Source: an uncultured archaeon (GTDB taxonomy: Archaea > Asgardarchaeota > Lokiarchaeia > Sigyniarchaeales > SOKP01). Taken from it: DNA of 64,000 bases. Shown one piece after another: positions 1-64,000 of this stretch. Where the stretch lies: the NCBI GenBank assembly GCA_964486045.1, contig CAZALK010000020.1:23510-87509 (forward strand), given 5' to 3'. The notes beneath the pieces were generated by a model that saw nothing but the letters and a program-made list of their open reading frames with translations, ran no database searches and was not told where the DNA came from. Position numbers and translations under genes: made by a program. How positions within the stretch are numbered: the stretch's first letter is position 1; every line of letters starts with the position of its first letter.

Positions 1-667
1 TCTTATGGAGAATAAGGAAATCGGTTCTATTAATGCGGTACGAGGAGACTCTATTCTAAAACAATCCTTGATTTTACCTCATGATCATTGGATGTTTGAT
101 GGTAATCGTGCAGGCGGAGGTGTTTTGATTACACTTTCAATCCATATGATAGATCTTTTAAGGTATTTTATTGGAGATGTGAGAAAAGTCAATGGTATCT
201 GTAAAAATTTTAACCATTTATTTGTAAATGACGCTGAAGACTTCTCAAGTGCTACTTTAGAATTCAAAACTGGGACAATTGGGAATATCTTTGGAAGTCT
301 TTCAATTGGGAGAACTCCTTGGAATATAAAATACATGATTTTTGGTGATTCTGGGACAATTTATTCAAATCCTCCTCCCATAAAAAAAGGACACTATCAA
401 ATCGGTAATGCGATGTTATCATCTAAAAAATTAGATTTGGAGGATAAAACAACTCAGAAAGGAAAGTTTATACCAATAAATCAGGATTCAACAAAAGTCG
501 TAAGCGAAAATCCATTTATTAACGAAGTTATTCATTTTGCTGATTGCTGTCAAACTAATGAAGAACCAATAAGTAGCGGGAAAGATAACTTAAATACTAT
601 GAAAATAATCTTTGGTATCTATAAATCATCTAAAACTAGTGAAGTGATTAATTTGAATGATATATAA
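1..667 (+). CDS. Gfo/Idh/MocA-family oxidoreductase, C-terminal part (runs off the 5' edge)
   Basis: W..D...AGGGVL....IHMIDLLRYFIG, AED.....LEF..G..G, and E..HF..C....EP..SG.D motifs; Rossmann N-terminus is not in the window. Confidence 0.85.
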   Translation, partial: LMENKEIGSINAVRGDSILKQSLILPHDHWMFDGNRAGGGVLITLSIHMIDLLRYFIGDVRKVNGICKNFNHLFVNDAEDFSSATLEFKTGTIGNIFGSLSIGRTPWNIKYMIFGDSGTIYSNPPPIKKGHYQIGNAMLSSKKLDLEDKTTQKGKFIPINQDSTKVVSENPFINEVIHFADCCQTNEEPISSGKDNLNTMKIIFGIYKSSKTSEVINLNDI

Positions 668-1409
668 AAATGATTTGTTAAGAAGAAATTACACATTTGA
701 GCAAGCAAAATTAATTCAAATTAAATATCAAAACTTCATTAAGAGCTCAAATATTGATGTAAATTCTAATGATACTACCTCAATAAAGACTATTGCCGGA
801 GTAGATATTTCCTATTATAGCAGAAAAAAAGCTGAATATGGCGTCGCTTGTGCAGTAGCTTGGAATATTGAAAACGAATTAATAGAACAATCCTCTTTCA
901 AGAGTGGTATTATTAAGTTTCCATATAGACCGGGATTCCTAGGATTTCGAGAGTGTAGACTACTTGCTAAGGTGATCTCTAAACTTCGAAGAAGACCGGA
1001 TCTTATATTATGTGATGGTCATGGAAAAATCCACCCCCGAAGATTCGGGGAGGCAGTTCACCTTGGTTTTGCTCTTAATATTCCTACAGTTGGAGTAGCC
1101 AAGAATCACTTCATTGGATATTCCGAATGGAATGAAATAAAAAGGTTCAAAGGAAAGAAAACACCTATTTGGGCAAACAAGCCTTTAAATAAAGCTGTGG
1201 AATTATCAAATGAATTGTTAGGGTGTGCTGTTTGCTTAAAAACTGATACCAAACCAGTATTCATTAGCAAAGGTTATAAAATAAATCTCGAGGCTGCAGT
1301 GGCAATTTGTTTAGCTACAACTAAAAATCATAGACAACCAGAACCGCTTTTTTTGGCAGACCACCTTTCTAGAGCAAAAACAACTGAAATGCATCCATTA
1401 GATATTTAA
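657..1409 (+). CDS. nfi: Endonuclease V
   Basis: IAGVDISY, FPYRPGFLGFRE, DLILCDGHGKIHPRRFGEAVHLG, PTVGVAK, KPVFISKG, RQPEPLFLAD. Confidence 0.95.
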   Translation: MIYKNDLLRRNYTFEQAKLIQIKYQNFIKSSNIDVNSNDTTSIKTIAGVDISYYSRKKAEYGVACAVAWNIENELIEQSSFKSGIIKFPYRPGFLGFRECRLLAKVISKLRRRPDLILCDGHGKIHPRRFGEAVHLGFALNIPTVGVAKNHFIGYSEWNEIKRFKGKKTPIWANKPLNKAVELSNELLGCAVCLKTDTKPVFISKGYKINLEAAVAICLATTKNHRQPEPLFLADHLSRAKTTEMHPLDI

Positions 1410-1419
1410 TAATAGTAAA

Positions 1420-2658
1420 TTAGGCCATTTCTCCCAAAACCTTTAGCGCAAGCTCTCTTACATCAATATCTATGTCTTTCGTGAGCTCTTTTAATAAATC
1501 TTTAAAAGCTTTATTCTCAAAACCAAATTTTGTTAGAGCTTTGATAACTTTAAATCTAATTACCCAGTCTTCATCATGAAGTAAATCAAGAAATGCTTCA
1601 TAAACTTTTTCATTTCTTATTTCCCCAAGAATTTTTAAAACAGCTCTTTTGACATCATTATTTTTGTTGTCCAGGTCTTTAATTAAATTATTAATGACAA
1701 CTTTTTTGTCAATATCATCCAACAGATTAAACATTCTCTTAAAAAGTGAAATCTGAAACTGTCCTGGAAAGTTAAAAACTACAGATTTATATTCCCTTTC
1801 TATTGGTTGATTAGTATTTCCTTGGTTTAATTCTAATAAAATATTATTCAACCTTCGGTTTTCATTTTGATACTGGGATAATTCTTCTTTTAGATTGTTA
1901 AATTCATCGGTGGTATAAGTCAAGCTTACAGGAGTACCATCATCTGTTTCTAATCTCTGCTTTAAGTATCGAACTTGCGCTTCGTAATCATCTAATTCTA
2001 ATGCTAAAGCTTCAATCTTTTGAAATGCTAGGGATAATTCTTCCGAATTCGATTCCTCTTTTTGTTTTTGTGATTGAATCTTTAACGAATCAATTTTTGT
2101 ACGTAATATTCCATTTTCTTCCATTAATTGAAAATTCAAAAGCTTCATATTATCAATTTCCTCACTTTCTTCCATATAATCTTGATTGGTAACTTCAAAT
2201 TCACTTTTTCCAGACTTCATCGAGTTGATTTGACTTTTCAATTCTTCAATTTCACTTCTGAAATTTTCACTTTCTTCCGTAAATGCAAGTATCAATTCTT
2301 GAGCTTGAATCAAATCCTCATTATCTTGGTTAGTAAAATTTCCATCTTTAGAATCCTCAATTTTTAATATCAGCTCATCGATTTTAGTGTTTTGTTTCTC
2401 ATTAATTTCGTCTTTCTTAATTAATTTTTGTCTTTGGGAGATAACTAGATCCTTTAAAATGTCAAGTTCACTTGGAACAGTACCAACATCTAATGTCGTT
2501 GAATCAGATTGTTCGCTGATCAACATTTTCTGTTCAGTTATAACACCTTTCAACCGGTTAATCTCTTCATTGAGTGAGTTAATTTTGGCTTCTAATTCTG
2601 CATGGGATTTTGTTTCTTTTTCGACAGTATCAATTATATCTTTAAAATCTTTACTCAT
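1420..2658 (-). CDS. Long coiled-coil protein with C-terminal HEAT/PBS-lyase-like repeats
   Basis: About 280 aa of E/K/L-rich heptad sequence, then repeats D....VKRAVLKILG / DEDWVIRFKVIKAL / DIDIDVRELALKVLG. Confidence 0.75.
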   Translation of the reverse strand: MSKDFKDIIDTVEKETKSHAELEAKINSLNEEINRLKGVITEQKMLISEQSDSTTLDVGTVPSELDILKDLVISQRQKLIKKDEINEKQNTKIDELILKIEDSKDGNFTNQDNEDLIQAQELILAFTEESENFRSEIEELKSQINSMKSGKSEFEVTNQDYMEESEEIDNMKLLNFQLMEENGILRTKIDSLKIQSQKQKEESNSEELSLAFQKIEALALELDDYEAQVRYLKQRLETDDGTPVSLTYTTDEFNNLKEELSQYQNENRRLNNILLELNQGNTNQPIEREYKSVVFNFPGQFQISLFKRMFNLLDDIDKKVVINNLIKDLDNKNNDVKRAVLKILGEIRNEKVYEAFLDLLHDEDWVIRFKVIKALTKFGFENKAFKDLLKELTKDIDIDVRELALKVLGEMA

Positions 2659-2808
2659 GGCTTATACATCTAAATAATTGTATTTTATATGAATCAAACT
2701 GACTTCAATTATATTAATATCAATATTCATATAATATATTTTAGGTTGCTTCAAACTATAAAAAAGAAAGTGATAATTGAGAAAGTGAAAAAAATATCTT
2801 TCTTGAAA

Positions 2809-3288
2809 TTATTGAATTTTAATTTCTTTTATTACATCTCCCTTGGCAATAGAATCAATAACTTTTTGATCAGCAATAGGATCTACAACACCGCCAAAGA
2901 TAGTATGTTTATTATTAAGGTGTGTGGTTGGAACATGTGTAATAAAGAATTGAGACCCGTTTGTGTTGGCACCAGCATTCGCCATAGCTAGAATACCTGG
3001 TTTATCAAATTTTCTTCCTGACTGAAACTCGTCAGCAAACGGATATGATGTTTGTCCTCCTTGAAATGGAAATGAAGTAATATCTTTATTTCTAGGACCA
3101 CCGGTACCCTTACCCAATGGATCTCCACCTTGAATCATAAAATTTGCGATTACTCTATGAAAGACAATTCCATTAAAATAACCTTGTTTTGCTAAGAATA
3201 AAAAACTAGCTATTGTTAGTGGAGCATCATCATCAAATAACTCAAGATTAATATCTCCCTTATTAGTTACCATCACAATTTTAGTCAT
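2809..3288 (-). CDS. Cyclophilin-type peptidyl-prolyl cis-trans isomerase
   Basis: FHRVIANFMIQGGDP, GILAMANAGANTNGSQFFIT, HLNNKHTIFG. Confidence 0.97.
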   Translation of the reverse strand: MTKIVMVTNKGDINLELFDDDAPLTIASFLFLAKQGYFNGIVFHRVIANFMIQGGDPLGKGTGGPRNKDITSFPFQGGQTSYPFADEFQSGRKFDKPGILAMANAGANTNGSQFFITHVPTTHLNNKHTIFGGVVDPIADQKVIDSIAKGDVIKEIKIQ

Positions 3289-3437
3289 ACAATAAGATAA
3301 GATTTGGTATTTTTTATTCTTTTTCAGATATAATTATGTTGTACAAGTGTGTTTGATCACAATGAAAAACTTAAAAGGAAGTACGATTATAAAACTTTAT
3401 AAAAGGTGGTATTAAGAAATATCATTTAGATCTGAAA

Positions 3438-5588
3438 ATGACTCAAAACGACATCTCCTTTTTCTTTAACCCCGCAAGCATCGCAGTTATTGGCGCAAGT
3501 GCTATAGAGGGTAAACTTGGTAATACAGTTTTAAATAATATTATTAAATCTGGGTATAAAGGAAAAATTTTTCCAATTAATCCCGGAACTGATAAAGTTT
3601 GTGATATTCCATGCTATAAAAGTGTTCTAGATGTACCAGAGAATATTGACATTGCTATTTTTGTAATCCCTGGTAAATTTGTAAATCCTGTTGCTGAAGA
3701 ATGTGGTAAAAAAGGAGTAAAGGGATTAATAGTAATTTCTGATGGATTTAAAGAAATTGGAGGAAAGGGTGTAGAAAGAGAGGAGCACCTAATACAAATT
3801 GGCAAGAAATACGATATGAGAATTTTAGGTCCTAACTGCTTGGGATTCATTGGACTTAACTATAATGGTTCATTCGCTACCGAAACCCCTAAAAAAGGGG
3901 GAATTGCTATGATTTCACAATCAGGTGCTATGCTTACAGGCATGATGGATTATTCCATGACACAAGCTTTTGGATTCTCCTATAATATTAGCCTTGGGAA
4001 TAAAGCTGACTTAGGAGCAGTAGACTTTATAGAATTTTTAGCGGAAGATGAAAATACCAGTGTTATCTTATGCTATCTAGAAAGCATAACTAATGGTCAG
4101 AAATTTTTAGAAATTCTGCCTGAAGCTACACGAAAAAAACCAATTGTTATTTTGAAATCAGGAGTAAGTGAAGCTGGCGCTAGAGCTGCGTCTAGTCATA
4201 CTGGAGCACTGGCAGGCGCAGATATTGCGTATGATCTTGCTTTTGAAAAATGTGGTGTTATAAGAGCCAAAACAATAGAAGATCTATTTGACTATGGTGA
4301 AGTTTTCTTGTATCAGCCTGTTCCTGCGAATAATTCTTTTGCAATAATAACAAATGCTGGAGGTCCTGGAATTGTTGCTACTGATGCATTTGAACGAGAA
4401 AATTTGAAATTTGCTAGTTTTTCAGAGTCAATACTTCATGCACTAAGAACAGGATTGCCTTTACACGCATCAATTTTTAACCCAATTGATATTATTGGGG
4501 ATGCTACTCCTGATAGATATGATTTTACAATTAAAACCATTTTTGGTTTAAACGGTAAAACAGAATCCAATGAAATTTCAACCCAAGGTGTTTTAATAAT
4601 TGTTACTCCACAGGCTCCAACAGAACCAACTAAAGTAGCAAAATTAATTCATGAAATTTCTACTCATCATTTAGAAGAAAAGCCAATTGTATGTTCCTTC
4701 ATCGGAGGAAAAAATATGTCGGAGGGTAGAGAATACTTAAAACAAAATCATATCCCTTGTTATCACTTTCCAGACCGAGCAGCCCACTCATTAAAAACAC
4801 TCGTAAAAAGAGGTAAATACTTAAAAAGTACTCCCCTAAGTGATTTAAAAATTCCCAAATTTGAAGTAAATAAAAAAAGAGTAGATGAAATATTCGCAAG
4901 TATTAGAGAAGATAAGAGAACGGTCTTATTAAGCTATGAAACAAGCGAGGTTTTTGATTGTTATGGAATTAAATCCCCTACTTCTAGACTAGCCAGAACT
5001 CCTCGACAAGCAAGAAAACTGCTCTCAGAAATCGGTAAATCAGTAATGAAAATTGTTAGCCCACATATAATTCATAAAACCGATGTCGGAGGAATTCTAT
5101 TAAATATTGAGACAGAACAAGATGCTTTTGAGGCTTACATCCAAATTGTAAGTAACGCTAAAAAATTTGGTCCACAAAATGCGAAAATTTATGGTGTGGA
5201 AGTGCAAAAAATGATCGACTTTAAAACTGAGAGAAAAGTTAATGAAATTATCATAGGGATGTCGGGAGATCCTCAATTTGGGCCACTCCTCATGTTTGGT
5301 AGTGGTGGAATTTATGCAAACTTCATGCAAGATGTATCTTTCGCTTTAGCGTATAAATTTACCAAAGCTGATGCTAGAAAATTGATTGAAAGCACAAAAA
5401 TCTTCAACCTCCTTCAAGGAGTGAGAGGGGAATCACCTTCTGATGTAGAAGCTGTACTTGATGTGCTTCTAAGATTATCCCAACTTGTAAATGATTTCCC
5501 AGAAATTGTAGAATTAGATATCAATCCTCTTTTAGCATTTGTCAAAGGTTATAGCGCTGTAGATATTAAAATCACAATAAAACGATAA
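3438..5588 (+). CDS. Acetate-CoA ligase (ADP-forming), fused alpha/beta subunits
   Basis: SIAVIGAS, RILGPNCLG, ISQSGA, SLGNKAD, ASSHTGALAG (phospho-His), TNAGGPG, HKTDVGG, ELDINPL. Confidence 0.93.
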   Translation: MTQNDISFFFNPASIAVIGASAIEGKLGNTVLNNIIKSGYKGKIFPINPGTDKVCDIPCYKSVLDVPENIDIAIFVIPGKFVNPVAEECGKKGVKGLIVISDGFKEIGGKGVEREEHLIQIGKKYDMRILGPNCLGFIGLNYNGSFATETPKKGGIAMISQSGAMLTGMMDYSMTQAFGFSYNISLGNKADLGAVDFIEFLAEDENTSVILCYLESITNGQKFLEILPEATRKKPIVILKSGVSEAGARAASSHTGALAGADIAYDLAFEKCGVIRAKTIEDLFDYGEVFLYQPVPANNSFAIITNAGGPGIVATDAFERENLKFASFSESILHALRTGLPLHASIFNPIDIIGDATPDRYDFTIKTIFGLNGKTESNEISTQGVLIIVTPQAPTEPTKVAKLIHEISTHHLEEKPIVCSFIGGKNMSEGREYLKQNHIPCYHFPDRAAHSLKTLVKRGKYLKSTPLSDLKIPKFEVNKKRVDEIFASIREDKRTVLLSYETSEVFDCYGIKSPTSRLARTPRQARKLLSEIGKSVMKIVSPHIIHKTDVGGILLNIETEQDAFEAYIQIVSNAKKFGPQNAKIYGVEVQKMIDFKTERKVNEIIIGMSGDPQFGPLLMFGSGGIYANFMQDVSFALAYKFTKADARKLIESTKIFNLLQGVRGESPSDVEAVLDVLLRLSQLVNDFPEIVELDINPLLAFVKGYSAVDIKITIKR

Positions 5589-5634
5589 TAGGTACATTGT
5601 TAAAAAATAAAATAAAAATAAATATATAAAAGAA

Positions 5635-6708
5635 TTGAAGAAGATGGTAAAAGTATTTTATTTATGTTCATTGAGAGAACGTGCTGGGAAAAGTTTCCTT
5701 TCGATTGGATTCATCCAGAAATTAAAGAAAGCTGGTAAAAAGTTTGCCTATTTTAAACCAATTGGGGTCCCAAGAGCGGCCTTTTCCAGCAAATCTGATT
5801 CAGATGTTGATTTTGTCCTCAATACAGTATATGAAACTGACCATCCCTATGATCTAATTTCTCCAGTTTCAATTCCAGCTTCATATTATGTAGATTTAGT
5901 TGATGCTAATAAAAAAGGTGGATACCTTCTAAAGATTAAAAGCGCTTATGATGAACTCACTAAAGATGTTGATTATGTGGTTATTGAAGGGAATCCAAGT
6001 ATTAGGAAATTTGTACGAACAGGAATTGATGATGTGACTATAGCACAGAATCTTGGTATTAAAGAATTAATCTATGTTTCTGTAGATTCAAGTGATCGAT
6101 GTATTGATAACTTCTTTTTTACGAAAGAATATTTTGATTTCCGTAAAATCGGCATTTTAGGTGTTCTTTTTAATAAAATAGATTTTGAATATATTGCAAG
6201 AATTAAAGAGATCTCAGAAGACCATATTAATCGATATAATATTCCCGTTTTAGGTATTATCGAAAAAAGCGTAGAAATATTCTCACCACGAGTGAACGAG
6301 ATAATAGAGCAAATTGGGGGAGAATTACTAAATGACTCAGCATCAGCAGGATTGAATAACCTCGTAGAGACCTTTCTCATTGGTGCAATGAATGCTCAGA
6401 GTGCTTTAAAATATTTACAGCAAGTGAAAAAAGCAGCATTTATCACGGGAGGAGATAGAACAGACCTCGCACTGGCAGCACTTGATCAAGATGTATCAAC
6501 ATTAATCCTAACAGGTTTCATCCAACCCGATATGGGTGTTATTACTGCGGCAAATAAAAAGGGAATTCCAATTATCTTGAGCCCCTCTGATACTTATACT
6601 ACCATGAGAAATTTAGAACGTTTGAAACCAGGAATTCAAGAAGATGAAATAGAAAAAGTTTTAAAGATAATTGAAAAAGAGATTGACTGGGATTTTTTAT
6701 TAAAATAA
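5635..6708 (+). CDS. Phosphotransacetylase-family (BioD-like N-terminal + DRTGG domain) protein
   Basis: AGKS, YFKPIG, VVIEG, IGAM, ITGGDRTD, LILTG; directly downstream of the acetate-CoA ligase. Confidence 0.88.
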   Translation: MKKMVKVFYLCSLRERAGKSFLSIGFIQKLKKAGKKFAYFKPIGVPRAAFSSKSDSDVDFVLNTVYETDHPYDLISPVSIPASYYVDLVDANKKGGYLLKIKSAYDELTKDVDYVVIEGNPSIRKFVRTGIDDVTIAQNLGIKELIYVSVDSSDRCIDNFFFTKEYFDFRKIGILGVLFNKIDFEYIARIKEISEDHINRYNIPVLGIIEKSVEIFSPRVNEIIEQIGGELLNDSASAGLNNLVETFLIGAMNAQSALKYLQQVKKAAFITGGDRTDLALAALDQDVSTLILTGFIQPDMGVITAANKKGIPIILSPSDTYTTMRNLERLKPGIQEDEIEKVLKIIEKEIDWDFLLK

Positions 6709-6746
6709 AAAAAAAATTAGATATCGATTTAAAACTTCATATCCCT

Positions 6747-7037
6747 TTAGACTAATGCTCCAAGAAAAGCTAGAATCCCAAAAAGTATTAGCATAGGTAA
6801 GATGAAAATAATAAACACTAAACCTATAATACCTAATATAAGACCCGCAATCGCCATCCCCTTTGATTCATCAGCAATTAGCCCAATAATACCAAATAGA
6901 ATAGCCGCTCCAGGAAAATAGAATGCACTATAAGGAAGAACTACTGGAATCAAAGCGAACAATAACCATCCAAAGAAACCCAATATACCACAAATTAAAG
7001 CAAGAATACCAAATATTTTTCCCAATTTTTGCACCAT
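6747..7037 (-). CDS. Small 3-TM membrane protein (DUF4190-like)
   Basis: G.LAL.CGI ... AILFGIIGL ... GMAIAGLILGIIG pattern. Confidence 0.65.
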   Translation of the reverse strand: MVQKLGKIFGILALICGILGFFGWLLFALIPVVLPYSAFYFPGAAILFGIIGLIADESKGMAIAGLILGIIGLVFIIFILPMLILFGILAFLGALV

Positions 7038-7092
7038 TTATTTATTTTTTTAAGGTAACACTCTGAAAGTGTATGATATTAATGGGACCATG

Positions 7093-7118
7093 AAGTATAT
7101 AAGTTTATATCTTTTCCC
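7093..7118 (-). promoter_or_regulatory. Putative BRE/TATA promoter for the 7037 gene
   Basis: Minus strand GGGAAAAGATATAAACTTATATACTT; the core TTATATACTT is shared with the upstream region of the 8149 gene. Confidence 0.4.
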
Positions 7119-7240
7119 TTTATCATCACTTCTCGCTTTTTCTACTTTTCAATTTTGGGGAGTTAATGTATAGAACTAATATATTAAAAAAGATATTGAT
7201 TGGAGTTTACTGTTTTAAATTAAGCCAGATTCTTCATCCC

Positions 7241-7798
7241 TTAATTATTTGCGAGTTTTCTTTTTTTAAAATTATGTTCGTATAATTTTTCCATTATTGG
7301 TTTCATAGCAGGACAGTTATCCCAATTGCCATTAAAATCACACTCTAAACAAATTTTTTTAACATGCTTAGCTCTAATGTAGGCAATAACACCCACAATA
7401 AAATTGATCTCGAATAAGAGCGAAATCTTAAGAAATAGAAAGAGAGGAAGAAAGAGAGTAGAGACTATCAGTAAGCCTGTTCCTATACCAATTGATATTT
7501 TTGAAAAAATTTTTAAAAATTTATGCTTTGTTAACCCAAATATATTTAAAACTATTGGGATGAAGAAAATATAAGCTAGGAAAAACATTGTAAAAAGATT
7601 TAACAAGCTTAGATTAAGAAATAAAATAATGAATAGAATCGTAAAACCGACTGTTGGATAAAAAGTAAAACACCCAATGCATAATTTTTTTCTTCCAATA
7701 TGATAGACATGAGTGGAAAATCTTTCACAGTTTGGGTGATGTGATAAAAGTATCGGTTTAAGATCTGATAAAATAAGTGAAATACGAGATAACTTCAT
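7241..7798 (-). CDS. Membrane protein with His/Cys metal-binding motifs (DUF2085-like)
   Basis: SHHPNC..H...LCIGC at the N-terminus, 4 hydrophobic segments, CLEC...C at the C-terminus. Confidence 0.65.
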   Translation of the reverse strand: MKLSRISLILSDLKPILLSHHPNCERFSTHVYHIGRKKLCIGCFTFYPTVGFTILFIILFLNLSLLNLFTMFFLAYIFFIPIVLNIFGLTKHKFLKIFSKISIGIGTGLLIVSTLFLPLFLFLKISLLFEINFIVGVIAYIRAKHVKKICLECDFNGNWDNCPAMKPIMEKLYEHNFKKRKLANN

Positions 7799-7936
7799 TT
7801 TAAATCCTTTTAATGATTATTAATTAATAAGAAACATTCTATCGATAATGGTTATATTATCCTTTCATATATACTAATGTTAGGTAAATGAAATAAAAAA
7901 AAATTGAATAATTTGAATTTTAATTTCTTTTTGGAT

Positions 7937-8149
7937 TTAATCCCTGACAACTAGATATATTATACAGCCAATACATCCTGTTACGAGAACGATCAATAAC
8001 CAAACTGCAGCATTCATGTCTCTTTTTTTTGCATCTTTATAAACCCAGACTGCTAAAACTATACCAATCACAAAAAATAAGATAACTACTACCATTAAAA
8101 TTAAGTATATTCCAGCAAATAACCCAAATGGATCAAGTTGAAAAATCAT
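7937..8149 (-). CDS. Small membrane protein, PLDc_N-like
   Basis: LAVWVYKDAKKRDMNAAVWLLIVLVTGCIGCIIYLVVR; GAGG upstream. Confidence 0.8.
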   Translation of the reverse strand: MIFQLDPFGLFAGIYLILMVVVILFFVIGIVLAVWVYKDAKKRDMNAAVWLLIVLVTGCIGCIIYLVVRD

Positions 8150-8220
8150 TTTATTTTCCTCTTTGAATTTATTTAATTTTTGTTTAGAATTTTGATTTAT
8201 ACTAATTACTTACGTGATTC

Positions 8221-8243
8221 AAGTATATAAACTTATTTTCCAT
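8221..8243 (-). promoter_or_regulatory. Putative BRE/TATA promoter for the 8149 gene
   Basis: Minus strand ATGGAAAATAAGTTTATATACTT; the core matches the motif at 7093-7102. Confidence 0.4.
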
Positions 8244-8418
8244 AATTACACTTAAATGTTATCTTACTCAATTTTGAATGAATTCTATGTCTGAAATTGA
8301 AAGGTTGTCAAATTATTGGAAATTTTGTTTTAAGAAATAAAAAACTAATTTAAATTTGAAATATGTGCATGATATAATTGCCATTAAAAGAAATTTTTTT
8401 AGTAAAAAGTGAGTAATT

Positions 8419-9603
8419 ATGGTATCTAGAAGAATTAATGAAATTTCTTATGCTATTCGTGAAATAGCTGCTGTTGCTAATGAAGTTGCGAAAAGTGGGA
8501 AGAAAATTTACCATTTAAATATTGGAGATCCTGTTATATATGATTTTACTACACCTCATTATATTTCTCAAGCGTTAGCGGATGCTACCTTTGGAGGAAA
8601 AAACTACTACATTGATTCTTTAGGTGCACCGGAACTCAGAGAGGAATTAAGTAATTCTATAAACCAGAGATATAAGTTAAATGTAAACTCTAACGACATT
8701 TTAGTAACAACAGGGGTTACAGAAGCAATATTCTTTATTATAGCTGGGATTATAGAAGATAAGAAGGAATTATTGATTCCCGGACCTAGCTATCCACTTT
8801 ACATAAATTATTCAAAATTTTTTGATGGTGTTCCAATAGAATATGAACTCGATGAAAATAATAATTGGGAACCAAATATTGATGATTTAAGAAAAAAAAT
8901 TACAAACCAAACCCAAGCAATTCTAATTTGTTCTCCTAATAACCCAACTGGTGTAATGTTCAGTAAAAAAAATATTAAAGATATAATAGATATCGCGGGG
9001 GAGTATAATTTATTCATATTATCAGATGAAATTTATGATCAGATCATCTATGATAAACAGTTTACATGCCCAGCAACTCTTAGTAATGATGTCCCAGTTA
9101 TCGGACTTAATGGGTTTTCTAAAACTCATTTAACTACAGGGTGGAGGTTGGGGTATATGTACTATCATGATCCTATGGATAAATTACATGATTTAAGACA
9201 AGGCATAGCAAAGATGGCTAGGGCAAGGTTATCAGCTAGCTCTACTGCTCAGTATGCTGCCATTGAGATATTAAAAAATCCCGGGACACATACTCAAGAA
9301 ATGGTTACTAAATTAAAAGAAAGAAGAGATTACTCTTATGATAGATTGAGAAAAATTGAAGGGGTTACTTGCGTAGAAGCTAATGGTGCTTTTTACTTAT
9401 TTCCTAAATTTGATTTTTCCGAATTAAAAAAGTGGAAGAACGATAAGGAATTTGTCGTTGAGTTTCTTAAAACTACTGGAGTTTGTACTGTATATGGTTC
9501 TGGTTTTGGCGAATACGGAAAGAACCATGTTAGATTAACATTTTTACCAAAAATAGAGATTTTGGAGATTGTCTATAATCTTCTTGAAGATTTTATAAGA
9601 TAA
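8419..9603 (+). CDS. PLP-dependent aminotransferase class I/II (alanine aminotransferase-like)
   Basis: YAIR, LNIGDP, SPNNPTG, SDEIYD, NGFSK(PLP)..TGWRLGY, GAFYLFP. Confidence 0.93.
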   Translation: MVSRRINEISYAIREIAAVANEVAKSGKKIYHLNIGDPVIYDFTTPHYISQALADATFGGKNYYIDSLGAPELREELSNSINQRYKLNVNSNDILVTTGVTEAIFFIIAGIIEDKKELLIPGPSYPLYINYSKFFDGVPIEYELDENNNWEPNIDDLRKKITNQTQAILICSPNNPTGVMFSKKNIKDIIDIAGEYNLFILSDEIYDQIIYDKQFTCPATLSNDVPVIGLNGFSKTHLTTGWRLGYMYYHDPMDKLHDLRQGIAKMARARLSASSTAQYAAIEILKNPGTHTQEMVTKLKERRDYSYDRLRKIEGVTCVEANGAFYLFPKFDFSELKKWKNDKEFVVEFLKTTGVCTVYGSGFGEYGKNHVRLTFLPKIEILEIVYNLLEDFIR

Positions 9604-9652
9604 ATCTCTCAAACCTTAAGATATAAGACTAGAAAAAAAGAGAAACTTCTAA

Positions 9653-9931
9653 ATGGTACTTAAAGACAAAGCAAAAAGCGAACGGAAGAGCCTTTATTTT
9701 GATTTAATATGTGGTGTAATAAGTTCAACCTCTGCTTTAATAGGTATAATCTTTATTACCTTTATGCATGAAATTACCAATATGACGGGTTTGCTAGCTG
9801 GTTTGACTTTTTGGACTGCATATTTAGTTTTTTCGTTATTTTTATTATCCGTTGGGTTATATACTAGGTGGAAAGATAAAAAATTTGACAATAAACCGCC
9901 AAGAAAAGATTTAAAACCACAGATAGTATAG
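9653..9931 (+). CDS. Small 2-TM membrane protein
   Basis: Two hydrophobic segments; ends TAG TAA. Confidence 0.6.
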   Translation: MVLKDKAKSERKSLYFDLICGVISSTSALIGIIFITFMHEITNMTGLLAGLTFWTAYLVFSLFLLSVGLYTRWKDKKFDNKPPRKDLKPQIV

Positions 9932-10047
9932 TAATATTACTTTCTGGTGCCTACTTCCCTGATAATTTTCACCACCAACGTTTTAACATGTTGTTTTAAT
10001 CATTACAAGAAGAAATTTTTTATATTAAAACCGCATTTTAGTGAATT

Positions 10048-11157
10048 ATGATCAATAAATTTTATGAGAATCTAGCTGCATTAGTAGTTAATTATTCCGT
10101 AAAAGTAAAAAAGGGAGATAGAATATATATTACTGGTCCTGCTTTCGCTAAAGAACTCTTTCAAGCTCTCTATGTTGAAATTATAAAATCTGGGGGAAAT
10201 ACTTTTCTTCTACCACAAATAGAAGGAATTGGAGAACTAAAATATAAATATGCATCTGAAGAACAATTAATATATGTAGATCCCATTTTTAAATTATTAC
10301 TCAAAGAAATTGATGGTTACATATTAATACAAGGAGATTATAATACTCGGAAATTAAGTTTGATCGATCCAAGAAAAATTGCAAAATCTCAAGGATCACC
10401 TGATAACCGGGAGCTCTGGGAAATTTTAATGGATAGGATTGGTAGAAAGAATCTTAGTTACCTTGTTGTGCCATTTCCGTGCAATTCATTAGCCCAAGAA
10501 GCAAATATGGATTTATTTTCCTATTTTGAGTTTGTCCAAAATGCTTAGTTACTTCACAAAGATGATCCTGTTAAAGAATGGTCAGAAATCGATAAAAAAC
10601 AACAAAAGATTTGTGAAGTTTTAGATAATGTTGATAAAATTCAAATAATTGGTGAAGATACAGATTTAGCACTTTCAGTGAAAGGGAGAAAGTGGATTAA
10701 TTGTTCTGGACAATTAAATTTACCTGATGGAGAGGTTTGCACAGGACCATTAGAAAACTCTGCTAATGGACATATTAGATTTACATATCCTGGATTATAT
10801 CAAGGGAGAGAAATTACAAACATATATTTGGAATTTAAAGACGGAATAGTTTTAAAAGCTACAGCAGAAAAAGGGGAAGAGATATTAAAAGAAATATTAA
10901 AAATTGAAAATGCTGATAAGCTAGGGGAATTTGCTATCGGGACGAATTATGGAATCACTCAATATACTAAAAATATATTATTTGACGAGAAATTGGGAGG
11001 TACAATACATCTTGCTCTTGGGGGAGGACTTGAAGAAGCTGGTTCTAACAATAAAAGTGCTCTACATTGGGACATTATAAAAGATATGAAACAGTCTGGA
11101 TCAAAAATTCTTGCTGATGATAAAATTATATATGAAGAAGGAAAGTGGAAGATATAA
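10048..11157 (+). pseudogene. M29-family (thermophilic) aminopeptidase interrupted by one in-frame TAG at 10546-10548
   Basis: ORFs 10048-10548 and 10678-11157 share a frame. The gap reads *LLHKDDPVKEW...GEDTDLALSVKGRKW with no further stop. NLPDGEV, LGEFAIG, LFDEK..GT.HLALG and SALHWD are intact; 369 codons if read through. Confidence 0.85.
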
Positions 11158-11295
11158 AATAGGATTAAGAGGATTAGTTAATGCATTCAATTTAATAAGC
11201 CACATCTTTTTTTCTTTTCTTGAAAAAGAATAGATTTATATACATATTTGTCTTATTTTTTTCTGGAATAATAATTGAATAATCCCATTTTAAAA

Positions 11296-11439
11296 TGGGG
11301 TGAATTATAGTCAACACGTAGAGTCACTGTACTGTTAAGAATAATGATTTCATTAGCCTTAATAGATGTATATGTGATACACGAGACAGGAAATCAATTA
11401 GAATTCCAAAAAATAAAATTTTTACTATAATTCACCCCA
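11296..11439. mobile_element. 144-bp MITE-like element bounded by a perfect 16-bp inverted repeat
   Basis: TGGGGTGAATTATAGT (11296-11311) and ACTATAATTCACCCCA (11424-11439) around a 112-bp non-coding core; no target-site duplication seen. Confidence 0.5.
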
Positions 11440-11795
11440 CCCTTATTATATTCAGATATTAATTCAAATATCTAATTGAGAATTTTTCTGTTTTTTCTTT
11501 AATATTAATCACATTTTTTATTTAATACCCCTCAATAGAATATCTCTAAAATTTTATTCTCAAACGATTATAATATCTAAGTATTACATTAGAAAATATA
11601 ATTCCATAGGATTCCTTTAAGTAAATATTAAGATAATTTTACACACAAATTATTTATCAAAAAGTTATGGCTCTTCTTGGTTAACTTTAAGGATAAAATT
11701 ATTTGGACATAAAATTGTGCGGAATGTCATAACAAAAAATAAGAAAAATATAGTTACTTAAAAATATGGTTTATCTTTAAATAATTAGAACCAAA

Positions 11796-12128
11796 TTGTC
11801 CATAAAAAAAAAGATGAAAATTAGCAACAACGAAGAAGATCATGAGTTAGATTGTTATCTGAATATACTTGAATATTTCCAGAATGTCAAGATAGATAAA
11901 AAAAATACTGACATTTGGAAGAACCAATCTTTTATCGATCTTATGAAATTGTTAGAAAATAAAAAAAATAGGGCCTTGGTAACCAATGCTATAATCTTAA
12001 TTTTATCCTTATTTGATGATATCCCTCCAGATACTTATAATAGCCGCGGAGAAGATATTAACATGATTTCTATTGAAGATAGAAAATCTCTATTTGCCGG
12101 TTTAGATGAAGACTTTTTACCTAATTAA
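11796..12128 (+). CDS. Hypothetical protein
   Basis: 110-aa ORF with host-like composition; no recognisable motif. Confidence 0.65.
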   Translation: MSIKKKMKISNNEEDHELDCYLNILEYFQNVKIDKKNTDIWKNQSFIDLMKLLENKKNRALVTNAIILILSLFDDIPPDTYNSRGEDINMISIEDRKSLFAGLDEDFLPN

Positions 12129-12262
12129 ACTGAATCAGTTTTATTTCTTTTATAGTTTCAATCATTCAAGTAAAAAATTCCTAAAAACATTCATTTAAAT
12201 TTTTATAGTTTCATTTTTATTACAAACAGTTATAGATTTATTTCTATGGATAAGGGGATACC

Positions 12263-15200
12263 ATGCACATAAATCAAAAGATTTCTCTTAAAAAAAAGAG
12301 GATCAATTGCTTATTTGTTATAATTTCGATGTTTTTTTTAATTTTATTCATTAATTTGAATTTAATCAATAATTCGAATCTAACTATCTATGATTCAAAA
12401 AATCCAAATGAAGACCATAATGATTCCTTTCAAAATATAAAAACTTCCAATTCAGAATCTATTTTATTCCAAGGAACTGAAGCCCATTTAAATATAACTG
12501 ATACTGGTAATTTCTATGAATATAATCAAGAGATATCAGTATCGAATCAAGGGGAAACAAATTTAACATATTATTTAGACGATGTACATGACTGGAAAGG
12601 TTCAACAATAGAAACTACGATAACAAATATTCAAGATACTAGAAATTGGATTAATAATTCTGGATTTAAATCTCCTATAATTTATAGAGTATATCAAGTC
12701 TTTCAGACAGATCATAACTATTCAAATAATAATAATCTAAATTGGGCTAGTCCAGAATCTTCTGTTTTTGAGTCAGGAGCAAAATATATTAGAGTTCATT
12801 TTGTTAATTTTTCTTTTGAGCTAAGTTATGATTTTTTATATCTTGCTAATGAAACTAATGATATCTACTATGTGAATGATAGTAAAGCATATGATTTATT
12901 TTCTCCGTGGATTCCTGGGGAATATATCAAAATAGATTATGATTCTGATAATTCTGTTGATGATTATGGTTATTATATCGATTATTATGAATATATTAAT
13001 GATAGTTCAAATACCGTAATTAATTCAGAATGGAGTTTTAATTATAACCAAATTGGAACAACTGGAAGGAATTATAATGGGGTAAGTGAGATTGACAATA
13101 GTACAGCTATGTATGTTGCTATGTATGCAGAATATCTGGATTACAATCAATTTAGTTATGAAGATGGAGCATTTTCTGAAGTTTATCAGGATTTTAGTAT
13201 ACCTAGAGGTACAGTAAGTGACGCTTACATAAGTTTTGATTATTATGCTCAATATGGATTAGCAACGAATGATAACTATGTATATGTTTCAATTAATAAT
13301 AAAAAAATATATTCCAAAGGAATTGCAGATCTATTAGAGTTAGGTAAGAACCAATGGCATAAAACTGGAAAAATCACTACTAATTTTTGGGTTAATTCTT
13401 CTTCTATTTTTGATTCAAATGTTCAAAATCAGCAATTTAATATTTCAATAGGGATAAAATGTGCTGGTGGGTATACATACACTAATTTTGATGATGGCTT
13501 TTTAAATATTATTTGGTTTGATAATGTATCCTTAGTTTTATCAACAATAGGAAACTCAAGCCAAGATGATATAAATTTAAAAATTAATTCAGAGAATTTA
13601 TTTGAAGGAAATGAATGGGGGTTTTCAAACTTAAACTTCACCGGAATTTGGGAAACAAATCCAGTAACTCTATCAATAAATACAACATCGCCGGATCTAA
13701 ATTTCATTTTAAATACTACGATATATGGGAATCACTCTGGGACTTCAAAAATTAATCAACAAAATGATGAAGGAATTAGCTATAAAATTTTGAATAACGG
13801 GTCAATTTATTGGGATTTTTTTCACAATTTTTATATGCCCTCTCAATACTCTGATTTTGAATTCAATATACAAAAGCCAAAAAATTGGAAATTTTTAGAT
13901 AGTTTAGATCCTACTCTACAATCTCGATCATATGAAGGTGGAGATATAGGAGATTCATTTTTGAAGATTAACAAAACAAATGCAATTTTTCCTGGATGGT
14001 GGTCATTTAGAGCTGAATCTCCTAATTACCTTAATATTTTAAATTCTAAAATACTTAAGGAAAGTCAGTGGGTTACAAATGCGTCATTTAACACCGGAGA
14101 ATCAACTCGAATAAAAACTCAATTAAATTACTCAGGTGAAATACCAAATGATGCAGGAGTAATTAATCTTACAATATATCATCCCAATGGAACGATTTTT
14201 TATGAAGAAAGCGTAGCGCCATTCGGTGGTAATGTATCATTTTCAGAAATTACCTTTGGGGTGTATAATACTAGTGGCGGTCTTTATGAATATACTCTAT
14301 TTTGGAGTAATAGTACTGCATTAGGAGGTTTAATATCAAGTTTTATTGTCATGCATCAAAGTTCAATAACTTTATTAAAACCGGATAATGCAATTTCCGA
14401 TTTAATAACAGATGCTTTTTTTGGAGATATAATTCCATTACGGATCCAATTAAAAGATTTAGAAAATAATAGATCACTTTCAGGAGCCATGGTTACTTAT
14501 AATTGGTCAACAGGGTTAGAGAACTTTGCAGAAGCAGCTTTAGGAATATATGAAACAATATTAGATACCTCTGAATTAAATTCAAATGGCTTTTATGAGA
14601 TTTTCATCAATTCTTCCAAACTTGGATTTACAAATTATAATATAACAGTAAAAATCAATTTGCTTGAGGAAACTAACTTACTCCGCTTGGAATCATCGTA
14701 TTATATTGAATTACATGATAATAGTACAGTTAAATATAGTTATACTAATTTTTCAGGAGGTGGTATTTCAAGTGCTATTGTAGACATTAATTTAAATAAT
14801 TCCTATTAGAGTATAACAGATTTTCTTGACGGTAATTATACTGTAGAATTCGATACTTCATATATTAATAATTTAGGAGTTCATCAAATAGAATTAAACT
14901 TTTCTAAACCTGCATTTGAAACTAAATATGCATTACTTCAGTTTGAAATAATAGAACAGTCTGTAAATTTGTCTGTATATATAAATTCTCAAAAAATTCA
15001 AGAAAACTCATTAATCGAAGCGATGTTTAAAGGAACTTTAAATATATCCGTAAGAATTTTTGCTACAATTGATGAGACCTATCTTTCAGGAGGTAATGTG
15101 ACATGGGATTCTGACAAATATTATAAAGAAATTTTAGAAGGATCAAATTCTTGGTTTAATTATTCAATTCAATTATCAAGTAACAATTTCTCAATGGGTT

Positions 15201-17065
15201 TAAATTTCGTGCTCATACAATTTGAGCAAGCAAATTATAGAATCAGCAGTTTTGGGTTCCAAATATTAATGGAAGCGCAAACTGTAAACATATCAACGTT
15301 TATAAATGGAGAAGAAATTCCTGAAAATTATATTGAAGAGTTAACTTTCAAGGAATCAATGAATATTTCAGTAAAAGTATTTGCTAATGGTGAGAGTGTT
15401 TATTTATCTGGGGCAAATGTCACATTAATCGGTGATACCCTTAACACAATAGTACCTGAAACTGTTTTTCCATGGTATAATACTTCCATTATAATTTCGA
15501 ATTCTTATTTTAACCCCGGTGTAAATTATGTTTATTTAAAATTTCAACTTGAAAATTATACAACAGACACTTTTTCATTTCAATTGATAATCAAAACCCA
15601 AACACTTAATTTGTCTGTATATGTAAATTCAGAGAAAATATCAGAAAATAATCTTTTAGAATTCAGATTTAATGAAGAATTCTCTATTTCTGCCCAGAGT
15701 TTTGCGACTGCAGAGGAAGTTTATTTAACTGGAGGAATATTAACTTTTATTGCTAGTACTTATGAAAAAAACTTAACAAATCTTTCCGATTGGTATAATT
15801 CAACAATATCCTGTTCACCAGACATTTTCTCAATAGGAGTTAATTATATATATTTGAGATTTCAAAAGGAGAATTACTCTACAACTCTTTTTTCTTTTCA
15901 ATTACTAATTGATCAAATTGATCTTCAAGTAGATTCGATAGGTTTTGAGGACACTATTAATGTCGAAATAGGTGAGACATTTATTATTCAGCTAAAACTA
16001 TTAAATCCTAATAATAATATGACGATTGAGTCCGCTACTATAAGTTTCACGTGGGAATATGGATTTGGAGTGTTTAACGCTACACAAAATGGAATTTATC
16101 AATATACATTAAAATTACCTAAAAATCTAAGAGGAAATTATCAATTTAATCTAATTATTATTCCAGATAATACAACTTATAAAGCAGTCCAACATTCTTT
16201 TGTTGTTGTAATTAATGAGCCAATTATCCAAAATAATTCTCCAGGATTTTTATTATTGAGCATTATTCTCATTTTAATTGGTATTGTGAGTGCATTAGGA
16301 GTTCTTAGTTTGAGATCTTATGTATTATTGCCAAGAAGAAGGAAAAAGGAATCAGAATTATTATCGAAGACTCAAAGATTCAAGGATCTTAAAAATATTC
16401 AAGCAATTGTTATGATACATAGAATAAGTGGAATACCACTTTACACAAAGACTTATTCGATTTTAGAAAAGCATAAAAAAGAATTGTTTTCAGGGTTTAT
16501 TCAAGCTATTACAACAATTGGAGAAGAATTTACTGATTCTGAAGAAATAGAGAGTAGATTGGATGCAAAGAAAGAAAACTTCGGAATTGAAAAGATAATT
16601 GAATTAGATTTTAAATATTTTTATTGCTTAATTTCGGATAAAGAAGATATAAGAATAGTATTTATCCTCAAAGAAAAATCTTCAGAACGACTGAAAAGTC
16701 AAGTTTCACATCTTTTGCTGGCTTTAAACCTCAAATTATCACAATATATAGAAGATTGGGATGGTTCTTTAGACATATTTGAGGAGATGGTTCCTACGAT
16801 AATAGGTGAGTATTTCGAGTTATATTATAAAGGCTCATTTAAACTTCCTAAAAAATTAAATCTTTTTAAATTAAGGAAAGATAAGTCTCTGTCGAAGATG
16901 GAAATTCGAGTTCTAAATGTAGTTGAATCAATGTTAAAAAGGGGTGAGGAGATTCTAACTTTAAACAGTATTCTCGAATTGGTTAGTGAAGAAAATAAAG
17001 ATCTGATTATTGAAGCAATTGAGGTATTGATAGAAAGAAAATTAATTATTCCCGTCAATCCTTAA
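12263..17065 (+). pseudogene. 1600-codon surface protein (signal anchor, CUB-like domain, Ig-like repeats, TM, cytoplasmic longin-like + wHTH) interrupted by one in-frame TAG at 14807-14809
   Basis: ORFs 12263-14809 and 14969-17065 share a frame. The gap reads *SITDFLDGNYTVEFDTS...FEIIEQSVNL with no stop. CUB-like IRVHF.NFSFE..YDFL...DSDNSVDDYGY; many NxS/T sequons; TM LLLSIILILIGIVSALGVL followed by RRRKK; longin-like SGIPLY...LFSGFIQAI. Confidence 0.8.
14960..15915 (+). repeat. Three diverged coding repeats with a 321-nt (107-aa) period, Ig-like beta-sandwich
   Basis: Units start at 14960, 15281 and 15602: N(L/I)S..(I/V)N...I.EN ... YL(S/T)G ... W(F/Y)N ... G(L/V)N(F/Y)....F...NY....F.FQ. 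Confidence 0.85.
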
Positions 17066-17113
17066 ATTTATAATAATAAAATTCAAATTTTAATTTATTT
17101 TTCTTTGACTTGA

Positions 17114-17734
17114 ATGGTAAATCCAGAAGAACTAAGATTTATCTGCACAAGATGTGGGAACTGTTGTACAGATCGCGATACTATTGTTAATATTACATAC
17201 TTAGATATTTTAAGATTAAAAACAAGTTTAAAATTAGATCTGAAAGAAACCATTGAAGTTATTGGATTTTATGTATTTCACAAGAAGTTAACTGAAAGAA
17301 ACTTGAAGAAAATGGTTGTTTCTCCAATAGAAACTGAAAGGGGTTTAGCATTTACTGGTCTTCTTAAAAATAGCTTAGGTGAGTGTTATTTTTTTGATAA
17401 TAAAAAATTGGAATGTTTAATTTATGATGTAAGACCTATGCTTTGTAGAACTTTTCCTTTCTCCTTTTATACAACCAAGAATATTGAAAATCAAGCTAAA
17501 GGAAAGGTTGAGATTTGTTATACTGAGAAAGCTAAGGAATATTGCCCGGGTATAGGTTTAGACTCAGAAATTATTGAACATGATCACTGGTTAAAAATTG
17601 GTAAAGAAACTTTAAAACAACTAAAAAAAAACCATCTTTTTAATGAAAAATGGAATATTAACGTCAAAAATGGAAGTATATTACCAAAAGTGAAAAATTA
17701 TCTTAGAACTATATTTAAGATTAACGAAACTTAA
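17114..17734 (+). CDS. YkgJ/FliB-family cysteine-cluster protein
   Basis: FICTRCGNCC, CYFFD....CLIYDVRPMLCRTFPF, CPGIG. Confidence 0.9.
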   Translation: MVNPEELRFICTRCGNCCTDRDTIVNITYLDILRLKTSLKLDLKETIEVIGFYVFHKKLTERNLKKMVVSPIETERGLAFTGLLKNSLGECYFFDNKKLECLIYDVRPMLCRTFPFSFYTTKNIENQAKGKVEICYTEKAKEYCPGIGLDSEIIEHDHWLKIGKETLKQLKKNHLFNEKWNINVKNGSILPKVKNYLRTIFKINET

Positions 17735-17759
17735 GCCAACAAGTTAAAATAACGTTAAT

Positions 17760-19533
17760 TTAAAGATTTAAAAAATTTTGAACAGTGTATTGAGTGCAAG
17801 CTAATAAAGACCAAAATAGCATCCTTAACTCAATCTTATATGCTAATTTATCAATTCTCCAATTAAAATCTTTATCAAGATTTTCTAAACTAAAATATTC
17901 TGTTGATTTTATAATGAAATTGAGTAATCGACTGCTTAATATTGATTCTTGATTTTTCATGTCAAGTAAGCTTAGTATTAATAATGTTTTAGCAGAATTT
18001 GTTACTAAATCATCAATAGAACCCTTTTGAGTTAAATCTTTTTTAAGCTCATTAATATAGAGGGTATTAAACTTTGAAGTATTTATTTTCCTGTCCAATA
18101 TTTTAAAGAACCCTATATAATTATAAATATCCAATACTGGATTAAATCTTTCTATATTTAATAAATCTAATCCTAAAACATGAGATAATAAATATTCTTT
18201 ATTCAAGGGGATAATCCCACTTTTTTCTAAAATTTTTAAGGATTGTAAGGTATAGTGATTCAATTTTAATTTCTCTGGTATGAAAATTTTGAATTCTGCT
18301 ATTAGAAACTCTTTGATCGCTTGAAGATTTATTATATCAATATTATGTATTAAATCCAATTCGGTTGTAATAGCAAGTCCATAAAAGATATTAATAGGAT
18401 CAGGTACGCTATTTTTGGAATAACTAAACACTTTATTAGAAATATAGTTTTTTAAGATTCCTACTATTTCTGTTGATGTAAAAGGAAATTCAATCCCTAA
18501 CATCTTTAAGATTGAGATATAATAATAGGAACTTTCCAAATCTAAGAAAGCAGGATTAATTATTCGTGAATTCAGCAGATTGACAGTATTTATTTTAAAT
18601 CTATTTATGATATTTGGATCTACAGATGGTAGATTGCCAATATCATCCAGGAAAATATTCGTTTTTTCCTTTGAATCATTTTCAATTTTTTCAATGTTTT
18701 TAGGTTTAATATTATCCTTTGGAACAATGGAAGGTATTTGCTTAAAATCTTCTGCATATCTTTGATAATCTTTATCTAAATTTGTCTCTTCTAATTTTTC
18801 GACAGAAGATTTGAACACTTCCGTTTTCAGTTTCTTTAAAGTTTCAATAGAATCCTTCCTAGCTTCTTCTAATTGTTTTAAAATATCTAATTCATCACTT
18901 TTCTTTTCCTTTGTATTTCCAGGTCCTTTTTCCTCATTCATTATCGTATTATCAAACTTGGTAAGATTCTTTTTGGTTTTTTCTATTTTAATAGATAAAT
19001 CTGATATATTTAAATATTCTTCAATACCCGTGAGAGCAATATATTCTTTTATTTTATCAGAAATAATATTCTTTTCTTTGAATTGATGTATTTTGTTAAC
19101 AAAACTAGGAGATATTAATTTAAATAATCTTTAAAGCTTCAATTTTTTTGATATCCAAATCTATTAAGTATTCAATTATGATTTTGAATAAGATTTTAGT
19201 CACATAATCATTAAGATAATGTAGTAAATAAGAACTATAATCAGGTTCCTTTATATTATTTTTGTTAATCTCACTTAAATAATTAGTTTGAATTTCTGTC
19301 AATTTGCTTATTGGCACTCCAAGAGTATTTAAGCCTGTTTTTATTGCTTTTAACATTTTATAAAGAGTTGCTTTGAATGTTTTTTCTGTCTCAGTTGAAG
19401 TATCTATCTCTAAATTGATATTTTTATAAGAAACAAGGTCTTTTAAATACAAGTAAGATCTCTTGTAATAATCTACAATCTCGTTTTTCATATATGATAA
19501 AAATTCAGTGAGGAAATTTAGTGAATCTTCCAT
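17760..19533 (-). pseudogene. Helical protein with C-terminal prenyltransferase-like alpha/alpha repeats, split by a single frameshift near 19130
   Basis: Removing one A from GCT TTA AAG ATT gives ALRLFKLISPSFVNK...FDNTIMNEE, which runs open into ORF 17760-18941. Repeats DLESSYYYISILKMLG and PDPINIFYGLAITTELD. Confidence 0.65.
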
Positions 19534-19626
19534 TTCCCGATTTCCTATTTTATTAAAAGGTATATATTGAAAATTATAAATCTATGTTAACATATATATG
19601 TTATAAAAAATAAAACATTTTCACTT

Positions 19627-20391
19627 ATGGAGGGTAATATTTTCGACCAGATTGCTAAAGATTATCACTCAAAAAGGAGAAAACCGTGGAAACCTCTTGA
19701 ATTCTTTTTTAATTATTTAAAAAGGAAGAAATATTTGTTTAGAGGGATGTCTCTAGATTTGGGTTGTGCAAATGGTAGAAATTTCAAGATTTTAGGAAAT
19801 TATCCCAAAAAGCTAATAGGAATTGATAATTCACTTGAATTCCTAAAATTAGCTCAGATTGGTTTAAAGAACTCAGAAAAATATCTAAAATCAGAATCAA
19901 ATTTAATTCAAGTTCTTCTTGCAGATTTAAATTACCTACCAATTAGAAAAAATTCAATCCAAAATATTTTCTCCATCGCGACTATTCACCATATTAAGCA
20001 TAAATCTACACGAAATAAACTCATATCTCAATTTAATCATATTTTAAAAATAGATGGAAACCTTTTAATAACTGTGTGGCGTAAATGGCAAAAAAAATAT
20101 CGAAGTTATTTTCTTTTAGATGGAATTAAAAGGAGTTTTAGTTTTAAACATAAGAAGCAACAAAAAATTGATGGTTTGAGTCAGTTTGGGGATAAATATA
20201 TACCATGGACGCTTTCAGAAGAAAATATGATATTTAGTAGATATTATCATTTTTTTTCCAAACGAGAGGTTAAGAATTTATTAAAGAACTTTACGATAAA
20301 AGAATTTAAAATTATGGGTGGTCCAAATAATCATGATAACTTTTTTATTTTAGCCCAAAAAAAAATTATCAGTGGCATTCAATCGAGTTGA
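19627..20391 (+). CDS. Class I SAM methyltransferase, Trm9/ALKBH8-like tRNA methyltransferase
   Basis: KRRKPW, LDLGCANGRN, SIATIHHI, LLITVW, IPW, RYYHFF. Confidence 0.75.
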   Translation: MEGNIFDQIAKDYHSKRRKPWKPLEFFFNYLKRKKYLFRGMSLDLGCANGRNFKILGNYPKKLIGIDNSLEFLKLAQIGLKNSEKYLKSESNLIQVLLADLNYLPIRKNSIQNIFSIATIHHIKHKSTRNKLISQFNHILKIDGNLLITVWRKWQKKYRSYFLLDGIKRSFSFKHKKQQKIDGLSQFGDKYIPWTLSEENMIFSRYYHFFSKREVKNLLKNFTIKEFKIMGGPNNHDNFFILAQKKIISGIQSS

Positions 20392-20860
20392 GGGTTTTCA
20401 ACAGACTTGGTTTAAAATTATCATACATGCTTTCTATTACTGCCGTATGAATATTTATTAGTCTCTCAGATATTTCGCAAAAGAAAATACCATGTATTAC
20501 CCTTTCAACAAAATATCTTTTTCTTATCATTTTCCTTCGATGCCCATACCAGAATGTAAATTCATGGGCCATTAGCCAATCTCTTTCTTTTTTAGTTACT
20601 ACAATGCCTATTGCATTATAGGTTTCAATGCACCTTTCAACTTCTTTATAATAGAAAAGATTTGCTCTATCTTTTTTTTCCCAATTTAATTCAATTGTGG
20701 AATCTGGACCCCAAATCTCATCATAGTCATTTTGAGAATGAAATATAATTGAACCATTGTTTTCATCACCTTCAAATTCTGTTTCTTTAAACCAAATCGC
20801 CATCTTATTAATTGATAAATTGCATTCCGATTTTTTGTATACATAAAAACTATATTCCAT
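20369..20860 (-). CDS. Hypothetical protein
   Basis: 163-aa ORF, convergent with and overlapping the methyltransferase 3' end. Confidence 0.65.
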   Translation of the reverse strand: MEYSFYVYKKSECNLSINKMAIWFKETEFEGDENNGSIIFHSQNDYDEIWGPDSTIELNWEKKDRANLFYYKEVERCIETYNAIGIVVTKKERDWLMAHEFTFWYGHRRKMIRKRYFVERVIHGIFFCEISERLINIHTAVIESMYDNFKPSLLKTLNSIECH

Positions 20861-21006
20861 GGTTGAACCTACTCAGGTTGATTGTTAATTGAATAAGGAA
20901 ACTTATTTCTAAAATATATTTAGTATTTATAAAGCTTCTGGTACAAGAAAATACCTAAAAATAAAATAGGTATAAAGGTTGAAACTACTAATTAAAATAA
21001 TAGATT

Positions 21007-21618
21007 TTACCGCTTGAGCATTTCCTTCCCTTCTTCAATCCATTTTGCTATTCTTTCTAGAGAAACACCACTGATTAAAGATACTAATTCTTCAGGATTC
21101 TCCTTAATTAACTCCTCCACAGATCCAACGCCAAGTTCTGCAAATTTCTTTGCTGTAGCAGCACCTAAACCGGATAGATCAGTTAAACTTGTTCCTGCTT
21201 CTTCAGTTTTAACTTTCTCTCTTTTTACAGGTTTTTTCTTCTCTTTTTTTACAGTATCTGCTTTTTTCTTCACTGCGGGTATTTTAGGGGCTTTTTCAAT
21301 AATTTTTTTGGTTTTTACTTCAGGTTTCTCTTTCTTAGGTTTGAAAGGGGTATTCTTCTTCTCTTTTTTTACGAAGGGTTTCCTTTTTTTTTTCTTCTTC
21401 TCAGTTACCTTAAGTGACTTAAGTTTTTCAACGTTTTCTGGATAGGAAGAACGTCTAAAAAAATCAATTTTAATATTTAATTCCTTTAATTGACTAATAT
21501 ATCTTCCTGAATCCTTTATTTCCCTCAGAGAGTAACCTTCACCCTTTCTCAAAAAAGACTCTCTCGAGGGACTTTTTACTAGGGCAGTGAGTTCTATTTT
21601 ATTCCCCATGATTAACAC
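21007..21618 (-). CDS. rpl13e: Ribosomal protein eL13-like domain + Lys-rich linker + helix-hairpin-helix domain
   Basis: RKGEGYSLREIK..G...L.I.ID..RRS...ENVEKLK resembles the eL13 core; LTDLSGLGAATAKKFAELG...ISGVSLERIAKWI is HhH-like. Confidence 0.7.
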   Translation of the reverse strand: MLIMGNKIELTALVKSPSRESFLRKGEGYSLREIKDSGRYISQLKELNIKIDFFRRSSYPENVEKLKSLKVTEKKKKKRKPFVKKEKKNTPFKPKKEKPEVKTKKIIEKAPKIPAVKKKADTVKKEKKKPVKREKVKTEEAGTSLTDLSGLGAATAKKFAELGVGSVEELIKENPEELVSLISGVSLERIAKWIEEGKEMLKR

Positions 21619-21744
21619 ATGATTATTATAATACTAAGGTAATTTTGATAGACTTAGAAACCATTTATTTTTTTCTATTTATATCAAATGCCTTAAAAAC
21701 AGTTTAGATAGGTATTTTCAGAATCAAACTTATCACGAAGATCT

Positions 21745-22383
21745 TTATTCCCTTTTAACGATGTCTAATTGTTCTAATTTTTTAAGTGCATCAGCAATCT
21801 CATTTCTTTTCGAGCTTAACATTCTCGAAATTTTCAGAGCTGAATTTTTTCCAGTGCATAATAAAGCAATTTGAAAATCATAATCGGTTATTAAACCCAT
21901 TGTCAAGACTTTTTCTAATACACTTTTTGCGACCAGCAATTCAGGAAATCCTTCTGCGATTTTTCCTCCCCTTGTTAGATTTTCAACATCAGCATTTAAT
22001 GTTTGAAATCGACCCTTTTCCGTTGTAGCTCTAAAGACTTTAAGATCTGACTGATGCTTTTTCCAAAATCTTTTTGCAATTTTATGAATTACATCCTTTA
22101 TTTTTTCTGTATCATCATCTGCGTCAGAAATCGAACAAAATAAGACTCTAGATAAAGGATGATAATAAATTAGAACAGTTGAATCTTCAGATTCTATAAC
22201 TCTATTCATCTCATTCACTCGTCTTCCCTTTACCATTGATTCTTGAATGATATCGATTGTTTTACTAATCACATTAAAAAATCCAGTTAAAATATCATCT
22301 TGGATTTTTTTTAATTCTTTAAAGGTTGATTCAAAAAGTGAAATTCCATTATCTCCATCGATTAAATAAACTTTATATATCAA
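21745..22383 (-). CDS. Longin-like domain + C-terminal winged-helix protein
   Basis: MIYKVYLID...GISLFE..F.....DDILTGFF..I; C-terminal LCTGKNSALKISRML.....IADALKKLEQLDIV. Confidence 0.65.
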   Translation of the reverse strand: MIYKVYLIDGDNGISLFESTFKELKKIQDDILTGFFNVISKTIDIIQESMVKGRRVNEMNRVIESEDSTVLIYYHPLSRVLFCSISDADDDTEKIKDVIHKIAKRFWKKHQSDLKVFRATTEKGRFQTLNADVENLTRGGKIAEGFPELLVAKSVLEKVLTMGLITDYDFQIALLCTGKNSALKISRMLSSKRNEIADALKKLEQLDIVKRE

Positions 22384-22534
22384 ATTTTCAACAAATTTGC
22401 ACTATATTCTTCTTATAAAAGTAATAAAATCTCATCCTTTTGAATTTTTATTAAATCAAGTTTCTAAATAATTAAAATTAAAAGCTGAAAATTTATACAT
22501 TTTATAAAAACTATTTAAATTCACGATTTCAAGA

Positions 22535-23782
22535 ATGAAAACAAAGAAAGTATTTCTTTTTATGTTCTTATTTTTTTTTCCGGTATCAATTTCAGCTTAT
22601 CCGAACTTACCGACACCATCAACAATGTTGGATAATTTTCCATTCACATCTTCCCCTGATTATGGTGTTTCTAATTATAATATTACCCAAAGTGTAAAAT
22701 ATAATATAGAAATCAACTTTACTTTAACTCACAAATCAGGTCCTGGTTCCTATTATTTTAAATTTGCACGATTAAATAACAGAATGCCAAACTCAACAAA
22801 GTCTCAATATACTCCCCCTTATCAAGAGAGTAATCTTTTATATAATAATATAACAGGATACTCAGTGCTTAATATGGACCATAATGACCAATTTAATAAC
22901 ACTTATGACTCTTTTAACGCAACATTACTACCCGAAGAAACAGTTACATTAAGTCAACACTATATCACTGAAGTAAATGCTATCAATTTTCTGGAAGTTG
23001 ATATGGCAGATATTGAGGTCTATAATACGTCAGATGAAATATTCTCTTTATATTCTAACAATACAGAACTATATTATGAGCGAAACAATTCCGTTTTAGT
23101 TGATTTGTCTAATAACCTTGTAGATCCAGCTGATAATCCGATAGAAAAAGCGCAGAAGATTTTTAACTGGGTTATAAGCAACCTTGAATATAATGGAGAG
23201 TTACCTGCTCAAGAAAAGGGAGCCCTTTGGGCTTATAATAATCTAAAGGGAGATTGTAGTGAATATTCGAGTTTGATGATTACATTATTACGTATTCAAG
23301 GTATACCAGCTCGCAAAATAACCGGATTCTTAGTATCTAATAACCTCGCTTTGAGACCTCAAGCAGGTAATTCTTGGAACTTCTATGTCTCAGATTCAGG
23401 CGATAACATGTTAGGACATGCTTGGATTGAATATTATGTTCCTAATATTGGCTGGATTGCAAGTGATCCTACTTGGAAAACAGGTTATTTTAATAATATT
23501 GATTATCTTCGGTTCCATCTCAATGTAGGAGCGAACATCTTTTTTCCTCCTGATAGTACTGTGAGTGAGTTTGCTAATCCCATTTTTGCTTATTCTGGAG
23601 GAGCAACCTTTACATTTAGTTATGACATTGATATAACCGTTATAGAGTCGAACCTGTTACCGTTGGAGCAATTCCCATTATTGTTTGCTATATTTATTGG
23701 GGTAGGGGCTGCCGCTGTGCTATTTACACTGATTATTATAATAAAAAGAAGTCGCAAGAAAGATTTTTTTGAATATGAATAA
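22535..23782 (+). CDS. Secreted, C-terminally anchored transglutaminase-like protein
   Basis: Signal peptide; catalytic triad GDCSEYS / GHAWIE / SDPTW; C-terminal TM followed by KRSRKK. Confidence 0.9.
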   Translation: MKTKKVFLFMFLFFFPVSISAYPNLPTPSTMLDNFPFTSSPDYGVSNYNITQSVKYNIEINFTLTHKSGPGSYYFKFARLNNRMPNSTKSQYTPPYQESNLLYNNITGYSVLNMDHNDQFNNTYDSFNATLLPEETVTLSQHYITEVNAINFLEVDMADIEVYNTSDEIFSLYSNNTELYYERNNSVLVDLSNNLVDPADNPIEKAQKIFNWVISNLEYNGELPAQEKGALWAYNNLKGDCSEYSSLMITLLRIQGIPARKITGFLVSNNLALRPQAGNSWNFYVSDSGDNMLGHAWIEYYVPNIGWIASDPTWKTGYFNNIDYLRFHLNVGANIFFPPDSTVSEFANPIFAYSGGATFTFSYDIDITVIESNLLPLEQFPLLFAIFIGVGAAAVLFTLIIIIKRSRKKDFFEYE

Positions 23783-23814
23783 ATAATTCCAAGATTTAGT
23801 TTTCTTTTTTTTTT

Positions 23815-25281
23815 CTAAATATAAGTATGGATTAACTCCAGCAGATTTTTTGAGAAATCTGGTAAGTTTTTCTCTATTTTTTTAATTTCAAGAGATTTTT
23901 CAATAAACATTAGTAAATATAAGTTATATTTTTCAACTTGGATTTTTTTAAAAACAACTTTCTTAGAGTCGTCAGCAATTCCGGTGGATACTAAAAAATC
24001 TTGTTTCAATACTTTGAATTCCTTAAAGGTTTTATACAAGGTTTGAAAGTGAGGTGCTGAGATTTCAAAAACCCTGTCAGATATCTCAGATTTTGAAAAA
24101 TTGGATAATATTATTCCATTTTCGTTAAGTAATAAAATTGCGTCTGAATTCGTTTTTCTTGCGAATTGCTTCAATTGATTTCTGAATAATTCTCGATTAG
24201 GACTTAACTGAGAAAGTCCATATGAATAAGCAGTAATAAGACTCCAATGGTCGAAAATACTAGTTTGGAATATTTTAGTTAAAAATCGATCAGATCTCTT
24301 TTCTACCTCATCAGCAATAATTTCTAAATTTTTAAATATTTCTTTTGAACCCTTCAGATCAGGATCGAATTTATTTAAACACACAACTATGGGCGGAAAT
24401 TCATCTAATTCGACTAATATTTTCGAAATTCTTTGGAAAAGATTTAATGCTTCTTCAATTCTCTCTACATCTTGTATATCAATAAAGAAGAAAATTAGAT
24501 CAACATTATATAAATAGACTTGACTTTGCTCAAGAAATCTTTCTAAATATTTTTTTTGGCCACCTATATCCCATAGAGAGATTAACGAGTTCTGTTCTTC
24601 AAATATATTCTCTTCTGTTCTTTCAACACCTTTAGTAGGTAATGATTTGATAATTTCTGAATATTTCTTTCTGATTCCATAAAGAAAACTTGATTTACCA
24701 GCCTTATCTAATCCTGTCAATAATATTTTAATTTGTCTTTTTGGAGAAAAAGGATCTTTTAATTCTTTTGTAAACTCGAATAGTTCTTCTCTAATATCAT
24801 CCATTATTCGTTTCTGGTCATTAAATTCTTTTACATTCTGAATTTGTGTAGCTGTTTTATCGATTATAATCCTTAAATATTTCATATTTTCATAAAAAAA
24901 AACCTTATCTTCTTCGTCAATTAATACAGTTATTGTCGCAGCTAGTGCTTGACCGCGTGCTTTTTCATCAGGGATAAGAAAAAAATAAGTTAAGCCATTC
25001 AATTTTAAATCAGGAAAAGGAAGAATTCCAAAGTAGTTAACTCCTATGTCTGATCCCTGAGAATTTTGATAAACTGAATCACCCATAAGCAAACTAATAG
25101 TTTTCATAGCTATTAGAAGTCCTGATTTCTCTTCTAGGTTAGAAGGCCATATTATTCTAGGTGTTGGGCCTTTTTCATCAAAAATACTTAAAACAACCGC
25201 TTTTATTAGATTGGATTTTTTGTCACCTGTATCGTTTCCTTTCATCTTCTTCTTATTCGAATTTGAGTCGGTTTTTGCCAA
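23815..25281 (-). CDS. uDENN/longin-like domain + Arf/Rag-like small GTPase + roadblock-like domain
   Basis: SIFDEKGPTP N-domain; G1 GLDKAGKSS, G2 PTKG, G3 WDIGGQ, G4 NKFD, G5 TSI; C-terminal AILLLNENGIILS. Confidence 0.85.
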   Translation of the reverse strand: MAKTDSNSNKKKMKGNDTGDKKSNLIKAVVLSIFDEKGPTPRIIWPSNLEEKSGLLIAMKTISLLMGDSVYQNSQGSDIGVNYFGILPFPDLKLNGLTYFFLIPDEKARGQALAATITVLIDEEDKVFFYENMKYLRIIIDKTATQIQNVKEFNDQKRIMDDIREELFEFTKELKDPFSPKRQIKILLTGLDKAGKSSFLYGIRKKYSEIIKSLPTKGVERTEENIFEEQNSLISLWDIGGQKKYLERFLEQSQVYLYNVDLIFFFIDIQDVERIEEALNLFQRISKILVELDEFPPIVVCLNKFDPDLKGSKEIFKNLEIIADEVEKRSDRFLTKIFQTSIFDHWSLITAYSYGLSQLSPNRELFRNQLKQFARKTNSDAILLLNENGIILSNFSKSEISDRVFEISAPHFQTLYKTFKEFKVLKQDFLVSTGIADDSKKVVFKKIQVEKYNLYLLMFIEKSLEIKKIEKNLPDFSKNLLELIHTYI

Positions 25282-25444
25282 TGTATTCCCTTATCTCTTG
25301 CATTAAAATAAGTGATGTTAGATTTTTATTATTATCTCTAACTTATAGTTTAATAAAATCTTGAAATCACATTAATAGATCCAAAATAACAATTATTATT
25401 AAATCATTACTTTTCTCTCTGAAAAACTGATAATTAAAAAAAAA

Positions 25445-27253
25445 TTATGAAAAAAATCCCAATCTTACTAGTTTAGACGGTAAAAAGATTCTATTTACAA
25501 AATCCTCTAGAGTTAGATTACTTTTTGTAAGTTCAGTTAAAGATATATATTCAATTGCACCATTTTGGATAAACTGGTGGTAAACCTCTTGATTTTTAAC
25601 TTTTTGTATTACATTAATTTCAGAATCTTCCCGAAAATGAGCAGTATTTGTATAATATGACATTTTTCCTTTGAATTGGGGAATCGCTACTCCTGGAAAA
25701 TGTTTTAGATCTAATTTTGCAAATCTGGAGGGTGATTTTTCAGAGGTATTTTCACTTAATACATGGCGAATATTACTATTCTTAGATAGCTCTTTACAGA
25801 CTTGATTCATCTCAATTAGGATTTTTTTGCCAAAAGTGAATACATCTGAACCTTCGTGCAGCTCGTAATCTGTTAAGAATTTAATAGCTTCGTTTAAACC
25901 AATAAAACTTATTGATAAGTATTGATTTTCTAAATTATAGAGATTCTGATTCTTAATATTAGTATTAAATAACGGCAAGTGATTTGACTGTAACCTTCTT
26001 CTTATGATATCATATTTTTTTAGTAAAATCCTAGAAGATAAATTCATTTTAGCTTTGAGTATCTCTAAGAAATCATCTTCATCCTTACTCAGATAAGCAA
26101 AGCGAGGAAGGTTCAAACAAACCTCTTGAAGCATCCCTTGGTTATCATAACTAGGATAAGAAATTTTTTTACCTTTTTCATCATTGAAAAGGTGAGCATT
26201 TGAATTTAATAAAATTGGAGTTCTCATTGTTAATGTTTCATCCCAGACTTTATGATAAGCATCACCATACTTATTTAACAGTGTTTCATTAATATAAATT
26301 TCATGTTTGGGAGTATTAAATGGATTTTTATTATCATCACCTCCTTTAAAATTATAGGTAAAGGAGTTAAATATCTTCAGACAATCCTCATAATAATCTT
26401 CATAACATCCCTCGATTTTTCCAAAGGGTCCAACTGCAGGGTATTTTAATAAATATTTAACAATAGTAGGGTGAGTCATAATAGTGGTTGGAGGAATTGT
26501 CCGACCGGTTATTACTGAAAAATAATTCATTTCATAAATGAAATTCCTTATTATATGATTTAAATCTTGTTCATTAGATTCTTTAACATATGGTGCTAAG
26601 TAGATATTAATATTATTATATCCTTGACTTCCACAAATTTCATTTTGAGTTAATAATAACCATTTAATTAAATGATCGCAGGCTTCCCTTAAGTTTTTTG
26701 CTGGTTTAAGTTTGCAACAAGGAAGATTTTTATTTAGAGGTGGTAAGCCATTTTCTAAAACGATACTGGGATCCCAAATTTGAGTCAGTGGTTTTAAATC
26801 AAAATATCGCAACTTATGAATATGGATGTCTCCGTATAAATGAGCCTTGGATTCTTCATTGGTGAGAATTCTTAAATGAGCATATTCTTCAGAGATTCGA
26901 TTTGAAGCCCAATTATGTATTTTCTCGGGGTTTATCACAATTTTTGGGTAATCAACCAAACCCTTTTCGAGAATTTCTTCATAATCCATTAATGGCATTC
27001 CAATTCTAGTGTATAATTTACGTTCATTTTCAAAATGTTGTTCAGAAAGTATTGAGCATACAATTTCTCTTATATGCGGTCCAGAAAGAAATTTGATGCC
27101 AGAACTAATGATCCTTCTTACTACAAGTTCAGTAATCCTCTTAGCTTTGTCTTCACTCAAGTTAGTCTCTTTAACAATGCTTTCAAAAATTATCGGGGAG
27201 TTAAAATCTGTTAAATCCCCTTCAGTTCTGAAAACTTTTGGTAATAAATCCAT
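25445..27253 (-). CDS. Degenerate class III ribonucleotide reductase (NrdD)-like protein with ATP-cone
   Basis: ATP-cone (FLSGPHIREIVCSIL, RKLYTRIGMP), AHLYGDIHIH, KPAKN, LNLPR, IGLNE, RFAKLD, YYTN; no finger-loop Cys, Zn ribbon or RxxGY. Confidence 0.8.
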   Translation of the reverse strand: MDLLPKVFRTEGDLTDFNSPIIFESIVKETNLSEDKAKRITELVVRRIISSGIKFLSGPHIREIVCSILSEQHFENERKLYTRIGMPLMDYEEILEKGLVDYPKIVINPEKIHNWASNRISEEYAHLRILTNEESKAHLYGDIHIHKLRYFDLKPLTQIWDPSIVLENGLPPLNKNLPCCKLKPAKNLREACDHLIKWLLLTQNEICGSQGYNNINIYLAPYVKESNEQDLNHIIRNFIYEMNYFSVITGRTIPPTTIMTHPTIVKYLLKYPAVGPFGKIEGCYEDYYEDCLKIFNSFTYNFKGGDDNKNPFNTPKHEIYINETLLNKYGDAYHKVWDETLTMRTPILLNSNAHLFNDEKGKKISYPSYDNQGMLQEVCLNLPRFAYLSKDEDDFLEILKAKMNLSSRILLKKYDIIRRRLQSNHLPLFNTNIKNQNLYNLENQYLSISFIGLNEAIKFLTDYELHEGSDVFTFGKKILIEMNQVCKELSKNSNIRHVLSENTSEKSPSRFAKLDLKHFPGVAIPQFKGKMSYYTNTAHFREDSEINVIQKVKNQEVYHQFIQNGAIEYISLTELTKSNLTLEDFVNRIFLPSKLVRLGFFS

Positions 27254-27445
27254 GATGAGGTTATTATCGATTTTTTTTAGTTTTAATATTTACCTTTGAA
27301 TTATTATATTCAAAAACCTTAAAAAAAAAAATTATTAATGGATTACATTAGATGTTAATTTTACTTTTTACATGATTGTACTCAATCTTTAAATAGATCC
27401 ATAAGGAGCATTTAGTTTGAGTACTAAAGCTTTTTATAGAATTTC

Positions 27446-28273
27446 TTGACTCTCTTTATGTTATTTTATAGGGAGAACGTAAATTATTATATGTCAAAAT
27501 TATACTCATATTCCTCTTTACAACGATTTTTTAGCAGTATTTATTATATCTTGCAGGAGATTGATACAAAAATTGTTGAAGTCTGGTGTGAAATTCCAAG
27601 GATTACATTTTTTAAGAATCTTAGTAATTCTAAGCTTAGAGATTTCTTAGGGAAGTTTGAATTTATCTCCATTAAGAAGGGGAACTATATTTACTATGTT
27701 GTAATTAATAAAATATTATTTATCATCGATTGCATCAAATATTTACAATTTGACATTAAAAATCTTTCTGAAATTTTAGACTATAGTGGATTTGAGACAT
27801 TAATAAAAGAGATTTTATCTAAAAACAGTTATCGGTCAATTACAAACTTCCGATTTTCAGATAAAAATAAGGTAGGATCAGAAAATTCACAGAAAAGGTA
27901 TGAAATTGATGTTATAGGAATTTATTATAATTTTATTTTAATTATAGATGCAAAACAATGGAAACATAGAGATACGTTTGGTTCATTAAATAAAGCAGCA
28001 ACAAAGCAATATCATAGATTATTAGCCCTAAAAAGAAATCCAGGAGTCTTCGCAAAACTTATCTCTGAAATACTAGGTGAAAAACCCAATAAAAAAAAAC
28101 ACTTTCCATTAATATTAATTCCCGTTATTGTAACACAAGAAAATAATTATATTAAATTAAATGATGATCAGGTACCACTTGTTTCGATTTATGAGTTAAA
28201 TGCTTTTTTAGATGAATTACCAAACAACTTACACTATTTTAAAACCGTTCAAGTAGATAGAGTTTTTTTATAG
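27446..28273 (+). CDS. PD-(D/E)XK nuclease (NERD/Mrr-like)
   Basis: FETLIKEIL...Y, RYEIDVIG......IIDAKQW; the true start may be the ATG at 27491. Confidence 0.8.
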   Translation: MTLFMLFYRENVNYYMSKLYSYSSLQRFFSSIYYILQEIDTKIVEVWCEIPRITFFKNLSNSKLRDFLGKFEFISIKKGNYIYYVVINKILFIIDCIKYLQFDIKNLSEILDYSGFETLIKEILSKNSYRSITNFRFSDKNKVGSENSQKRYEIDVIGIYYNFILIIDAKQWKHRDTFGSLNKAATKQYHRLLALKRNPGVFAKLISEILGEKPNKKKHFPLILIPVIVTQENNYIKLNDDQVPLVSIYELNAFLDELPNNLHYFKTVQVDRVFL

Positions 28274-28343
28274 AAAAAATATTAATTTTCACCTATTTGT
28301 GAAAAATAATTAATCAATTAAAAAGATGCATCAACCCAAGATG

Positions 28344-29429
28344 TTATTTTTTTAATCCTAAATAATGTTTTACTTGTTTTTTTATAAGATTCATAGCAAT
28401 AGAAATAATACCACTCTTAACTTGAGGATGTGAAAACAGTATTAAAATCATATCTTTAAGACTCGAAGTTTCTAGATCAAGAAATGCCATATCTAAAACT
28501 CCCTCAGTACCTCTCACTGATATCGATCTTAAAGCTCCAGCACTTAAACCATCGATGATATCCGCACTTATCATTGAAAGATTTATCCCTATTGTACCAA
28601 ATAAGGATTCCGATATTCTACTTGAAATAGCTGACGCTAACATTGTCCCATCTGTTTTTATGATTGCTGATGCCTCAATTTTTGAATCTAAAGTTATCAA
28701 TTCTTTTAATATCTCATTCATCGAAGCTGGTGGTAATTTATTTTTTGGTTCTTTCTGAGAAGTTGATTTAGGTTCTTTTAGTTTTATTTTATTTACGATA
28801 ATTTTCTTTGATAGAAAACCAAGAACCTCCGACATGTCTTTCTCTAGTTTCTTCTGTTTTATAATAGCAAGATCTGAGTCTACAGTTTTAAGGGGGAGCG
28901 GAGTTGTAGATGGTTTAGGTTTCTTAATTTCAACTTCGAGAACAGATTTTTTAAGTTCTTTTAGTGCATCTGAGATAACTCCATTAGATTTAGGGATGAG
29001 AGAAATGAATTCTTTTTTGTCTGAGAGAATAGTACCTTTAAATGGTTTCGGGGTTATTTCTTGTAATATTGGGGGGGTTTTTTCTTCTAAATTGTGTTTC
29101 GTTTCTAGAGGTATTTCTGTAAGGGAATCCGATTCAATTTCTTCATTATCTTCTATTGGAATATCACCAAGCTTTGAAAAATCACTTAGTTTCTCTTCTT
29201 CTATCGGTATCTCATGTAATTCTAATTCTTCTGGTTCTAGATCTTCCGGTACTTTAGGTTCTTCTATTATTTGAGTAATAGGAACTTTTTTTGCTTTTTC
29301 TTCTTTAACGGTTTTAGGTTTTTTAGGTCTAGAGGTTCTAGTAGAAATTGGTAGTAATGCCCCACATGTTCTACAGATACGAGTTTTTTTCTCATTATTT
29401 GTTGTCCCACAGTTATTACAAATTATTAT
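28344..29429 (-). CDS. Zn-ribbon + acidic/Pro-rich linker + roadblock/LC7 domain protein (361 aa, non-ATG start)
   Basis: The frame of ORF 28344-28835 stays open upstream to the TAA at 29433-29435. It reads IIICNNCGTTN...RICRTCGALLP, with ATA at 29429 8 nt after GGAG. Roadblock motif IEASAIIKTDGTMLASA...L..ISVRGTEG. Confidence 0.8.
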   Translation of the reverse strand: MIICNNCGTTNNEKKTRICRTCGALLPISTRTSRPKKPKTVKEEKAKKVPITQIIEEPKVPEDLEPEELELHEIPIEEEKLSDFSKLGDIPIEDNEEIESDSLTEIPLETKHNLEEKTPPILQEITPKPFKGTILSDKKEFISLIPKSNGVISDALKELKKSVLEVEIKKPKPSTTPLPLKTVDSDLAIIKQKKLEKDMSEVLGFLSKKIIVNKIKLKEPKSTSQKEPKNKLPPASMNEILKELITLDSKIEASAIIKTDGTMLASAISSRISESLFGTIGINLSMISADIIDGLSAGALRSISVRGTEGVLDMAFLDLETSSLKDMILILFSHPQVKSGIISIAMNLIKKQVKHYLGLKK

Positions 29430-29665
29430 TGATTATTCTCCCCCAGTATGATTTTAGCACTAATACTACAGTAAATTTTAGAAATTTTTAGTTATTAGTT
29501 TTATAGTGTTTAATTTATAAATAGAAATTTGATATTATTAATATTAGCAACTTGAATTTGCCAATTTAATTTGTACTTTTAATGAATATTTTTAAAATTC
29601 CTAATTCTAATTACAGTCATTAAAGTTGAATAAAAAATAGTCATAAATTATTTTAGAAACTGCTA

Positions 29666-30640
29666 TTATTTATAGAGGATCTCTTTCAATATTTTTGCGA
29701 AAGCTTCAAAGTCTTCTTTGTTAAAAACAGGATTATCTTTTAATAGAAGTAAGTAATAGGGTGTGGACTCTTTTCGTAACGAAATCTGTTTAAACATGAA
29801 ATTTTTCCCATATCTTTGTACAATCATTCTTTCCTCGTACTTTTTCTCCAAAACGCTTGTGGATTGAAAGGAATCATGAAGAGTGAGAAAATATGGGGTT
29901 GAAGCGGTGAGTAGGTGCCGAGTCTCATCATCCTTATAATAAGATCCAATTATTAGTGAATTGTCGTCAATTACTACTACCCCACCGGAATCTACCTTTT
30001 TAGCAAATTCTACAATTGTTTTTTCAATTAATTCAGATTTTGGATAGAGACTTAAAAGGATTTCAGACATGGCTGCTATTATTGATGAGAATTCATAAAT
30101 GGAGGTTTCATAGAAATAAATTTCCTTATAATCTGTAGCGTTTCTTATTAGTTCCTTTAAATCTATTATAAGATTTTCCATTTCATTTAAGGCACCCCTC
30201 TTTAAAGCAGGATCATATTTATGAAGGAAAACATAGATTGGTGGTTCAATTTCCAATTTGTTAAACTGCTCAATAACATCTTTAAAATAACTTATTGCTT
30301 CAGGTATTCGCGGTTTATTCTGGATATCAATAACATAGATGGCAATTTCAGTTCCATCAAAGTATTTATTTGGCTTTTTTAAATAGGAGATCCTATAGCT
30401 AACCTGCCCGCCTAAATCCCATTCACTTATCTCTTTTCCTAGAAAATCGAATATTCTCCTTTGCGCTCCTCTCGTAGGAGATAATACAGCAATTTTTGAG
30501 AATTCTCTTTGGAGAGATAAAATTATGCTTGTCTTGCCTGCATCATCTAGCCCCGTAAATAAAATCTTTGAAGATTCGGGTTCAGCTTCTAGATCATCTT
30601 TTTTTAAATACAAGATTGATTGTTTAAGATTTTTCTCCAT
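29666..30640 (-). CDS. Arf/Rag-like small GTPase with C-terminal roadblock-like domain
   Basis: GLDDAGKTS, PTRG, WDLGGQ, HKYD, ETSI; C-terminal GVVVIDDNSLIIGSY; AGGTGA RBS. Confidence 0.88.
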   Translation of the reverse strand: MEKNLKQSILYLKKDDLEAEPESSKILFTGLDDAGKTSIILSLQREFSKIAVLSPTRGAQRRIFDFLGKEISEWDLGGQVSYRISYLKKPNKYFDGTEIAIYVIDIQNKPRIPEAISYFKDVIEQFNKLEIEPPIYVFLHKYDPALKRGALNEMENLIIDLKELIRNATDYKEIYFYETSIYEFSSIIAAMSEILLSLYPKSELIEKTIVEFAKKVDSGGVVVIDDNSLIIGSYYKDDETRHLLTASTPYFLTLHDSFQSTSVLEKKYEERMIVQRYGKNFMFKQISLRKESTPYYLLLLKDNPVFNKEDFEAFAKILKEILYK

Positions 30641-30734
30641 AATTCAATTTCACCTATAATCTTATAATTAGAAATTTACAAATATATTCTTTATCAAAAT
30701 ACAAAATTATATTATTGTTTATTTAGATTACGGA

Positions 30735-32090
30735 TTAAAATTTGTTTTGGAAAAATAATTTGAAATCCTGATAATTTCTAATTTCTACCGGACTTGGGAT
30801 CTCTTTGTTATTTTGGATAATATTCAACGAATTTGGTATTTTTGGTGTGATTTTAATTAATGAGATAATCTCGTTAGGGAACTTTGCAGGATCTGCCGTT
30901 TCGAAAATTATACCCTTGCATTTTGCATCTAAAGTATAATTATTTCTGTAAATATCTAAAGATGCCCATCCAACAGCCCCATGAGGTTCGATGATCCTGT
31001 GATATCTTTTGTAAAAATTTATAATTGTCTGTTTTGTTAACTTATCATTTATTGAATATGACACGATTTCACGTCTAATTTTGCCTAAATTTGGATATTT
31101 TTGCATTACACCAGTCTCATCAATCTGACCGTTATACAAATCTATAATTCGTGCAAAGTTCGAAGGGTGGCCAACGTTCATAGCATTACTAATACAATTT
31201 TTTGAAGGTTCTACTTTTTCATATATACCTGTTTCTAAAAATCTTGGAAATTCGTTGTTCTCATTTACTGCTGAGATAAATTTTCGTACAGGTAAACCCA
31301 TTTTATATGCTATTAATCCACCCATAAGATTTCCAAAGTTCCCAGAAGGCACTGAAAAAATAACTTTCTCATCAGTTTCTTCAATAACACGGGAATAACT
31401 ATAGAAATAATAAATAGCTTGAGGGATTAATCTCCCAATATTTATTGAATTCGCTGAAGAGAGCCCAGAGTCTTTTAAATCAGGATCAGCAAAAGCAGAT
31501 TTGACTATACTTTGACAATCATCAAATTTCCCATTAATCCCAATTGCTGTTATGTTCTTTCCAAGTGTGCTCATTTGTTTTCTTTGTAAATCACTTATTT
31601 CATTTCTAGGGAATAAGACGATAACTTTTATTCTTTTAACATCAAAAAATGCTTGAGCTACAGCTCCACCAGTGTCTCCTGATGTTGCAGTAAGAATCAC
31701 ACTTTTCTTATCTTCAATTTCAAGAAAATATTCCATAATTTTTGCGAGTGTTCGAGCCCCAAAATCTTTAAAACTCGCGGTTGGACCTTGGTCTAGATAA
31801 CAGACATAATCATTTTCGCGAATTTTTTCAATGGGCACTAAAAAATTAAGAGCATCTTTTAAAATTTTCTTGAGGTCATTATTAGGTATACAGCCACCTA
31901 TAATTTCAGAAATAACCTCAAATCCAACATCATTTATCTTCAAATTTTTAAAGTTATTGATAATTTCCATAGATAATTTAGGAATTTTATTCAGCATATA
32001 TAATCCTTTATCTAACGCTTGCCCTCTTAGTACCGCTGTTTTAAAATCAACATCCGGGGTTCTATAATTTGTGGAATGATATTTTATCAT
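30735..32090 (-). CDS. thrC: Threonine synthase
   Basis: GPTASFKDFG, ATSGDTGGAVA, FDDCQ, SANSINIGRL, VPSGNFGN, SNAMNVGHPSNF, TADPAKF. Confidence 0.95.
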   Translation of the reverse strand: MIKYHSTNYRTPDVDFKTAVLRGQALDKGLYMLNKIPKLSMEIINNFKNLKINDVGFEVISEIIGGCIPNNDLKKILKDALNFLVPIEKIRENDYVCYLDQGPTASFKDFGARTLAKIMEYFLEIEDKKSVILTATSGDTGGAVAQAFFDVKRIKVIVLFPRNEISDLQRKQMSTLGKNITAIGINGKFDDCQSIVKSAFADPDLKDSGLSSANSINIGRLIPQAIYYFYSYSRVIEETDEKVIFSVPSGNFGNLMGGLIAYKMGLPVRKFISAVNENNEFPRFLETGIYEKVEPSKNCISNAMNVGHPSNFARIIDLYNGQIDETGVMQKYPNLGKIRREIVSYSINDKLTKQTIINFYKRYHRIIEPHGAVGWASLDIYRNNYTLDAKCKGIIFETADPAKFPNEIISLIKITPKIPNSLNIIQNNKEIPSPVEIRNYQDFKLFFQNKF

Positions 32091-32257
32091 AGATTTTTCA
32101 AAACAATTTCAATCGTTATAATAAAATCAATCAACGCTCAAAAATTAAATACTTATGACTTATCTTTAAAATTTTTTGAAGACAATTTTAATTCCTTAAA
32201 ATAGTTTAATACATAATAATGATTCATATCTCTGAAAACCATTGAGGTGACAATAAT

Positions 32258-33007
32258 ATGAATAATGAAGATAAAGAGAAAACCTATGGGATTGAAGAAA
32301 TATATGAAATGCTTGATAAAAAATTGAATCATGAAGAAATTTACAATTATATTGAAACAGGTATATTAGAGGGACAGATGGTTGATGATAAATGGCAGAT
32401 GACTCAAAAATCTATAAATAGTTTTATGAAAACTTTAGCTGAAGAAAGAGCATATATGGTTGGACCTTTTACACTGGATATTTCAGATATTAAATTAGAA
32501 GGTAGGATTCTAGACATAGGAGGAGGTGGAGAAGGGATTATAGGACAATTTAAGAAAGAACAAGTAATCGCAATTGATAAAAAAAAGAACGAGTTAGAAG
32601 GAGCACCTAAAAGTGGTGACTTAAAAATAATTATGGATGCGAAAGACTTGAAATTCTTAGATAATACATTTGATACTGTTACCGCGTTTTTTTCGATGAT
32701 GTACGTTCCTTTTAGTGATCACATTCTAATTTTTCAAGAAATTTGTAGAGTGTTAAAAATAGATGGGGAATTTTTACTCTGGGATGTTAATATCCCTAAG
32801 AGGACAAATAAATCAAAAGATATTTATGGGGTGACCCTAAAGGTTAAAATTCCTGAAAAAATGATAGAAACGGGTTATGGTGTATTTTGGGTTAGAAAAA
32901 AAGATGTAGATTATTACAAACAGGTTGCTACAAATACTGGATTTAAGATTTTAGAGCAAAAAGTAGAAAATCAAATATTCTTCTTACGATTCAAGAAAGA
33001 GATATAA
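32258..33007 (+). CDS. Class I SAM methyltransferase with N-terminal excisionase/MerR-like HTH
   Basis: IYNYIETGILEG....KW N-terminus; ILDIGGGGEG, MDAKDLKF.DNTFD, EICRVLK.DG; GAGGTGA RBS. Confidence 0.8.
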   Translation: MNNEDKEKTYGIEEIYEMLDKKLNHEEIYNYIETGILEGQMVDDKWQMTQKSINSFMKTLAEERAYMVGPFTLDISDIKLEGRILDIGGGGEGIIGQFKKEQVIAIDKKKNELEGAPKSGDLKIIMDAKDLKFLDNTFDTVTAFFSMMYVPFSDHILIFQEICRVLKIDGEFLLWDVNIPKRTNKSKDIYGVTLKVKIPEKMIETGYGVFWVRKKDVDYYKQVATNTGFKILEQKVENQIFFLRFKKEI

Positions 33008-33056
33008 TAATTAAGTTGAAATTATGACAAATTCTACCATTAATCAAACGGGTGTC

Positions 33057-33581
33057 TTATAAAGATTCTGCTAGCTCGTTAATTTTAACTAGTACTTCTT
33101 CTGGAGTGCTTACTCCATAGACAATATCATTTCTCCTATCATCTATTTTTTGATTGGCAATTTTAGAAGACCACCCTTCAACACTTGACAAAGCAACAAT
33201 AGGTTTATTGTATATCCATGCGAAACTAATTTCAGATAAGGTTCCTGCCTTACCACTAATAGCTAAACATATATCTCCCGTGAGAACAACTACTATATTT
33301 CTCGCTTGAGAAAAGGGACATGGAATTACAATATCTACATATTTATTAGCACGATCTTTTTCCTTGTATGGTATAATTCCAATGGTTAATCCATTATTTT
33401 CTTTGACACCTTTACAAATAGCCTTCATTACTCCAGATAACCCACCACAAGCTACAGCGTAGTTATTTTTTGCGAGTAATCTCCCAATTTCAATTGTTTT
33501 ATCCTCTATTTCTTTACTGATTTCGCTTGCTCCAATAACAGATATTACTGCTTTATAATTATCTTTAAAATTAAATTTCAG
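33057..33581 (-). CDS. LOG-family (Rossmann-fold nucleotide-binding) protein, extended to a CTG start
   Basis: The frame is open upstream of the track ATG: LKFNFKDNYKAVISVIGAS...IGRLLAKNNYAVACGGLSGVMKA. GGAGG lies 10 nt before CTG 33581. ARN and GTLSE motifs present. Confidence 0.85.
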   Translation of the reverse strand: MKFNFKDNYKAVISVIGASEISKEIEDKTIEIGRLLAKNNYAVACGGLSGVMKAICKGVKENNGLTIGIIPYKEKDRANKYVDIVIPCPFSQARNIVVVLTGDICLAISGKAGTLSEISFAWIYNKPIVALSSVEGWSSKIANQKIDDRRNDIVYGVSTPEEVLVKINELAESL

Positions 33582-33619
33582 CTTAATTATCCCTCCGTTT
33601 ATTGTAATTAAAAGAATTT

Positions 33620-34633
33620 TTAAGACATGGTTTGTCTTTTTATCCCAATGTTAACTAAATCATTTATAATTGCTGATGCTGCCTCAAAACCACCTGCTCC
33701 TCTCCCTATTAAGATTATTGGTCCTGCGTATTTAGTTTGTAATTCGATTACATTTAAAGTTCCATTTATATTTAATGGGGAAGACTTGTCAATTAACATT
33801 GGTTTAACAATAAGTTTATTTGATTCTGCCATCGCTAAATGTTTTATTACATAACCCTCTGATTTTGCAAGATCTATTGCCTGAGGTGTTATTTTTGAAA
33901 TGCCTTCAATTTTAACATCAGTTATGCTTTTTGAATAATCCAGTAAATCATTAGCTATTATTACCAATTTGCCTGCCGCATCATACCCCTCAATATCTAA
34001 CGTCGGATCTGTTTCAGCATATCCCAATTCCTGTGCTTCACTCAATGCAAAAGCAAAATTAACACTTTCTGCAGTCATTCTACTCAAAATATAGTTATTC
34101 GTCCCATTAAGGATAGCCTTGATGCTTAAGATTTCATTTCCAATTAAATTCTCTCTTATACCTAAAGTTGGAACAGAACTAGCTACCGTAGCTTCATATT
34201 TTAAACTACAATTATTTTCTTTAGCTATGTTCTTAATTTTTTCATATTCTAAGTAGAAAGGACCTTTATTTGAAGAAATCACATCTATATGGTTCTTTAA
34301 AGCTTCAATGATGTGAGTAAGCCCAGGTTCACCCGTTTTGTGATTAGTGGGTGTGGTTTCGATACAAACATCAATTTTTAGTTTTGAAATTAAATCAATT
34401 GGCGTTACACCATTTTTCCAGTTTGGCAAATTTTTGATGTCTTTCTTGTTATTAAGTAACTCCTTTAAGCCAATTCCATCTTCTTTAATTAAAGCTCCAT
34501 CAATCTCAAATATTGAGTTCACATTAAATTTTAAATCAAATTTTCGTTCAAAAAATTCTTCTTTTTCATACAATAATTGAAGAAAACTAGTACCTACGAC
34601 ACCCATTCCAATTAAACAAATTTTAATGTCCAT
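33620..34633 (-). CDS. hom: Homoserine dehydrogenase
   Basis: IGMGVVG, SNKGP, YEATVA, ILNGTNNYIL, AQELGYAETDPTLDIEGYDAAGK, GRGAGG. Confidence 0.95.
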   Translation of the reverse strand: MDIKICLIGMGVVGTSFLQLLYEKEEFFERKFDLKFNVNSIFEIDGALIKEDGIGLKELLNNKKDIKNLPNWKNGVTPIDLISKLKIDVCIETTPTNHKTGEPGLTHIIEALKNHIDVISSNKGPFYLEYEKIKNIAKENNCSLKYEATVASSVPTLGIRENLIGNEILSIKAILNGTNNYILSRMTAESVNFAFALSEAQELGYAETDPTLDIEGYDAAGKLVIIANDLLDYSKSITDVKIEGISKITPQAIDLAKSEGYVIKHLAMAESNKLIVKPMLIDKSSPLNINGTLNVIELQTKYAGPIILIGRGAGGFEAASAIINDLVNIGIKRQTMS

Positions 34634-34732
34634 TTGCCTCAGGAGATCTTTTTTATTCTAAGATTTAGTTGATAAATTAAATTAGTCGGCTACCATACAA
34701 TTACCACGTTAATTATAAGAAATTAATTCCTT

Positions 34733-35224
34733 CTAATTCGTTATGAGAAATAATTCTTTTTCATCACAAATCATTCTAATTTCATTTACTATCTCATTTT
34801 TTGTAGTTCCTTCAGAAAATTCAATTTTAAGTTTTACATTACTAACTTCTTCAAATTCCGTAAAAACTGCATGCAATTCTAGCACTCTAATACTTTTAGA
34901 AGCCAATCTTTGTAATGTATCTAGAATATCTGTACCAAAAACATGTCCAGTTAAGAGAACAATTATACCCTTTCTTTCTATCCCATAACTAACATTCTCA
35001 ATTTGAATATTCTTTTCTTTTAACTCCAATTTAATATTTTGCATACTTATTTCTTTTATATCTTCAATCAGCTCAAAATTGATATTGACAGGTATCATAT
35101 TATTTATCTTCCTATCATGGAAGTGCAATATGCCATAAATGTTCCCCCCATTCTGCGAAATTGGCTTTATTAATTCTATTAAACTTCCTGGAGTATCAGG
35201 GATCTTTACTTCTAAATTTATCAT
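34733..35224 (-). CDS. ACT-domain protein, probable allosteric subunit of homoserine dehydrogenase
   Basis: LEVKIPDTPGSL...PIS..GGNI..I.H, LLTGHVFGTDI.DT; immediately upstream of hom. Confidence 0.8.
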   Translation of the reverse strand: MINLEVKIPDTPGSLIELIKPISQNGGNIYGILHFHDRKINNMIPVNINFELIEDIKEISMQNIKLELKEKNIQIENVSYGIERKGIIVLLTGHVFGTDILDTLQRLASKSIRVLELHAVFTEFEEVSNVKLKIEFSEGTTKNEIVNEIRMICDEKELFLITN

Positions 35225-35279
35225 AATTTAATCATTTCAAATTTTATTTTTTTTGCAGTTATATTGAATATGCTACTTC

Positions 35280-36242
35280 TTAAAATCTAATAACTTCTAC
35301 AGATTCAGTTCCATCGTTTATCTTCAAAAGATTTGGATCATTAATAATTTTACCTATTAAATTCGCATCTAACCCATATTCTTGAAAAATCTGTATCAAT
35401 TCATTTGTTTTATGTACTGGAGCAGTTAATATGAATGAAGTAGTGAGATACATTTGAATAAATGTTTGTAGATCATAATTTTCATCTAATAATACTGGTG
35501 GTATTTTGATTTTTGTAATATCCACATTAGCACCTACATTTGAATATTTTACCATTTGTAATATCGTTCCAAAAATTCCGCCATTAGATACATCCTTTGA
35601 TGAGTTAGCTAAATTCTTTTTTGCAATAGCATTCATAGCTTTTCTTTTCTGTAATACATGTTCAGATAATTTAAAAGTAGTTGTGTCATAATAAAGATTA
35701 CTTGCTGTGCTTACTCTTCCATCAAAATCAACAGCTAAGATTATATCATCTCCTACTTGGGCGTTTCCAGCAGAGATATAATCTTCCTTCTGAATTTCAC
35801 CAATCATGGTAGAACTTAATTCATAACATTTCCCATGTATATTTGTATGACCTCTTATAATTGGAACTCTAAATTTATTAGATCCCTCACATATCCCCTT
35901 TAGAATTTCTTCACATGATTCAGGATCCTTTACAGAAATTATTATACTTGCTGCGAGTGGGGTACCACCACATGCATAAATATCATCAACACTGACTAAA
36001 ATAGAACTATACCCTGCTCCGCGCCCAAAATTCTCGATAAAAGATGTTTTTATCCTATCGGTTGTTACAAGTATATATTTTTCGTTATTTTTTATCGCTG
36101 CCGCGTCTTCTCCGATGTCTAAATAGATATCTGTACTTTTAAAAGAATTTTTATCAATATACTGAATTATCGGGGTAATTTCTTTCTTTTCAATAATATT
36201 TTTATTGGTTTTAATGGTTTCAGCAATCTTTTTAAGTATCAT
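35280..36242 (-). CDS. AIR synthase (PurM/ThiL/SelD superfamily)-related protein
   Basis: GEDAAAI, VSVDDIYACGGTP, PIIRGHT, AQVGD, SKDVSNGGIFGT. Confidence 0.85.
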   Translation of the reverse strand: MILKKIAETIKTNKNIIEKKEITPIIQYIDKNSFKSTDIYLDIGEDAAAIKNNEKYILVTTDRIKTSFIENFGRGAGYSSILVSVDDIYACGGTPLAASIIISVKDPESCEEILKGICEGSNKFRVPIIRGHTNIHGKCYELSSTMIGEIQKEDYISAGNAQVGDDIILAVDFDGRVSTASNLYYDTTTFKLSEHVLQKRKAMNAIAKKNLANSSKDVSNGGIFGTILQMVKYSNVGANVDITKIKIPPVLLDENYDLQTFIQMYLTTSFILTAPVHKTNELIQIFQEYGLDANLIGKIINDPNLLKINDGTESVEVIRF

Positions 36243-36337
36243 TTATGAAATTAATATAAAGTTATTAATAATTAATTTTTCTTAATTTACCTAAGGAAAT
36301 TTAAAATTTATAATATAAACAAAAATTATTTTATACA

Positions 36338-37837
36338 ATGGAAAGATTATTTGAATCTTCGCTAATTAAAGGATTTATATTTAGTGCCTACGGGGAACTA
36401 GGACCACAACCCGTTTATACATGGCCTAATTATTATACCGAAAAAGAAATAAAACAAATTAAAACTGAAGAAAAGAAATCTCTAATTTTATCATTAAGGG
36501 ATGTCACTCAAATCTCAATAAAGAATCTCAGCTTATTTATAAGTGACAGAGAATTCTCACAAGAAAAAGACTTCCAAAATCTAAGATATTTCGCTATTTT
36601 ACCCTATCCTGATTTTAAAGCAACATCTCTCACTTATTTTCATTATATTGAAAATGGTACTTTTGACCTACCTGTCGCCACCGCATTTTCAATATTAGTT
36701 GAGGAATATAGAAGAAGTTTCTTATACAATAATATAAACAGAATTAAACCGATAGTATCTGAATTCTTTACTCGGTTTGATCAAAAATTACTTGAGAATT
36801 ATCCTCCTAAAGAAGAAATAGAAGAATTTTTTATTGAGTTGTTTAAACAGCTTAATGAGATTGAAAAAAATCCATCAACCCCGATCACCTCTCACCGAAA
36901 ATTAAAACTTATTTTTGCAGGTTTAGATGATTCTGGTAAAACCAGCTTCCTTTTAAGTGTTGATCGTAAATATAGTAAACTTATTGGGTTAAAACCAACT
37001 ACAGGAGCGAGTATCAAATCAATTGAAGCTCTAGGTGCTACAATCTTTTTGTGGGACTTAGGTGGCCAGTTGAAATTTCGAAGAAAGTATATAGATAAGG
37101 CTGAGATTTACTTATATGAAGCTGATTTAATTTTCTATTTTATTGACGTAAGAAATGAAAGTAGATTTGAAGAAAGCATAGAATATCTTCTTAGCATAAA
37201 AAAAGTATTAGGAGATTTTAAACAAAATACTCCAATTGTCTACATATTATCAAAAGGAGATTCTGATATTATAAATACAGGAGAAATCAAAAATAATATT
37301 GAAAATGTGAAGAAAAAACTATTTGAAATTACTCCTAAAGAATCCCCTGAATTATATGTCACCAGTATCTTTCAAATTTTTACAATTCTAAGGGCATTTT
37401 CTTCTGGAATTTCAAAATTAAGCCCTAATAGAAATTTAATAAATCATAACCTTAGAAATTTCTCTCTTAAAACAAAGGCTTTTTTAACATTACTCTTAAG
37501 TGAAGATGGTTTAGTTTTAGCAGACTTCTATTCCTCAAAAGCAAAGAAACTAACAAAGATTCCCAAATCTGAGGAACTCATAAATGTTTTTGAGGTAACT
37601 GCACCTCAATTTGCCATGCTATTTAAAATCTTCTCAAGATTCAAAGCTTTAAAAGAAGAAGAAGCGATATTTAAAGTGTCTGATTCTGTAATCCTTTTTA
37701 AAAGGATCAAAGTTGTTGAGGAAAACATGTTCATTCTATTTCTGGTTGATAATGAGAAAAGAAAGGAAAAAATCAACATTAAATTGCCCGTTTTCTTAGA
37801 GCAAACAAAAGAGTTATTGTTAAGATATATTGCATAA
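36338..37837 (+). CDS. uDENN/longin-like domain + Arf/Rag-like small GTPase + roadblock-like domain
   Basis: SAYGELGPQP, ILPYPD; GLDDSGKTS, PTTG, WDLGGQ, SKGD, TSI; LLLSEDGLVLA; collinear paralogue of 23815-25281. Confidence 0.85.
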   Translation: MERLFESSLIKGFIFSAYGELGPQPVYTWPNYYTEKEIKQIKTEEKKSLILSLRDVTQISIKNLSLFISDREFSQEKDFQNLRYFAILPYPDFKATSLTYFHYIENGTFDLPVATAFSILVEEYRRSFLYNNINRIKPIVSEFFTRFDQKLLENYPPKEEIEEFFIELFKQLNEIEKNPSTPITSHRKLKLIFAGLDDSGKTSFLLSVDRKYSKLIGLKPTTGASIKSIEALGATIFLWDLGGQLKFRRKYIDKAEIYLYEADLIFYFIDVRNESRFEESIEYLLSIKKVLGDFKQNTPIVYILSKGDSDIINTGEIKNNIENVKKKLFEITPKESPELYVTSIFQIFTILRAFSSGISKLSPNRNLINHNLRNFSLKTKAFLTLLLSEDGLVLADFYSSKAKKLTKIPKSEELINVFEVTAPQFAMLFKIFSRFKALKEEEAIFKVSDSVILFKRIKVVEENMFILFLVDNEKRKEKINIKLPVFLEQTKELLLRYIA

Positions 37838-37856
37838 GTGCATTAATATACACACT

Positions 37857-38759
37857 TTAAAATAAAACTTTTAAAGGATTACTTTTTGAAATCTCTTTTT
37901 TTAAAACTCTTTTCCTATAATAGGAATTGACCCCAGAGATCAGAGCAACCGCAGGTACCACACATTTTGCGAACTTAAGTGGACCAAATAAAATGAAATC
38001 GCTTGGTGCACATGCACAATATACCATGATAGAGGCTATACTACCACATCGTGCAACCTCTCCATATTTCTTTATAAAATCCCAACCATAAATCACATTA
38101 GCAGGAGCACATCCTGTAGGTAATCCAAACTTATTTTTTACTAAATGAGATGTCTCAAAATTTATTGAAATTGATGGTAGATCTAACACTGCTGAATCGA
38201 CCAAAATATTTTCAATTTTTGCCTTCAATGCTTTTGGAATTAATATTTCTTCTAATAATTTTAATTTCTGCATAGGAAAAAGATATCTTCTCCCAAAAGT
38301 TAACAAAATTGCGTTTCTGACCCCGATATTTTTTAATCTTTCAAGGTTTTCCTCGGTTGTCGCTTCATCTATACTGTTTAAAATAGCTCGATCAAGCAAT
38401 CCTATTTCTTTTAATCCTTCCATTGCAGGAATACGAGAAAAATCAGTTAACCCATCAACCAAAAAAGGATAATCAACAATATCAGCTACAAATTCACACT
38501 CTTTTATGAGTGCTTTAGGGTATGCACCAACGACATCAATTATTCCCTGCATTTTTGTGTCTTCAATAATTTCAGTAAATTCATTTAATTCGTTTTCAAC
38601 GAGTAGTTTATCTATTTCACCGGTTTTCTCATTTAATAGCGCATCGTGATTCCCGTAAAAAACAGTACCGATCATCGCAATAGGGTTTTGGCCAGGATTT
38701 CCCCCAATTCGATTCTTCCCTATTTGCAATACTTTCTGTTCGGTTTCGAAATTTAGCAT
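37857..38759 (-). CDS. mtrH: Tetrahydromethanopterin S-methyltransferase subunit H family protein (stand-alone)
   Basis: FETEQKV..IG...IGGNPGQNP..MIGTVFY..H, AILNSI, VK.KFGLPTGCAPAN, DFILFGP. Confidence 0.9.
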   Translation of the reverse strand: MLNFETEQKVLQIGKNRIGGNPGQNPIAMIGTVFYGNHDALLNEKTGEIDKLLVENELNEFTEIIEDTKMQGIIDVVGAYPKALIKECEFVADIVDYPFLVDGLTDFSRIPAMEGLKEIGLLDRAILNSIDEATTEENLERLKNIGVRNAILLTFGRRYLFPMQKLKLLEEILIPKALKAKIENILVDSAVLDLPSISINFETSHLVKNKFGLPTGCAPANVIYGWDFIKKYGEVARCGSIASIMVYCACAPSDFILFGPLKFAKCVVPAVALISGVNSYYRKRVLKKEISKSNPLKVLF

Positions 38760-38833
38760 AATTCATGAATTTTTCGTTGTTATTTAATATAAAGAGAAAA
38801 ATGATTCTATTATTCTGCGTGAACAATTATCAT

Positions 38834-39706
38834 TTATACTTTATTTTCTGCAAATGGTTTATCCAACATTAGTAATTTAATAAAATTCGACACTTTATCA
38901 TCGGGAATTATCAAGAATTTTCCTTTTATAGAATAACCATGAGCTTTTGCCCATGGATTCATTTTTTCAGAATAAGTCTTTTTATCCATCCGTAACACCT
39001 TTCTGATTAAATTTAACTCAACTTTTTTTAATTTAGTGACAATTTCCTTTATTTTTTTCTTTCTATTATTCTTTACTGGCTCTCCCACCAAGGTTCCAAC
39101 ATATATAATGCTAATTATAAACTCGGGAATATACCGATGCATTAGAAGGACAATAATCGCAGCAATAAACGAGCTTGCGGCACTGATCGAGAAGTGAATA
39201 TCTACCCAAGCATATCCAATATTATATAATTGAATTTGAATCAACATTCGGATAATATTGACAACATAAAAAATAATTGATGAAATAATAAGAGCTTTAG
39301 TTTTTCTCCAAACTACATCCCTTTTTGTTTCCCTATCTTGGCTATGTGGCGTGAAAACAATCACACCTACAAAGATGACAATTGCCTGAACGCCTGTACA
39401 AAATGTCTCAAAATAAATGGATGATTTCCCAGGAATATTAAATTTCCAATGATACAATGGTCCTGGTTCATGAACAGCTGTAGCATTCATATTAAAAAAA
39501 AGATTTAGAAAATAAACTGTTTGCTTAACTGTAATTTCGTGTAACCAGTAATTCATCTCTAAATCGAAAAACAGATAAACCAAATAAGCAGAAATGGGTG
39601 CACCTATAGCTAATAAAATCAGAGATCTTATTGAAAAGATATATTTCTTTTCATTAAATTCGATTATTGGCTTTTTAAAATTCATTAATTCTTTAAACTT
39701 CTGCAT
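38834..39706 (-). CDS. Archaeosortase/exosortase-family protein with a basic C-terminal cytoplasmic domain
   Basis: FETFCTGVQ (Cys), VNIIRM (Arg) and WVDIH (His) in a multi-TM protein. Confidence 0.8.
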   Translation of the reverse strand: MQKFKELMNFKKPIIEFNEKKYIFSIRSLILLAIGAPISAYLVYLFFDLEMNYWLHEITVKQTVYFLNLFFNMNATAVHEPGPLYHWKFNIPGKSSIYFETFCTGVQAIVIFVGVIVFTPHSQDRETKRDVVWRKTKALIISSIIFYVVNIIRMLIQIQLYNIGYAWVDIHFSISAASSFIAAIIVLLMHRYIPEFIISIIYVGTLVGEPVKNNRKKKIKEIVTKLKKVELNLIRKVLRMDKKTYSEKMNPWAKAHGYSIKGKFLIIPDDKVSNFIKLLMLDKPFAENKV

Positions 39707-39926
39707 CCAATTTTTCCTCTCTGTCTTTCAAATGTTTAAAATGGTAATGAAATCTGTCTATAATTACATAATTTAAAATTAGTAATAATGGAATCATTAC
39801 AAACCCAAGATTATAAGAACTCTCTGAAGTTAATAAAGGAATAGAATACCCAATTATAAATGCAAACAATAAGTTAATAGATAATAATAGCCAAATTAAT
39901 ACTTTCTTCTTAATTATTTGTTCCAT
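39693..39926 (-). CDS. Small 2-TM protein overlapping the archaeosortase start
   Basis: Two hydrophobic helices; 14-nt overlap with 38834-39706. Confidence 0.65.
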   Translation of the reverse strand: MEQIIKKKVLIWLLLSINLLFAFIIGYSIPLLTSESSYNLGFVMIPLLLILNYVIIDRFHYHFKHLKDREEKLDAEV

Positions 39927-40162
39927 GGTTTACAAAACATAAATTTATGATATAAAAACAAATTAATCATGATAAAAAATCTTTATTAAAGGTTAAATAA
40001 ACTGATATTTAATTTTATTTCTAATCTCTTTTAGTCAATTTATTTAAAAGCTATTAGAAGCGCTTTTTAGGTTTGTTTTAGCCAAAAAATTAAAATTAAA
40101 TAATATGATAACTTAATATCTAATAGAAATTTCAGAATAAAAGGAGTTTGTGGAGTCCAACA

Positions 40163-40765
40163 ATGGTTCTTGAAGTGAAACCACCACCAAAAGAAAAAAA
40201 TAGTCTAACATATACTCTCCAAAATTTCGTTGCTAAGTCAATTTTGCCTATAGAAAAAGACTTAGACTTACCCTTATTGGCTACCAAATTAAACAATTCA
40301 AAATATGACAAAAACAGCTTTCCTGGACTTTTTGTAAGGTTTAAACACCCAAAGTGTGTGATTATAATTTTTAGGAATGGAAAACTAATCCTAACAGGTT
40401 TAAAATCAGCTTCTAATATAGATTTAGTCTTAAAAGAGTTAATTCTTAAATTAGAGAAAATTGAAACAATAGAGACATTGAAAGACCAAATCAAGGCTGA
40501 AATTGTTAATATTGTAGTCACTGCTAATTTATTTAGGGAAATAAACTTAGATGCGGCAGTGATTAAGTTAAATAATGCAATTTATGAGCCTGAGGTGTTT
40601 CCGGGATTAGTTTATCATTCCTCTTCTCCAGTAAAATCTGTTTTTTTGATTTTTAGTACAGGTAAAATCGTTCTCACGGGAATACGGGAAGAAAACGTAA
40701 TTGAACCTGTTTTAGTTAATCTTGGCCGTTTATTAAAAGAGGAAAATTTATTTAGAAATGTCTAA
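40163..40765 (+). CDS. tbp: TATA-box-binding protein (divergent paralogue)
   Basis: Two repeats: FPGLFVRF..PK..IIIFRNGKLILTG and YEPEVFPGLVY....SVFLIFSTGKIVLTG; ATG 40163 follows GGAG (the track start is TTG 40148). Confidence 0.9.
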   Translation: MVLEVKPPPKEKNSLTYTLQNFVAKSILPIEKDLDLPLLATKLNNSKYDKNSFPGLFVRFKHPKCVIIIFRNGKLILTGLKSASNIDLVLKELILKLEKIETIETLKDQIKAEIVNIVVTANLFREINLDAAVIKLNNAIYEPEVFPGLVYHSSSPVKSVFLIFSTGKIVLTGIREENVIEPVLVNLGRLLKEENLFRNV

Positions 40766-40892
40766 CCTCGGATCAACATTCAGTATAATTTATTAAAATT
40801 ATGAATAAGATTTTTTTTCTATGAAATATTGTAAATGTTGAAGAATAAAGTTAATTTTTAAAAAAATAAAATTTCATAAAGGGAGAATTAAT

Positions 40893-41747
40893 ATGTCAGA
40901 AAATAACCAGAGTAATCAAAACTCAGAAAAAGTAGAAGAAGCAGAAGCAAAAAAACCTGAGGATGAAGAAATAAAAGCTAAAACCAAATTCACTTTTAAA
41001 TGCACTCGAGGTGGCGATTGTTGCATAGCTCGTGGACCTATTCCTATTACTTTTTGGGATTTAGAATTATGGGCAAAAAATGGAGTTGTTGCAAATTTCA
41101 TGCCATATTTGGACATCTACCAAAAACCAGATGGAGCAATTGATTTAATATTAAAACCATTACCCCCAAAACCTAAAGAAGGAGAAGAAGAAGATACTAA
41201 AAAAGATCCATTCGGGGGGGGTATTCCGATTGAAGAATTACTTGATGTCAAGTGCCCGTTGTATAATAAGGATGATAAAAAATGTCTTATTTATGACAAT
41301 CGTCCACTAAGTTGCAGAACTTATCCTTTGGAATTTGATGGAAAGAATTATATCTTAGTCGATGCTGATTGTCCTGGTATAGGTGAATCGGGCATGACTA
41401 AGGAAGAATTAGTGAAGATGAGAGAAACAGCAAAAACAATGAATTATGAATTAACAAGGATGAGAATCGCTTTACCAGTTTTAAATCAAGTTGTCTCCAA
41501 TAATTTTATGAGAATGCTAATGAAACAACAAATGAATGCCATGAGTAATATGTCAGATGATGATCGGGGCAAACTTGACGATATACTCAAAAAACAAGAA
41601 CCGGAACATAACCATGACTCAGAACATAACCATGACTTAGAACATGATCATGACTCAGAACATGATCACGACTCAGAACATGATCACGACTCTGAACATG
41701 ATCACGACTCAGAACATGATCACGACTCAGAACATGATCATGAATAA
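40893..41747 (+). CDS. YkgJ-family cysteine-cluster protein with His/Asp-rich tail
   Basis: FKCTRGGDCC, CPLY.....CLIYDNRPLSCRTYP, CPGIG; (EHDHDS)n tail. Confidence 0.88.
   Translation: MSENNQSNQNSEKVEEAEAKKPEDEEIKAKTKFTFKCTRGGDCCIARGPIPITFWDLELWAKNGVVANFMPYLDIYQKPDGAIDLILKPLPPKPKEGEEEDTKKDPFGGGIPIEELLDVKCPLYNKDDKKCLIYDNRPLSCRTYPLEFDGKNYILVDADCPGIGESGMTKEELVKMRETAKTMNYELTRMRIALPVLNQVVSNNFMRMLMKQQMNAMSNMSDDDRGKLDDILKKQEPEHNHDSEHNHDLEHDHDSEHDHDSEHDHDSEHDHDSEHDHDSEHDHE
41604..41747 (+). repeat. 18-bp coding tandem repeat, 8 units (the last contains the stop codon)
   Basis: Consensus GAACATGATCACGACTCA encoding EHDHDS. Confidence 0.97.
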
Positions 41748-41802
41748 CAAACTTTTTTCTTTATTATAATTTTTTTGTAAATAAATACAAACTGCTTGTA
41801 TT

Positions 41803-42321
41803 ATGAGAGAGATAAAGGTTAAAAATTCAAAGATCAGACTTGTTCAAGGAGATATTACAGAATTGGTGATAGATGCGGTTGTAAATGCAGCGAATTCTCA
41901 GCTTAGACTTGGTGGAGGAGTTGCAGGAGCAATTAGAAGGAAAGGTGGGCCGACAATTCAAGAAGAATGTGACGTAATTGGTGAAACATTTGTAGGTGGG
42001 GCTGTTATTACAACCGGTGGAAATTTGAAAGCTAAACATGTAATCCATGCTGTGGGTCCTAGGATGGGTGAAGGAAATGAAGATACTAAATTAAGGAATG
42101 CCACTTTGAATAGTTTAAGGTTAATGGATGCTTATAGATTAAAAACTATTGCCTTTCCAGCAATATCTACTGGAATTTTTGGGTATCCAATCGGTAAATG
42201 TTCAAAAATCATGATTACGACAGCAAAAGAATATTTAAGTACTAAAACTCAAATTAATGAAGTTATTTTTTGCCTATATACGAGTTCAGATCTCGAAGTT
42301 TTTGAAAAAGAGTTAAAATAA
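41803..42321 (+). CDS. Macro-domain protein (O-acetyl-ADP-ribose deacetylase-like)
   Basis: QGDIT, DAVVNAAN, GGGVAGAI, VIHAVGP, AFPAISTGIFGYP. Confidence 0.95.
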   Translation: MREIKVKNSKIRLVQGDITELVIDAVVNAANSQLRLGGGVAGAIRRKGGPTIQEECDVIGETFVGGAVITTGGNLKAKHVIHAVGPRMGEGNEDTKLRNATLNSLRLMDAYRLKTIAFPAISTGIFGYPIGKCSKIMITTAKEYLSTKTQINEVIFCLYTSSDLEVFEKELK

Positions 42322-42433
42322 TTCATTCTTGACGTTACTTTTTTTATTAAAGTTATATTTATAATCAGAAGAAGAATAAATTATAGTAAGATATTTTCTC
42401 AATATAATTACAGTTTATGGGTTTATCTTTAAG

Positions 42434-45346
42434 ATGAGTGATTATAAGTATATAAAATTCTTTGAAGATTTAAGAGTGGGAGATGTACCTCTTGTAGGAG
42501 GGAAAAACGCTTCACTTGGTGAATTATTGAGCTTTGGAATGCCTGTTCCATTTGGTTTTGCAATAACTGTGAACGCTTTTGATTATGTGTTAGATACTAA
42601 CTTCTTTACTATAAAAGATAAGGAAGTGTCACTTAGGGAGTTGATTGCAAGAGATATTAGAAGGATTTCTAACGAATTGAAATCAGAAGATATAAAAGTC
42701 GTTGAGAAAGTAGACAAAATTTGCGCTAATATTCGCTATGTTATCGAACAATCAAAAATTCCGGATTCTCTCTCAGATGAAATCTTACAGGCTTATTCAA
42801 AGTTAAATGAAAAATTAGGGACAAAATCTACATTCGCAGTTAGGAGTTCCGCCACAGCTGAGGATCTACCTGATGCATCGTTTGCAGGACAACAAGATAC
42901 GCATTTAAATATCTCGGGTGAAGATAATATTTTAGAATATGTTTTGAAGGATATGGCTTCTATTTTTACTACGAGAGCAACTATGTATCGTGAACGTGCG
43001 GGTTTTGACCACTTTTCTGTAAAGTTAAGTGTTTGTGTCCAGTTTATGGCAGGTGGTTTGGGTGGTGTTAAGTCTTCTGGTGTAATGTTCACTGAAGACC
43101 CTGATTCAGGTAATCCAAATGTTATTTCAATTAGAGGAACATGGGGCTTAGGAGAATTGATCGTGCAAGGTGTTGAAAAAGGAGACGAATTCTTAGTATT
43201 CAAACACGACCCCAAAGGACTAAGGATAATTCGTCGTGAATTAGTAAATAAAGAAAAAATGATGATATTTACTAATAAGACTGAAAGTATAGGTACTGAA
43301 GTCGTTCCGGTACCGGAAGACAAACAAAGAATGTATAGTTTAACAGAAAAGGAAGTTTTAACCTTAGCAGAATATGCACTAAAGATTAGAGAACATTATG
43401 GTAAAAGAATGGATATTGAATGGGCTGTTGGGAACAATAATGAAGTATACATCGTTCAAGCACGTCCCGAGACAGTTCATAGCATGAAAGGAGATGTAGA
43501 GGAAATATTTTATCTTCTTGAAGATCCCATGAAATTAATTCAGGATGGTTTATTAGTAGAAAATTCTGGAATTGCAATTGGTCGAAGAATTGGATATGGA
43601 AAAGTTAAGGTTATCGAATCAATTAGTGATGCAAATTTATTAAGAGAAGGAGATATTCTTATTACTGAGGAAACAAATCCAGATTGGACATCCTATATGC
43701 AAAATCTTGGTGGTGTTATCACGGAACGCGGTGGCCCAACCTGTCATGCGGCCATAGTTTCAAGAGAATTAAATATTTCGTCAATTGTTGGGGCTGATGA
43801 CATTATACAGGTAATGAAGGAAAAGCAACGAGATGGGATTGACTATGTAACAATAGATTGTAGTGAAGGGGAACCAAGAATATGGTTAAAAGATGTAGAA
43901 TATGACTTTGATACAATTGAATTCGCTAAACTCCCACAAACAAAAACTAAGGTATTGGTAAATTTAGGAATACCGAAGGGAGCTCTTTCCTCAGGGAAAT
44001 ATCCCGATGGAACGGGGTTAGCAAGATTAGAATTTATAATCAACGATGAGGCCCAAATCCATCCAAATGCTTTAATTGATTTCGAAGCTTTGATTTTGCG
44101 TCTTGAAATTTTACTCGATCAAAGAAATAAAATTGAAAACATAAAAAAAAGTGATTTGTATCCTAAAGATCCTTTTAATCAAGAAATATATCAATTAAGG
44201 CAGACATTAGATAAAATCAGAGAAGTTACTTTTGGGTACGATGATAAAAAAGAATTTTATGTTGATAAATTAGCTGAAGGAATTGCTACTATTGCTGCGG
44301 GAGTATGGAAAACTTTACCAGATGGCAGTGCTGCTGAATGTGTAGTAAGGCTTTCAGACTTTAAGACCAATGAATATGCAAATTTAATTGGGGGTTGGAT
44401 CTATGAAGGAGAAGAAAATAACCCCCTTTTGGGCTTCAGGGGTTGTTCTCGCTATTCCCACGATGAGTTTCAAGAAGCGTTCCTCCTGGAATTAAGAGCT
44501 ATCAAAAAAGCTCGTGGTTGGGGGCTGTCCAATATTATTCCGATGCTTCCGTTCTGTCGCTCCCATAACGAGGCAGCTCGGATATTAGAAATCATGGAAA
44601 GTGAAGGATTAGTTCGAGGAGAAGATGGATTAAAGGTTTATGTTATGGCAGAAATCCCTTCGAATATTATATGTGCTGACTTATTCAGTGAAATTCTTGA
44701 CGGATTTTCCATAGGATCGAATGATTTAACGATGCTGACCTTTGGCGTTGACCGGGATGAAGCAAAGCTAATACCAATCGCTAACGAATTCAAATATACA
44801 ACAAATAGTGAAGCTTTAAGAAGATCATTAAAACACCTCATTAAGACTGCTCATGAATATAATAGAAAAGTTGGAATTTGCGGTCAAGCTCCGAGTGATG
44901 ATCCCGATTTCTTAAGGTTCCTTGTCCAAGAGGGTATAGACTCCATCTCATTAAATTTCGACACATTCGCAAAAGGGAGGATTAATACGTGGCGTACTGA
45001 AGTAATTGAGAATAAACTTAAGGATGATGAAGAAGGAAAAAGCAAATCTTACGGTTTTCTTAGTGATTGTGATAATTTAATTAACAACATCAGAATTCCT
45101 CGGGGAAAATTACGAAATTTGGTGAGAAAGCAAGGAAAAGAAGTCGATAAGAAACTTGGAGAATATACTGAACGTTATAATCAAATATTCCAAGAGATTC
45201 AAGATATTTCAGCGAAATTTGTTGAAGACATAGCTCAAACACAAAAGTTTGAGGATGTGTTTAAGAAATATGATGGTAAAATGACAATTTTTGAAGAGGA
45301 AATCCCCAAACTTCAGAAAGAAATTAGACGATTCAAGATATATTAA
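42434..45346 (+). CDS. ppsA: Phosphoenolpyruvate synthase (pyruvate, water dikinase)
   Basis: VGGKNASLGE, AVRSSATAEDLPDASFAGQQDT, DIEWA, GGPTCHAAIVSRE, RLSDFKTNEY, NPLLGFRG, FSIGSNDLT, GICGQAPSD. Confidence 0.95.
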   Translation: MSDYKYIKFFEDLRVGDVPLVGGKNASLGELLSFGMPVPFGFAITVNAFDYVLDTNFFTIKDKEVSLRELIARDIRRISNELKSEDIKVVEKVDKICANIRYVIEQSKIPDSLSDEILQAYSKLNEKLGTKSTFAVRSSATAEDLPDASFAGQQDTHLNISGEDNILEYVLKDMASIFTTRATMYRERAGFDHFSVKLSVCVQFMAGGLGGVKSSGVMFTEDPDSGNPNVISIRGTWGLGELIVQGVEKGDEFLVFKHDPKGLRIIRRELVNKEKMMIFTNKTESIGTEVVPVPEDKQRMYSLTEKEVLTLAEYALKIREHYGKRMDIEWAVGNNNEVYIVQARPETVHSMKGDVEEIFYLLEDPMKLIQDGLLVENSGIAIGRRIGYGKVKVIESISDANLLREGDILITEETNPDWTSYMQNLGGVITERGGPTCHAAIVSRELNISSIVGADDIIQVMKEKQRDGIDYVTIDCSEGEPRIWLKDVEYDFDTIEFAKLPQTKTKVLVNLGIPKGALSSGKYPDGTGLARLEFIINDEAQIHPNALIDFEALILRLEILLDQRNKIENIKKSDLYPKDPFNQEIYQLRQTLDKIREVTFGYDDKKEFYVDKLAEGIATIAAGVWKTLPDGSAAECVVRLSDFKTNEYANLIGGWIYEGEENNPLLGFRGCSRYSHDEFQEAFLLELRAIKKARGWGLSNIIPMLPFCRSHNEAARILEIMESEGLVRGEDGLKVYVMAEIPSNIICADLFSEILDGFSIGSNDLTMLTFGVDRDEAKLIPIANEFKYTTNSEALRRSLKHLIKTAHEYNRKVGICGQAPSDDPDFLRFLVQEGIDSISLNFDTFAKGRINTWRTEVIENKLKDDEEGKSKSYGFLSDCDNLINNIRIPRGKLRNLVRKQGKEVDKKLGEYTERYNQIFQEIQDISAKFVEDIAQTQKFEDVFKKYDGKMTIFEEEIPKLQKEIRRFKIY

Positions 45347-45536
45347 TCAGCCAAACTTAAAAAATGCTATTCTTTCTATTTGGTAGTATACATTCCAATA
45401 TAAAATGACCCTCACTAAAGCATGAGATTTGGAAATTTGGTATTTCCTAAAAATAAATTCAAAAACAAAAAAATTAAATTTTAAATAATATTTCAAAATT
45501 TAAATTCCTCATTAAATACACTATTTTTGGTGATTT

Positions 45537-45818
45537 TTGTCCATGGCAAACGGATTTAACGACGTAATAAAAACAGCTTTCGAAGAAGTTGAAAATCTTT
45601 TAAATGGGTTGTTAGGTGACCGAAGCGTACCCCGAAACATTAAAAGAGTTGCTCAGAAAGGTATCGATGAACTTAATAAAGAGGATGAAACCGCTGGTGT
45701 GCTTGCCAGTAATGTTATGTATATGGTTGATGATTTAAGTTTAGATCCAAATATACCCTTTCATTCCCGTACTACTATTTACAGAATTATTTCTATTTTA
45801 GAAAAAATTAAAGATTAA
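45537..45818 (+). CDS. UPF0147-family protein
   Basis: DRSVPRNIKRVA...DPNIPFHSRTTIY.IIS.LE. Confidence 0.9.
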   Translation: MSMANGFNDVIKTAFEEVENLLNGLLGDRSVPRNIKRVAQKGIDELNKEDETAGVLASNVMYMVDDLSLDPNIPFHSRTTIYRIISILEKIKD

Positions 45819-45937
45819 ATCATTTCAAGAGCAATATTTAACTAATTATTTTTATTTGAAAAATTGGGGATTAATCAACTCCTATTTATTAAATTTCATT
45901 TTATTAATACAAGAATTTATAGAATCCTAATACCTAT

Positions 45938-46011
45938 GGGAAGGTGGTCTAGATTGGTATGATTCTTGGTTCGGAACCAAGAAACCGGGGGTTCAAATCC
46001 CCCCTTTCCCA
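45938..46011 (+). tRNA. tRNA-Pro(CGG), intronless, CCA not encoded
   Basis: Acceptor GGGAAGG/CTTTCCC + A73; anticodon arm CTTGG-TTCGGAA-CCAAG (CGG at 45972-45974); T arm GGGGG-TTCAAAT-CCCCC; TTTATA about 20 nt upstream. Confidence 0.93.
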
Positions 46012-46101
46012 ATAAATCTAACCCATTCATTTATAAAGTGAAATGTATTTAATTAGATAGGAATTAAGCAATTTATTTAATTTAATTGGGGACTTTGAAT
46101 T

Positions 46102-46806
46102 ATGGCATTAGATCTAAACGGATGGATTGATGGTATAACAGCCACAGGTGTAGTAGTTTTTGGTATATTTGTAGGTTTATTCTTTTTTTACGAGTCAAGA
46201 AAGAGGAATGCAAAACTTTTAGCTTATTTGGGTTTAGCTAATTTGTTTGCTGGTCTTATGTTTTTAGGTGTGTTTTTAGATTTCCTTTTTGTACTCATAT
46301 TACAGCAGAATATTGTTAATAATGGAATTGTAGCATTACTTTCTTATATCTGGTTTGCTCCTGTAATAATATCAGCGATGTATATTGGAGCTGAGCTCTT
46401 AGCTCCAAAAATAAAAAAACCTATATTCATAATCTTCTTAATTATTTCCATTATCTTTGAAATTGTAATATTCATAGATCGTACAAATTCATTTAATTTC
46501 GTCCCTGCTATACCTATCCCTCCACCTATAAATTTAATTGATTATAATGTCAGTCTTCTCTCTTTAGCTGGAATACTTATGGGTGGGTTATTATTACTGG
46601 TTTTGGTATTTTTAGGATTAGGATTTTTATATAAAGCATTGCAATCTTCAGGAGTAATTCGAAAAAATTTCTTACTATTATCTGCTGGTTCAATTTCTTT
46701 CTGTATTTTTGGGTTATTAGAAGGTTTAATTGCTCCGGGACCGCTTGTAATTTTTATAAGGTTGGGTTATGGTAGTTCCTTTATACTCATGTATTTCGGT
46801 CTGTAA
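46102..46806 (+). CDS. Seven-TM membrane protein with no cytoplasmic output domain
   Basis: Seven hydrophobic segments counted by eye; basic loops after TM1 and TM5. Confidence 0.75.
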   Translation: MALDLNGWIDGITATGVVVFGIFVGLFFFYESRKRNAKLLAYLGLANLFAGLMFLGVFLDFLFVLILQQNIVNNGIVALLSYIWFAPVIISAMYIGAELLAPKIKKPIFIIFLIISIIFEIVIFIDRTNSFNFVPAIPIPPPINLIDYNVSLLSLAGILMGGLLLLVLVFLGLGFLYKALQSSGVIRKNFLLLSAGSISFCIFGLLEGLIAPGPLVIFIRLGYGSSFILMYFGL

Positions 46807-46914
46807 AAGATATCCTTAAGTTCTTTTTTTTTACTCAGCGAATAATATTTATATGTAAAAATTAAATTAATTGTTAAGAGTGAATTATTTATTGGTAGTT
46901 TTTAGTAAAATCCT

Positions 46915-47967
46915 TTGAAAACCATGGAAAGACAAATAATTAAAGCTGTAGTATACAGTAATTTAGATGAAGAATTGGGTCCCGATCCTAAAGCTTTTAC
47001 ACCTGATAATTTTCCTCTAGTAAATTTAATGCTTATTAGTATGAAAACCTTTGCCGTTCTTACTGGTGAGAAAGGATTTATACCGGAGTCACTAGTTATT
47101 CTTCCGTTTCCATCACTTAAACTAAAGGGTTTAATTAAGTATATTAATTGGGAGGACCCAAAGAAACGAGGGGGTTTTGGCCAATCTAATATTGCGATAT
47201 TTTTCCAAGAAATGGATGATGCAATTTTTTATAAGTATTTAAAGGAACTCTCAGCTCCGTTTAACGATGTAGCCCAAAACATCGCATTTTTAGAAAAATC
47301 TAATGCTCCTAAGGAAGATTATATTAATGAGTTAATAAATCTTCAAAATGCATTAACCGAAATTTTAGAAGAATTAAGAAGCATAGAGCTTTCGAAGTCA
47401 AACGTTGAGTCGTTGGAAGGGAGAATTAAGGATAGGAATTTGATAGATTTTCAATTTAAAATTATTCTTGTAGGGGATCCAACGGTAGGAAAAACAAGTC
47501 TAATTCTAAGATATACTGATAATGCTTTTAGGCGAGCATATGTTTCAACTATGGGTGTTCATGTTTCAAATAAAATATTTAAAGCTGAAGATTCTGCGAT
47601 TATCCAGCTTGTTTTATGGGACATAGGAGGTCAAGAAAGATTTAAAATAATGAGGCAACAGTTTTATCAAGGATCTGATGCAGTATTTATAATTTTTGAC
47701 CTTACTAATCCCGATTCATTTAGAGGTGTGCCTAATTGGTATTCAGATATACAAAAACTATTAAAATTAAATAAAGAAGATACTCTAGGTTTCCTAGTTG
47801 GAAATAAGAGGGATTTAGATAAGGACATAAAAATAAAATCTGAAGAGGCTCAAAATCTGGCCGAACAGTTCAATTTAGAATATCTTGAAACTTCAGCACT
47901 CTCAGGAGAAAACGTTTATGCCGTTTTCAGCAATATCGCCAATTTACTCTATGAATCGAGAAAATAA
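46915..47967 (+). CDS. uDENN/longin-like domain + Rab-like small GTPase
   Basis: SNLDEELGPDP, ILPFP, RGG; GDPTVGKTS, STMG, WDIGGQERF, NKRD, ETSAL; no C-terminal Cys. Confidence 0.88.
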   Translation: MKTMERQIIKAVVYSNLDEELGPDPKAFTPDNFPLVNLMLISMKTFAVLTGEKGFIPESLVILPFPSLKLKGLIKYINWEDPKKRGGFGQSNIAIFFQEMDDAIFYKYLKELSAPFNDVAQNIAFLEKSNAPKEDYINELINLQNALTEILEELRSIELSKSNVESLEGRIKDRNLIDFQFKIILVGDPTVGKTSLILRYTDNAFRRAYVSTMGVHVSNKIFKAEDSAIIQLVLWDIGGQERFKIMRQQFYQGSDAVFIIFDLTNPDSFRGVPNWYSDIQKLLKLNKEDTLGFLVGNKRDLDKDIKIKSEEAQNLAEQFNLEYLETSALSGENVYAVFSNIANLLYESRK

Positions 47968-48146
47968 TTTTGGGTGAATAGATCGTGAAAGGATGGTTTC
48001 ACGAACTTATAATTCTCTAAGAAATCTATCATTTAGATTAAGAATTTTTTTAAATTCAGACGGTTAACAGTGAAGTTTAAACTATAAATTGCCCGATTAA
48101 ATTATATTAATTATTTCATTATTTTTCTATAAAGAGAGTAGATAAT

Positions 48147-48980
48147 TTGTATATTGATTGTCATGCACACTTATTTTTTAACCCTATTCACACAGAAGCT
48201 ATTGATGAAGATATCACAGGTGTTATCCCAACTCCTAATACAGATTTTATAAGTAAAACGATCTCTAACGCAGAAGAGAAAGGAGTTAGTCATTTTGTTG
48301 GAGTAATAAGCGATCCTAATAATTTTCCCTATTATCAGATTCAATTGGAGTTAGAAAATATTATACACATAATCGGGATCTCAAGGGGTAATGCACTTGG
48401 AGACCAAACACATATGTTTTCTCTACTGGAAAAGGAAATAGAAACAAAAATACCTCAAGGTATAGGAGAGATTGGTTTAGATTATGAATATGGTTTTGAT
48501 AAGTTAAATATCCATGAAAAAAACTTGATGAAAAAAAAACAGCAGGAATTATTTGGAAAGTAAATTCAAATAGCAAAAGAAATTAATATCCCTATTGTCG
48601 TGCATGCTGGGTATGGAACAGATAAAGATATTGTTACAATATTAAAACAAGAACAAGCTCAAGATGTGGGGGGGCAAATTCATGGGTATATGTCTAATGA
48701 GGTGTTAGTTTCTGAACTACTTGATATTGGTTTTTACTTTTCATTTGGATATTTTCACACGAGAGAAGACGAATTCAAAAAAATAATTGAATTAGTCCCT
48801 TTAGAACACCTTCTTGCTGAAACTGATTATCCATATCATTTACTGGATTCTCCAAAGAGATTTATATTTCCAGAAGATGTAGTTTTAATAACTGACGAGA
48901 TTGTTACTTTAAAAGTGATTGATTCTAAAATTTTTTGTAATCAGGTAATGAGAAATGCTAGACGACTCTTTAGATACTAG
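48147..48980 (+). pseudogene. tatD: TatD-family hydrolase with an in-frame TAA at 48561-48563
   Basis: DCHAH, GIGEIGLD, LFGK*IQIAKEINIPIVVH (TAA where TatD usually has Gln/CAA), IHGY, AETDYPY; both halves in one frame. Confidence 0.85.
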
Positions 48981-49282
48981 ATACGACATAGAAACCGAGA
49001 AGATCCAACTCACTGAATATTTAGAAATGTTAAGATTTATTTTTACTTTTAGTTTTAAATTCAAAAATCTTAAATAAAAATTACTTATTATACTGAACTA
49101 ATAAAAATTTTCGTCAAAAGAAGAGATAACAGATGAAGGTTGTCTTATTTAAGACAATTTTTTAAATATTTTAGATGTAAAGATTCTTAATTAAAATAAC
49201 ACCAATATTTTATAAAACTACATATATAAGTTTACAAATGAAGAAAGACTAACTATTTTGTTATATAACGCATTTCTTTATT

Positions 49283-50332
49283 ATGATGAAAGAGATTATT
49301 AAATCTATTGTCTACACCTCAATGGATGAGAGGTTAGGACCGAGTCCGCATTTATGGTTGCCATTAGATTTACCCGAAGATATTCGAATGGGAGTAAGCA
49401 TAAAATCAATTACGATGCTTACAACAGATCAAGGAATTATCCCTAAATCATTAGTAATCATGCCCTTCCCTTCTTTTGGACAAAAAGGATTGATAAAATA
49501 TATTGAACGTGCAGATGATTCTCGCCGCGGAGGTATAGCATTATCATCAATTACACTATTATTTGATGAAGCCGATGATCTTATTTTCTATAAATACTTG
49601 GATTACCTTGAAACTGCGTTTTCTAAAAGCGCCCAGAAAATTATTGAATTAGAAAATCAGAATGCAGAAAGCGTTGAGATTTATGCAGAGATAAATATCC
49701 TTCGAAAAAACCTCACAGAAATTTTAAATGATTTACAAAACAAAGAAAAATCAATTATTGAAGGAAAGGCGTTTCCTAAAGAAGAAACTGATAAAGAGTT
49801 AGTTGGATTTCATTCCAAAATTATTGTATGTGGAGATCCATCTGTAGGTAAAACCAGTACTATCCTACGATTTACTGATAACGCTTTCATCCGTACTTAT
49901 ATCCCTACTTTAGGTGTAAGTATTTCTGAGAAAACTATCAAAATAAAAGAAGAGTATGTGAATTTAATCTTTTGGGATATAGCTGGACAAAGTAAATTTG
50001 AAATGATGAGGAGACATTTTTATCAAGGTGCAGAAGCGGTAATTGTTATATTTGATCTAACAAATCGTAAGTCATTTGAAAGTGTTTCAGGTTGGTATAA
50101 GGACATAAAGAGGTACATCGAAATCTACCAAAACACTTTAATAGGGTTTGTTTTAGGAAATAAAGAGGATTTAGTTGGTGAGAGGAAAGTTTCAACTGCA
50201 GAGGCTAGTAGTGTAGCCAAAAGTCTAAACATTGGATACGTCGAGACTTCAGCTAAGACTGGTAAAAATGTTGAACAGTTATTTTATAGAATAGCAGATT
50301 CTTTATTAAAAACAAAAAAAAAAAATGATTAA
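49283..50332 (+). CDS. uDENN/longin-like domain + Rab-like small GTPase
   Basis: SMDERLGPSP, IMPFP, RRGG; GDPSVGKTS, PTLG, WDIAGQ, NKED, ETSAK; paralogue of 46915-47967. Confidence 0.88.
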   Translation: MMKEIIKSIVYTSMDERLGPSPHLWLPLDLPEDIRMGVSIKSITMLTTDQGIIPKSLVIMPFPSFGQKGLIKYIERADDSRRGGIALSSITLLFDEADDLIFYKYLDYLETAFSKSAQKIIELENQNAESVEIYAEINILRKNLTEILNDLQNKEKSIIEGKAFPKEETDKELVGFHSKIIVCGDPSVGKTSTILRFTDNAFIRTYIPTLGVSISEKTIKIKEEYVNLIFWDIAGQSKFEMMRRHFYQGAEAVIVIFDLTNRKSFESVSGWYKDIKRYIEIYQNTLIGFVLGNKEDLVGERKVSTAEASSVAKSLNIGYVETSAKTGKNVEQLFYRIADSLLKTKKKND

Positions 50333-50347
50333 AAATTTGAGATAAAA

Positions 50348-50923
50348 ATGAATTTAGAAGAAATTATTTTCAAAAGAAGAACAATTAGAAGATTTAAGCA
50401 AGATCCAATCTCGTTAGACACCTTAAAGAAGTTAGTGGATTTTGCTCGTGTTGCCCCAATGGCAAGTAATATTCAAGCCCTTGAATTTATCATCATTAAA
50501 GAGGAGGAAGAGAGAAAAAAAGTTTTTCAACTAGTACATTTTGCTAGTTCACTTCCTAAAGATCAAAGAACTCCTGAAAGCGGAAGAGAACCTACTGCTT
50601 ATATCGTAGTTCTAGCAAATACCAATATAAAAAAATCCTTTGTAGATTTCGATGTTGGAGCGGCTGTTGAAAACATATTACTCGGTGCAATTAATTTTGG
50701 GATTGGGACATGCTGGATGGCTAACATCAACGCGAAAAAAATAAGAGAAATGTATGAAATCCCTGAGCATTATGATATAAAACAGGTCATCAGTTTAGGA
50801 ATCCCGGATGAAGAATCTGTTATGGAACCAATTGAGGATTCATTTAAATATTGGAAAGACCAAGATGGAAAGATGCACATTCCTAAAAGAGATTTAAAAG
50901 ATGTGATATTCAAAATCTATTAA
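50348..50923 (+). CDS. Nitroreductase-family protein
   Basis: KRRTIRRF, ARVAPMASNIQ, DVGAAVENILL.A...GIGTCW, PKR. Confidence 0.93.
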   Translation: MNLEEIIFKRRTIRRFKQDPISLDTLKKLVDFARVAPMASNIQALEFIIIKEEEERKKVFQLVHFASSLPKDQRTPESGREPTAYIVVLANTNIKKSFVDFDVGAAVENILLGAINFGIGTCWMANINAKKIREMYEIPEHYDIKQVISLGIPDEESVMEPIEDSFKYWKDQDGKMHIPKRDLKDVIFKIY

Positions 50924-51204
50924 ATTTTCATAAATTTATTTCTTTTTTTTACTTATCCCCTTTACACCTCATTTTTCGGCTTCTATCTTAGGTAGATTAA
51001 TATTTAAACCCTTTTATCAAGTTTAGCTTCAATGTTATTCTTATCTATATTTTAATGAATGGTAAAGTTTTCATTAAGATATGACTCAACTTCAATTTTA
51101 TAGTCTATGTATATTTGAGTGAAACAAGAAAAAGATTAAAAAAGAAGTCCCTATATTTTATTTACAAAGTAAAAAACAATATTAAAAAAATAGAGGAAAA
51201 ATGC

Positions 51205-52002
51205 ATGAAGATAATAGAAATTGAAGGTGTTGGTGAAAAATATGCTAAAACTTTAGAGAAAGCAGGTATAGCAAATGTCAAGGACTTAATACCTTTAAAA
51301 TGGAAAGAAATTAAGGATCTCGCTGCTAAAACAGATATTTCTTTAAAATTAGTTGAAAAATGGCAAGATCAGGCAGAATTAATGAAAATAAAAGGTGTTG
51401 GTCCTGAATATTCCGAAGTCTTGAATAGAGTTGGAATAGATTCAACTCGAGAACTTGCCTATCGAAACCCTAAAAATACACTTGAAAAAATTGTTGAATT
51501 TGACAAGAAACAACCTAATGTCATAAGAAAAATCCCAGTTGCTAAAGATATAGAAGGCTGGATTACTGAAGCCAAAGGTATGATTAAAGAGAAAAATGTA
51601 AAGATTACAACAAAAACAACTCCTATAATTGACATCGAGGGAATTGGTGATAAATTTGGAAAAACTTTAGAAAAAGTGGGTGTAAGTTTTGTCGAAAATC
51701 TTGTGGGTTTAGATAAAGACGGCATAAAAGAATTAGCTTCGAAAACGAAAATCTCAGAAAAATTAATAGACAAATGGGCAGAACATGCAGATTTGATGAG
51801 AATAGGGGGTGTGGGACCGGAATATTCTGAAGTATTGAATGAAATTGGAATCGACTCAGTAAAAGAATTTGCACAACGTAACCCCAAAAATACTTTAGAC
51901 CGAATAATGGCCTTGGATAAAGAAAAACCAGACATTTTCAGGAGACCACCATCTTTAAAAATGGTTGAAGAATGGATTGAAGAAGCCAAGAAAATTAAAT
52001 AA
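51205..52002 (+). CDS. Protein with two tandem HhH/DUF4332 modules
   Basis: Two copies of I..IEG(V/I)G.K..KTLEK.G...LM.I.GVGPEYSEVLN..GIDS..E.A.RNPKNTL; the likely start ATG 51205 follows GAGG. Confidence 0.88.
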   Translation: MKIIEIEGVGEKYAKTLEKAGIANVKDLIPLKWKEIKDLAAKTDISLKLVEKWQDQAELMKIKGVGPEYSEVLNRVGIDSTRELAYRNPKNTLEKIVEFDKKQPNVIRKIPVAKDIEGWITEAKGMIKEKNVKITTKTTPIIDIEGIGDKFGKTLEKVGVSFVENLVGLDKDGIKELASKTKISEKLIDKWAEHADLMRIGGVGPEYSEVLNEIGIDSVKEFAQRNPKNTLDRIMALDKEKPDIFRRPPSLKMVEEWIEEAKKIK

Positions 52003-52059
52003 TATTTTTTTATCTTTATTTTTTAGTTGAGATCAATATATTGCTGTTTGATTTTAGTT

Positions 52060-52293
52060 TTACATGGGTACAACTATGTGTGTTTGAGTTCTATCAACAC
52101 CCTCAATCCTATGAAGCTTTGCTAGAATAGTTTTTGCGATGGTTTCAACATCCTTTCCTTCTACTTTTGTAATTATATCAATACCTCCAGTTACGCCATA
52201 AGTTTCTTTAACTTCTGGAATCTGATTTAATTCTTTAATAACAGATTCTACAAATCCAGCTTTAATTTTCATTAAGACAAAACATAACGTCAA
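52060..52293 (-). CDS. Lrp/AsnC ligand-binding-domain-only protein
   Basis: FVLMKI..G....V...L..IPEVKE.YGVTG..DII..V...I.GV..T.T.IV; TTG start after GGAG. Confidence 0.88.
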   Translation of the reverse strand: MTLCFVLMKIKAGFVESVIKELNQIPEVKETYGVTGGIDIITKVEGKDVETIAKTILAKLHRIEGVDRTQTHIVVPM

Positions 52294-52444
52294 TTTTTAA
52301 AATCTCCTCTATAATATTATTAATATAATTGTTAAAATTATCTTGAGAATTTATATTATTTTTTATTGTTTAATATTAAGATTGAATTGATATTTAATTG
52401 TTGGAAAGCTTAATCTCGGTTAATTTGATCACTTTTCTAATGTT

Positions 52445-53536
52445 TTAATAAATTATTCGGGGATCAATAATTGTATAAGCCACATCTGCTATAAGCGTTC
52501 CTGAAATTATTATAATTGTAGAAAATACAAGTATTCCCATTGTTACTGTGTAATCGCCCTCGGTGATAGCGATATATAAATAATATCCCATACCGCCATA
52601 ATTAAACGTGAATTCTACGAACATTGATCCCAAAAGTGATACTGCAATTCCTCCTGTGATAATGTGGCTTGTAGGGAGTATTCCGTTTCGAAAAGCATGT
52701 TTATTTATAACATCGCTTTCTTTAACTCCCTTAGACCGTGCAGTCCTAATATAATCCTGATCCAATACATCTAACATACTAGATCGGGTTTGACGGGTGA
52801 TCGAAGATAAAGATACAAATATCATACAAAATGCTGGCAGAATCAGATGAGTCATTGTATCTAACAAATAGATTGGATCATTGTATAAAATACTATCAAT
52901 AAACCTAAATCCTGTACTAACTCCGCCAAGAGGGATTGGAGTCGGTAAGGAGGGATTGTTTGAAAATAAGACTTGGATATAAACTTCACCATAAGTAAAT
53001 TGTCTAATTGATATACCCATAAATAATTGTACAACTATAGAAATATAAAACAGTGGAAGTCCTGCTCCTACTATGCCCAAATCTCGAATAAGGGCATCTT
53101 TTGGGGTATTTCTATCTCTTGCTGAAGCAATTCCTAATTTTATAGCAATGATAGGAACAACAACAATCGAGAATAGCATTAATTCAATGGTTCTTGGAAA
53201 AATAACACCTATAATATCAAGTACTTTTTCTCCTTGTAATATAATATAAGATTCACCCCAGTCCCCAAGAAAGAAATTTCTAATATATATGCTAAGTTGT
53301 ACATACCATGGATTGTACCAACCTATTCTTATCTTTTCTCTTTCAAGAGCTAGAATTGCATCAGGAGTAAGCAAGCCTAAATCCTCAAATTTACTCATAA
53401 TAGGATCGACATCCATAAGATGAGTTAAAATCCAAGTAAATGTTAAAACCGCAATTAAGATAGGAATCATTAGTAATATTCTCTTAAAGATATATCTCGC
53501 CATATTCTGGACTTGACGTGCCATTTTTTTCCTCAC
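52445..53536 (-). CDS. ABC peptide/nickel transporter permease (DppB/OppB type), copy 1
   Basis: YIFKRILLMIP, GDWGES, FPRTIEL, RQTRSSMLDVLDQDYIRTARSKG, KHAFRN, D..Y..IDPRI. Confidence 0.93.
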   Translation of the reverse strand: MRKKMARQVQNMARYIFKRILLMIPILIAVLTFTWILTHLMDVDPIMSKFEDLGLLTPDAILALEREKIRIGWYNPWYVQLSIYIRNFFLGDWGESYIILQGEKVLDIIGVIFPRTIELMLFSIVVVPIIAIKLGIASARDRNTPKDALIRDLGIVGAGLPLFYISIVVQLFMGISIRQFTYGEVYIQVLFSNNPSLPTPIPLGGVSTGFRFIDSILYNDPIYLLDTMTHLILPAFCMIFVSLSSITRQTRSSMLDVLDQDYIRTARSKGVKESDVINKHAFRNGILPTSHIITGGIAVSLLGSMFVEFTFNYGGMGYYLYIAITEGDYTVTMGILVFSTIIIISGTLIADVAYTIIDPRIIY

Positions 53537-53680
53537 TTTACAAATATTAATTTTGAAACCTTTTCTTAGCCAACTTACTTAAGCCTAGAAAATCCCCTTC
53601 TCTGCCTTGTTTAGATGATTTTCAATTAGGTTTTTTTATATTTCATAAGGATGGTTTAAAAAAAAATTCGCTGTATTTAG

Positions 53681-53713
53681 TATTTACGTTCTTTTTTCAA
53701 GATATTTACGTTC
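53681..53713. promoter_or_regulatory. Direct repeat TATTTACGTTC x2 (22-bp period) in the divergent promoter region; second copy at 55419-55451
   Basis: Copies at 53681-53691 and 53703-53713. Confidence 0.4.
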
Positions 53714-53858
53714 GTAATTCTTTACCCATTGATAATTTTGTATTTTTTTTTTTCAATAAGAGAGAGTAAATTTACCCTTGTTTAGAAAAGTAGAAAAACC
53801 ATCATCATTAAATAAAATAATAACTTTTTTATGGAAATTTTTTGATAATTTTATAATC

Positions 53859-54010
53859 ATGCATAAAGAAATTGAAAACTTAGTGGAAATATTTGTTGAA
53901 AACTATAAAGAAATTAATAAGGATAAAATAAATTGAAGTTTCCCAATTTTAGTCTTTGCAGATGCCAAAGATCCAATGTTTCTTCGATTAAAACATATAA
54001 TTGGTCAAGA
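53859..54010 (+). pseudogene. 5' fragment of the QueG-like Fe-S gene
   Basis: Aligns to 55597-55748; TGG>TGA nonsense change; truncated. Confidence 0.85.
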
Positions 54011-54013
54011 CCC

Positions 54014-54153
54014 TTACTCGGTGTAATAAGTTTTGGGATTAGAACATGCTGGATGGCTAACATAAATGCAAAAAAAATAAGAGAAATGTATAAAATCCCT
54101 GAATATTATGACATAAAACAAATTATTAGTTTAGGAGTCCCAGATGAAGAATC
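54014..54153 (+). pseudogene. Internal fragment of the nitroreductase gene
   Basis: Aligns to 50678-50817 (TCWMANINAKKIREMY.IPE.YDIKQ.ISLG.PDEES). Confidence 0.88.
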
Positions 54154-54162
54154 CACTATATT

Positions 54163-55748
54163 TCGGTCATTTTGATCACTTTTTTAATGTTTTAATAAAT
54201 TATTCGGGGATCAATAATTGTGTAAGCTACATCTGCTATTAGCGTTCCTGAAATTATTATAATTGTAGAAAATACAAGTATTCCCATTGTTACTGTGTAA
54301 TCGCCCTCGGTGATAGCGATATATAAATAATATCCCATACCGCCATAATTAAACGTGAATTCTACGAACATTGATCCCAAAAGTGATACTGCAATTCCTC
54401 CTGTGATAATGTGGCTTGTAGGGAGTATTCCGTTTCGAAAAGCATGTTTATTTATAACATCGCTTTCTTTAACTCCCTTAGACCGTGCAGTCCTAATATA
54501 ATCCTGATCCAATACATCTAACATACTAGATCGGGTTTGACGGGTGATAGTAGATAAAGATACAAATATCATACAAAATACAGGCAGAATCAAATGAGCG
54601 ATAGTATCCAACAAATAAATTGGATCATTATATAAAATACTATCAATAACCCTAAATCCTGTGGTAACTCCGCCAGGAGGGACTGGAATCGGTAAGGAGG
54701 GATTATTTGAATATACGACTGGGACATAAACTTCACCATAAGTAAATTGTCTAATTGATCTGCCCATAAATAATTGTACAAGTATAGAGATATAAAATAA
54801 CGGGAGTCCTGCTCCTACTATGCCCAAACCTCGAATAAGGGCATCTTTTGGTTTATTTCTATCTCTTGCTGAAGCAACTCCTAATTTCATAGCAATGATA
54901 GGAACAACAACAATCGAGAATAGCATTAATTCAATGGTTCTTGGAAAAATGACACCTATAATATCAAGTACTTTTTCTCCTTGTAATACGATATAGGATT
55001 CACCCCAGTCTCCAAGAAAGAAATTTCTAAGATATATGCCAAGTTGTACATACCACGGATCATACCAACCCATTCTTATCTTTTCTCTTTCAATAGGTCC
55101 AGATCTAACTTCCATCCAACCCTCAAATTTACTCATAATTGGATTAACATCCATCAGATGAGTTAAAATCCAAGTAAATATTAACACCGCAATTAAGATA
55201 GGAATCATTAGTAATATTCTCTTAAAGATATATCTCACCATACTCTGGACTTGACGTGCCATTTTTTTCCTCACTTTACAAACATTAATTTTGAAACTTT
55301 TTCTTTGCCAACTTACTTAAGCCTAGAAAATCCCCTTCTCTGCCTTGTTTAGATGATTTTCAATTAGGTTTTTTTATATTTCATAAGGATGGTTTAAAAA
55401 AAAATTCGCTGTATTTAGTATTTACGTTCTTTTTTCAAGATATTTACGTTCGTAATTCTTTACCCATTGATAATTTTGTATTTTTTTTTTTCAATAAGAG
55501 AGAGTAAATTTACCCTTGTTTAGAAAAGTAGAAAAACCATCATCATTAAATAAAATAATAACTTTTTTATGGAAATTTGTTGATAATTTTATAATCATGT
55601 ATAAAGAAATTGAAAACTTAGCCGAAATATTTGTTGAAAATTATAAAAAAAATAATAAGGTTAAAACAAATTGGGATTCCCCAATTTTAGCATTTGCAAA
55701 TGCTAAAGATCCAATGTTTCTTCGATTAAAACATGTAATTGGTCAAGA
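54163..55748. repeat. Tandem duplication copy 2
   Basis: Aligns to 52416-54010. Confidence 0.95.
54192..55274 (-). CDS. ABC peptide/nickel transporter permease (DppB/OppB type), copy 2
   Basis: Same motifs as copy 1; the C-terminal ~115 aa are identical. Confidence 0.93.
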   Translation of the reverse strand: MRKKMARQVQSMVRYIFKRILLMIPILIAVLIFTWILTHLMDVNPIMSKFEGWMEVRSGPIEREKIRMGWYDPWYVQLGIYLRNFFLGDWGESYIVLQGEKVLDIIGVIFPRTIELMLFSIVVVPIIAMKLGVASARDRNKPKDALIRGLGIVGAGLPLFYISILVQLFMGRSIRQFTYGEVYVPVVYSNNPSLPIPVPPGGVTTGFRVIDSILYNDPIYLLDTIAHLILPVFCMIFVSLSTITRQTRSSMLDVLDQDYIRTARSKGVKESDVINKHAFRNGILPTSHIITGGIAVSLLGSMFVEFTFNYGGMGYYLYIAITEGDYTVTMGILVFSTIIIISGTLIADVAYTIIDPRIIY

Positions 55749-56355
55749 GCACAAACTTCCAAACGAATTGATGAGCACTGCTCAAACTATAATTACATAT
55801 TTTGTTCCATTCAATCAAGAAGTAGTCCTTAGTAATGTTGGGGGTATAAAAGCTTCTCGAAAATGGGCGTTGGCTTATATTGAAACAAATAAGTTATTGA
55901 ACAATTTGACTCGATCCTTATCAAATACATTACAAAACAAAAATTATGAATGCTTTGAAATACCTCCAACACACAATTTTGATAAAACCACATTAAAAGG
56001 ATACTGGTCTCATAAGCATGTAGCTTATATTGCGGGTTTAGGAAGATTTGGCCTACATAAAATGCTAATAACTGAAAAGGGATGCTGTGGAAGGTTAGGA
56101 AGTTTGATAACATCAGCAAGGATTGAAGCTACAGAAAGAAAAATAAATGAATATTGCCTTTATTATCAGAATAACAGTTGTAAACAGTGTATTGCTAGAT
56201 GTACTTTCGATATACTTAAGGATGATTCATTTGATCGACATAAATGTTATAATGTTTGTTTAGAAAACGGTAAACTTTATTCTGCATTAGGGTTATCAGA
56301 TATGTGTGGGAAGTGTGCATGTGGTGTTCCTTGTTCACTTAAAAATCCTTGTTAG
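55597..56355 (+). CDS. Epoxyqueuosine reductase (QueG)-like Fe-S protein
   Basis: WSHKHVAYIAGLGRFG...LITEKGCCGRLGSLIT, C......CKQCIARC, CY..C, CGKCACGVPC; likely start ATG 55597. Confidence 0.8.
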   Translation: MYKEIENLAEIFVENYKKNNKVKTNWDSPILAFANAKDPMFLRLKHVIGQEHKLPNELMSTAQTIITYFVPFNQEVVLSNVGGIKASRKWALAYIETNKLLNNLTRSLSNTLQNKNYECFEIPPTHNFDKTTLKGYWSHKHVAYIAGLGRFGLHKMLITEKGCCGRLGSLITSARIEATERKINEYCLYYQNNSCKQCIARCTFDILKDDSFDRHKCYNVCLENGKLYSALGLSDMCGKCACGVPCSLKNPC

Positions 56356-56428
56356 TATGGGATGTCACTAACTTACTCCTTTTAAAATGGTTGAATTGAC
56401 ATGGATTTTTGGAAATAAAATAAAAAGA

Positions 56429-57583
56429 TTATTGCAGAGGATACACACCATATTTATGAGTAGCTTCGACCATCCACTTTATTCTTTGATATGTCATAGC
56501 AGGATGAGAATTGGAGGGTGATAATATATATCCTCCTCCCGGGCCTAATGCTTTAATAGCGTATTTAACTGCTTCTTCAACTTCTTTTTGTGTCCCTTTT
56601 ACCAGTATATGCGATGTATCTATATTTCCAAGTAAACACAATTTATCCCCTACTTTCTTTTTTACCAAATTTAAGTCAACATAAGGAGGCTCCAAACAAT
56701 GAAGACCATCAAAACCTGATTCAACTATAAAATCCAAGAGTGAAGTTATATCACCATCTGAATGAAATATAATTTTTCCACCCCATTCATGCACAGCTTC
56801 GGTTACTCTTTTCATGCAGGGTAAAACGTATTGGTTTATATATTTTGGATTGAGTAATGGTCCCGATTTAAATGCCATATCCCCTCCCTCAAAAAATATT
56901 TGTGCACCAGCTTCAGCATAAGTTTTAAACAATCCAATTACAAATTCAGTAGTTTGTTCAAAACGCTCTTCTATCAATTTAGGATTCTTACGTAACGCTC
57001 TTGCAAAACTATTCATTCCCATCCCTTGCCATACGGGGGGAAATACACTAGCAAAATCATCCTGTGCCATAAAACAAAAATCTGGATTCTTGAATTTCCC
57101 ACTTCTACGGATGATTGTTCTATACAGCTTTTTAGCTCGATTGTAAATCTCGGGTAAATTAGGTTTTGGATAATTATCCCAATCTAATTGATTCTTAATC
57201 ACACCATCAATATAATATGGAAAAATATGTCCATTATCATTTAATATCTTATAAACTCGACCAAAAATATCAGTCATTCTTTCTTTGCTCTCAAATTTGA
57301 ATGGGATATACCCGATTCCACAAGTATCATACCCTACTATGGTCGCAGTTTCTATGGCACGCAAGAAGACATTTATTTCTATCTCAGCTATTATGTTATT
57401 TACACGCTCAACCCAATCATCGGGATGTTGTTCCTCAAGTTCATCAATAATATCAAAAGCTGTTCTAGGTGGTTTCCCAAGTACTTTATCACAAATGTTC
57501 CCATCCACCGCGACGGCATGAATTGGTACTCTATCTACAGCCTCTAAATTTAAGGCGGACCACACTCTTTCTTTACTATTCAT
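56429..57583 (-). CDS. Uroporphyrinogen decarboxylase-family (MtaA/CmuA-like) protein
   Basis: MNSKERV..AL....DRVP, GDMAFKSGPLL.P, FHSDG, KLCLLGNID, GGGYILSPSN. Confidence 0.9.
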   Translation of the reverse strand: MNSKERVWSALNLEAVDRVPIHAVAVDGNICDKVLGKPPRTAFDIIDELEEQHPDDWVERVNNIIAEIEINVFLRAIETATIVGYDTCGIGYIPFKFESKERMTDIFGRVYKILNDNGHIFPYYIDGVIKNQLDWDNYPKPNLPEIYNRAKKLYRTIIRRSGKFKNPDFCFMAQDDFASVFPPVWQGMGMNSFARALRKNPKLIEERFEQTTEFVIGLFKTYAEAGAQIFFEGGDMAFKSGPLLNPKYINQYVLPCMKRVTEAVHEWGGKIIFHSDGDITSLLDFIVESGFDGLHCLEPPYVDLNLVKKKVGDKLCLLGNIDTSHILVKGTQKEVEEAVKYAIKALGPGGGYILSPSNSHPAMTYQRIKWMVEATHKYGVYPLQ

Positions 57584-57635
57584 ATCCCTCTTAAAAAGGA
57601 GTATATATCAGGATAAAAAATAAAACTAGAATAAA

Positions 57636-59066
57636 TTATTTTGGTTTTAGCTCAGGATTCCGTTCCAATTCTTTTCTCATTTTTTGAAGTTTCTCTCCAT
57701 GCAAATCGTAAAATTTAAAGAAAATGATCGCGCCTACAAGTGCTAATGCGGGAAATACAAACACTAATGCTTTTAACCCAAGATCTCTTAACGCTGGGTC
57801 GGCAATAACAGGTTCATAGCTACTCCACCCGGTTCCTGAAAACACAATAAAAATAGTTGTTATAACGAGAATTGTTGAAAATCTATGAATAAATGCATTT
57901 ACTCCATAATAACTTGCTGCTCGTTTTACTCCGAATTTTAATGAATCTTGGTCTATGACATCACCATGAATTAAGTCAATATAAAACAAAGCTGCTGATA
58001 ATCCAAAACCAATCGTAAAAAAAATGATCATCGCTAACGTTCTACTCAACGCATTATTTGATAGGAAAACTAAGGGAAACAATGTAACAATCCAGATTCC
58101 TAATCCAAGCATCAAACCTTTACGTGTTCCTATCTTAGCTCTAATCTTAGATTGCAATGGTTGGAAAATTGCTGCAGAAAGGAGTGCTATCATCAAGGTT
58201 ACACCAATCATAAGAGAACCCTCAGCAATACCTAAGATAAAGACAGCGAAAAGTGGAAATACAGTTAGTAACACATTAAAACAATACCAAACAAGCATAT
58301 TTCCTAGAGTAAACTTTAGAAAAGTCTTATTTGAAAAAGTAATTTTGATAGATTGAAAAAATCTTGGTCTTTTCTCAAACGCAGCTTCATTTTCCTCTTT
58401 TTCTTCGACAGATAAGAAAATAAATAATATCGACATAATTAGAACAATCACGAATAATATCATCCCTGAAGTAATATACATTGATTTAATGCTTGCAACT
58501 TCAGCTGTGTAGCCTGCTAGATCAACCAGGGGATCTATTGTTGGAACTAAAGGAGAGATAACTATTGTAGGAATAAGAGATGCCAGTATAACTGCAATCA
58601 TGGTAAATACCTTTATAAATATATTTACACCGCCCCTTTCTTTTTCAGTTGGAAACATTTCGGGAAACACAGCATTTGTATTGACTGAAAACATAGTATA
58701 GAAGAATTCAAATGTAAAAATTATAAAGATAAAATATACAAACTCTAAATTCGCAGGAGTAGTGAATAATAATACCATCATTAATGACAATGGTATAAAT
58801 GAAATTAATAAATAGAGTTTACGTTTTCCTAATTTGCCTTTCTGCTTAGTTCTTTCACTTAATGCACCTAAAAGAGGATCATTTACCATGTTCCATAATC
58901 CCCATAGAATAAAGCCGATCCACATCTCAAACATGGTAAGCCCCACAACTGCAAAATAAAATGTAAAAACATAAATAGTAAATGCTTGATATGTTAATTG
59001 ATCCCCAAATGCCGATGTAGCAAAGAGTAATTTCTGTTTTGTGCTTCTACTTAATCCTTCACTCAT
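57636..59066 (-). CDS. MFS transporter, GPH (MelB-like) family
   Basis: WNMVNDPLLGALSERT, GKRKLY, PEMFPTEKER, DVIDQD...G.KR...YYG; about 12 TMs. Confidence 0.92.
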   Translation of the reverse strand: MSEGLSRSTKQKLLFATSAFGDQLTYQAFTIYVFTFYFAVVGLTMFEMWIGFILWGLWNMVNDPLLGALSERTKQKGKLGKRKLYLLISFIPLSLMMVLLFTTPANLEFVYFIFIIFTFEFFYTMFSVNTNAVFPEMFPTEKERGGVNIFIKVFTMIAVILASLIPTIVISPLVPTIDPLVDLAGYTAEVASIKSMYITSGMILFVIVLIMSILFIFLSVEEKEENEAAFEKRPRFFQSIKITFSNKTFLKFTLGNMLVWYCFNVLLTVFPLFAVFILGIAEGSLMIGVTLMIALLSAAIFQPLQSKIRAKIGTRKGLMLGLGIWIVTLFPLVFLSNNALSRTLAMIIFFTIGFGLSAALFYIDLIHGDVIDQDSLKFGVKRAASYYGVNAFIHRFSTILVITTIFIVFSGTGWSSYEPVIADPALRDLGLKALVFVFPALALVGAIIFFKFYDLHGEKLQKMRKELERNPELKPK

Positions 59067-59224
59067 TTAAAATCACTAATGTTAACTAAAATTTTAACAA
59101 AGATAATTAAATGTAGTTAAATCTTGTTCTATTTAAAATTATTTCATTAGAGTTATTAAAAATAAAATCTTCTTGATCTCAAAATTATGGAAATATACAA
59201 AAAAAATGAAAGTGTAAATTTATT

Positions 59225-59809
59225 ATGACAGATTTAAATTTAGTAGTTACCTATTTTGAGAGGGGTGGACCTCATAATACTGATATGGCTTTAGAGATTG
59301 CAAAAAAATATGCTGACCAGTTTGGTGTCAAAGATATTATTATGGCTAGCACAACTGGTACGACAGCAGAGAAATCGGTTAATGTCTTTGATCCAGCTAG
59401 TTATAATTTAATAGTTGTGACACATTCGTATTATTTCACAGGAACAAATAACAGACAAGAATTCCCAGAAGAAAAAATTACTTCACTTAAAAATAAAGGA
59501 ATTAAATTTCTAGTTGGAACTCACGCTTTCGCAGGTGTGGAAAGGAGTCTTAGAATCGCTCTAAAGCAATGGGGCCCTGTGGAGTTAATGGCGAAATATT
59601 TTAGGACTATTTTCAGTCAAGGTACAAAAGTCTGTTTGGAGATAGCTATCATGGCTGTTGATGCAGGTTTAATAAAAGATATTGAGAGAGATGTAATTTG
59701 TATAGGTGGTACTGGGCGTGGCGCAGACACAGTGTGTCTCATTAAACCAGCACCCACTAGTTTATTTGACAAGTTACGAGTTAAAGCTTTCTTAGCCAAA
59801 CCGATATAA
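59225..59809 (+). CDS. Pyruvate kinase C-terminal alpha/beta domain-like protein (archaeal stand-alone family)
   Basis: YFE..G..NT, ASTTGTTA, VVTH, THAFAGVERS, QGTKVCLEI.IMAVDAG, GGTGRGADT. Confidence 0.88.
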   Translation: MTDLNLVVTYFERGGPHNTDMALEIAKKYADQFGVKDIIMASTTGTTAEKSVNVFDPASYNLIVVTHSYYFTGTNNRQEFPEEKITSLKNKGIKFLVGTHAFAGVERSLRIALKQWGPVELMAKYFRTIFSQGTKVCLEIAIMAVDAGLIKDIERDVICIGGTGRGADTVCLIKPAPTSLFDKLRVKAFLAKPI

Positions 59810-59850
59810 CAACAAGTCGAAAAAAATCTTATTTATGAGGATTAAGTTTA

Positions 59851-60669
59851 ATGAAGAAGGAATTTGAAGCCAACAAAAAATTGTGGAATGAGCTTGTAGA
59901 CATCCACGTGAAATCTAAATTTTACAGTGTCGAGAATTTTAAAACGGGTAAGACATCATTATTACCAACTGAAATTGAAGAAGTGGGTGAAGTAGAGGGA
60001 AAAACAATGCTACATCTTCAATGTCATTTTGGGATGGACTCCCTTTCTTGGGCTCGTAATGGGGCTATAGTAACAGGTATCGATTTTTCAGACAAGGCGA
60101 TAATTAAAGCGTGTGAATTAAGCAAAGAAATTGGTGTTCCAGCGAAATTTATCCAAACCAATGTTTATGATGTACCGAAAATAATTAAAGAGAAATTCGA
60201 TATTGTTTTCACCTCATATGGAACTATATATTGGCTGGACGATTTAATAAAATGGGCTAAGGTTATTAACCACTGTTTAAAATCAGGAGGAATATTCTAT
60301 TTTGTTGATGGTCACCCATTTAGTCATATGATTGATGAAAAAACAACTGATATACTCAAACTAAGTGAACCGTATTTTACTGATGGGAAGCCATTTGTTT
60401 GGGAAGAGGATGGTGATTACACTGATGAGGATCCAAATAACCCTACAGTTCTTGAAAATAAGCTGGAATATGGCTGGGGACATACTATTGGTGAGATATT
60501 GAACTCATTAATAGAAGCAGGATTAAAAATAGAATTTATCCATGAATTTCCATTTGGGTTTCATAGTTTTCATCCAGATATTAAGAAAGATGAAGACGGA
60601 CTATGGCGATTTCAGACTTTAACACCGAAGATACCACTTACTCTTTCAATTAAAGCGGTTAAAACATGA
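59851..60669 (+). CDS. Class I SAM-dependent methyltransferase
   Basis: N...WNE....H..S.FY, LHLQCHFGMDSLSWA..GA.VTGIDFS, FDIVFTSYG. Confidence 0.92.
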   Translation: MKKEFEANKKLWNELVDIHVKSKFYSVENFKTGKTSLLPTEIEEVGEVEGKTMLHLQCHFGMDSLSWARNGAIVTGIDFSDKAIIKACELSKEIGVPAKFIQTNVYDVPKIIKEKFDIVFTSYGTIYWLDDLIKWAKVINHCLKSGGIFYFVDGHPFSHMIDEKTTDILKLSEPYFTDGKPFVWEEDGDYTDEDPNNPTVLENKLEYGWGHTIGEILNSLIEAGLKIEFIHEFPFGFHSFHPDIKKDEDGLWRFQTLTPKIPLTLSIKAVKT

Positions 60670-60856
60670 TACTTAAGAATTTGAAAGTCTACTACTTAAA
60701 CTGCTTTTAGATTTTTACAATCCTCTTCTATTACGCTTAATATCATGTTTGAGTCGTCTCTGCGAGTTAATAATTCAAATGAACTCTATTCGAGACAAAT
60801 CTCAAGCAAATAAAATTAATACTTATATAAATTGCTCTAATAGTAAAATTCAACTA

Positions 60857-63117
60857 TTAGCTCGGAATTGCTATTGGAGTAAAAACTTTTTTCTTTATCA
60901 AGTTAAGTATATCTTCAGCATCTTTTACTTGGAATTTCTTCTTCCCAAATAAATTTGAAACATAAAAATAATCTGAATTATTTTGTTTCATAACTTTTAA
61001 CGCACGTTCAATAATTTGTTTTTCTGTTTGGCTAAACCTCACCTTTCCCAGTTTTACAACTTTTAAAGGATATATTAAAGTTATTTGCAAATATTTTTCA
61101 ACAATATCATGAATTTTTTTAAAGGGTCTAAGATCGCCATCAAAATTTTCCATATATTTTCCTAATTCTTCGTCAATTTCGATAGACAATGAATCAACGG
61201 TTTTTAAAAAATCTTCGGACGGGCTGTCTTTCATTATAAAGACTAATCTAAAATCCTTAAATTCCGACATTAAAATTTTCGAGTCGTGATATACTCTAGT
61301 TTTATTGTCTGTGATTCTTTTCTGCTTTTAGTTAATTCTATTCCAAAACCTCTAATTGCCTGTAGGAAACCGGAAATAAGGCTAGAATCCATCTCATTGG
61401 CTGTAATGATTTGATCATAAACTAATAAGCCGGAATTTTTATCAGAAACAATAAAATATTCAATATTTAGAGCATCCATGTATTCATTATAAATTCGTTC
61501 TCTTTTTTCGTTTTTAATTCTTTTATTCCTTTTTACTAAAACAAATGATGTAGCTGTGAGTAAAACTATGCTCGTTATCGATATCAATATTCCATAAATG
61601 ATTTCAATTGGAACTGTAAACGGCATAATAACCTGAAAATCATAAATCTGGAGTCCCGCATCCGTTGCATTATTCCAAAATATATAACACTTATATAATC
61701 CCTCCTCGGGGTTAGTAGATAAACTGTATGCAAAATAATTTGTATCTCCTAAGAGCTGTAGAGTTTCTGTTTCTATTGGAAACCCTAATGAATTGTAAAG
61801 GATAATGGTGTAATTTCCCTCCATGATTGGTTCTTGAATGGAAAATTGTATATCTTGTTGAGGCCCAAATGTACTTTTTGGAACATTTAGCTGAAAACTA
61901 ATCTGAGGTGAATTGGCAACGAATCTCCAAGTAGCTCCATCCTCGATTGTGGCATTCGGTACATAAAAAAGTCTCTTAGTATAATTTAGATATGTCTGGG
62001 GTGTTATATTTAATCCATTCTTATATATAGAAAAATTAAACCAATTCATAGGAAATAGAAATTTTATGGAGTAATTATATGAAATTCTTGTGATCTGAGG
62101 TTGTAAAATCCATTGAATAGATTTACCTTCGCGAATTACCCCCTCTGATTTCTCCATAAAACTGTTATGAATTGAAATTTTATATTCATAATTTAGCAAT
62201 AATTCAATGGATAAATTATTTAGAATAAAAATATTCATTGTTGCACTATATGGAGAGAAATTGAGATCTACAATGGAAAGAGTTCCTTTTCCAATTGATA
62301 TATCATTATTGACTTGAAAGGAATTATTATTTATTCGGGCGATCATGTTTATATCTTCTGGATAATAAGATCTATTAACTCTTTGCTTAATTTTATGTAG
62401 AAAAACATCCCCGAACCTGTTTTCCCAATCTGTGTCATCTTCATTGTATCTACACATATAAAGTGAAGAGTTGACGTTTAGATTATTAATATACCAATAA
62501 TACCGATCTTGCCAATTAGCACTCGTTCCATCTATTACTAAGCAGTAATAACCAGGTGAAAGGTTAATTGGGGAATTAAAATTCTGGATGTACCAATTAG
62601 GAATTAGGCTAGTATTCAATTCAATTTGTTCTCCATACACAACTCCGTTTGGCCTACGACTTCCTGAATTCCATCCTTCAATCCTCACATAGACAGGTCC
62701 TGGACTACTAGATCCTTCAGTTTTATAACCATAAATTTCCACGGCAAAAATGGTACTCTGCTCTGTAATATTTAATTGCATACCTGCAATTTCAATATTA
62801 TTTCTTCGGATAGTTTCGAATCCAGATTCTTGCTCTTCTACAGTTACCGTTTCACTGCCCATTTTAATACTTGTAAAATTAATAGTAATTGCTGATAAGT
62901 TCCAAGTAGGTGATGGAAAATCAAAATTTACTGATGATTCATTGCTCTTTTGACCCCATTCATTTGCAAATTCTGTTAACTCAAATAAAGAGTCAATTTC
63001 TAAGGTAGGACTCTGATCTTGAGCTCTAATAGGTACAATAAGAAAAATAATCTGTAGTACTATAACCAATGATAAAAGAAAACTGTATATCCTTTTTTTT
63101 GGTAAATATATCCCCAT
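60857..63117 (-). pseudogene. Surface protein (signal peptide, beta-rich ectodomain, TM, cytoplasmic longin-like + wHTH) split by a 2-nt insertion near 61290
   Basis: Removing AT from GAG TAT AT CAC GAC gives KLEYHDSKILMSEFKDFRL and fuses the two ORFs (752 aa); SGLLVY...LISGFLQAI...FDGDL. Confidence 0.8.
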
Positions 63118-63467
63118 ACCAAAAAAATAATAACATTTCAGCTATTTATAATTGATGAAATTGTCAACAATATTATTTAACTAAGATTTGTTGATTCTTA
63201 TATTCCTTTAGAAATAGGTTAGTTTTTTCATATTTTTCAATCAATTCTAAAAAATAAATTAATGAAGAGGCAAGAATTTCAATTAGATTAATCAACAAAA
63301 GAATTTAGTGAATGATTTTTTTTATAGAATTAGGCATACCTAAAAGTTTAAATATCATGCATTCAATAATTTAAATGATAATAAACTAAAATAGAGCATA
63401 ATAATTAACTATTTTAGTTTATTAATCACTAAATTTCGAATTAGTCAATCATATTCAAATGTAAGTG

Positions 63468-64000
63468 ATGATTTTGGAACTAATAGCACAAATTCAACTT
63501 GGATGGTTAAATGGATGGATATTTTTCATTATATTCATCATAACTTTTGGAATCCTTCTTAAATCATGCCCAAAAGAAGTCACTGTGAGACTTTATGATA
63601 GAAAAGGCTGGACTAGATTACAAATAACATTTACTGTAATTAGAAAGCTGTTAGGTTTATTGGTTATTGTTCATATTAGCTTTTCACCCCTAAAAATTGG
63701 ATCCATTGATTTTATTATCGGTACAACGTTTTTCACTTTCGGGCTTGTTTTATTGACGATTGCAATTATGAATTATAAAAACTCTCCTCTTGATAAACCA
63801 ATTACTAAGGGATTTTATAAAGTCTCTCGAAATCCTCAATTACTAAGTCTTTGGGTCATTTTCATCGGAATGAGTGTTGCCGTTGGTTCTTGGATAAATA
63901 TTTTCATCATTCTAATTGCGATAGGATGCGCCCACTTCGGTATACTAGGGGAAGAAAGAAGACTTACAGAGCAATATGGGGATTCTTATTTAGAATACAA
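63468..64000 (+). CDS. Isoprenylcysteine carboxyl methyltransferase/PEMT-family membrane protein (runs off the 3' edge; absent from the ORF track)
   Basis: Open frame MILELIAQIQLGWLNGW...ITKGFYKVSRNPQ...EERRLTEQYGDSYLEY. Confidence 0.85.
   Translation, partial: MILELIAQIQLGWLNGWIFFIIFIITFGILLKSCPKEVTVRLYDRKGWTRLQITFTVIRKLLGLLVIVHISFSPLKIGSIDFIIGTTFFTFGLVLLTIAIMNYKNSPLDKPITKGFYKVSRNPQLLSLWVIFIGMSVAVGSWINIFIILIAIGCAHFGILGEERRLTEQYGDSYLEY

Follow-up and report, generated by a model that had tools for sequence, protein, structure and literature searches.

Surface proteins of a Loki-type Asgard archaeon are predicted to carry, on the inside, the fold that eukaryotes employ for small GTPase control. 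In the window (the whole stretch of DNA analyzed; 64,000 nucleotides), the genes concerned are best explained in three parts, a reading to which we give an even chance: disrupted members of a receptor family (genes A and B), a cluster of a soluble relative of their tails (protein C) with Rag-like GTPases, and a separate group of GTPases carrying a folliculin-type longin. The protein C cluster is conserved in the two families open to a check and constitutes an exception to the published finding that GTPase genes generally do not share operons with longin or roadblock genes. Judged from their sequences, A and B most likely belong to an extensive Asgard family of N-glycosylated surface proteins that span the membrane once and would combine a fast-evolving ectodomain and one TM helix with a strongly conserved Mon1/Fuzzy-type longin and a small, basic, winged-helix-like module.

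Gene A (12263–17065, + strand) encodes a single-pass surface protein with an N-terminal signal/anchor, a sequon-rich ectodomain, and the shared tail. Its first part (12263..14809, +), comprising the signal anchor and sequon-rich ectodomain, aligns with the N-terminal regions of intact orthologs and ends at an in-frame TAG. The remaining ectodomain (14810..16234, +), in unchanged frame, consists of repeated β-rich units and is followed by the TM helix and the basic stop-transfer sequence PRRRKK (16235..16330, +; hydropathy scan and sequence), the cytoplasmic longin domain (16397..16831, +; tail residues 23–167; AF2, VIA-align, and Foldseek), and a basic C-terminal winged-helix-like domain (16862..17062, +; pI 9.1; AF2 secondary structure and charge). 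Gene B (63117–60857, − strand) is likewise a single-pass surface protein with N-terminal signal/anchor, sequon-rich ectodomain, basic stop-transfer sequence, and shared tail. Its first part (61270..63117, −) runs from the signal through the ectodomain and the TM helix halfway into the longin domain, where a TAA within an A4T4 run closes the frame; in the −1 frame (60857..61270, −), the longin domain is completed and the winged-helix-like end encoded. The number of N-x-S/T sequons in A was 57 in 1,356 aa (∼26 after shuffling), none of them in the tail, and B contained 18 in 528 aa (∼7.5 after shuffling). A PGF-CTERM archaeosortase signal considered for A was rejected because the orthologs read EFTS, QLPS, and GFPN at the position of the PGF, which in A precedes the TM helix, and because another 244 residues come after this helix. 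The preliminary description was right that both proteins cross the membrane once and share a tail, whereas the frame of gene A is interrupted and gene B is split by a frameshift.

To judge from these interruptions, neither A nor B is likely to be active in this strain. The TAG breaking the frame of A (14807–14809) has identical letters in a Logan contig of the probable source sample (depth ∼272); intact orthologs are 1,309–1,317 aa long, and the alignment with them is continuous across the TAG site. In a contig of a sister strain, position 12331 is joined to 16681, which removes gene A. The frame 3′ of the TAG is fully open and a good match to the ortholog tails, which suggests that any loss would be recent. 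The −1 frameshift of gene B, as read from the assembled sequence, lies in the A4T4 run at ∼61270–61280, within the longin domain; the relatives of gene B are single frames of 743–799 aa. Intact receptor paralogs are encoded elsewhere in the genome (C27:3230-7414 and C11:133927-138267).

Structure modeling supports a fold of tails A and B as a longin domain followed by a winged-helix-like end. The tail motifs pointed out previously are present in both proteins (ISGIPLY, LFSGFIQAI, and WDGSLDIF in A; NSGLLVY, LISGFLQAI, and FDGDLRPF in B). Identity between the two tails amounts to 29% (204 aligned residues), and with tail A as the query, the second half of tail B was matched at E 9e-7 among 13,453 ORFs. 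The AF2 model of tail A (38 sequences; medium confidence, pLDDT 76.6) has the longin order bb-a-bbb-a-a (E23-30, E36-41, H48-71, E88-93, E98-104, E107-113, H119-141, H148-161). In VIA, Sec22b (Z 12.8; 126 aa, 2.7 Å) and the LD1 of Fuzzy (Z 11.3) were the best matches, followed by VAMP7, Ykt6, sigma-adaptins, and TRAPPC subunits, with the roadblock proteins among the matches listed (LAMTOR and MglB) at Z ≤ 10.0; Foldseek placed zeta-COP and sigma-adaptins in the lead (top matches with E from 6e-5). The longin fold proposed for the cytoplasmic tails thus agrees with the predicted order of elements and with both structure searches. Tails A and B had no match in Pfam at E up to 0.1, that is, no direct curated longin HMM support, and the link to Pfam is transitive: jackhmmer connects the tails with stand-alone paralogs, which pass PF19036 (Fuz_longin_1) with 33, 31, and 27.9 bits (cut-off 26.1). 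At the end of tail A, the model contains helices H189-203, H211-218, and H223-235 plus short strands, which is compatible with a winged helix; a profile of the tail ends (the winged-helix-like region) yielded no significant sequence match. The winged-helix parts are basic (pI 9.1–10.0), the longin part is acidic in tail A (pI 4.9) and near neutral in protein C (pI 6.4), and the putative DNA-reading helix of tail A is rich in Glu.

A jackhmmer search from tail A retrieved 45 ORFs in this genome, and the tail family is present in 191 of 201 Asgard genomes, where full tails form the ends of open frames about 750–2,300 aa long. Related genomes contain many receptor paralogs, several of them near one another on one contig. 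Compared with the three orthologs aligned in full, the tail of A is 71–82% identical, as opposed to 31–33% for the ectodomain. Across the genus, tail identity is 64–82%, and the tail is kept across families, which indicates a specific conserved partner.

Protein C (21745..22383, −), described before as a soluble longin-like protein with a wHTH, groups with the tails in one family (jackhmmer E 1e-35). It is single-copy, and orthologs were found in 22 of the 30 relatives searched. Its HTH matches stay below threshold (TrmB, 20.3 bits with a cut-off of 25.6), and C and its orthologs repeatedly gave sub-threshold matches to HTH_24, HTH_47, and MarR/ArsR-type regulators in the PDB. Divergently from C, at a distance of ∼150 nt, a transglutaminase-like surface protein is encoded (22535..23782, +; Pfam Transglut_core E 8e-25), which has a signal peptide, a Cys-His-Asp core, and a C-terminal TM anchor; this divergent pair is kept in three families, in genomes of 27–57% GC. 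A 163-aa protein without Pfam match (20369..20860, −) goes with the cluster that C and the transglutaminase-like gene form with the GTPase G1, and is conserved beside C in genomes G030 and G024 and in most metagenome loci. This cluster, with a second Rag-like (G2-like) gene near the Rag-like G1, is kept in a second family (identities of 33–42% for C, 30% for the transglutaminase, and 32–41% for G1), its conservation thus covering the two families where checking was possible; in this second family, the receptor genes are not part of the conserved core. In 8 of 52 metagenome loci, the transglutaminase-like gene is missing, and there G1 immediately precedes C in the same orientation. As much of the gene order conserved within the family also takes in the unrelated NrdD and a methyltransferase, part of the cluster conservation is plain synteny. 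GTPase genes are generally not found in operons with longin or roadblock genes (PMC10933270; 10.1101/2020.10.19.343400; PMC4917890), and text searches of the same three publications gave no mention of membrane-anchored longin-wHTH proteins.

All five small GTPases previously noticed in the window matched Pfam Gtr1_RagA or Ras; three are Rag-like (G1–G3) and two Rab-like (G4 and G5). G1 (23815..25281, −; Gtr1_RagA 88.6 bits) consists of a putative folliculin-type longin N-domain, a Rag-like G domain, and a C-terminal domain, an architecture named L-G-R (PMC10933270). Its residues 184–424 match RagA and Gtr1 chains in the PDB, and G1 alone matched Pfam Folliculin, weakly (18.6 bits; cut-off 23.3). 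G2 (29666..30640, −; 86.7 bits) has the Rag-like G domain and the C-terminal domain, without the N-domain, and a G2-like gene is found beside G1 orthologs in other families. G3 (36338..37837, +; 66.8 bits; the Gtr1_RagA [PF04670] cut-off is 22 bits) is a second L-G-R Rag-like GTPase, with an N-domain from the same family as in G1, G4, and G5. G1–G3 have ∼90 C-terminal residues, and G1 and G3 match each other via this region. G4 (46915..47967, +; Pfam Ras 154.3 bits) has a longin N-domain, a long helix, and a Rab/Ras-like G domain; G5 (49283..50332, +; Ras [PF00071] 162.9 bits) is its paralog, and the tandem pair is kept in many relatives. Their P-loops read GDPTVGKT and GDPSVGKT, respectively, and DxxG and NKxD motifs are present. 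In the AF2 model of G4 (pLDDT 87.4), N-domain residues 11–128 have the order bb-a-bbb-a-a (pLDDT ∼90), which is in line with the proposal of longin-like domains fused to GTPases, four such N-domains being present in the window. An N-terminal GP motif (F/Y-x-x-x-x-G-P) is conserved in this N-domain, as is an Arg, R85 being shared by at least 90% of the 35 sequences compared. Small GTPases number ∼96 in the genome, and the N-domain family has six members there; all four N-domain GTPases of the genome (G1, G3, G4, and G5) lie in this window, within a span of 26.5 kb. Their N-domain is a putative folliculin-type longin distinct from the tail longin. Asgard longin-GTPase and longin-GTPase-roadblock fusions have been published before (Tran et al. 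2024, PMC10933270; Liu et al. 2020, 10.1101/2020.10.19.343400; Dey et al. 2016, PMC4917890), and G1, G3, G4, and G5 have exactly these architectures. Of the roadblock protein also mentioned in the preliminary description, a candidate is left: no Pfam roadblock match was obtained among the ORFs of the window, and the protein encoded downstream of G2 (28344..28835, −), without Pfam match at E up to 0.01, weakly matched the thorarchaeal Robl_LC7 structure 7f8m (E 0.09; residues 39–151).

That the tails pair with the N-domains of the GTPases in the window, as had also been proposed, was not supported. Comparison of the tail longin with the GTPase N-domain longin by hhalign gave a probability of 0.4%, that is, no profile similarity. 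Known longin heterodimers (e.g., Mon1-Ccz1, FLCN-FNIP, and NPRL2-NPRL3) pair close paralogs. In this genome, the proximity of tail-family genes to GTPase genes was no better than expected from random placement (P ∼0.4), and of 52 loci with an N-domain Rab-like GTPase, 2 had a receptor gene no more than 10 kb away, one of the two being operon-like. At the level of the family, a link of the tail-type longin to small GTPases is supported by gene arrangement. A tail-type longin is fused to a GTPase (C17:94702-95589). A longin, a Rab-like GTPase, and a longin-wHTH protein are encoded as an operon (C6:13407-15650), which genome G217 has as well. Ca. Sigynarchaeum has a B-type receptor directly upstream of a mini Rag-like GTPase and, next, a longin-Rab GTPase of the G4/G5 type; all three share a strand, the gaps between them being 87 and 46 nt. 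This arrangement was absent from the contigs of the one other searched genome of the genus. The C cluster is the fourth such case. By analogy to Mon1-Ccz1, CPLANE, TRAPP, and GATOR1, the longin-wHTH module would most likely act as a platform on which a small GTPase docks or is regulated. Protein C may work with the neighboring Rag-like pair, and the membrane-tethered versions would put the platform beneath the membrane, where it could couple the surface protein to some GTPase.

Close to an even chance is given to the reading that A and B are dead or dying copies, which would leave the signaling toolkit proposed for the window inoperative in this genome, whatever the family does elsewhere. The TAG in A, with the same letters in an independent contig set, the frameshift inside the longin domain of B, the sister-strain junction, and the intact paralogs all favor it. 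On the other hand, the frameshift is read from the assembled sequence, and the frame after the TAG still matches the ortholog tails. Also, the genome contains 183 same-frame ORF pairs of at least 120 aa, some of which are merely neighboring genes, and such a number of single in-frame stops leaves room for read-through or consensus errors. Disruption of both genes also weighs against a direct ligand-to-GTPase pathway, in which tails A and B would heterodimerize with the longin N-domains of the GTPases in the window. Despite the longin topology on both sides (models of tail A and the G4 N-domain), the Ca. Sigynarchaeum operon, and the location of all four N-domain GTPases in the window, this pathway is highly improbable, given the unrelatedness at the profile level, the scarcity of receptors near such GTPases (2 of 52 loci), the lack of genome-wide proximity between the two gene sets, and the absence of the Sigynarchaeum arrangement from the second genome of its genus.

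The other two alternatives concern the function of the module. Structural or adhesive surface glycoproteins, the tails of which serve sorting, clustering, or anchoring (e.g., to the cytoskeleton or ESCRT-like machinery) without GTPase signaling, would account for the hypervariable, heavily sequon-rich ectodomains, the many paralogs in related genomes, several close together, and the loss of gene A in the sister strain; in addition, the fold search returned longin folds of SNAREs and adaptor/coat subunits, which have no GEF or GAP activity. We consider this unlikely, if by no means far-fetched, because the tail is conserved across the genus and families, and soluble proteins with the same module are linked to GTPase genes. 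As the winged-helix end is basic, and HTH-like in protein C, a role in transcription fits this end as well as a GTPase role does. The winged helix would then bind DNA and the longin domain act as sensor or dimerization domain, protein C regulating the divergent transglutaminase-like gene, and the membrane versions being tethered like ToxR or released by cleavage. The pI values, the sub-threshold matches of the C orthologs to TrmB, HTH_24, HTH_47, and MarR/ArsR-type regulators, and the conserved divergent pair point in this direction. Yet all HTH matches are below the curated cut-off, the putative reading helix of tail A is Glu-rich, a membrane tether behind an ectodomain of >1,000 aa is unusual for a DNA-binding protein, and the GTPase fusions and operons are left unexplained, which makes a transcription-factor module decidedly unlikely.

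The three-part explanation, with disrupted receptors, the C cluster, and a separate GTPase group, invites comparison with known systems. With membrane-bound one-component regulators of the ToxR/CadC type, the Asgard proteins share a kinase-free layout in which one TM helix joins an outside domain to a cytoplasmic winged helix, putative in the Asgard proteins. However, the orientation is reversed, the winged-helix-like part being C-terminal with a longin domain in between, there is no sequence relationship, and DNA binding by the Asgard tails is putative. The longin-based Rag GAPs, GATOR1 (NPRL2/NPRL3) and FLCN-FNIP, also have a longin followed by a further C-terminal domain, and the C genes are linked to the Rag-like G1 and G2. 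The weak Folliculin match of the G1 N-domain and the conserved Arg (R85) recall these GAPs, and Foldseek matches to GATOR1/SEA chains span both tail domains at a TM score of just 0.28–0.32; the NPR2 and NPR3 models had no significant match in the Pfam scans, and no DEPDC5 or FNIP partner was found. With eukaryotic longins (the PF19036 Mon1/Fuzzy/HPS1 type, Sec22b, VAMP7, Ykt6, sigma-adaptins, zeta-COP, and TRAPPC1/2/4), the tails share the predicted fold and the order of strands and helices, and stand-alone Asgard paralogs pass the PF19036 model, whereas tails A and B do not match it directly. In contrast to the eukaryotic proteins, the Asgard domain sits beneath the membrane, joined to a large extracellular protein by a TM helix, and a winged-helix-like part comes after it; a SNARE motif, a tri-longin build, and a DENN module are all missing. 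The Asgard members fused to, or in an operon with, small GTPases recall Mon1-Ccz1 with Rab7 and Fuzzy-Inturned with Rab23.

The two surface proteins of the window, encoded by gene A (12263-17065, forward strand) and gene B (63117-60857, reverse strand), end in a shared cytoplasmic module, hereafter the tail. A search with the tail of A found that of B directly (E 9e-7), and iteration of this search gathered 45 ORFs from the same genome, among them protein C (21745-22383, reverse strand), a soluble member. The family has a common core of about 140 aa, to which some members add a C-terminal 80 aa. Stand-alone members passed the Pfam model Fuz_longin_1; tails A and B themselves did not, and Pfam gave nothing useful on either. 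The AF2 model of the tail (pLDDT 76.6; alignment of 38 orthologs and paralogs) showed the strand and helix order of a longin domain, followed by a three-helix unit with short strands. A fold search of the cytoplasmic tails, as called for in the preliminary description, ranked longin domains on top with both Foldseek and VIA-align (Sec22b, Z 12.8; Fuzzy, Z 11.3), followed by sigma-adaptins, zeta-COP, and TRAPPC subunits; the roadblock proteins listed reached a Z of 10.0 at most. The tail of A is 71-82% identical to those of three fully aligned orthologs, the ectodomains of which are 31-33% identical to that of A. With a profile of the tail module, hits were obtained in 191 of 201 Asgard genomes; they frequently formed the C-terminal end of open frames spanning roughly 750 to 2,300 aa. 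Ectodomain, TM helix, longin domain, and winged-helix-like end (wHTH) form a real and widespread architecture, which is under purifying selection.

In both proteins, a signal or anchor precedes a sequon-rich ectodomain, and a single TM helix is followed by a basic stop-transfer sequence, as had been described from the sequence before; what that description had missed is that both genes are broken in this strain. Gene A encodes 57 sequons (about 26 after shuffling), none of them in the tail, and gene B 18 (about 7.5 after shuffling). Pfam yielded nothing useful on either ectodomain. A protein atlas queried with the B ectodomain and the N-terminal domain of one of the window's GTPases (G4, see below) returned only scores below 0.85, to unnamed Asgard clusters, with an NPR2 label on 19% of one cluster. 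Gene A occupies one reading frame but contains an in-frame TAG at 14807-14809. The orthologs found in 16 of 18 congeneric genomes have unbroken frames (about 1100-1830 aa where contigs allow), and the alignment with three of them continues across the TAG without a break. A Logan contig (depth about 272) from what is probably the source sample shows the stop in identical letters. In a second sediment sample, a 23.5-kb contig (depth 74) with flanks about 97% identical fuses 12331 to 16681 and therefore represents a sister strain that lacks almost all of gene A. Gene B is interrupted by a -1 frameshift in an A4T4 run within the shared tail module; its numerous relatives, several of them clustered on one contig, have single frames of 743-799 aa. 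A PGF-CTERM reading of gene A was rejected because the motif is not kept in the orthologs.

Recoding of the TAG in gene A was likewise rejected: the window's other single in-frame stops are a TAG (at 10546, splitting the gene for an M29 aminopeptidase, 10048-11157) and a TAA (at 48561, splitting that for a TatD DNase, 48147-48980), and TAG is the normal terminator of 5 of 46 genes here. The genome to which the window belongs (5.18 Mb, 31% GC, 45 contigs, the window sitting on contig C20) contains 183 pairs of same-frame ORFs (≥120 aa) separated by one stop (108 TAA, 40 TAG, and 35 TGA), a count that in part reflects merely neighboring genes. Its relatives are Loki-type Asgard MAGs ("Promethearchaeota"), and the sequencing runs containing the window's DNA are marine sediment metagenomes.

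All ORFs of the window were mapped and Pfam was applied to nearly all of them. The majority are housekeeping or metabolic genes, among which the longin and GTPase genes are scattered. The count of five small GTPases given earlier was confirmed: G1 (23815-25281, reverse strand), G2 (29666-30640, reverse strand), and G3 (36338-37837, forward strand) belong to the Gtr1/RagA class, G4 (46915-47967) and G5 (49283-50332, both on the forward strand) to the Ras/Rab class. The roadblock protein reported along with them is a weakly supported candidate (28344-28835). From its last bases, a Ser-rich 146-aa ORF without a Pfam match runs on the opposite strand (28834-29274, forward) through part of the gap to G2; it is probably not a gene. 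G1, G3, G4, and G5 share an N-terminal, putatively folliculin-type longin domain (N-domain), a family with just six members in the genome, four of them inside the window. In G4 (AF2, pLDDT 87), the N-domain likewise has longin topology, and G1 gave a weak Folliculin match. The family is marked by an F/Y...GP motif and a conserved Arg (R85 of G4), which is present in at least 90% of 35 sequences and missing in G3. The G4/G5 tandem (46915-50332) is kept in most related genomes (loci L045-L096). Fusions of longin with GTPase, and of longin, GTPase, and roadblock, were published before for Lokiarchaeum and MK-D1; G1, G3, G4, and G5 have these known architectures. Elsewhere in the genome (C6:94189-98370), a 1394-aa open frame joins an N-domain match to five or six PAS domains, which points to a connection of the folliculin-type longin domain with classical sensor modules as well.

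That the tails pair with the N-domains of the window's GTPases was the least supported part of the preliminary description. A comparison of the two families with hhalign revealed no relationship (probability 0.4%). Across the genome, the 45 tail-family genes lie no nearer to the roughly 96 GTPase genes than under random placement (P about 0.4); five or more GTPases occur in only 3% of its 64-kb windows. Among 52 G4/G5-type loci from species genomes, gathered with a three-sequence N-domain alignment, a receptor (ectodomain-TM-longin-wHTH protein) lay within 10 kb of the GTPase in two. One of these two stands out: in Ca. Sigynarchaeum springense (JAUQYZ020000150.1, 2149-8417; 55% GC), three genes form an operon-like row on one strand. 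The gene for a B-type receptor of 1477 aa is followed after 87 nt by that for a Rag-like GTPase of 209 aa and, after a further 46 nt, by that for a longin-Rab GTPase of 358 aa; no such row was seen on the contigs of the one other genome of the genus that was searched. Complex prediction for this trio (receptor tail, mini Rag-like, and longin-Rab GTPase), run without controls, scored 0.07 and 0.03 where the mark was 0.32, which counts neither for nor against binding. At the level of the family, there are links to GTPases. In the genome of the window, a tail-type longin and a small GTPase are fused into one protein of 296 aa (C17:94702-95589), and an operon (C6:13407-15650) that recurs in genome G217 encodes a stand-alone longin of 139 aa, a Rab-like GTPase of 177 aa, and a longin-wHTH protein of 366 aa. 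This operon is lineage-specific, since its longin-wHTH protein was found in just one other of 60 genomes at E 1e-25. The direct receptor-to-GTPase wiring proposed earlier is unproven. For the tails of the surface proteins, a role purely in structure or sorting is a live alternative.

Protein C is single-copy; of 30 relatives searched, 22 have an ortholog (identity 71-88% in the genus and 35-44% in other families). A spacer of 151 nt (22384-22534) separates its gene from a divergent transglutaminase-like gene (22535-23782, forward strand), the product of which combines a signal peptide with an intact Cys-His-Asp core and an anchor at the C-terminus. Within the family, gene order proves little because synteny extends over all 20 kb, taking in unrelated genes as well as the ortholog of gene A. 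The better evidence for a cluster is that its core has persisted from family to family and despite local rearrangement. In G030 and G024, both from a second family, protein C, the transglutaminase-like gene on the opposite strand, and G1 follow one another as in the window (33-42%, 30%, and 32-41% identity, respectively), with a G2-like GTPase and an unknown 163-aa gene alongside; in a third family, C and the transglutaminase-like gene are retained as a divergent pair, without the rest. The block of C, transglutaminase-like gene, and G1 recurs among 52 metagenome loci, eight of which are without the transglutaminase-like gene and have G1 directly upstream of C on the same strand. The 163-aa protein (20369-20860 in the window), without a Pfam match, adjoins C in the two second-family genomes checked and in most metagenome loci. 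An NrdD-like gene (25445-27253; Pfam NRDD, E 5e-72) keeps its place between G1 and G2 in the majority of relatives and metagenome loci, so that local gene order is to a large extent general synteny.

As the simplest reading, we take the longin-wHTH module to be a putative small-GTPase platform: protein C would act for the adjoining Rag-like pair, and its membrane-tethered counterparts would link surface proteins with a putative partner. A DNA-binding role of the winged helix is a live rival. The winged-helix ends of the family are basic, and that of C shows a sub-threshold likeness to DNA-binding HTH domains; a profile of the tail winged-helix ends found no significant match among PDB sequences. 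A true receptor function, with binding or clustering outside leading to the assembly of an internal longin platform that acts on a Rag- or Rab-like GTPase switch, and C likewise serving the adjoining Rag-like pair and passing its state to transcription via the winged helix, strikes us as improbable.

In the open-access literature, we found no description of membrane-anchored longin-wHTH proteins or of the C/G1 cluster. Small GTPases number about a hundred in Asgard archaea, and there are dozens of proteins of the longin and roadblock types; for almost none of them is a partner or input known, and operons as a guide to GTPase targets were named as an open question (Dey et al, PMC4917890). The GTPase-target question is made testable by a widespread family that places a longin platform right beneath the membrane, behind a variable glycoprotein, and by a conserved cluster linking a soluble longin-wHTH protein with a Rag-like GTPase pair. 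In cultured Loki-type strains, both offer concrete candidates that could be taken into pull-downs, nucleotide assays, and complex prediction. If the receptor scheme were true, Asgard archaea would possess a kinase-free route from the cell surface to GTPases, and GTPase platforms anchored in the membrane, such as Ragulator/GATOR and SR-alpha/SR-beta, would have a prokaryotic forerunner.

Follow-up and report, generated by a model that had tools for sequence, protein, structure and literature searches.

Folliculin-kind longin domains joined to Rag-like and Rab-like GTPases in two paralogue pairs of a Loki-type archaeon: a candidate built-in off-switch

Eukaryotic nutrient signalling and trafficking rely on longin GAPs: FLCN-FNIP (Lst7-Lst4) acts on RagC/D, the GATOR1 subunits NPRL2-NPRL3 on RagA/B, and C9orf72-SMCR8 on Arf1 and Rab8/11. 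In a 64,000-nucleotide stretch of archaeal DNA (hereafter the window), four genes encode proteins, P0001 to P0004, in which an N-terminal domain of about 150 amino acids precedes a small-GTPase domain. What is this domain, and what does it do for the GTPase that it is joined to? An earlier note on the window took it for a uDENN/NPRL2-kind domain, a shuffled module that would give self-regulating or heterodimerising GTPases and might be a precursor of the DENN-Rab and GATOR-Rag pairs. The open reading frames are intact at all four coordinates, as judged by ORF calls and translations (Table 1). The true starts of P0003 and P0001 probably lie slightly 3′ of the annotated ones, going by sequence: Met4 is invariant in the alignment of P0003 orthologues (corresponding start, 46924), and in P0001 codon 13 is an ATG. 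P0001 and P0002 are 11 kb apart and divergently oriented, so they do not form an operon. The sequencing runs listed as containing this DNA are marine-sediment metagenomes, one of them probably its source, and include no RNA run.

Table 1. Longin-GTPase genes of the window and neighbouring features (positions in the window; aa, amino acids)
Feature	Position	Strand	Description
P0001	23815..25281	-	488 aa; longin, Rag-like G domain, C-terminal (roadblock-like) domain; A-type LGR paralogue, Arg-Gly loop present
P0001 longin	24757..25209	-	aa 25-175; Gly38-Pro39; Arg109 = codon 24955-24957
Unfused Rag-like GTPase	29666-30640		between P0001 and P0002; without longin
P0002	36338..37837	+	499 aa; longin, Rag-like G domain, C-terminal domain; B-type LGR paralogue
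Multi-pass membrane protein	46102..46806	+	234 aa; about seven hydrophobic segments; adjoins P0003 upstream, same orientation
P0003	46915..47967	+	350 aa; longin aa ~6-165, helical linker, Rab-like G domain aa 182-344; upstream member of tandem pair; Gly22-Pro23; Arg85 = codon 47167-47169
P0004	49283..50332	+	349 aa; longin aa ~3-160, helical linker, Rab-like G domain aa 179-341; downstream member of tandem pair; Gly19-Pro20; Arg82 = codon 49526-49528

The sequence likeness among the four N-domains is far above chance. BLASTP E-values run from 1e-17 for P0001 versus P0004 to 7e-4 for the most diverged pair, P0002 and P0003, and the four-sequence alignment bears out the common domain that the earlier note had proposed. 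When a profile built on the four domains was run against the 5.18-Mb genome, it matched these genes, one truncated copy, one distant relative and nothing else. The motifs listed in the earlier note are found in both the translations and the alignment: (D/G)E..GP.P....P after a strand, ILP(F/Y)P or IMPFP, GL/SL..Y and E.....(F/L)Y, together with RG(G/Q) in three of the four domains, P0002 being the one without. Its I(A/S).K motif holds for P0001, P0002 and P0003 and has to be relaxed for P0004, which reads VS.K.

The division of the G domains into an Arf/Rag class and a Rab class was likewise recovered. Against a cut-off of 22 bits, Pfam Gtr1_RagA scores 88.6 bits on P0001 (E 5e-25, aa 185-399) and 66.8 bits on P0002 (E 2.5e-18), and both proteins also match Pfam Arf. 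The nearest solved relatives of the G plus C-terminal domain of P0001 are the Lokiarchaeota Rag-like GTPases 8yl2 (E 3e-32) and 8zla/9m28; Arf, RagA and Gtr1 follow as matches of its G domain, with alignments that extend into the RagA/Gtr1 C-terminal domain (P0001 184-402 to RagA 8-224; 185-424 to Gtr1 4-237). For P0003 and P0004 the Pfam match is to the Ras family (E 3e-45 and 6e-48, respectively). Among solved structures, those closest to the P0004 G domain are all Rabs (Rab1, Rab6, Rab43, Rab10 and Rab8, with E from about 1e-34 to 1e-36), headed by Rab1a (E 5e-36). C-terminal prenylation cysteines are absent from P0003 and P0004, whose tails are both basic and free of Cys; for this reason we call the two proteins Rab-like and not bona fide Rabs.

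Structure prediction assigned the N-domain to the longin superfamily. The AlphaFold2 model of the P0001 N-domain, built on an alignment of 89 relatives (pLDDT 90.6, pTM 0.87), has a five-stranded sheet in the order characteristic of that superfamily, β1 β2 α1 β3 β4 β5 α2 α3 (E7-16, E19-26, H32-47, E64-70, E75-85, E93-103, H104-129, H134-155). Its best structural match by VIA-align is 8yqg, the longin of a Lokiarchaeota Roadblock-Longin protein (Z 18.3, rmsd 2.2, 140 aligned residues), followed by Lst4 (Z 13.0-13.4), C9orf72-SMCR8 (12.6), FLCN (12.6), GATOR1 NPRL2/3 (11.4-12.1), FNIP2 (10.9) and DENND1A (10.6). A second-look structural search returned the same company at ranks 2-20 (Lst4, C9orf72-SMCR8, FLCN, FNIP2, NPRL2/3 and DENND1; Z 9.5-13.4), with the generic longins VAMP7, TRAPP and Ykt6 at Z 9.2 or lower; over both searches these three stayed at 9.5 or below. 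An Atlas shape search brought up a Heimdall cluster with Pfam Folliculin on 23% of its members (TM 0.80), C9orf72 (0.76), the FLCN/SMCR8 uDENN (0.75) and SMCR8 (0.73); the Atlas feature search yielded sub-threshold leads only (0.80-0.85), among them a cluster in which 19% of the proteins carry NPR2.

At the sequence level the same kinship is faint and recurrent. Pfam Folliculin (PF11704) matches 23 of the 89 relatives at E 0.1 or better (best E 1e-6); P0001 scores 18.6-19.7 bits against a curated cut-off of 23.3, in a match that covers the Arg-Gly loop, and relative P0128 reaches 24.5 bits over the whole protein, with no single stretch above the cut-off alone. In profile searches of the sequences of solved structures, run with both full N-domain and core-only alignments, the sole true match was 8yqg (profile E 3e-17), and no FLCN, NPRL2 or SMCR8 chain was reached; the other matches of the full profile were coiled-coil noise arising from the linker helix. 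Like the proteins described here, 8yqg has the GP motif, but its longin comes after a roadblock domain, whereas here the longin comes before a GTPase. An identity as DENN proteins was ruled out: none of the four proteins has a DENN-family Pfam match, a helical linker and a G domain follow the longin where core DENN and dDENN would be sought, and the uDENN-like longin is the only part in common. Taken together, the fold, the weak but recurrent Folliculin matches and the GP and Arg-Gly motifs support a longin of the folliculin/NPRL2/SMCR8 (uDENN) kind, as the earlier note had supposed.

The two motifs differ in how widely they are kept. GP lies between β1 and β2 of the model; 82 of the 89 relatives have its Gly and as many its Pro, and P0001 to P0004 all have both. 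The Arg-Gly of the β4-β5 loop (R109 in P0001, R85 in P0003, R82 in P0004) recurs in about three quarters of these relatives, the loop Arg occurring in 28 of the 33 that are Rab-fused, 25 of the 30 that are G-less and 14 of the 26 that are Rag-fused. On the N-domain tree the Rag-fused proteins form two clades: clade A, of the P0001 type, has Arg in 11/11 members, and clade B, of the P0002 type, has the RG dipeptide in 0/14. P0002 itself retains GP (Gly22-Pro23), has lost the Arg loop, carries an insert of ~18 aa after β2 and reads SKGD at G4, a position that is often SKxD in its clade. Among P0003 orthologues Arg85 and GP are invariant (21/21); the equivalent of P0004 position 82 is Arg in 14 and Lys in 7 of 21 P0004 orthologues.

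The catalytic arginine fingers of eukaryotic GAP longins are FLCN Arg164, NPRL2 Arg78 and SMCR8 Arg147, and the loop Arg described here is, from its motif and its place in the β4-β5 loop, a candidate for the same part. All four G domains keep the G3 glutamine (WD[IL][GA]GQ), so with an arginine provided in trans the catalytic site would be a complete one of the standard kind. As far as its available text goes, a 2025 survey (PMC12290439) describes GP plus the Arg finger as specific to GAP longins and as present in Asgard longins, and has GP as a mark of FLCN, NPRL2, SMCR8 and C9orf72 that DENND-family proteins, FNIP2 and NPRL3 lack. The premise from which the earlier note set out, that a strand followed by GP marks NPRL2, DENN, SMCR8 and C9orf72, thus stands for NPRL2, SMCR8 and C9orf72 and falls for DENN.

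The four genes are two ancient paralogue pairs, and each architecture is a conserved family. Of 61 genomes of the order, 58 hold both LGR paralogues, A and B; as a rule a genome has exactly two matches, one of each. For the Rab-like pair we collected 38 related loci with P0004 as query. In about two dozen of them a P0003 orthologue lies 5′ of the P0004 orthologue on the same strand, and 20 full-length pairs entered the tandem-pair alignment. The gene for the membrane protein, which matches no Pfam family, is conserved as well: a co-oriented copy, 63-83% identical, is found directly 5′ of the P0003 orthologue in 22 of the 38 loci, at a spacing of about 100-250 bases in most. When the related loci were searched by BLAST with the tatD read-through, nothing matched, and the separator of the Rab-like pair elsewhere is therefore not this tatD.

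Complex modelling predicts that P0003 and P0004 pair through their longins. The model of the two proteins together gave an ipSAE of 0.70 (runs 0.74, 0.70 and 0.69; best control 0.00) in a test that close paralogues, or memory of solved longin dimers, can also pass and that does not separate heterodimers from homodimers; in the benchmark, 58 of 80 solved complexes got to that mark, as did 2 of 110 mismatched pairs. The runs had no fewer than 43% of their contacts in common, and the partner pLDDT was at least 70. The modelled interface joins longin to longin across the α1/β3/α2 face, with no confident docking of a G domain. Of the heterodimerisation that the earlier note envisaged, longin dimerisation within the Rab-like pair thus gains support, on a score that is blind to the 'hetero' part.

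By analogy with the eukaryotic complexes, we propose that these are two paralogue pairs of Loki-type (Promethearchaeota) GTPases in which an N-terminal 'GAP longin' would act as a built-in off-switch, a reading to which we give an even chance. The longins would pair side by side, in the manner usual for longin and roadblock domains (P0003 with P0004; P0001 probably with P0002), and would form a platform carrying the tethered G domains. The conserved arginine of one partner (P0001 or P0003) would then enter the nucleotide pocket of a G domain and speed GTP hydrolysis. Such a switch would be the counterpart of FLCN-FNIP on RagC, NPRL2-NPRL3 on RagA and SMCR8-C9orf72 on Arf1, with the Arg-less or Arg-relaxed partner (P0002 or P0004) in the role of FNIP, NPRL3 or C9orf72, and the upstream membrane protein may anchor or control the Rab-like pair.

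Most eukaryotic longin platforms are GEFs or scaffolds and not GAPs, which counts against an off-switch. In a rival account, possible if somewhat doubtful in our estimate, the longin would be a dimerisation scaffold or a GEF-like platform in the style of DENN, TRAPP or Mon1-Ccz1, taking the role of the Rag C-terminal roadblock; the Arg-Gly loop would be structural or bind some other partner, and hydrolysis would be intrinsic or owed to a separate GAP. That the sole confident predicted contacts run from longin to longin is what such a platform would lead one to expect, and its closest solved relative, 8yqg, was deposited as a longin dimer and, unlike P0001, P0003 and P0004, has no Arg at the β4-β5 loop position in the profile alignment. 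Clade B has been conserved without Arg-Gly, which again suits a platform, but no aligned P0003 orthologue and no member of clade A lacks the arginine, and the pattern of one partner with Arg and one without mirrors FLCN/FNIP, NPRL2/NPRL3 and SMCR8/C9orf72. Similarly, DENND1, a GEF, is among the structural neighbours (Z 10.6), and a GEF role for the Asgard DENN/longin module has been proposed in the text seen of Liu et al.; set against these is the statement in the text of PMC12290439 that GP and the loop arginine, being specific to GAP longins, are absent from DENND, TRAPP and adaptin longins.

The family tree and its distribution bear on two further points, the history of the fusion and the choice of client. 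Rag-fused and Rab-fused copies lie apart on the N-domain tree, with a single Rag/Rab change, and roadblock-longin proteins are sister to the Rag-fused clade. Because one change is enough, repeated shuffling between GTPase classes is rejected, and with it the earlier note's picture of a shuffled module. Among the genomes examined, GTPase fusions of the domain are confined to the Loki-type order; five genomes of other Asgard families hold 23 domain-matching ORFs, all without a G domain. It follows that the fused state may be derived rather than ancestral, which goes against the suggestion that the fusions were the precursor of the DENN-Rab and GATOR-Rag pairs.

To our knowledge, the eukaryotic GAP longins all act in trans. 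This lends something to an alternative that we nevertheless consider unlikely, in which the fused longin would target another GTPase than its own or its paralogue's G domain, and the fused G domain would time the activity of the longin in a GTPase cascade. Candidate clients are at hand in the unfused Rag-like GTPase between P0001 and P0002 and in the many other small GTPases of the genome. The longin family also occurs without a G domain, as roadblock-longin (8yqg), a longin-TrmB fusion, PAS/kinase proteins and stand-alone copies in other Asgard families, where any action must be in trans. However, a single change on the N-domain tree accounts for the class of G domain to which each longin is fused, which suggests a long co-evolution of longin and G domain, and the one-A/one-B and tandem-pair patterns are more simply explained by partnership inside each pair, as the off-switch would have it. 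The off-switch can also be put in its strongest form: two self-contained, obligate heterodimeric GAP-plus-GTPase switches, with P0001+P0002 as the equivalent of FLCN-FNIP or NPRL2-NPRL3 with RagA-RagC, P0003+P0004 docked on the seven-helix membrane protein, the longin Arg firing the G domain of the partner, and the eukaryotic longin GAPs and their clients descended from such proteins by fission. We think it improbable that all of this would hold.

Longin-GTPase and longin-GTPase-roadblock architectures have already been published (Klinger 2016; Liu 2020; Tran 2024), as have GP/Arg Asgard longins (Traffic 2025, PMC12290439). Lokiarchaeum longin-Arf-like fusions appear in the earlier text of Klinger et al., and the literature on Asgard longin-GTPase fusions, as far as seen, also includes bioRxiv 10.1101/2020.10.19.343400. 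The 'LG' and 'LGR' GTPases of MK-D1 (Ca. Prometheoarchaeum syntrophicum; Tran et al. 2024, PMC10933270), likened here by architecture, share both architectures and the archaeal class; the portion of that paper available to us also predicts longin-mediated dimers, which were modelled as homodimers. In the available text of Klinger, Liu and Tran the fused longin is not classed as the GP/Arg GAP type, and the Arg-keeping and Arg-less clades, the tandem Rab-like pair and the upstream membrane protein do not appear. These Rag-fused clades, the conserved tandem pair, the upstream membrane protein and the single-change tree are new here. The 'FLCN/SMCR8-type' GP longins of Asgard archaea (PMC12290439) and the 'NPRL2-like' longins of Liu et al., so far as these sources were available, have in common with ours the GP before strand 2, the loop arginine and a structural likeness to FLCN, SMCR8 and NPRL2. 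The survey, which covers 15 Asgard longins, does not decide in its main text between Arf-related and Rag GTPases as partners, and nowhere uses the word 'fused' there; here the longin is covalently joined to Rag-like and to Rab-like G domains. The eukaryotic longin GAP complexes supply the nearest folds outside the archaea (Z 10.9-13.4); held in common with them are GP, a candidate Arg finger and the pairing of an Arg-bearing with an Arg-less longin, alongside clients of the Rag, Arf and Rab classes. Unlike those complexes, to which identity is 8-15%, the present proteins have a G domain in place of the DENN or NPRL C-terminal module, and putative GAP and client would sit on one chain.

The catalytic complexes of eukaryotic longin GAPs are large, transient and hard to trap. 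The natural Arg-plus/Arg-minus paralogue pairs would offer a small, soluble two-protein system for the mechanism of the longin Arg finger and the GP motif. In its main text the 2025 survey (PMC12290439) asked with which archaeal GTPases the Asgard GP/Arg longins work, and here the putative partner lies in the same polypeptide, for the Rag-like and Rab-like classes alike. This would date functional links between longin and Rag, and between longin and Rab, to before the eukaryotes, the ancestry of the fused form being a separate matter.

ORF calls and translations confirmed that P0001 to P0004 are intact ORFs, and all of the motifs listed in the earlier note became visible once the first ~150-170 residues of the four proteins were aligned. 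The similarity of this common N-terminal domain (N-domain) lies beyond chance, with BLASTP E values of 1e-17 (P0001 versus P0004) and 7e-4 (the pair that diverges most). The two GTPase classes were likewise recovered, with Pfam Gtr1_RagA/Arf matching P0001 and P0002, and the Ras family matching P0003 and P0004. Two solved Lokiarchaeota Rag-like GTPases are the nearest relatives of the G domain plus tail of P0001, and its alignment to RagA and Gtr1 extends into their C-terminal domain; among solved structures, the P0004 G domain is nearest to Rab1, Rab6, Rab43, Rab10 and Rab8. The translations retain the G3 glutamine in all four G domains and lack C-terminal cysteines at the ends of P0003 and P0004. 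The identity of the parts in the four fusion proteins is shown; the observation of the earlier note is confirmed, and its interpretation is partly supported.

The contig (C20) belongs to a 5.18-Mb genome in 45 contigs (G+C roughly 30%). Close relatives of its genes lie in MAGs labelled Promethearchaeota/Promethearchaeia, that is, Loki-type Asgard archaea, and the window DNA is present in marine-sediment metagenomes. A profile search of all contigs found six N-domain members genome-wide, P0001 to P0004 all lying inside one 26.5-kb stretch. The fifth, on contig C14, has a ~55-aa Cys-containing tail in place of a GTPase and adjoins methyltransferase fragments; it is either the product of a recent partial duplication or an emerging stand-alone longin. 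The sixth, on contig C6, encodes a longin (EGP, RGG), a G domain, a second longin-like domain and many PAS repeats, its frame broken mid G domain by an in-frame TAA, the second such stop in the handful of genes looked at from this genome. Between P0001 and P0002 lie a third Rag-like GTPase, which has no N-terminal longin, and a following 163-aa ORF with no Pfam match. The match of the NrdD-like protein ends before the C-terminal end of the NRDD profile.

Coordinates of the fusion genes, their neighbours and the further N-domain copies
Feature	Position	Strand	Remarks
TrmB-type protein, 212 aa	21745-22383	-	C-terminal TrmB-type winged helix
P0001, longin + Rag-like G domain	23815-25281	-	
NrdD-like protein, 602 aa	25445-27253	-	Pfam NRDD, profile positions 8-494 of 562
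Third Rag-like GTPase, 324 aa	within 28344-30640	-	Gtr1_RagA E 2e-24
P0002, longin + Rag-like G domain	36338-37837	+	
Membrane protein, 234 aa	46102-46806		about seven hydrophobic segments; directly upstream of P0003-P0004 pair
P0003, longin + Rab-like G domain	46915-47967	+	
tatD-like gene between P0003 and P0004	48147-48980	+	Pfam TatD_DNase matches both halves; TAA at 48561-48563
P0004, longin + Rab-like G domain	49283-50332	+	
Truncated P0001 longin duplicate	L001 5222-5944 (G000:C14)	-	~82% identical to P0001 N-domain
Distant N-domain copy, GTPase-longin-PAS protein	L002 3431-8374 (G000:C6:93430-98373)	+	frame of ~1,650 aa; TAA at L002 4187-4189

A confident AlphaFold2 model of the N-domain, built with 89 relatives as alignment, displayed the longin order b1-b2-a1-b3-b4-b5-a2-a3 at a pLDDT of 90.6. 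In an all-against-PDB search the top match was 8yqg, the longin of a Lokiarchaeota Roadblock-Longin protein (Z 18.3, rmsd 2.2, 140 aligned residues), followed at Z 10.4-13.0 by Lst4 (the yeast FNIP), C9orf72-SMCR8, FLCN, GATOR1, FNIP2, DENND1A and the SEA complex, with TRAPP, VAMP7 and adaptor longins ranking lower (Z <= 9.5). A second-look structural search gave the same ranking, and Foldseek was concordant. Shape searches of the ESM Atlas reached a Heimdall cluster with Pfam Folliculin on 23% of its members, as well as C9orf72, FLCN/SMCR8-uDENN, Avl9 and SMCR8 clusters. Pfam Folliculin touches 23 of the 89 relatives (best E 1e-6) and C9orf72-like touches two; one relative exceeds the curated Folliculin cut-off, on its whole-protein score. 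Of the earlier description as a uDENN/NPR2-like longin, the longin therefore stands on the model and its structural matches, but the proteins do not belong to the DENN class, as the DENN module is absent.

According to a 2025 survey (PMC12290439), the GP motif that precedes strand 2, beside the catalytic arginine, is a specific feature of FLCN, NPRL2, SMCR8 and C9orf72, the longins of FNIP2, NPRL3, DENND, TRAPP and adaptins being without it; a class of Asgard longins has both GP and arginine, and the survey raises the question of whether their partners are Arf-related or Rag GTPases. In the family studied here 82 of 89 members retain GP, and the b4-b5 loop carries Arg-Gly in 28/33 of the Rab-fused, 25/30 of the G-less and 14/26 of the Rag-fused copies. 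From the fold, the loop position and the Pfam match across the loop, we infer that this arginine is the equivalent of the eukaryotic arginine fingers; profile searches of solved-structure sequences, in which 8yqg was the only relative (E 3e-17), did not reach the eukaryotic finger residues.

The N-domain profile found only 245 relatives among 1.84 billion cluster representatives at E <= 0.001. In the best 150 of these, the G domain is Rab-like in 61 (~335-365 aa), Rag-like in 29 (~460-580 aa) and absent in 60, many of which are fragments and some roadblock-longin or other fusions. The distant family member P0069 is a longin-TrmB fusion; the N-domain profile did not match the TrmB-type protein of the window. 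On the N-domain tree one state change suffices to separate Rag-fused from Rab-fused copies; repeated shuffling of the module is therefore rejected, and each fusion is old. Rag-fused copies form two clades. All 11 members of clade A, to which P0001 belongs, keep an Ala-Arg-Gly loop; in clade B, that of P0002, the Arg-Gly dipeptide occurs in 0/14 and G4 is often degenerate (SKxD). P0002 was matched in 58 of 61 genomes sampled from the order. The usual count is exactly two matches per genome, a B orthologue plus an A paralogue, which are often separated by a few kb. Across a phylum-wide sample, 102 of 201 genomes contain the N-domain family, as do all 40 of the window's own family, at 2-6 copies each. 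None of 23 matching ORFs from five genomes of other Asgard families carries a G domain; thus, among the genomes examined, the GTPase fusions are confined to the Loki-type order. They may be ancestral or derived.

The Rab-fused genes form a same-strand tandem pair, with the P0003 orthologue immediately upstream of its P0004 counterpart in about two dozen of 38 related loci, and 20 full-length pairs were aligned. Arg85 does not vary among P0003 orthologues; at the corresponding site, 14/21 P0004 orthologues have Arg and 7/21 have Lys. In 22 of the 38 loci the 234-aa membrane protein, which matches no Pfam family, is encoded immediately upstream of the pair in the same orientation, mostly about 100-250 bases away; it is 63-83% identical across loci, a conservation at least that of the GTPases. 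Several related genomes also encode larger paralogues of this protein (~350 aa, 30-38% identical), located a few kb downstream of the pair (loci L012, L013, L015, L017, L020, L023 and L024). The tatD-like frame is interrupted by a single in-frame TAA (FGK*IQIAKE), which could be explained by pseudogenization, misassembly or read-through. One pair-bearing contig (L032) is filed as a bacterial MAG, Candidatus Deferrimicrobium, and several others are labelled Thor-, Hermod- or Hodarchaeota despite 60-66% identity to Loki-type proteins; artefacts of binning or labelling are the probable cause.

The predicted complex of P0003 and P0004, each entered as a 21-row orthologue alignment, gave an ipSAE of 0.70 (runs 0.74, 0.70 and 0.69; best control 0.00), a mark reached by 58/80 solved complexes and 2/110 mismatched pairs. 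This result may stem from resemblance to solved longin dimers, and close paralogues score positively as well; the model therefore cannot separate heterodimer from homodimer. Run-to-run contact agreement was at least 43% and partner pLDDT at least 70. The confident contacts are longin-longin, helix 1, strand 3 and helix 2 of each meeting face to face, and do not inform G-domain placement. This is the usual longin/roadblock dimer face. Model and gene order together support a putative pairing, which would also suit a longin acting purely as a dimerisation or GEF-like platform. The G3 glutamine is kept, and the Arg-plus/Arg-minus paralogue pattern mirrors FLCN/FNIP, NPRL2/NPRL3 and SMCR8/C9orf72; because of these two features the best reading is that the longins would join chains into pairs in which one chain's arginine would stimulate GTP hydrolysis on a tethered G domain. 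The GAP step is putative. In SMCR8, Arg147 is seen directed at the gamma-phosphate mimic on Arf1 (PMC8213707). Alternatively, the target of the longin might be another GTPase, with the fused G domain controlling the longin.

Longin fusions were known beforehand. Earlier work reports 41 longin-like domains in Lokiarchaeum, five fused to Arf-like GTPases (Klinger 2016, summarised in PMC4917890), abundant NPRL2-like longins fused to two-component domains (Liu et al., bioRxiv 10.1101/2020.10.19.343400), and MK-D1 GTPases of types LG and LGR, modelled as longin-mediated homodimers with a remark on a possible need for GAPs (Tran et al. 2024, PMC10933270); deposited structures include a Loki longin dimer and Loki Rag-like GTPases. 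The word 'fused' is absent from the main text of PMC12290439. The present analysis adds an explicit connection between longins of the GP/Arg class and both types of fused GTPase, the asymmetry within the A/B and tandem paralogue pairs, a tree with a single switch, the restriction of the fusion to one lineage among the genomes examined, and a membrane protein conserved next to the Rab-like pair. The fusions are of interest chiefly because they offer a compact system in which to test the longin GAP mechanism.
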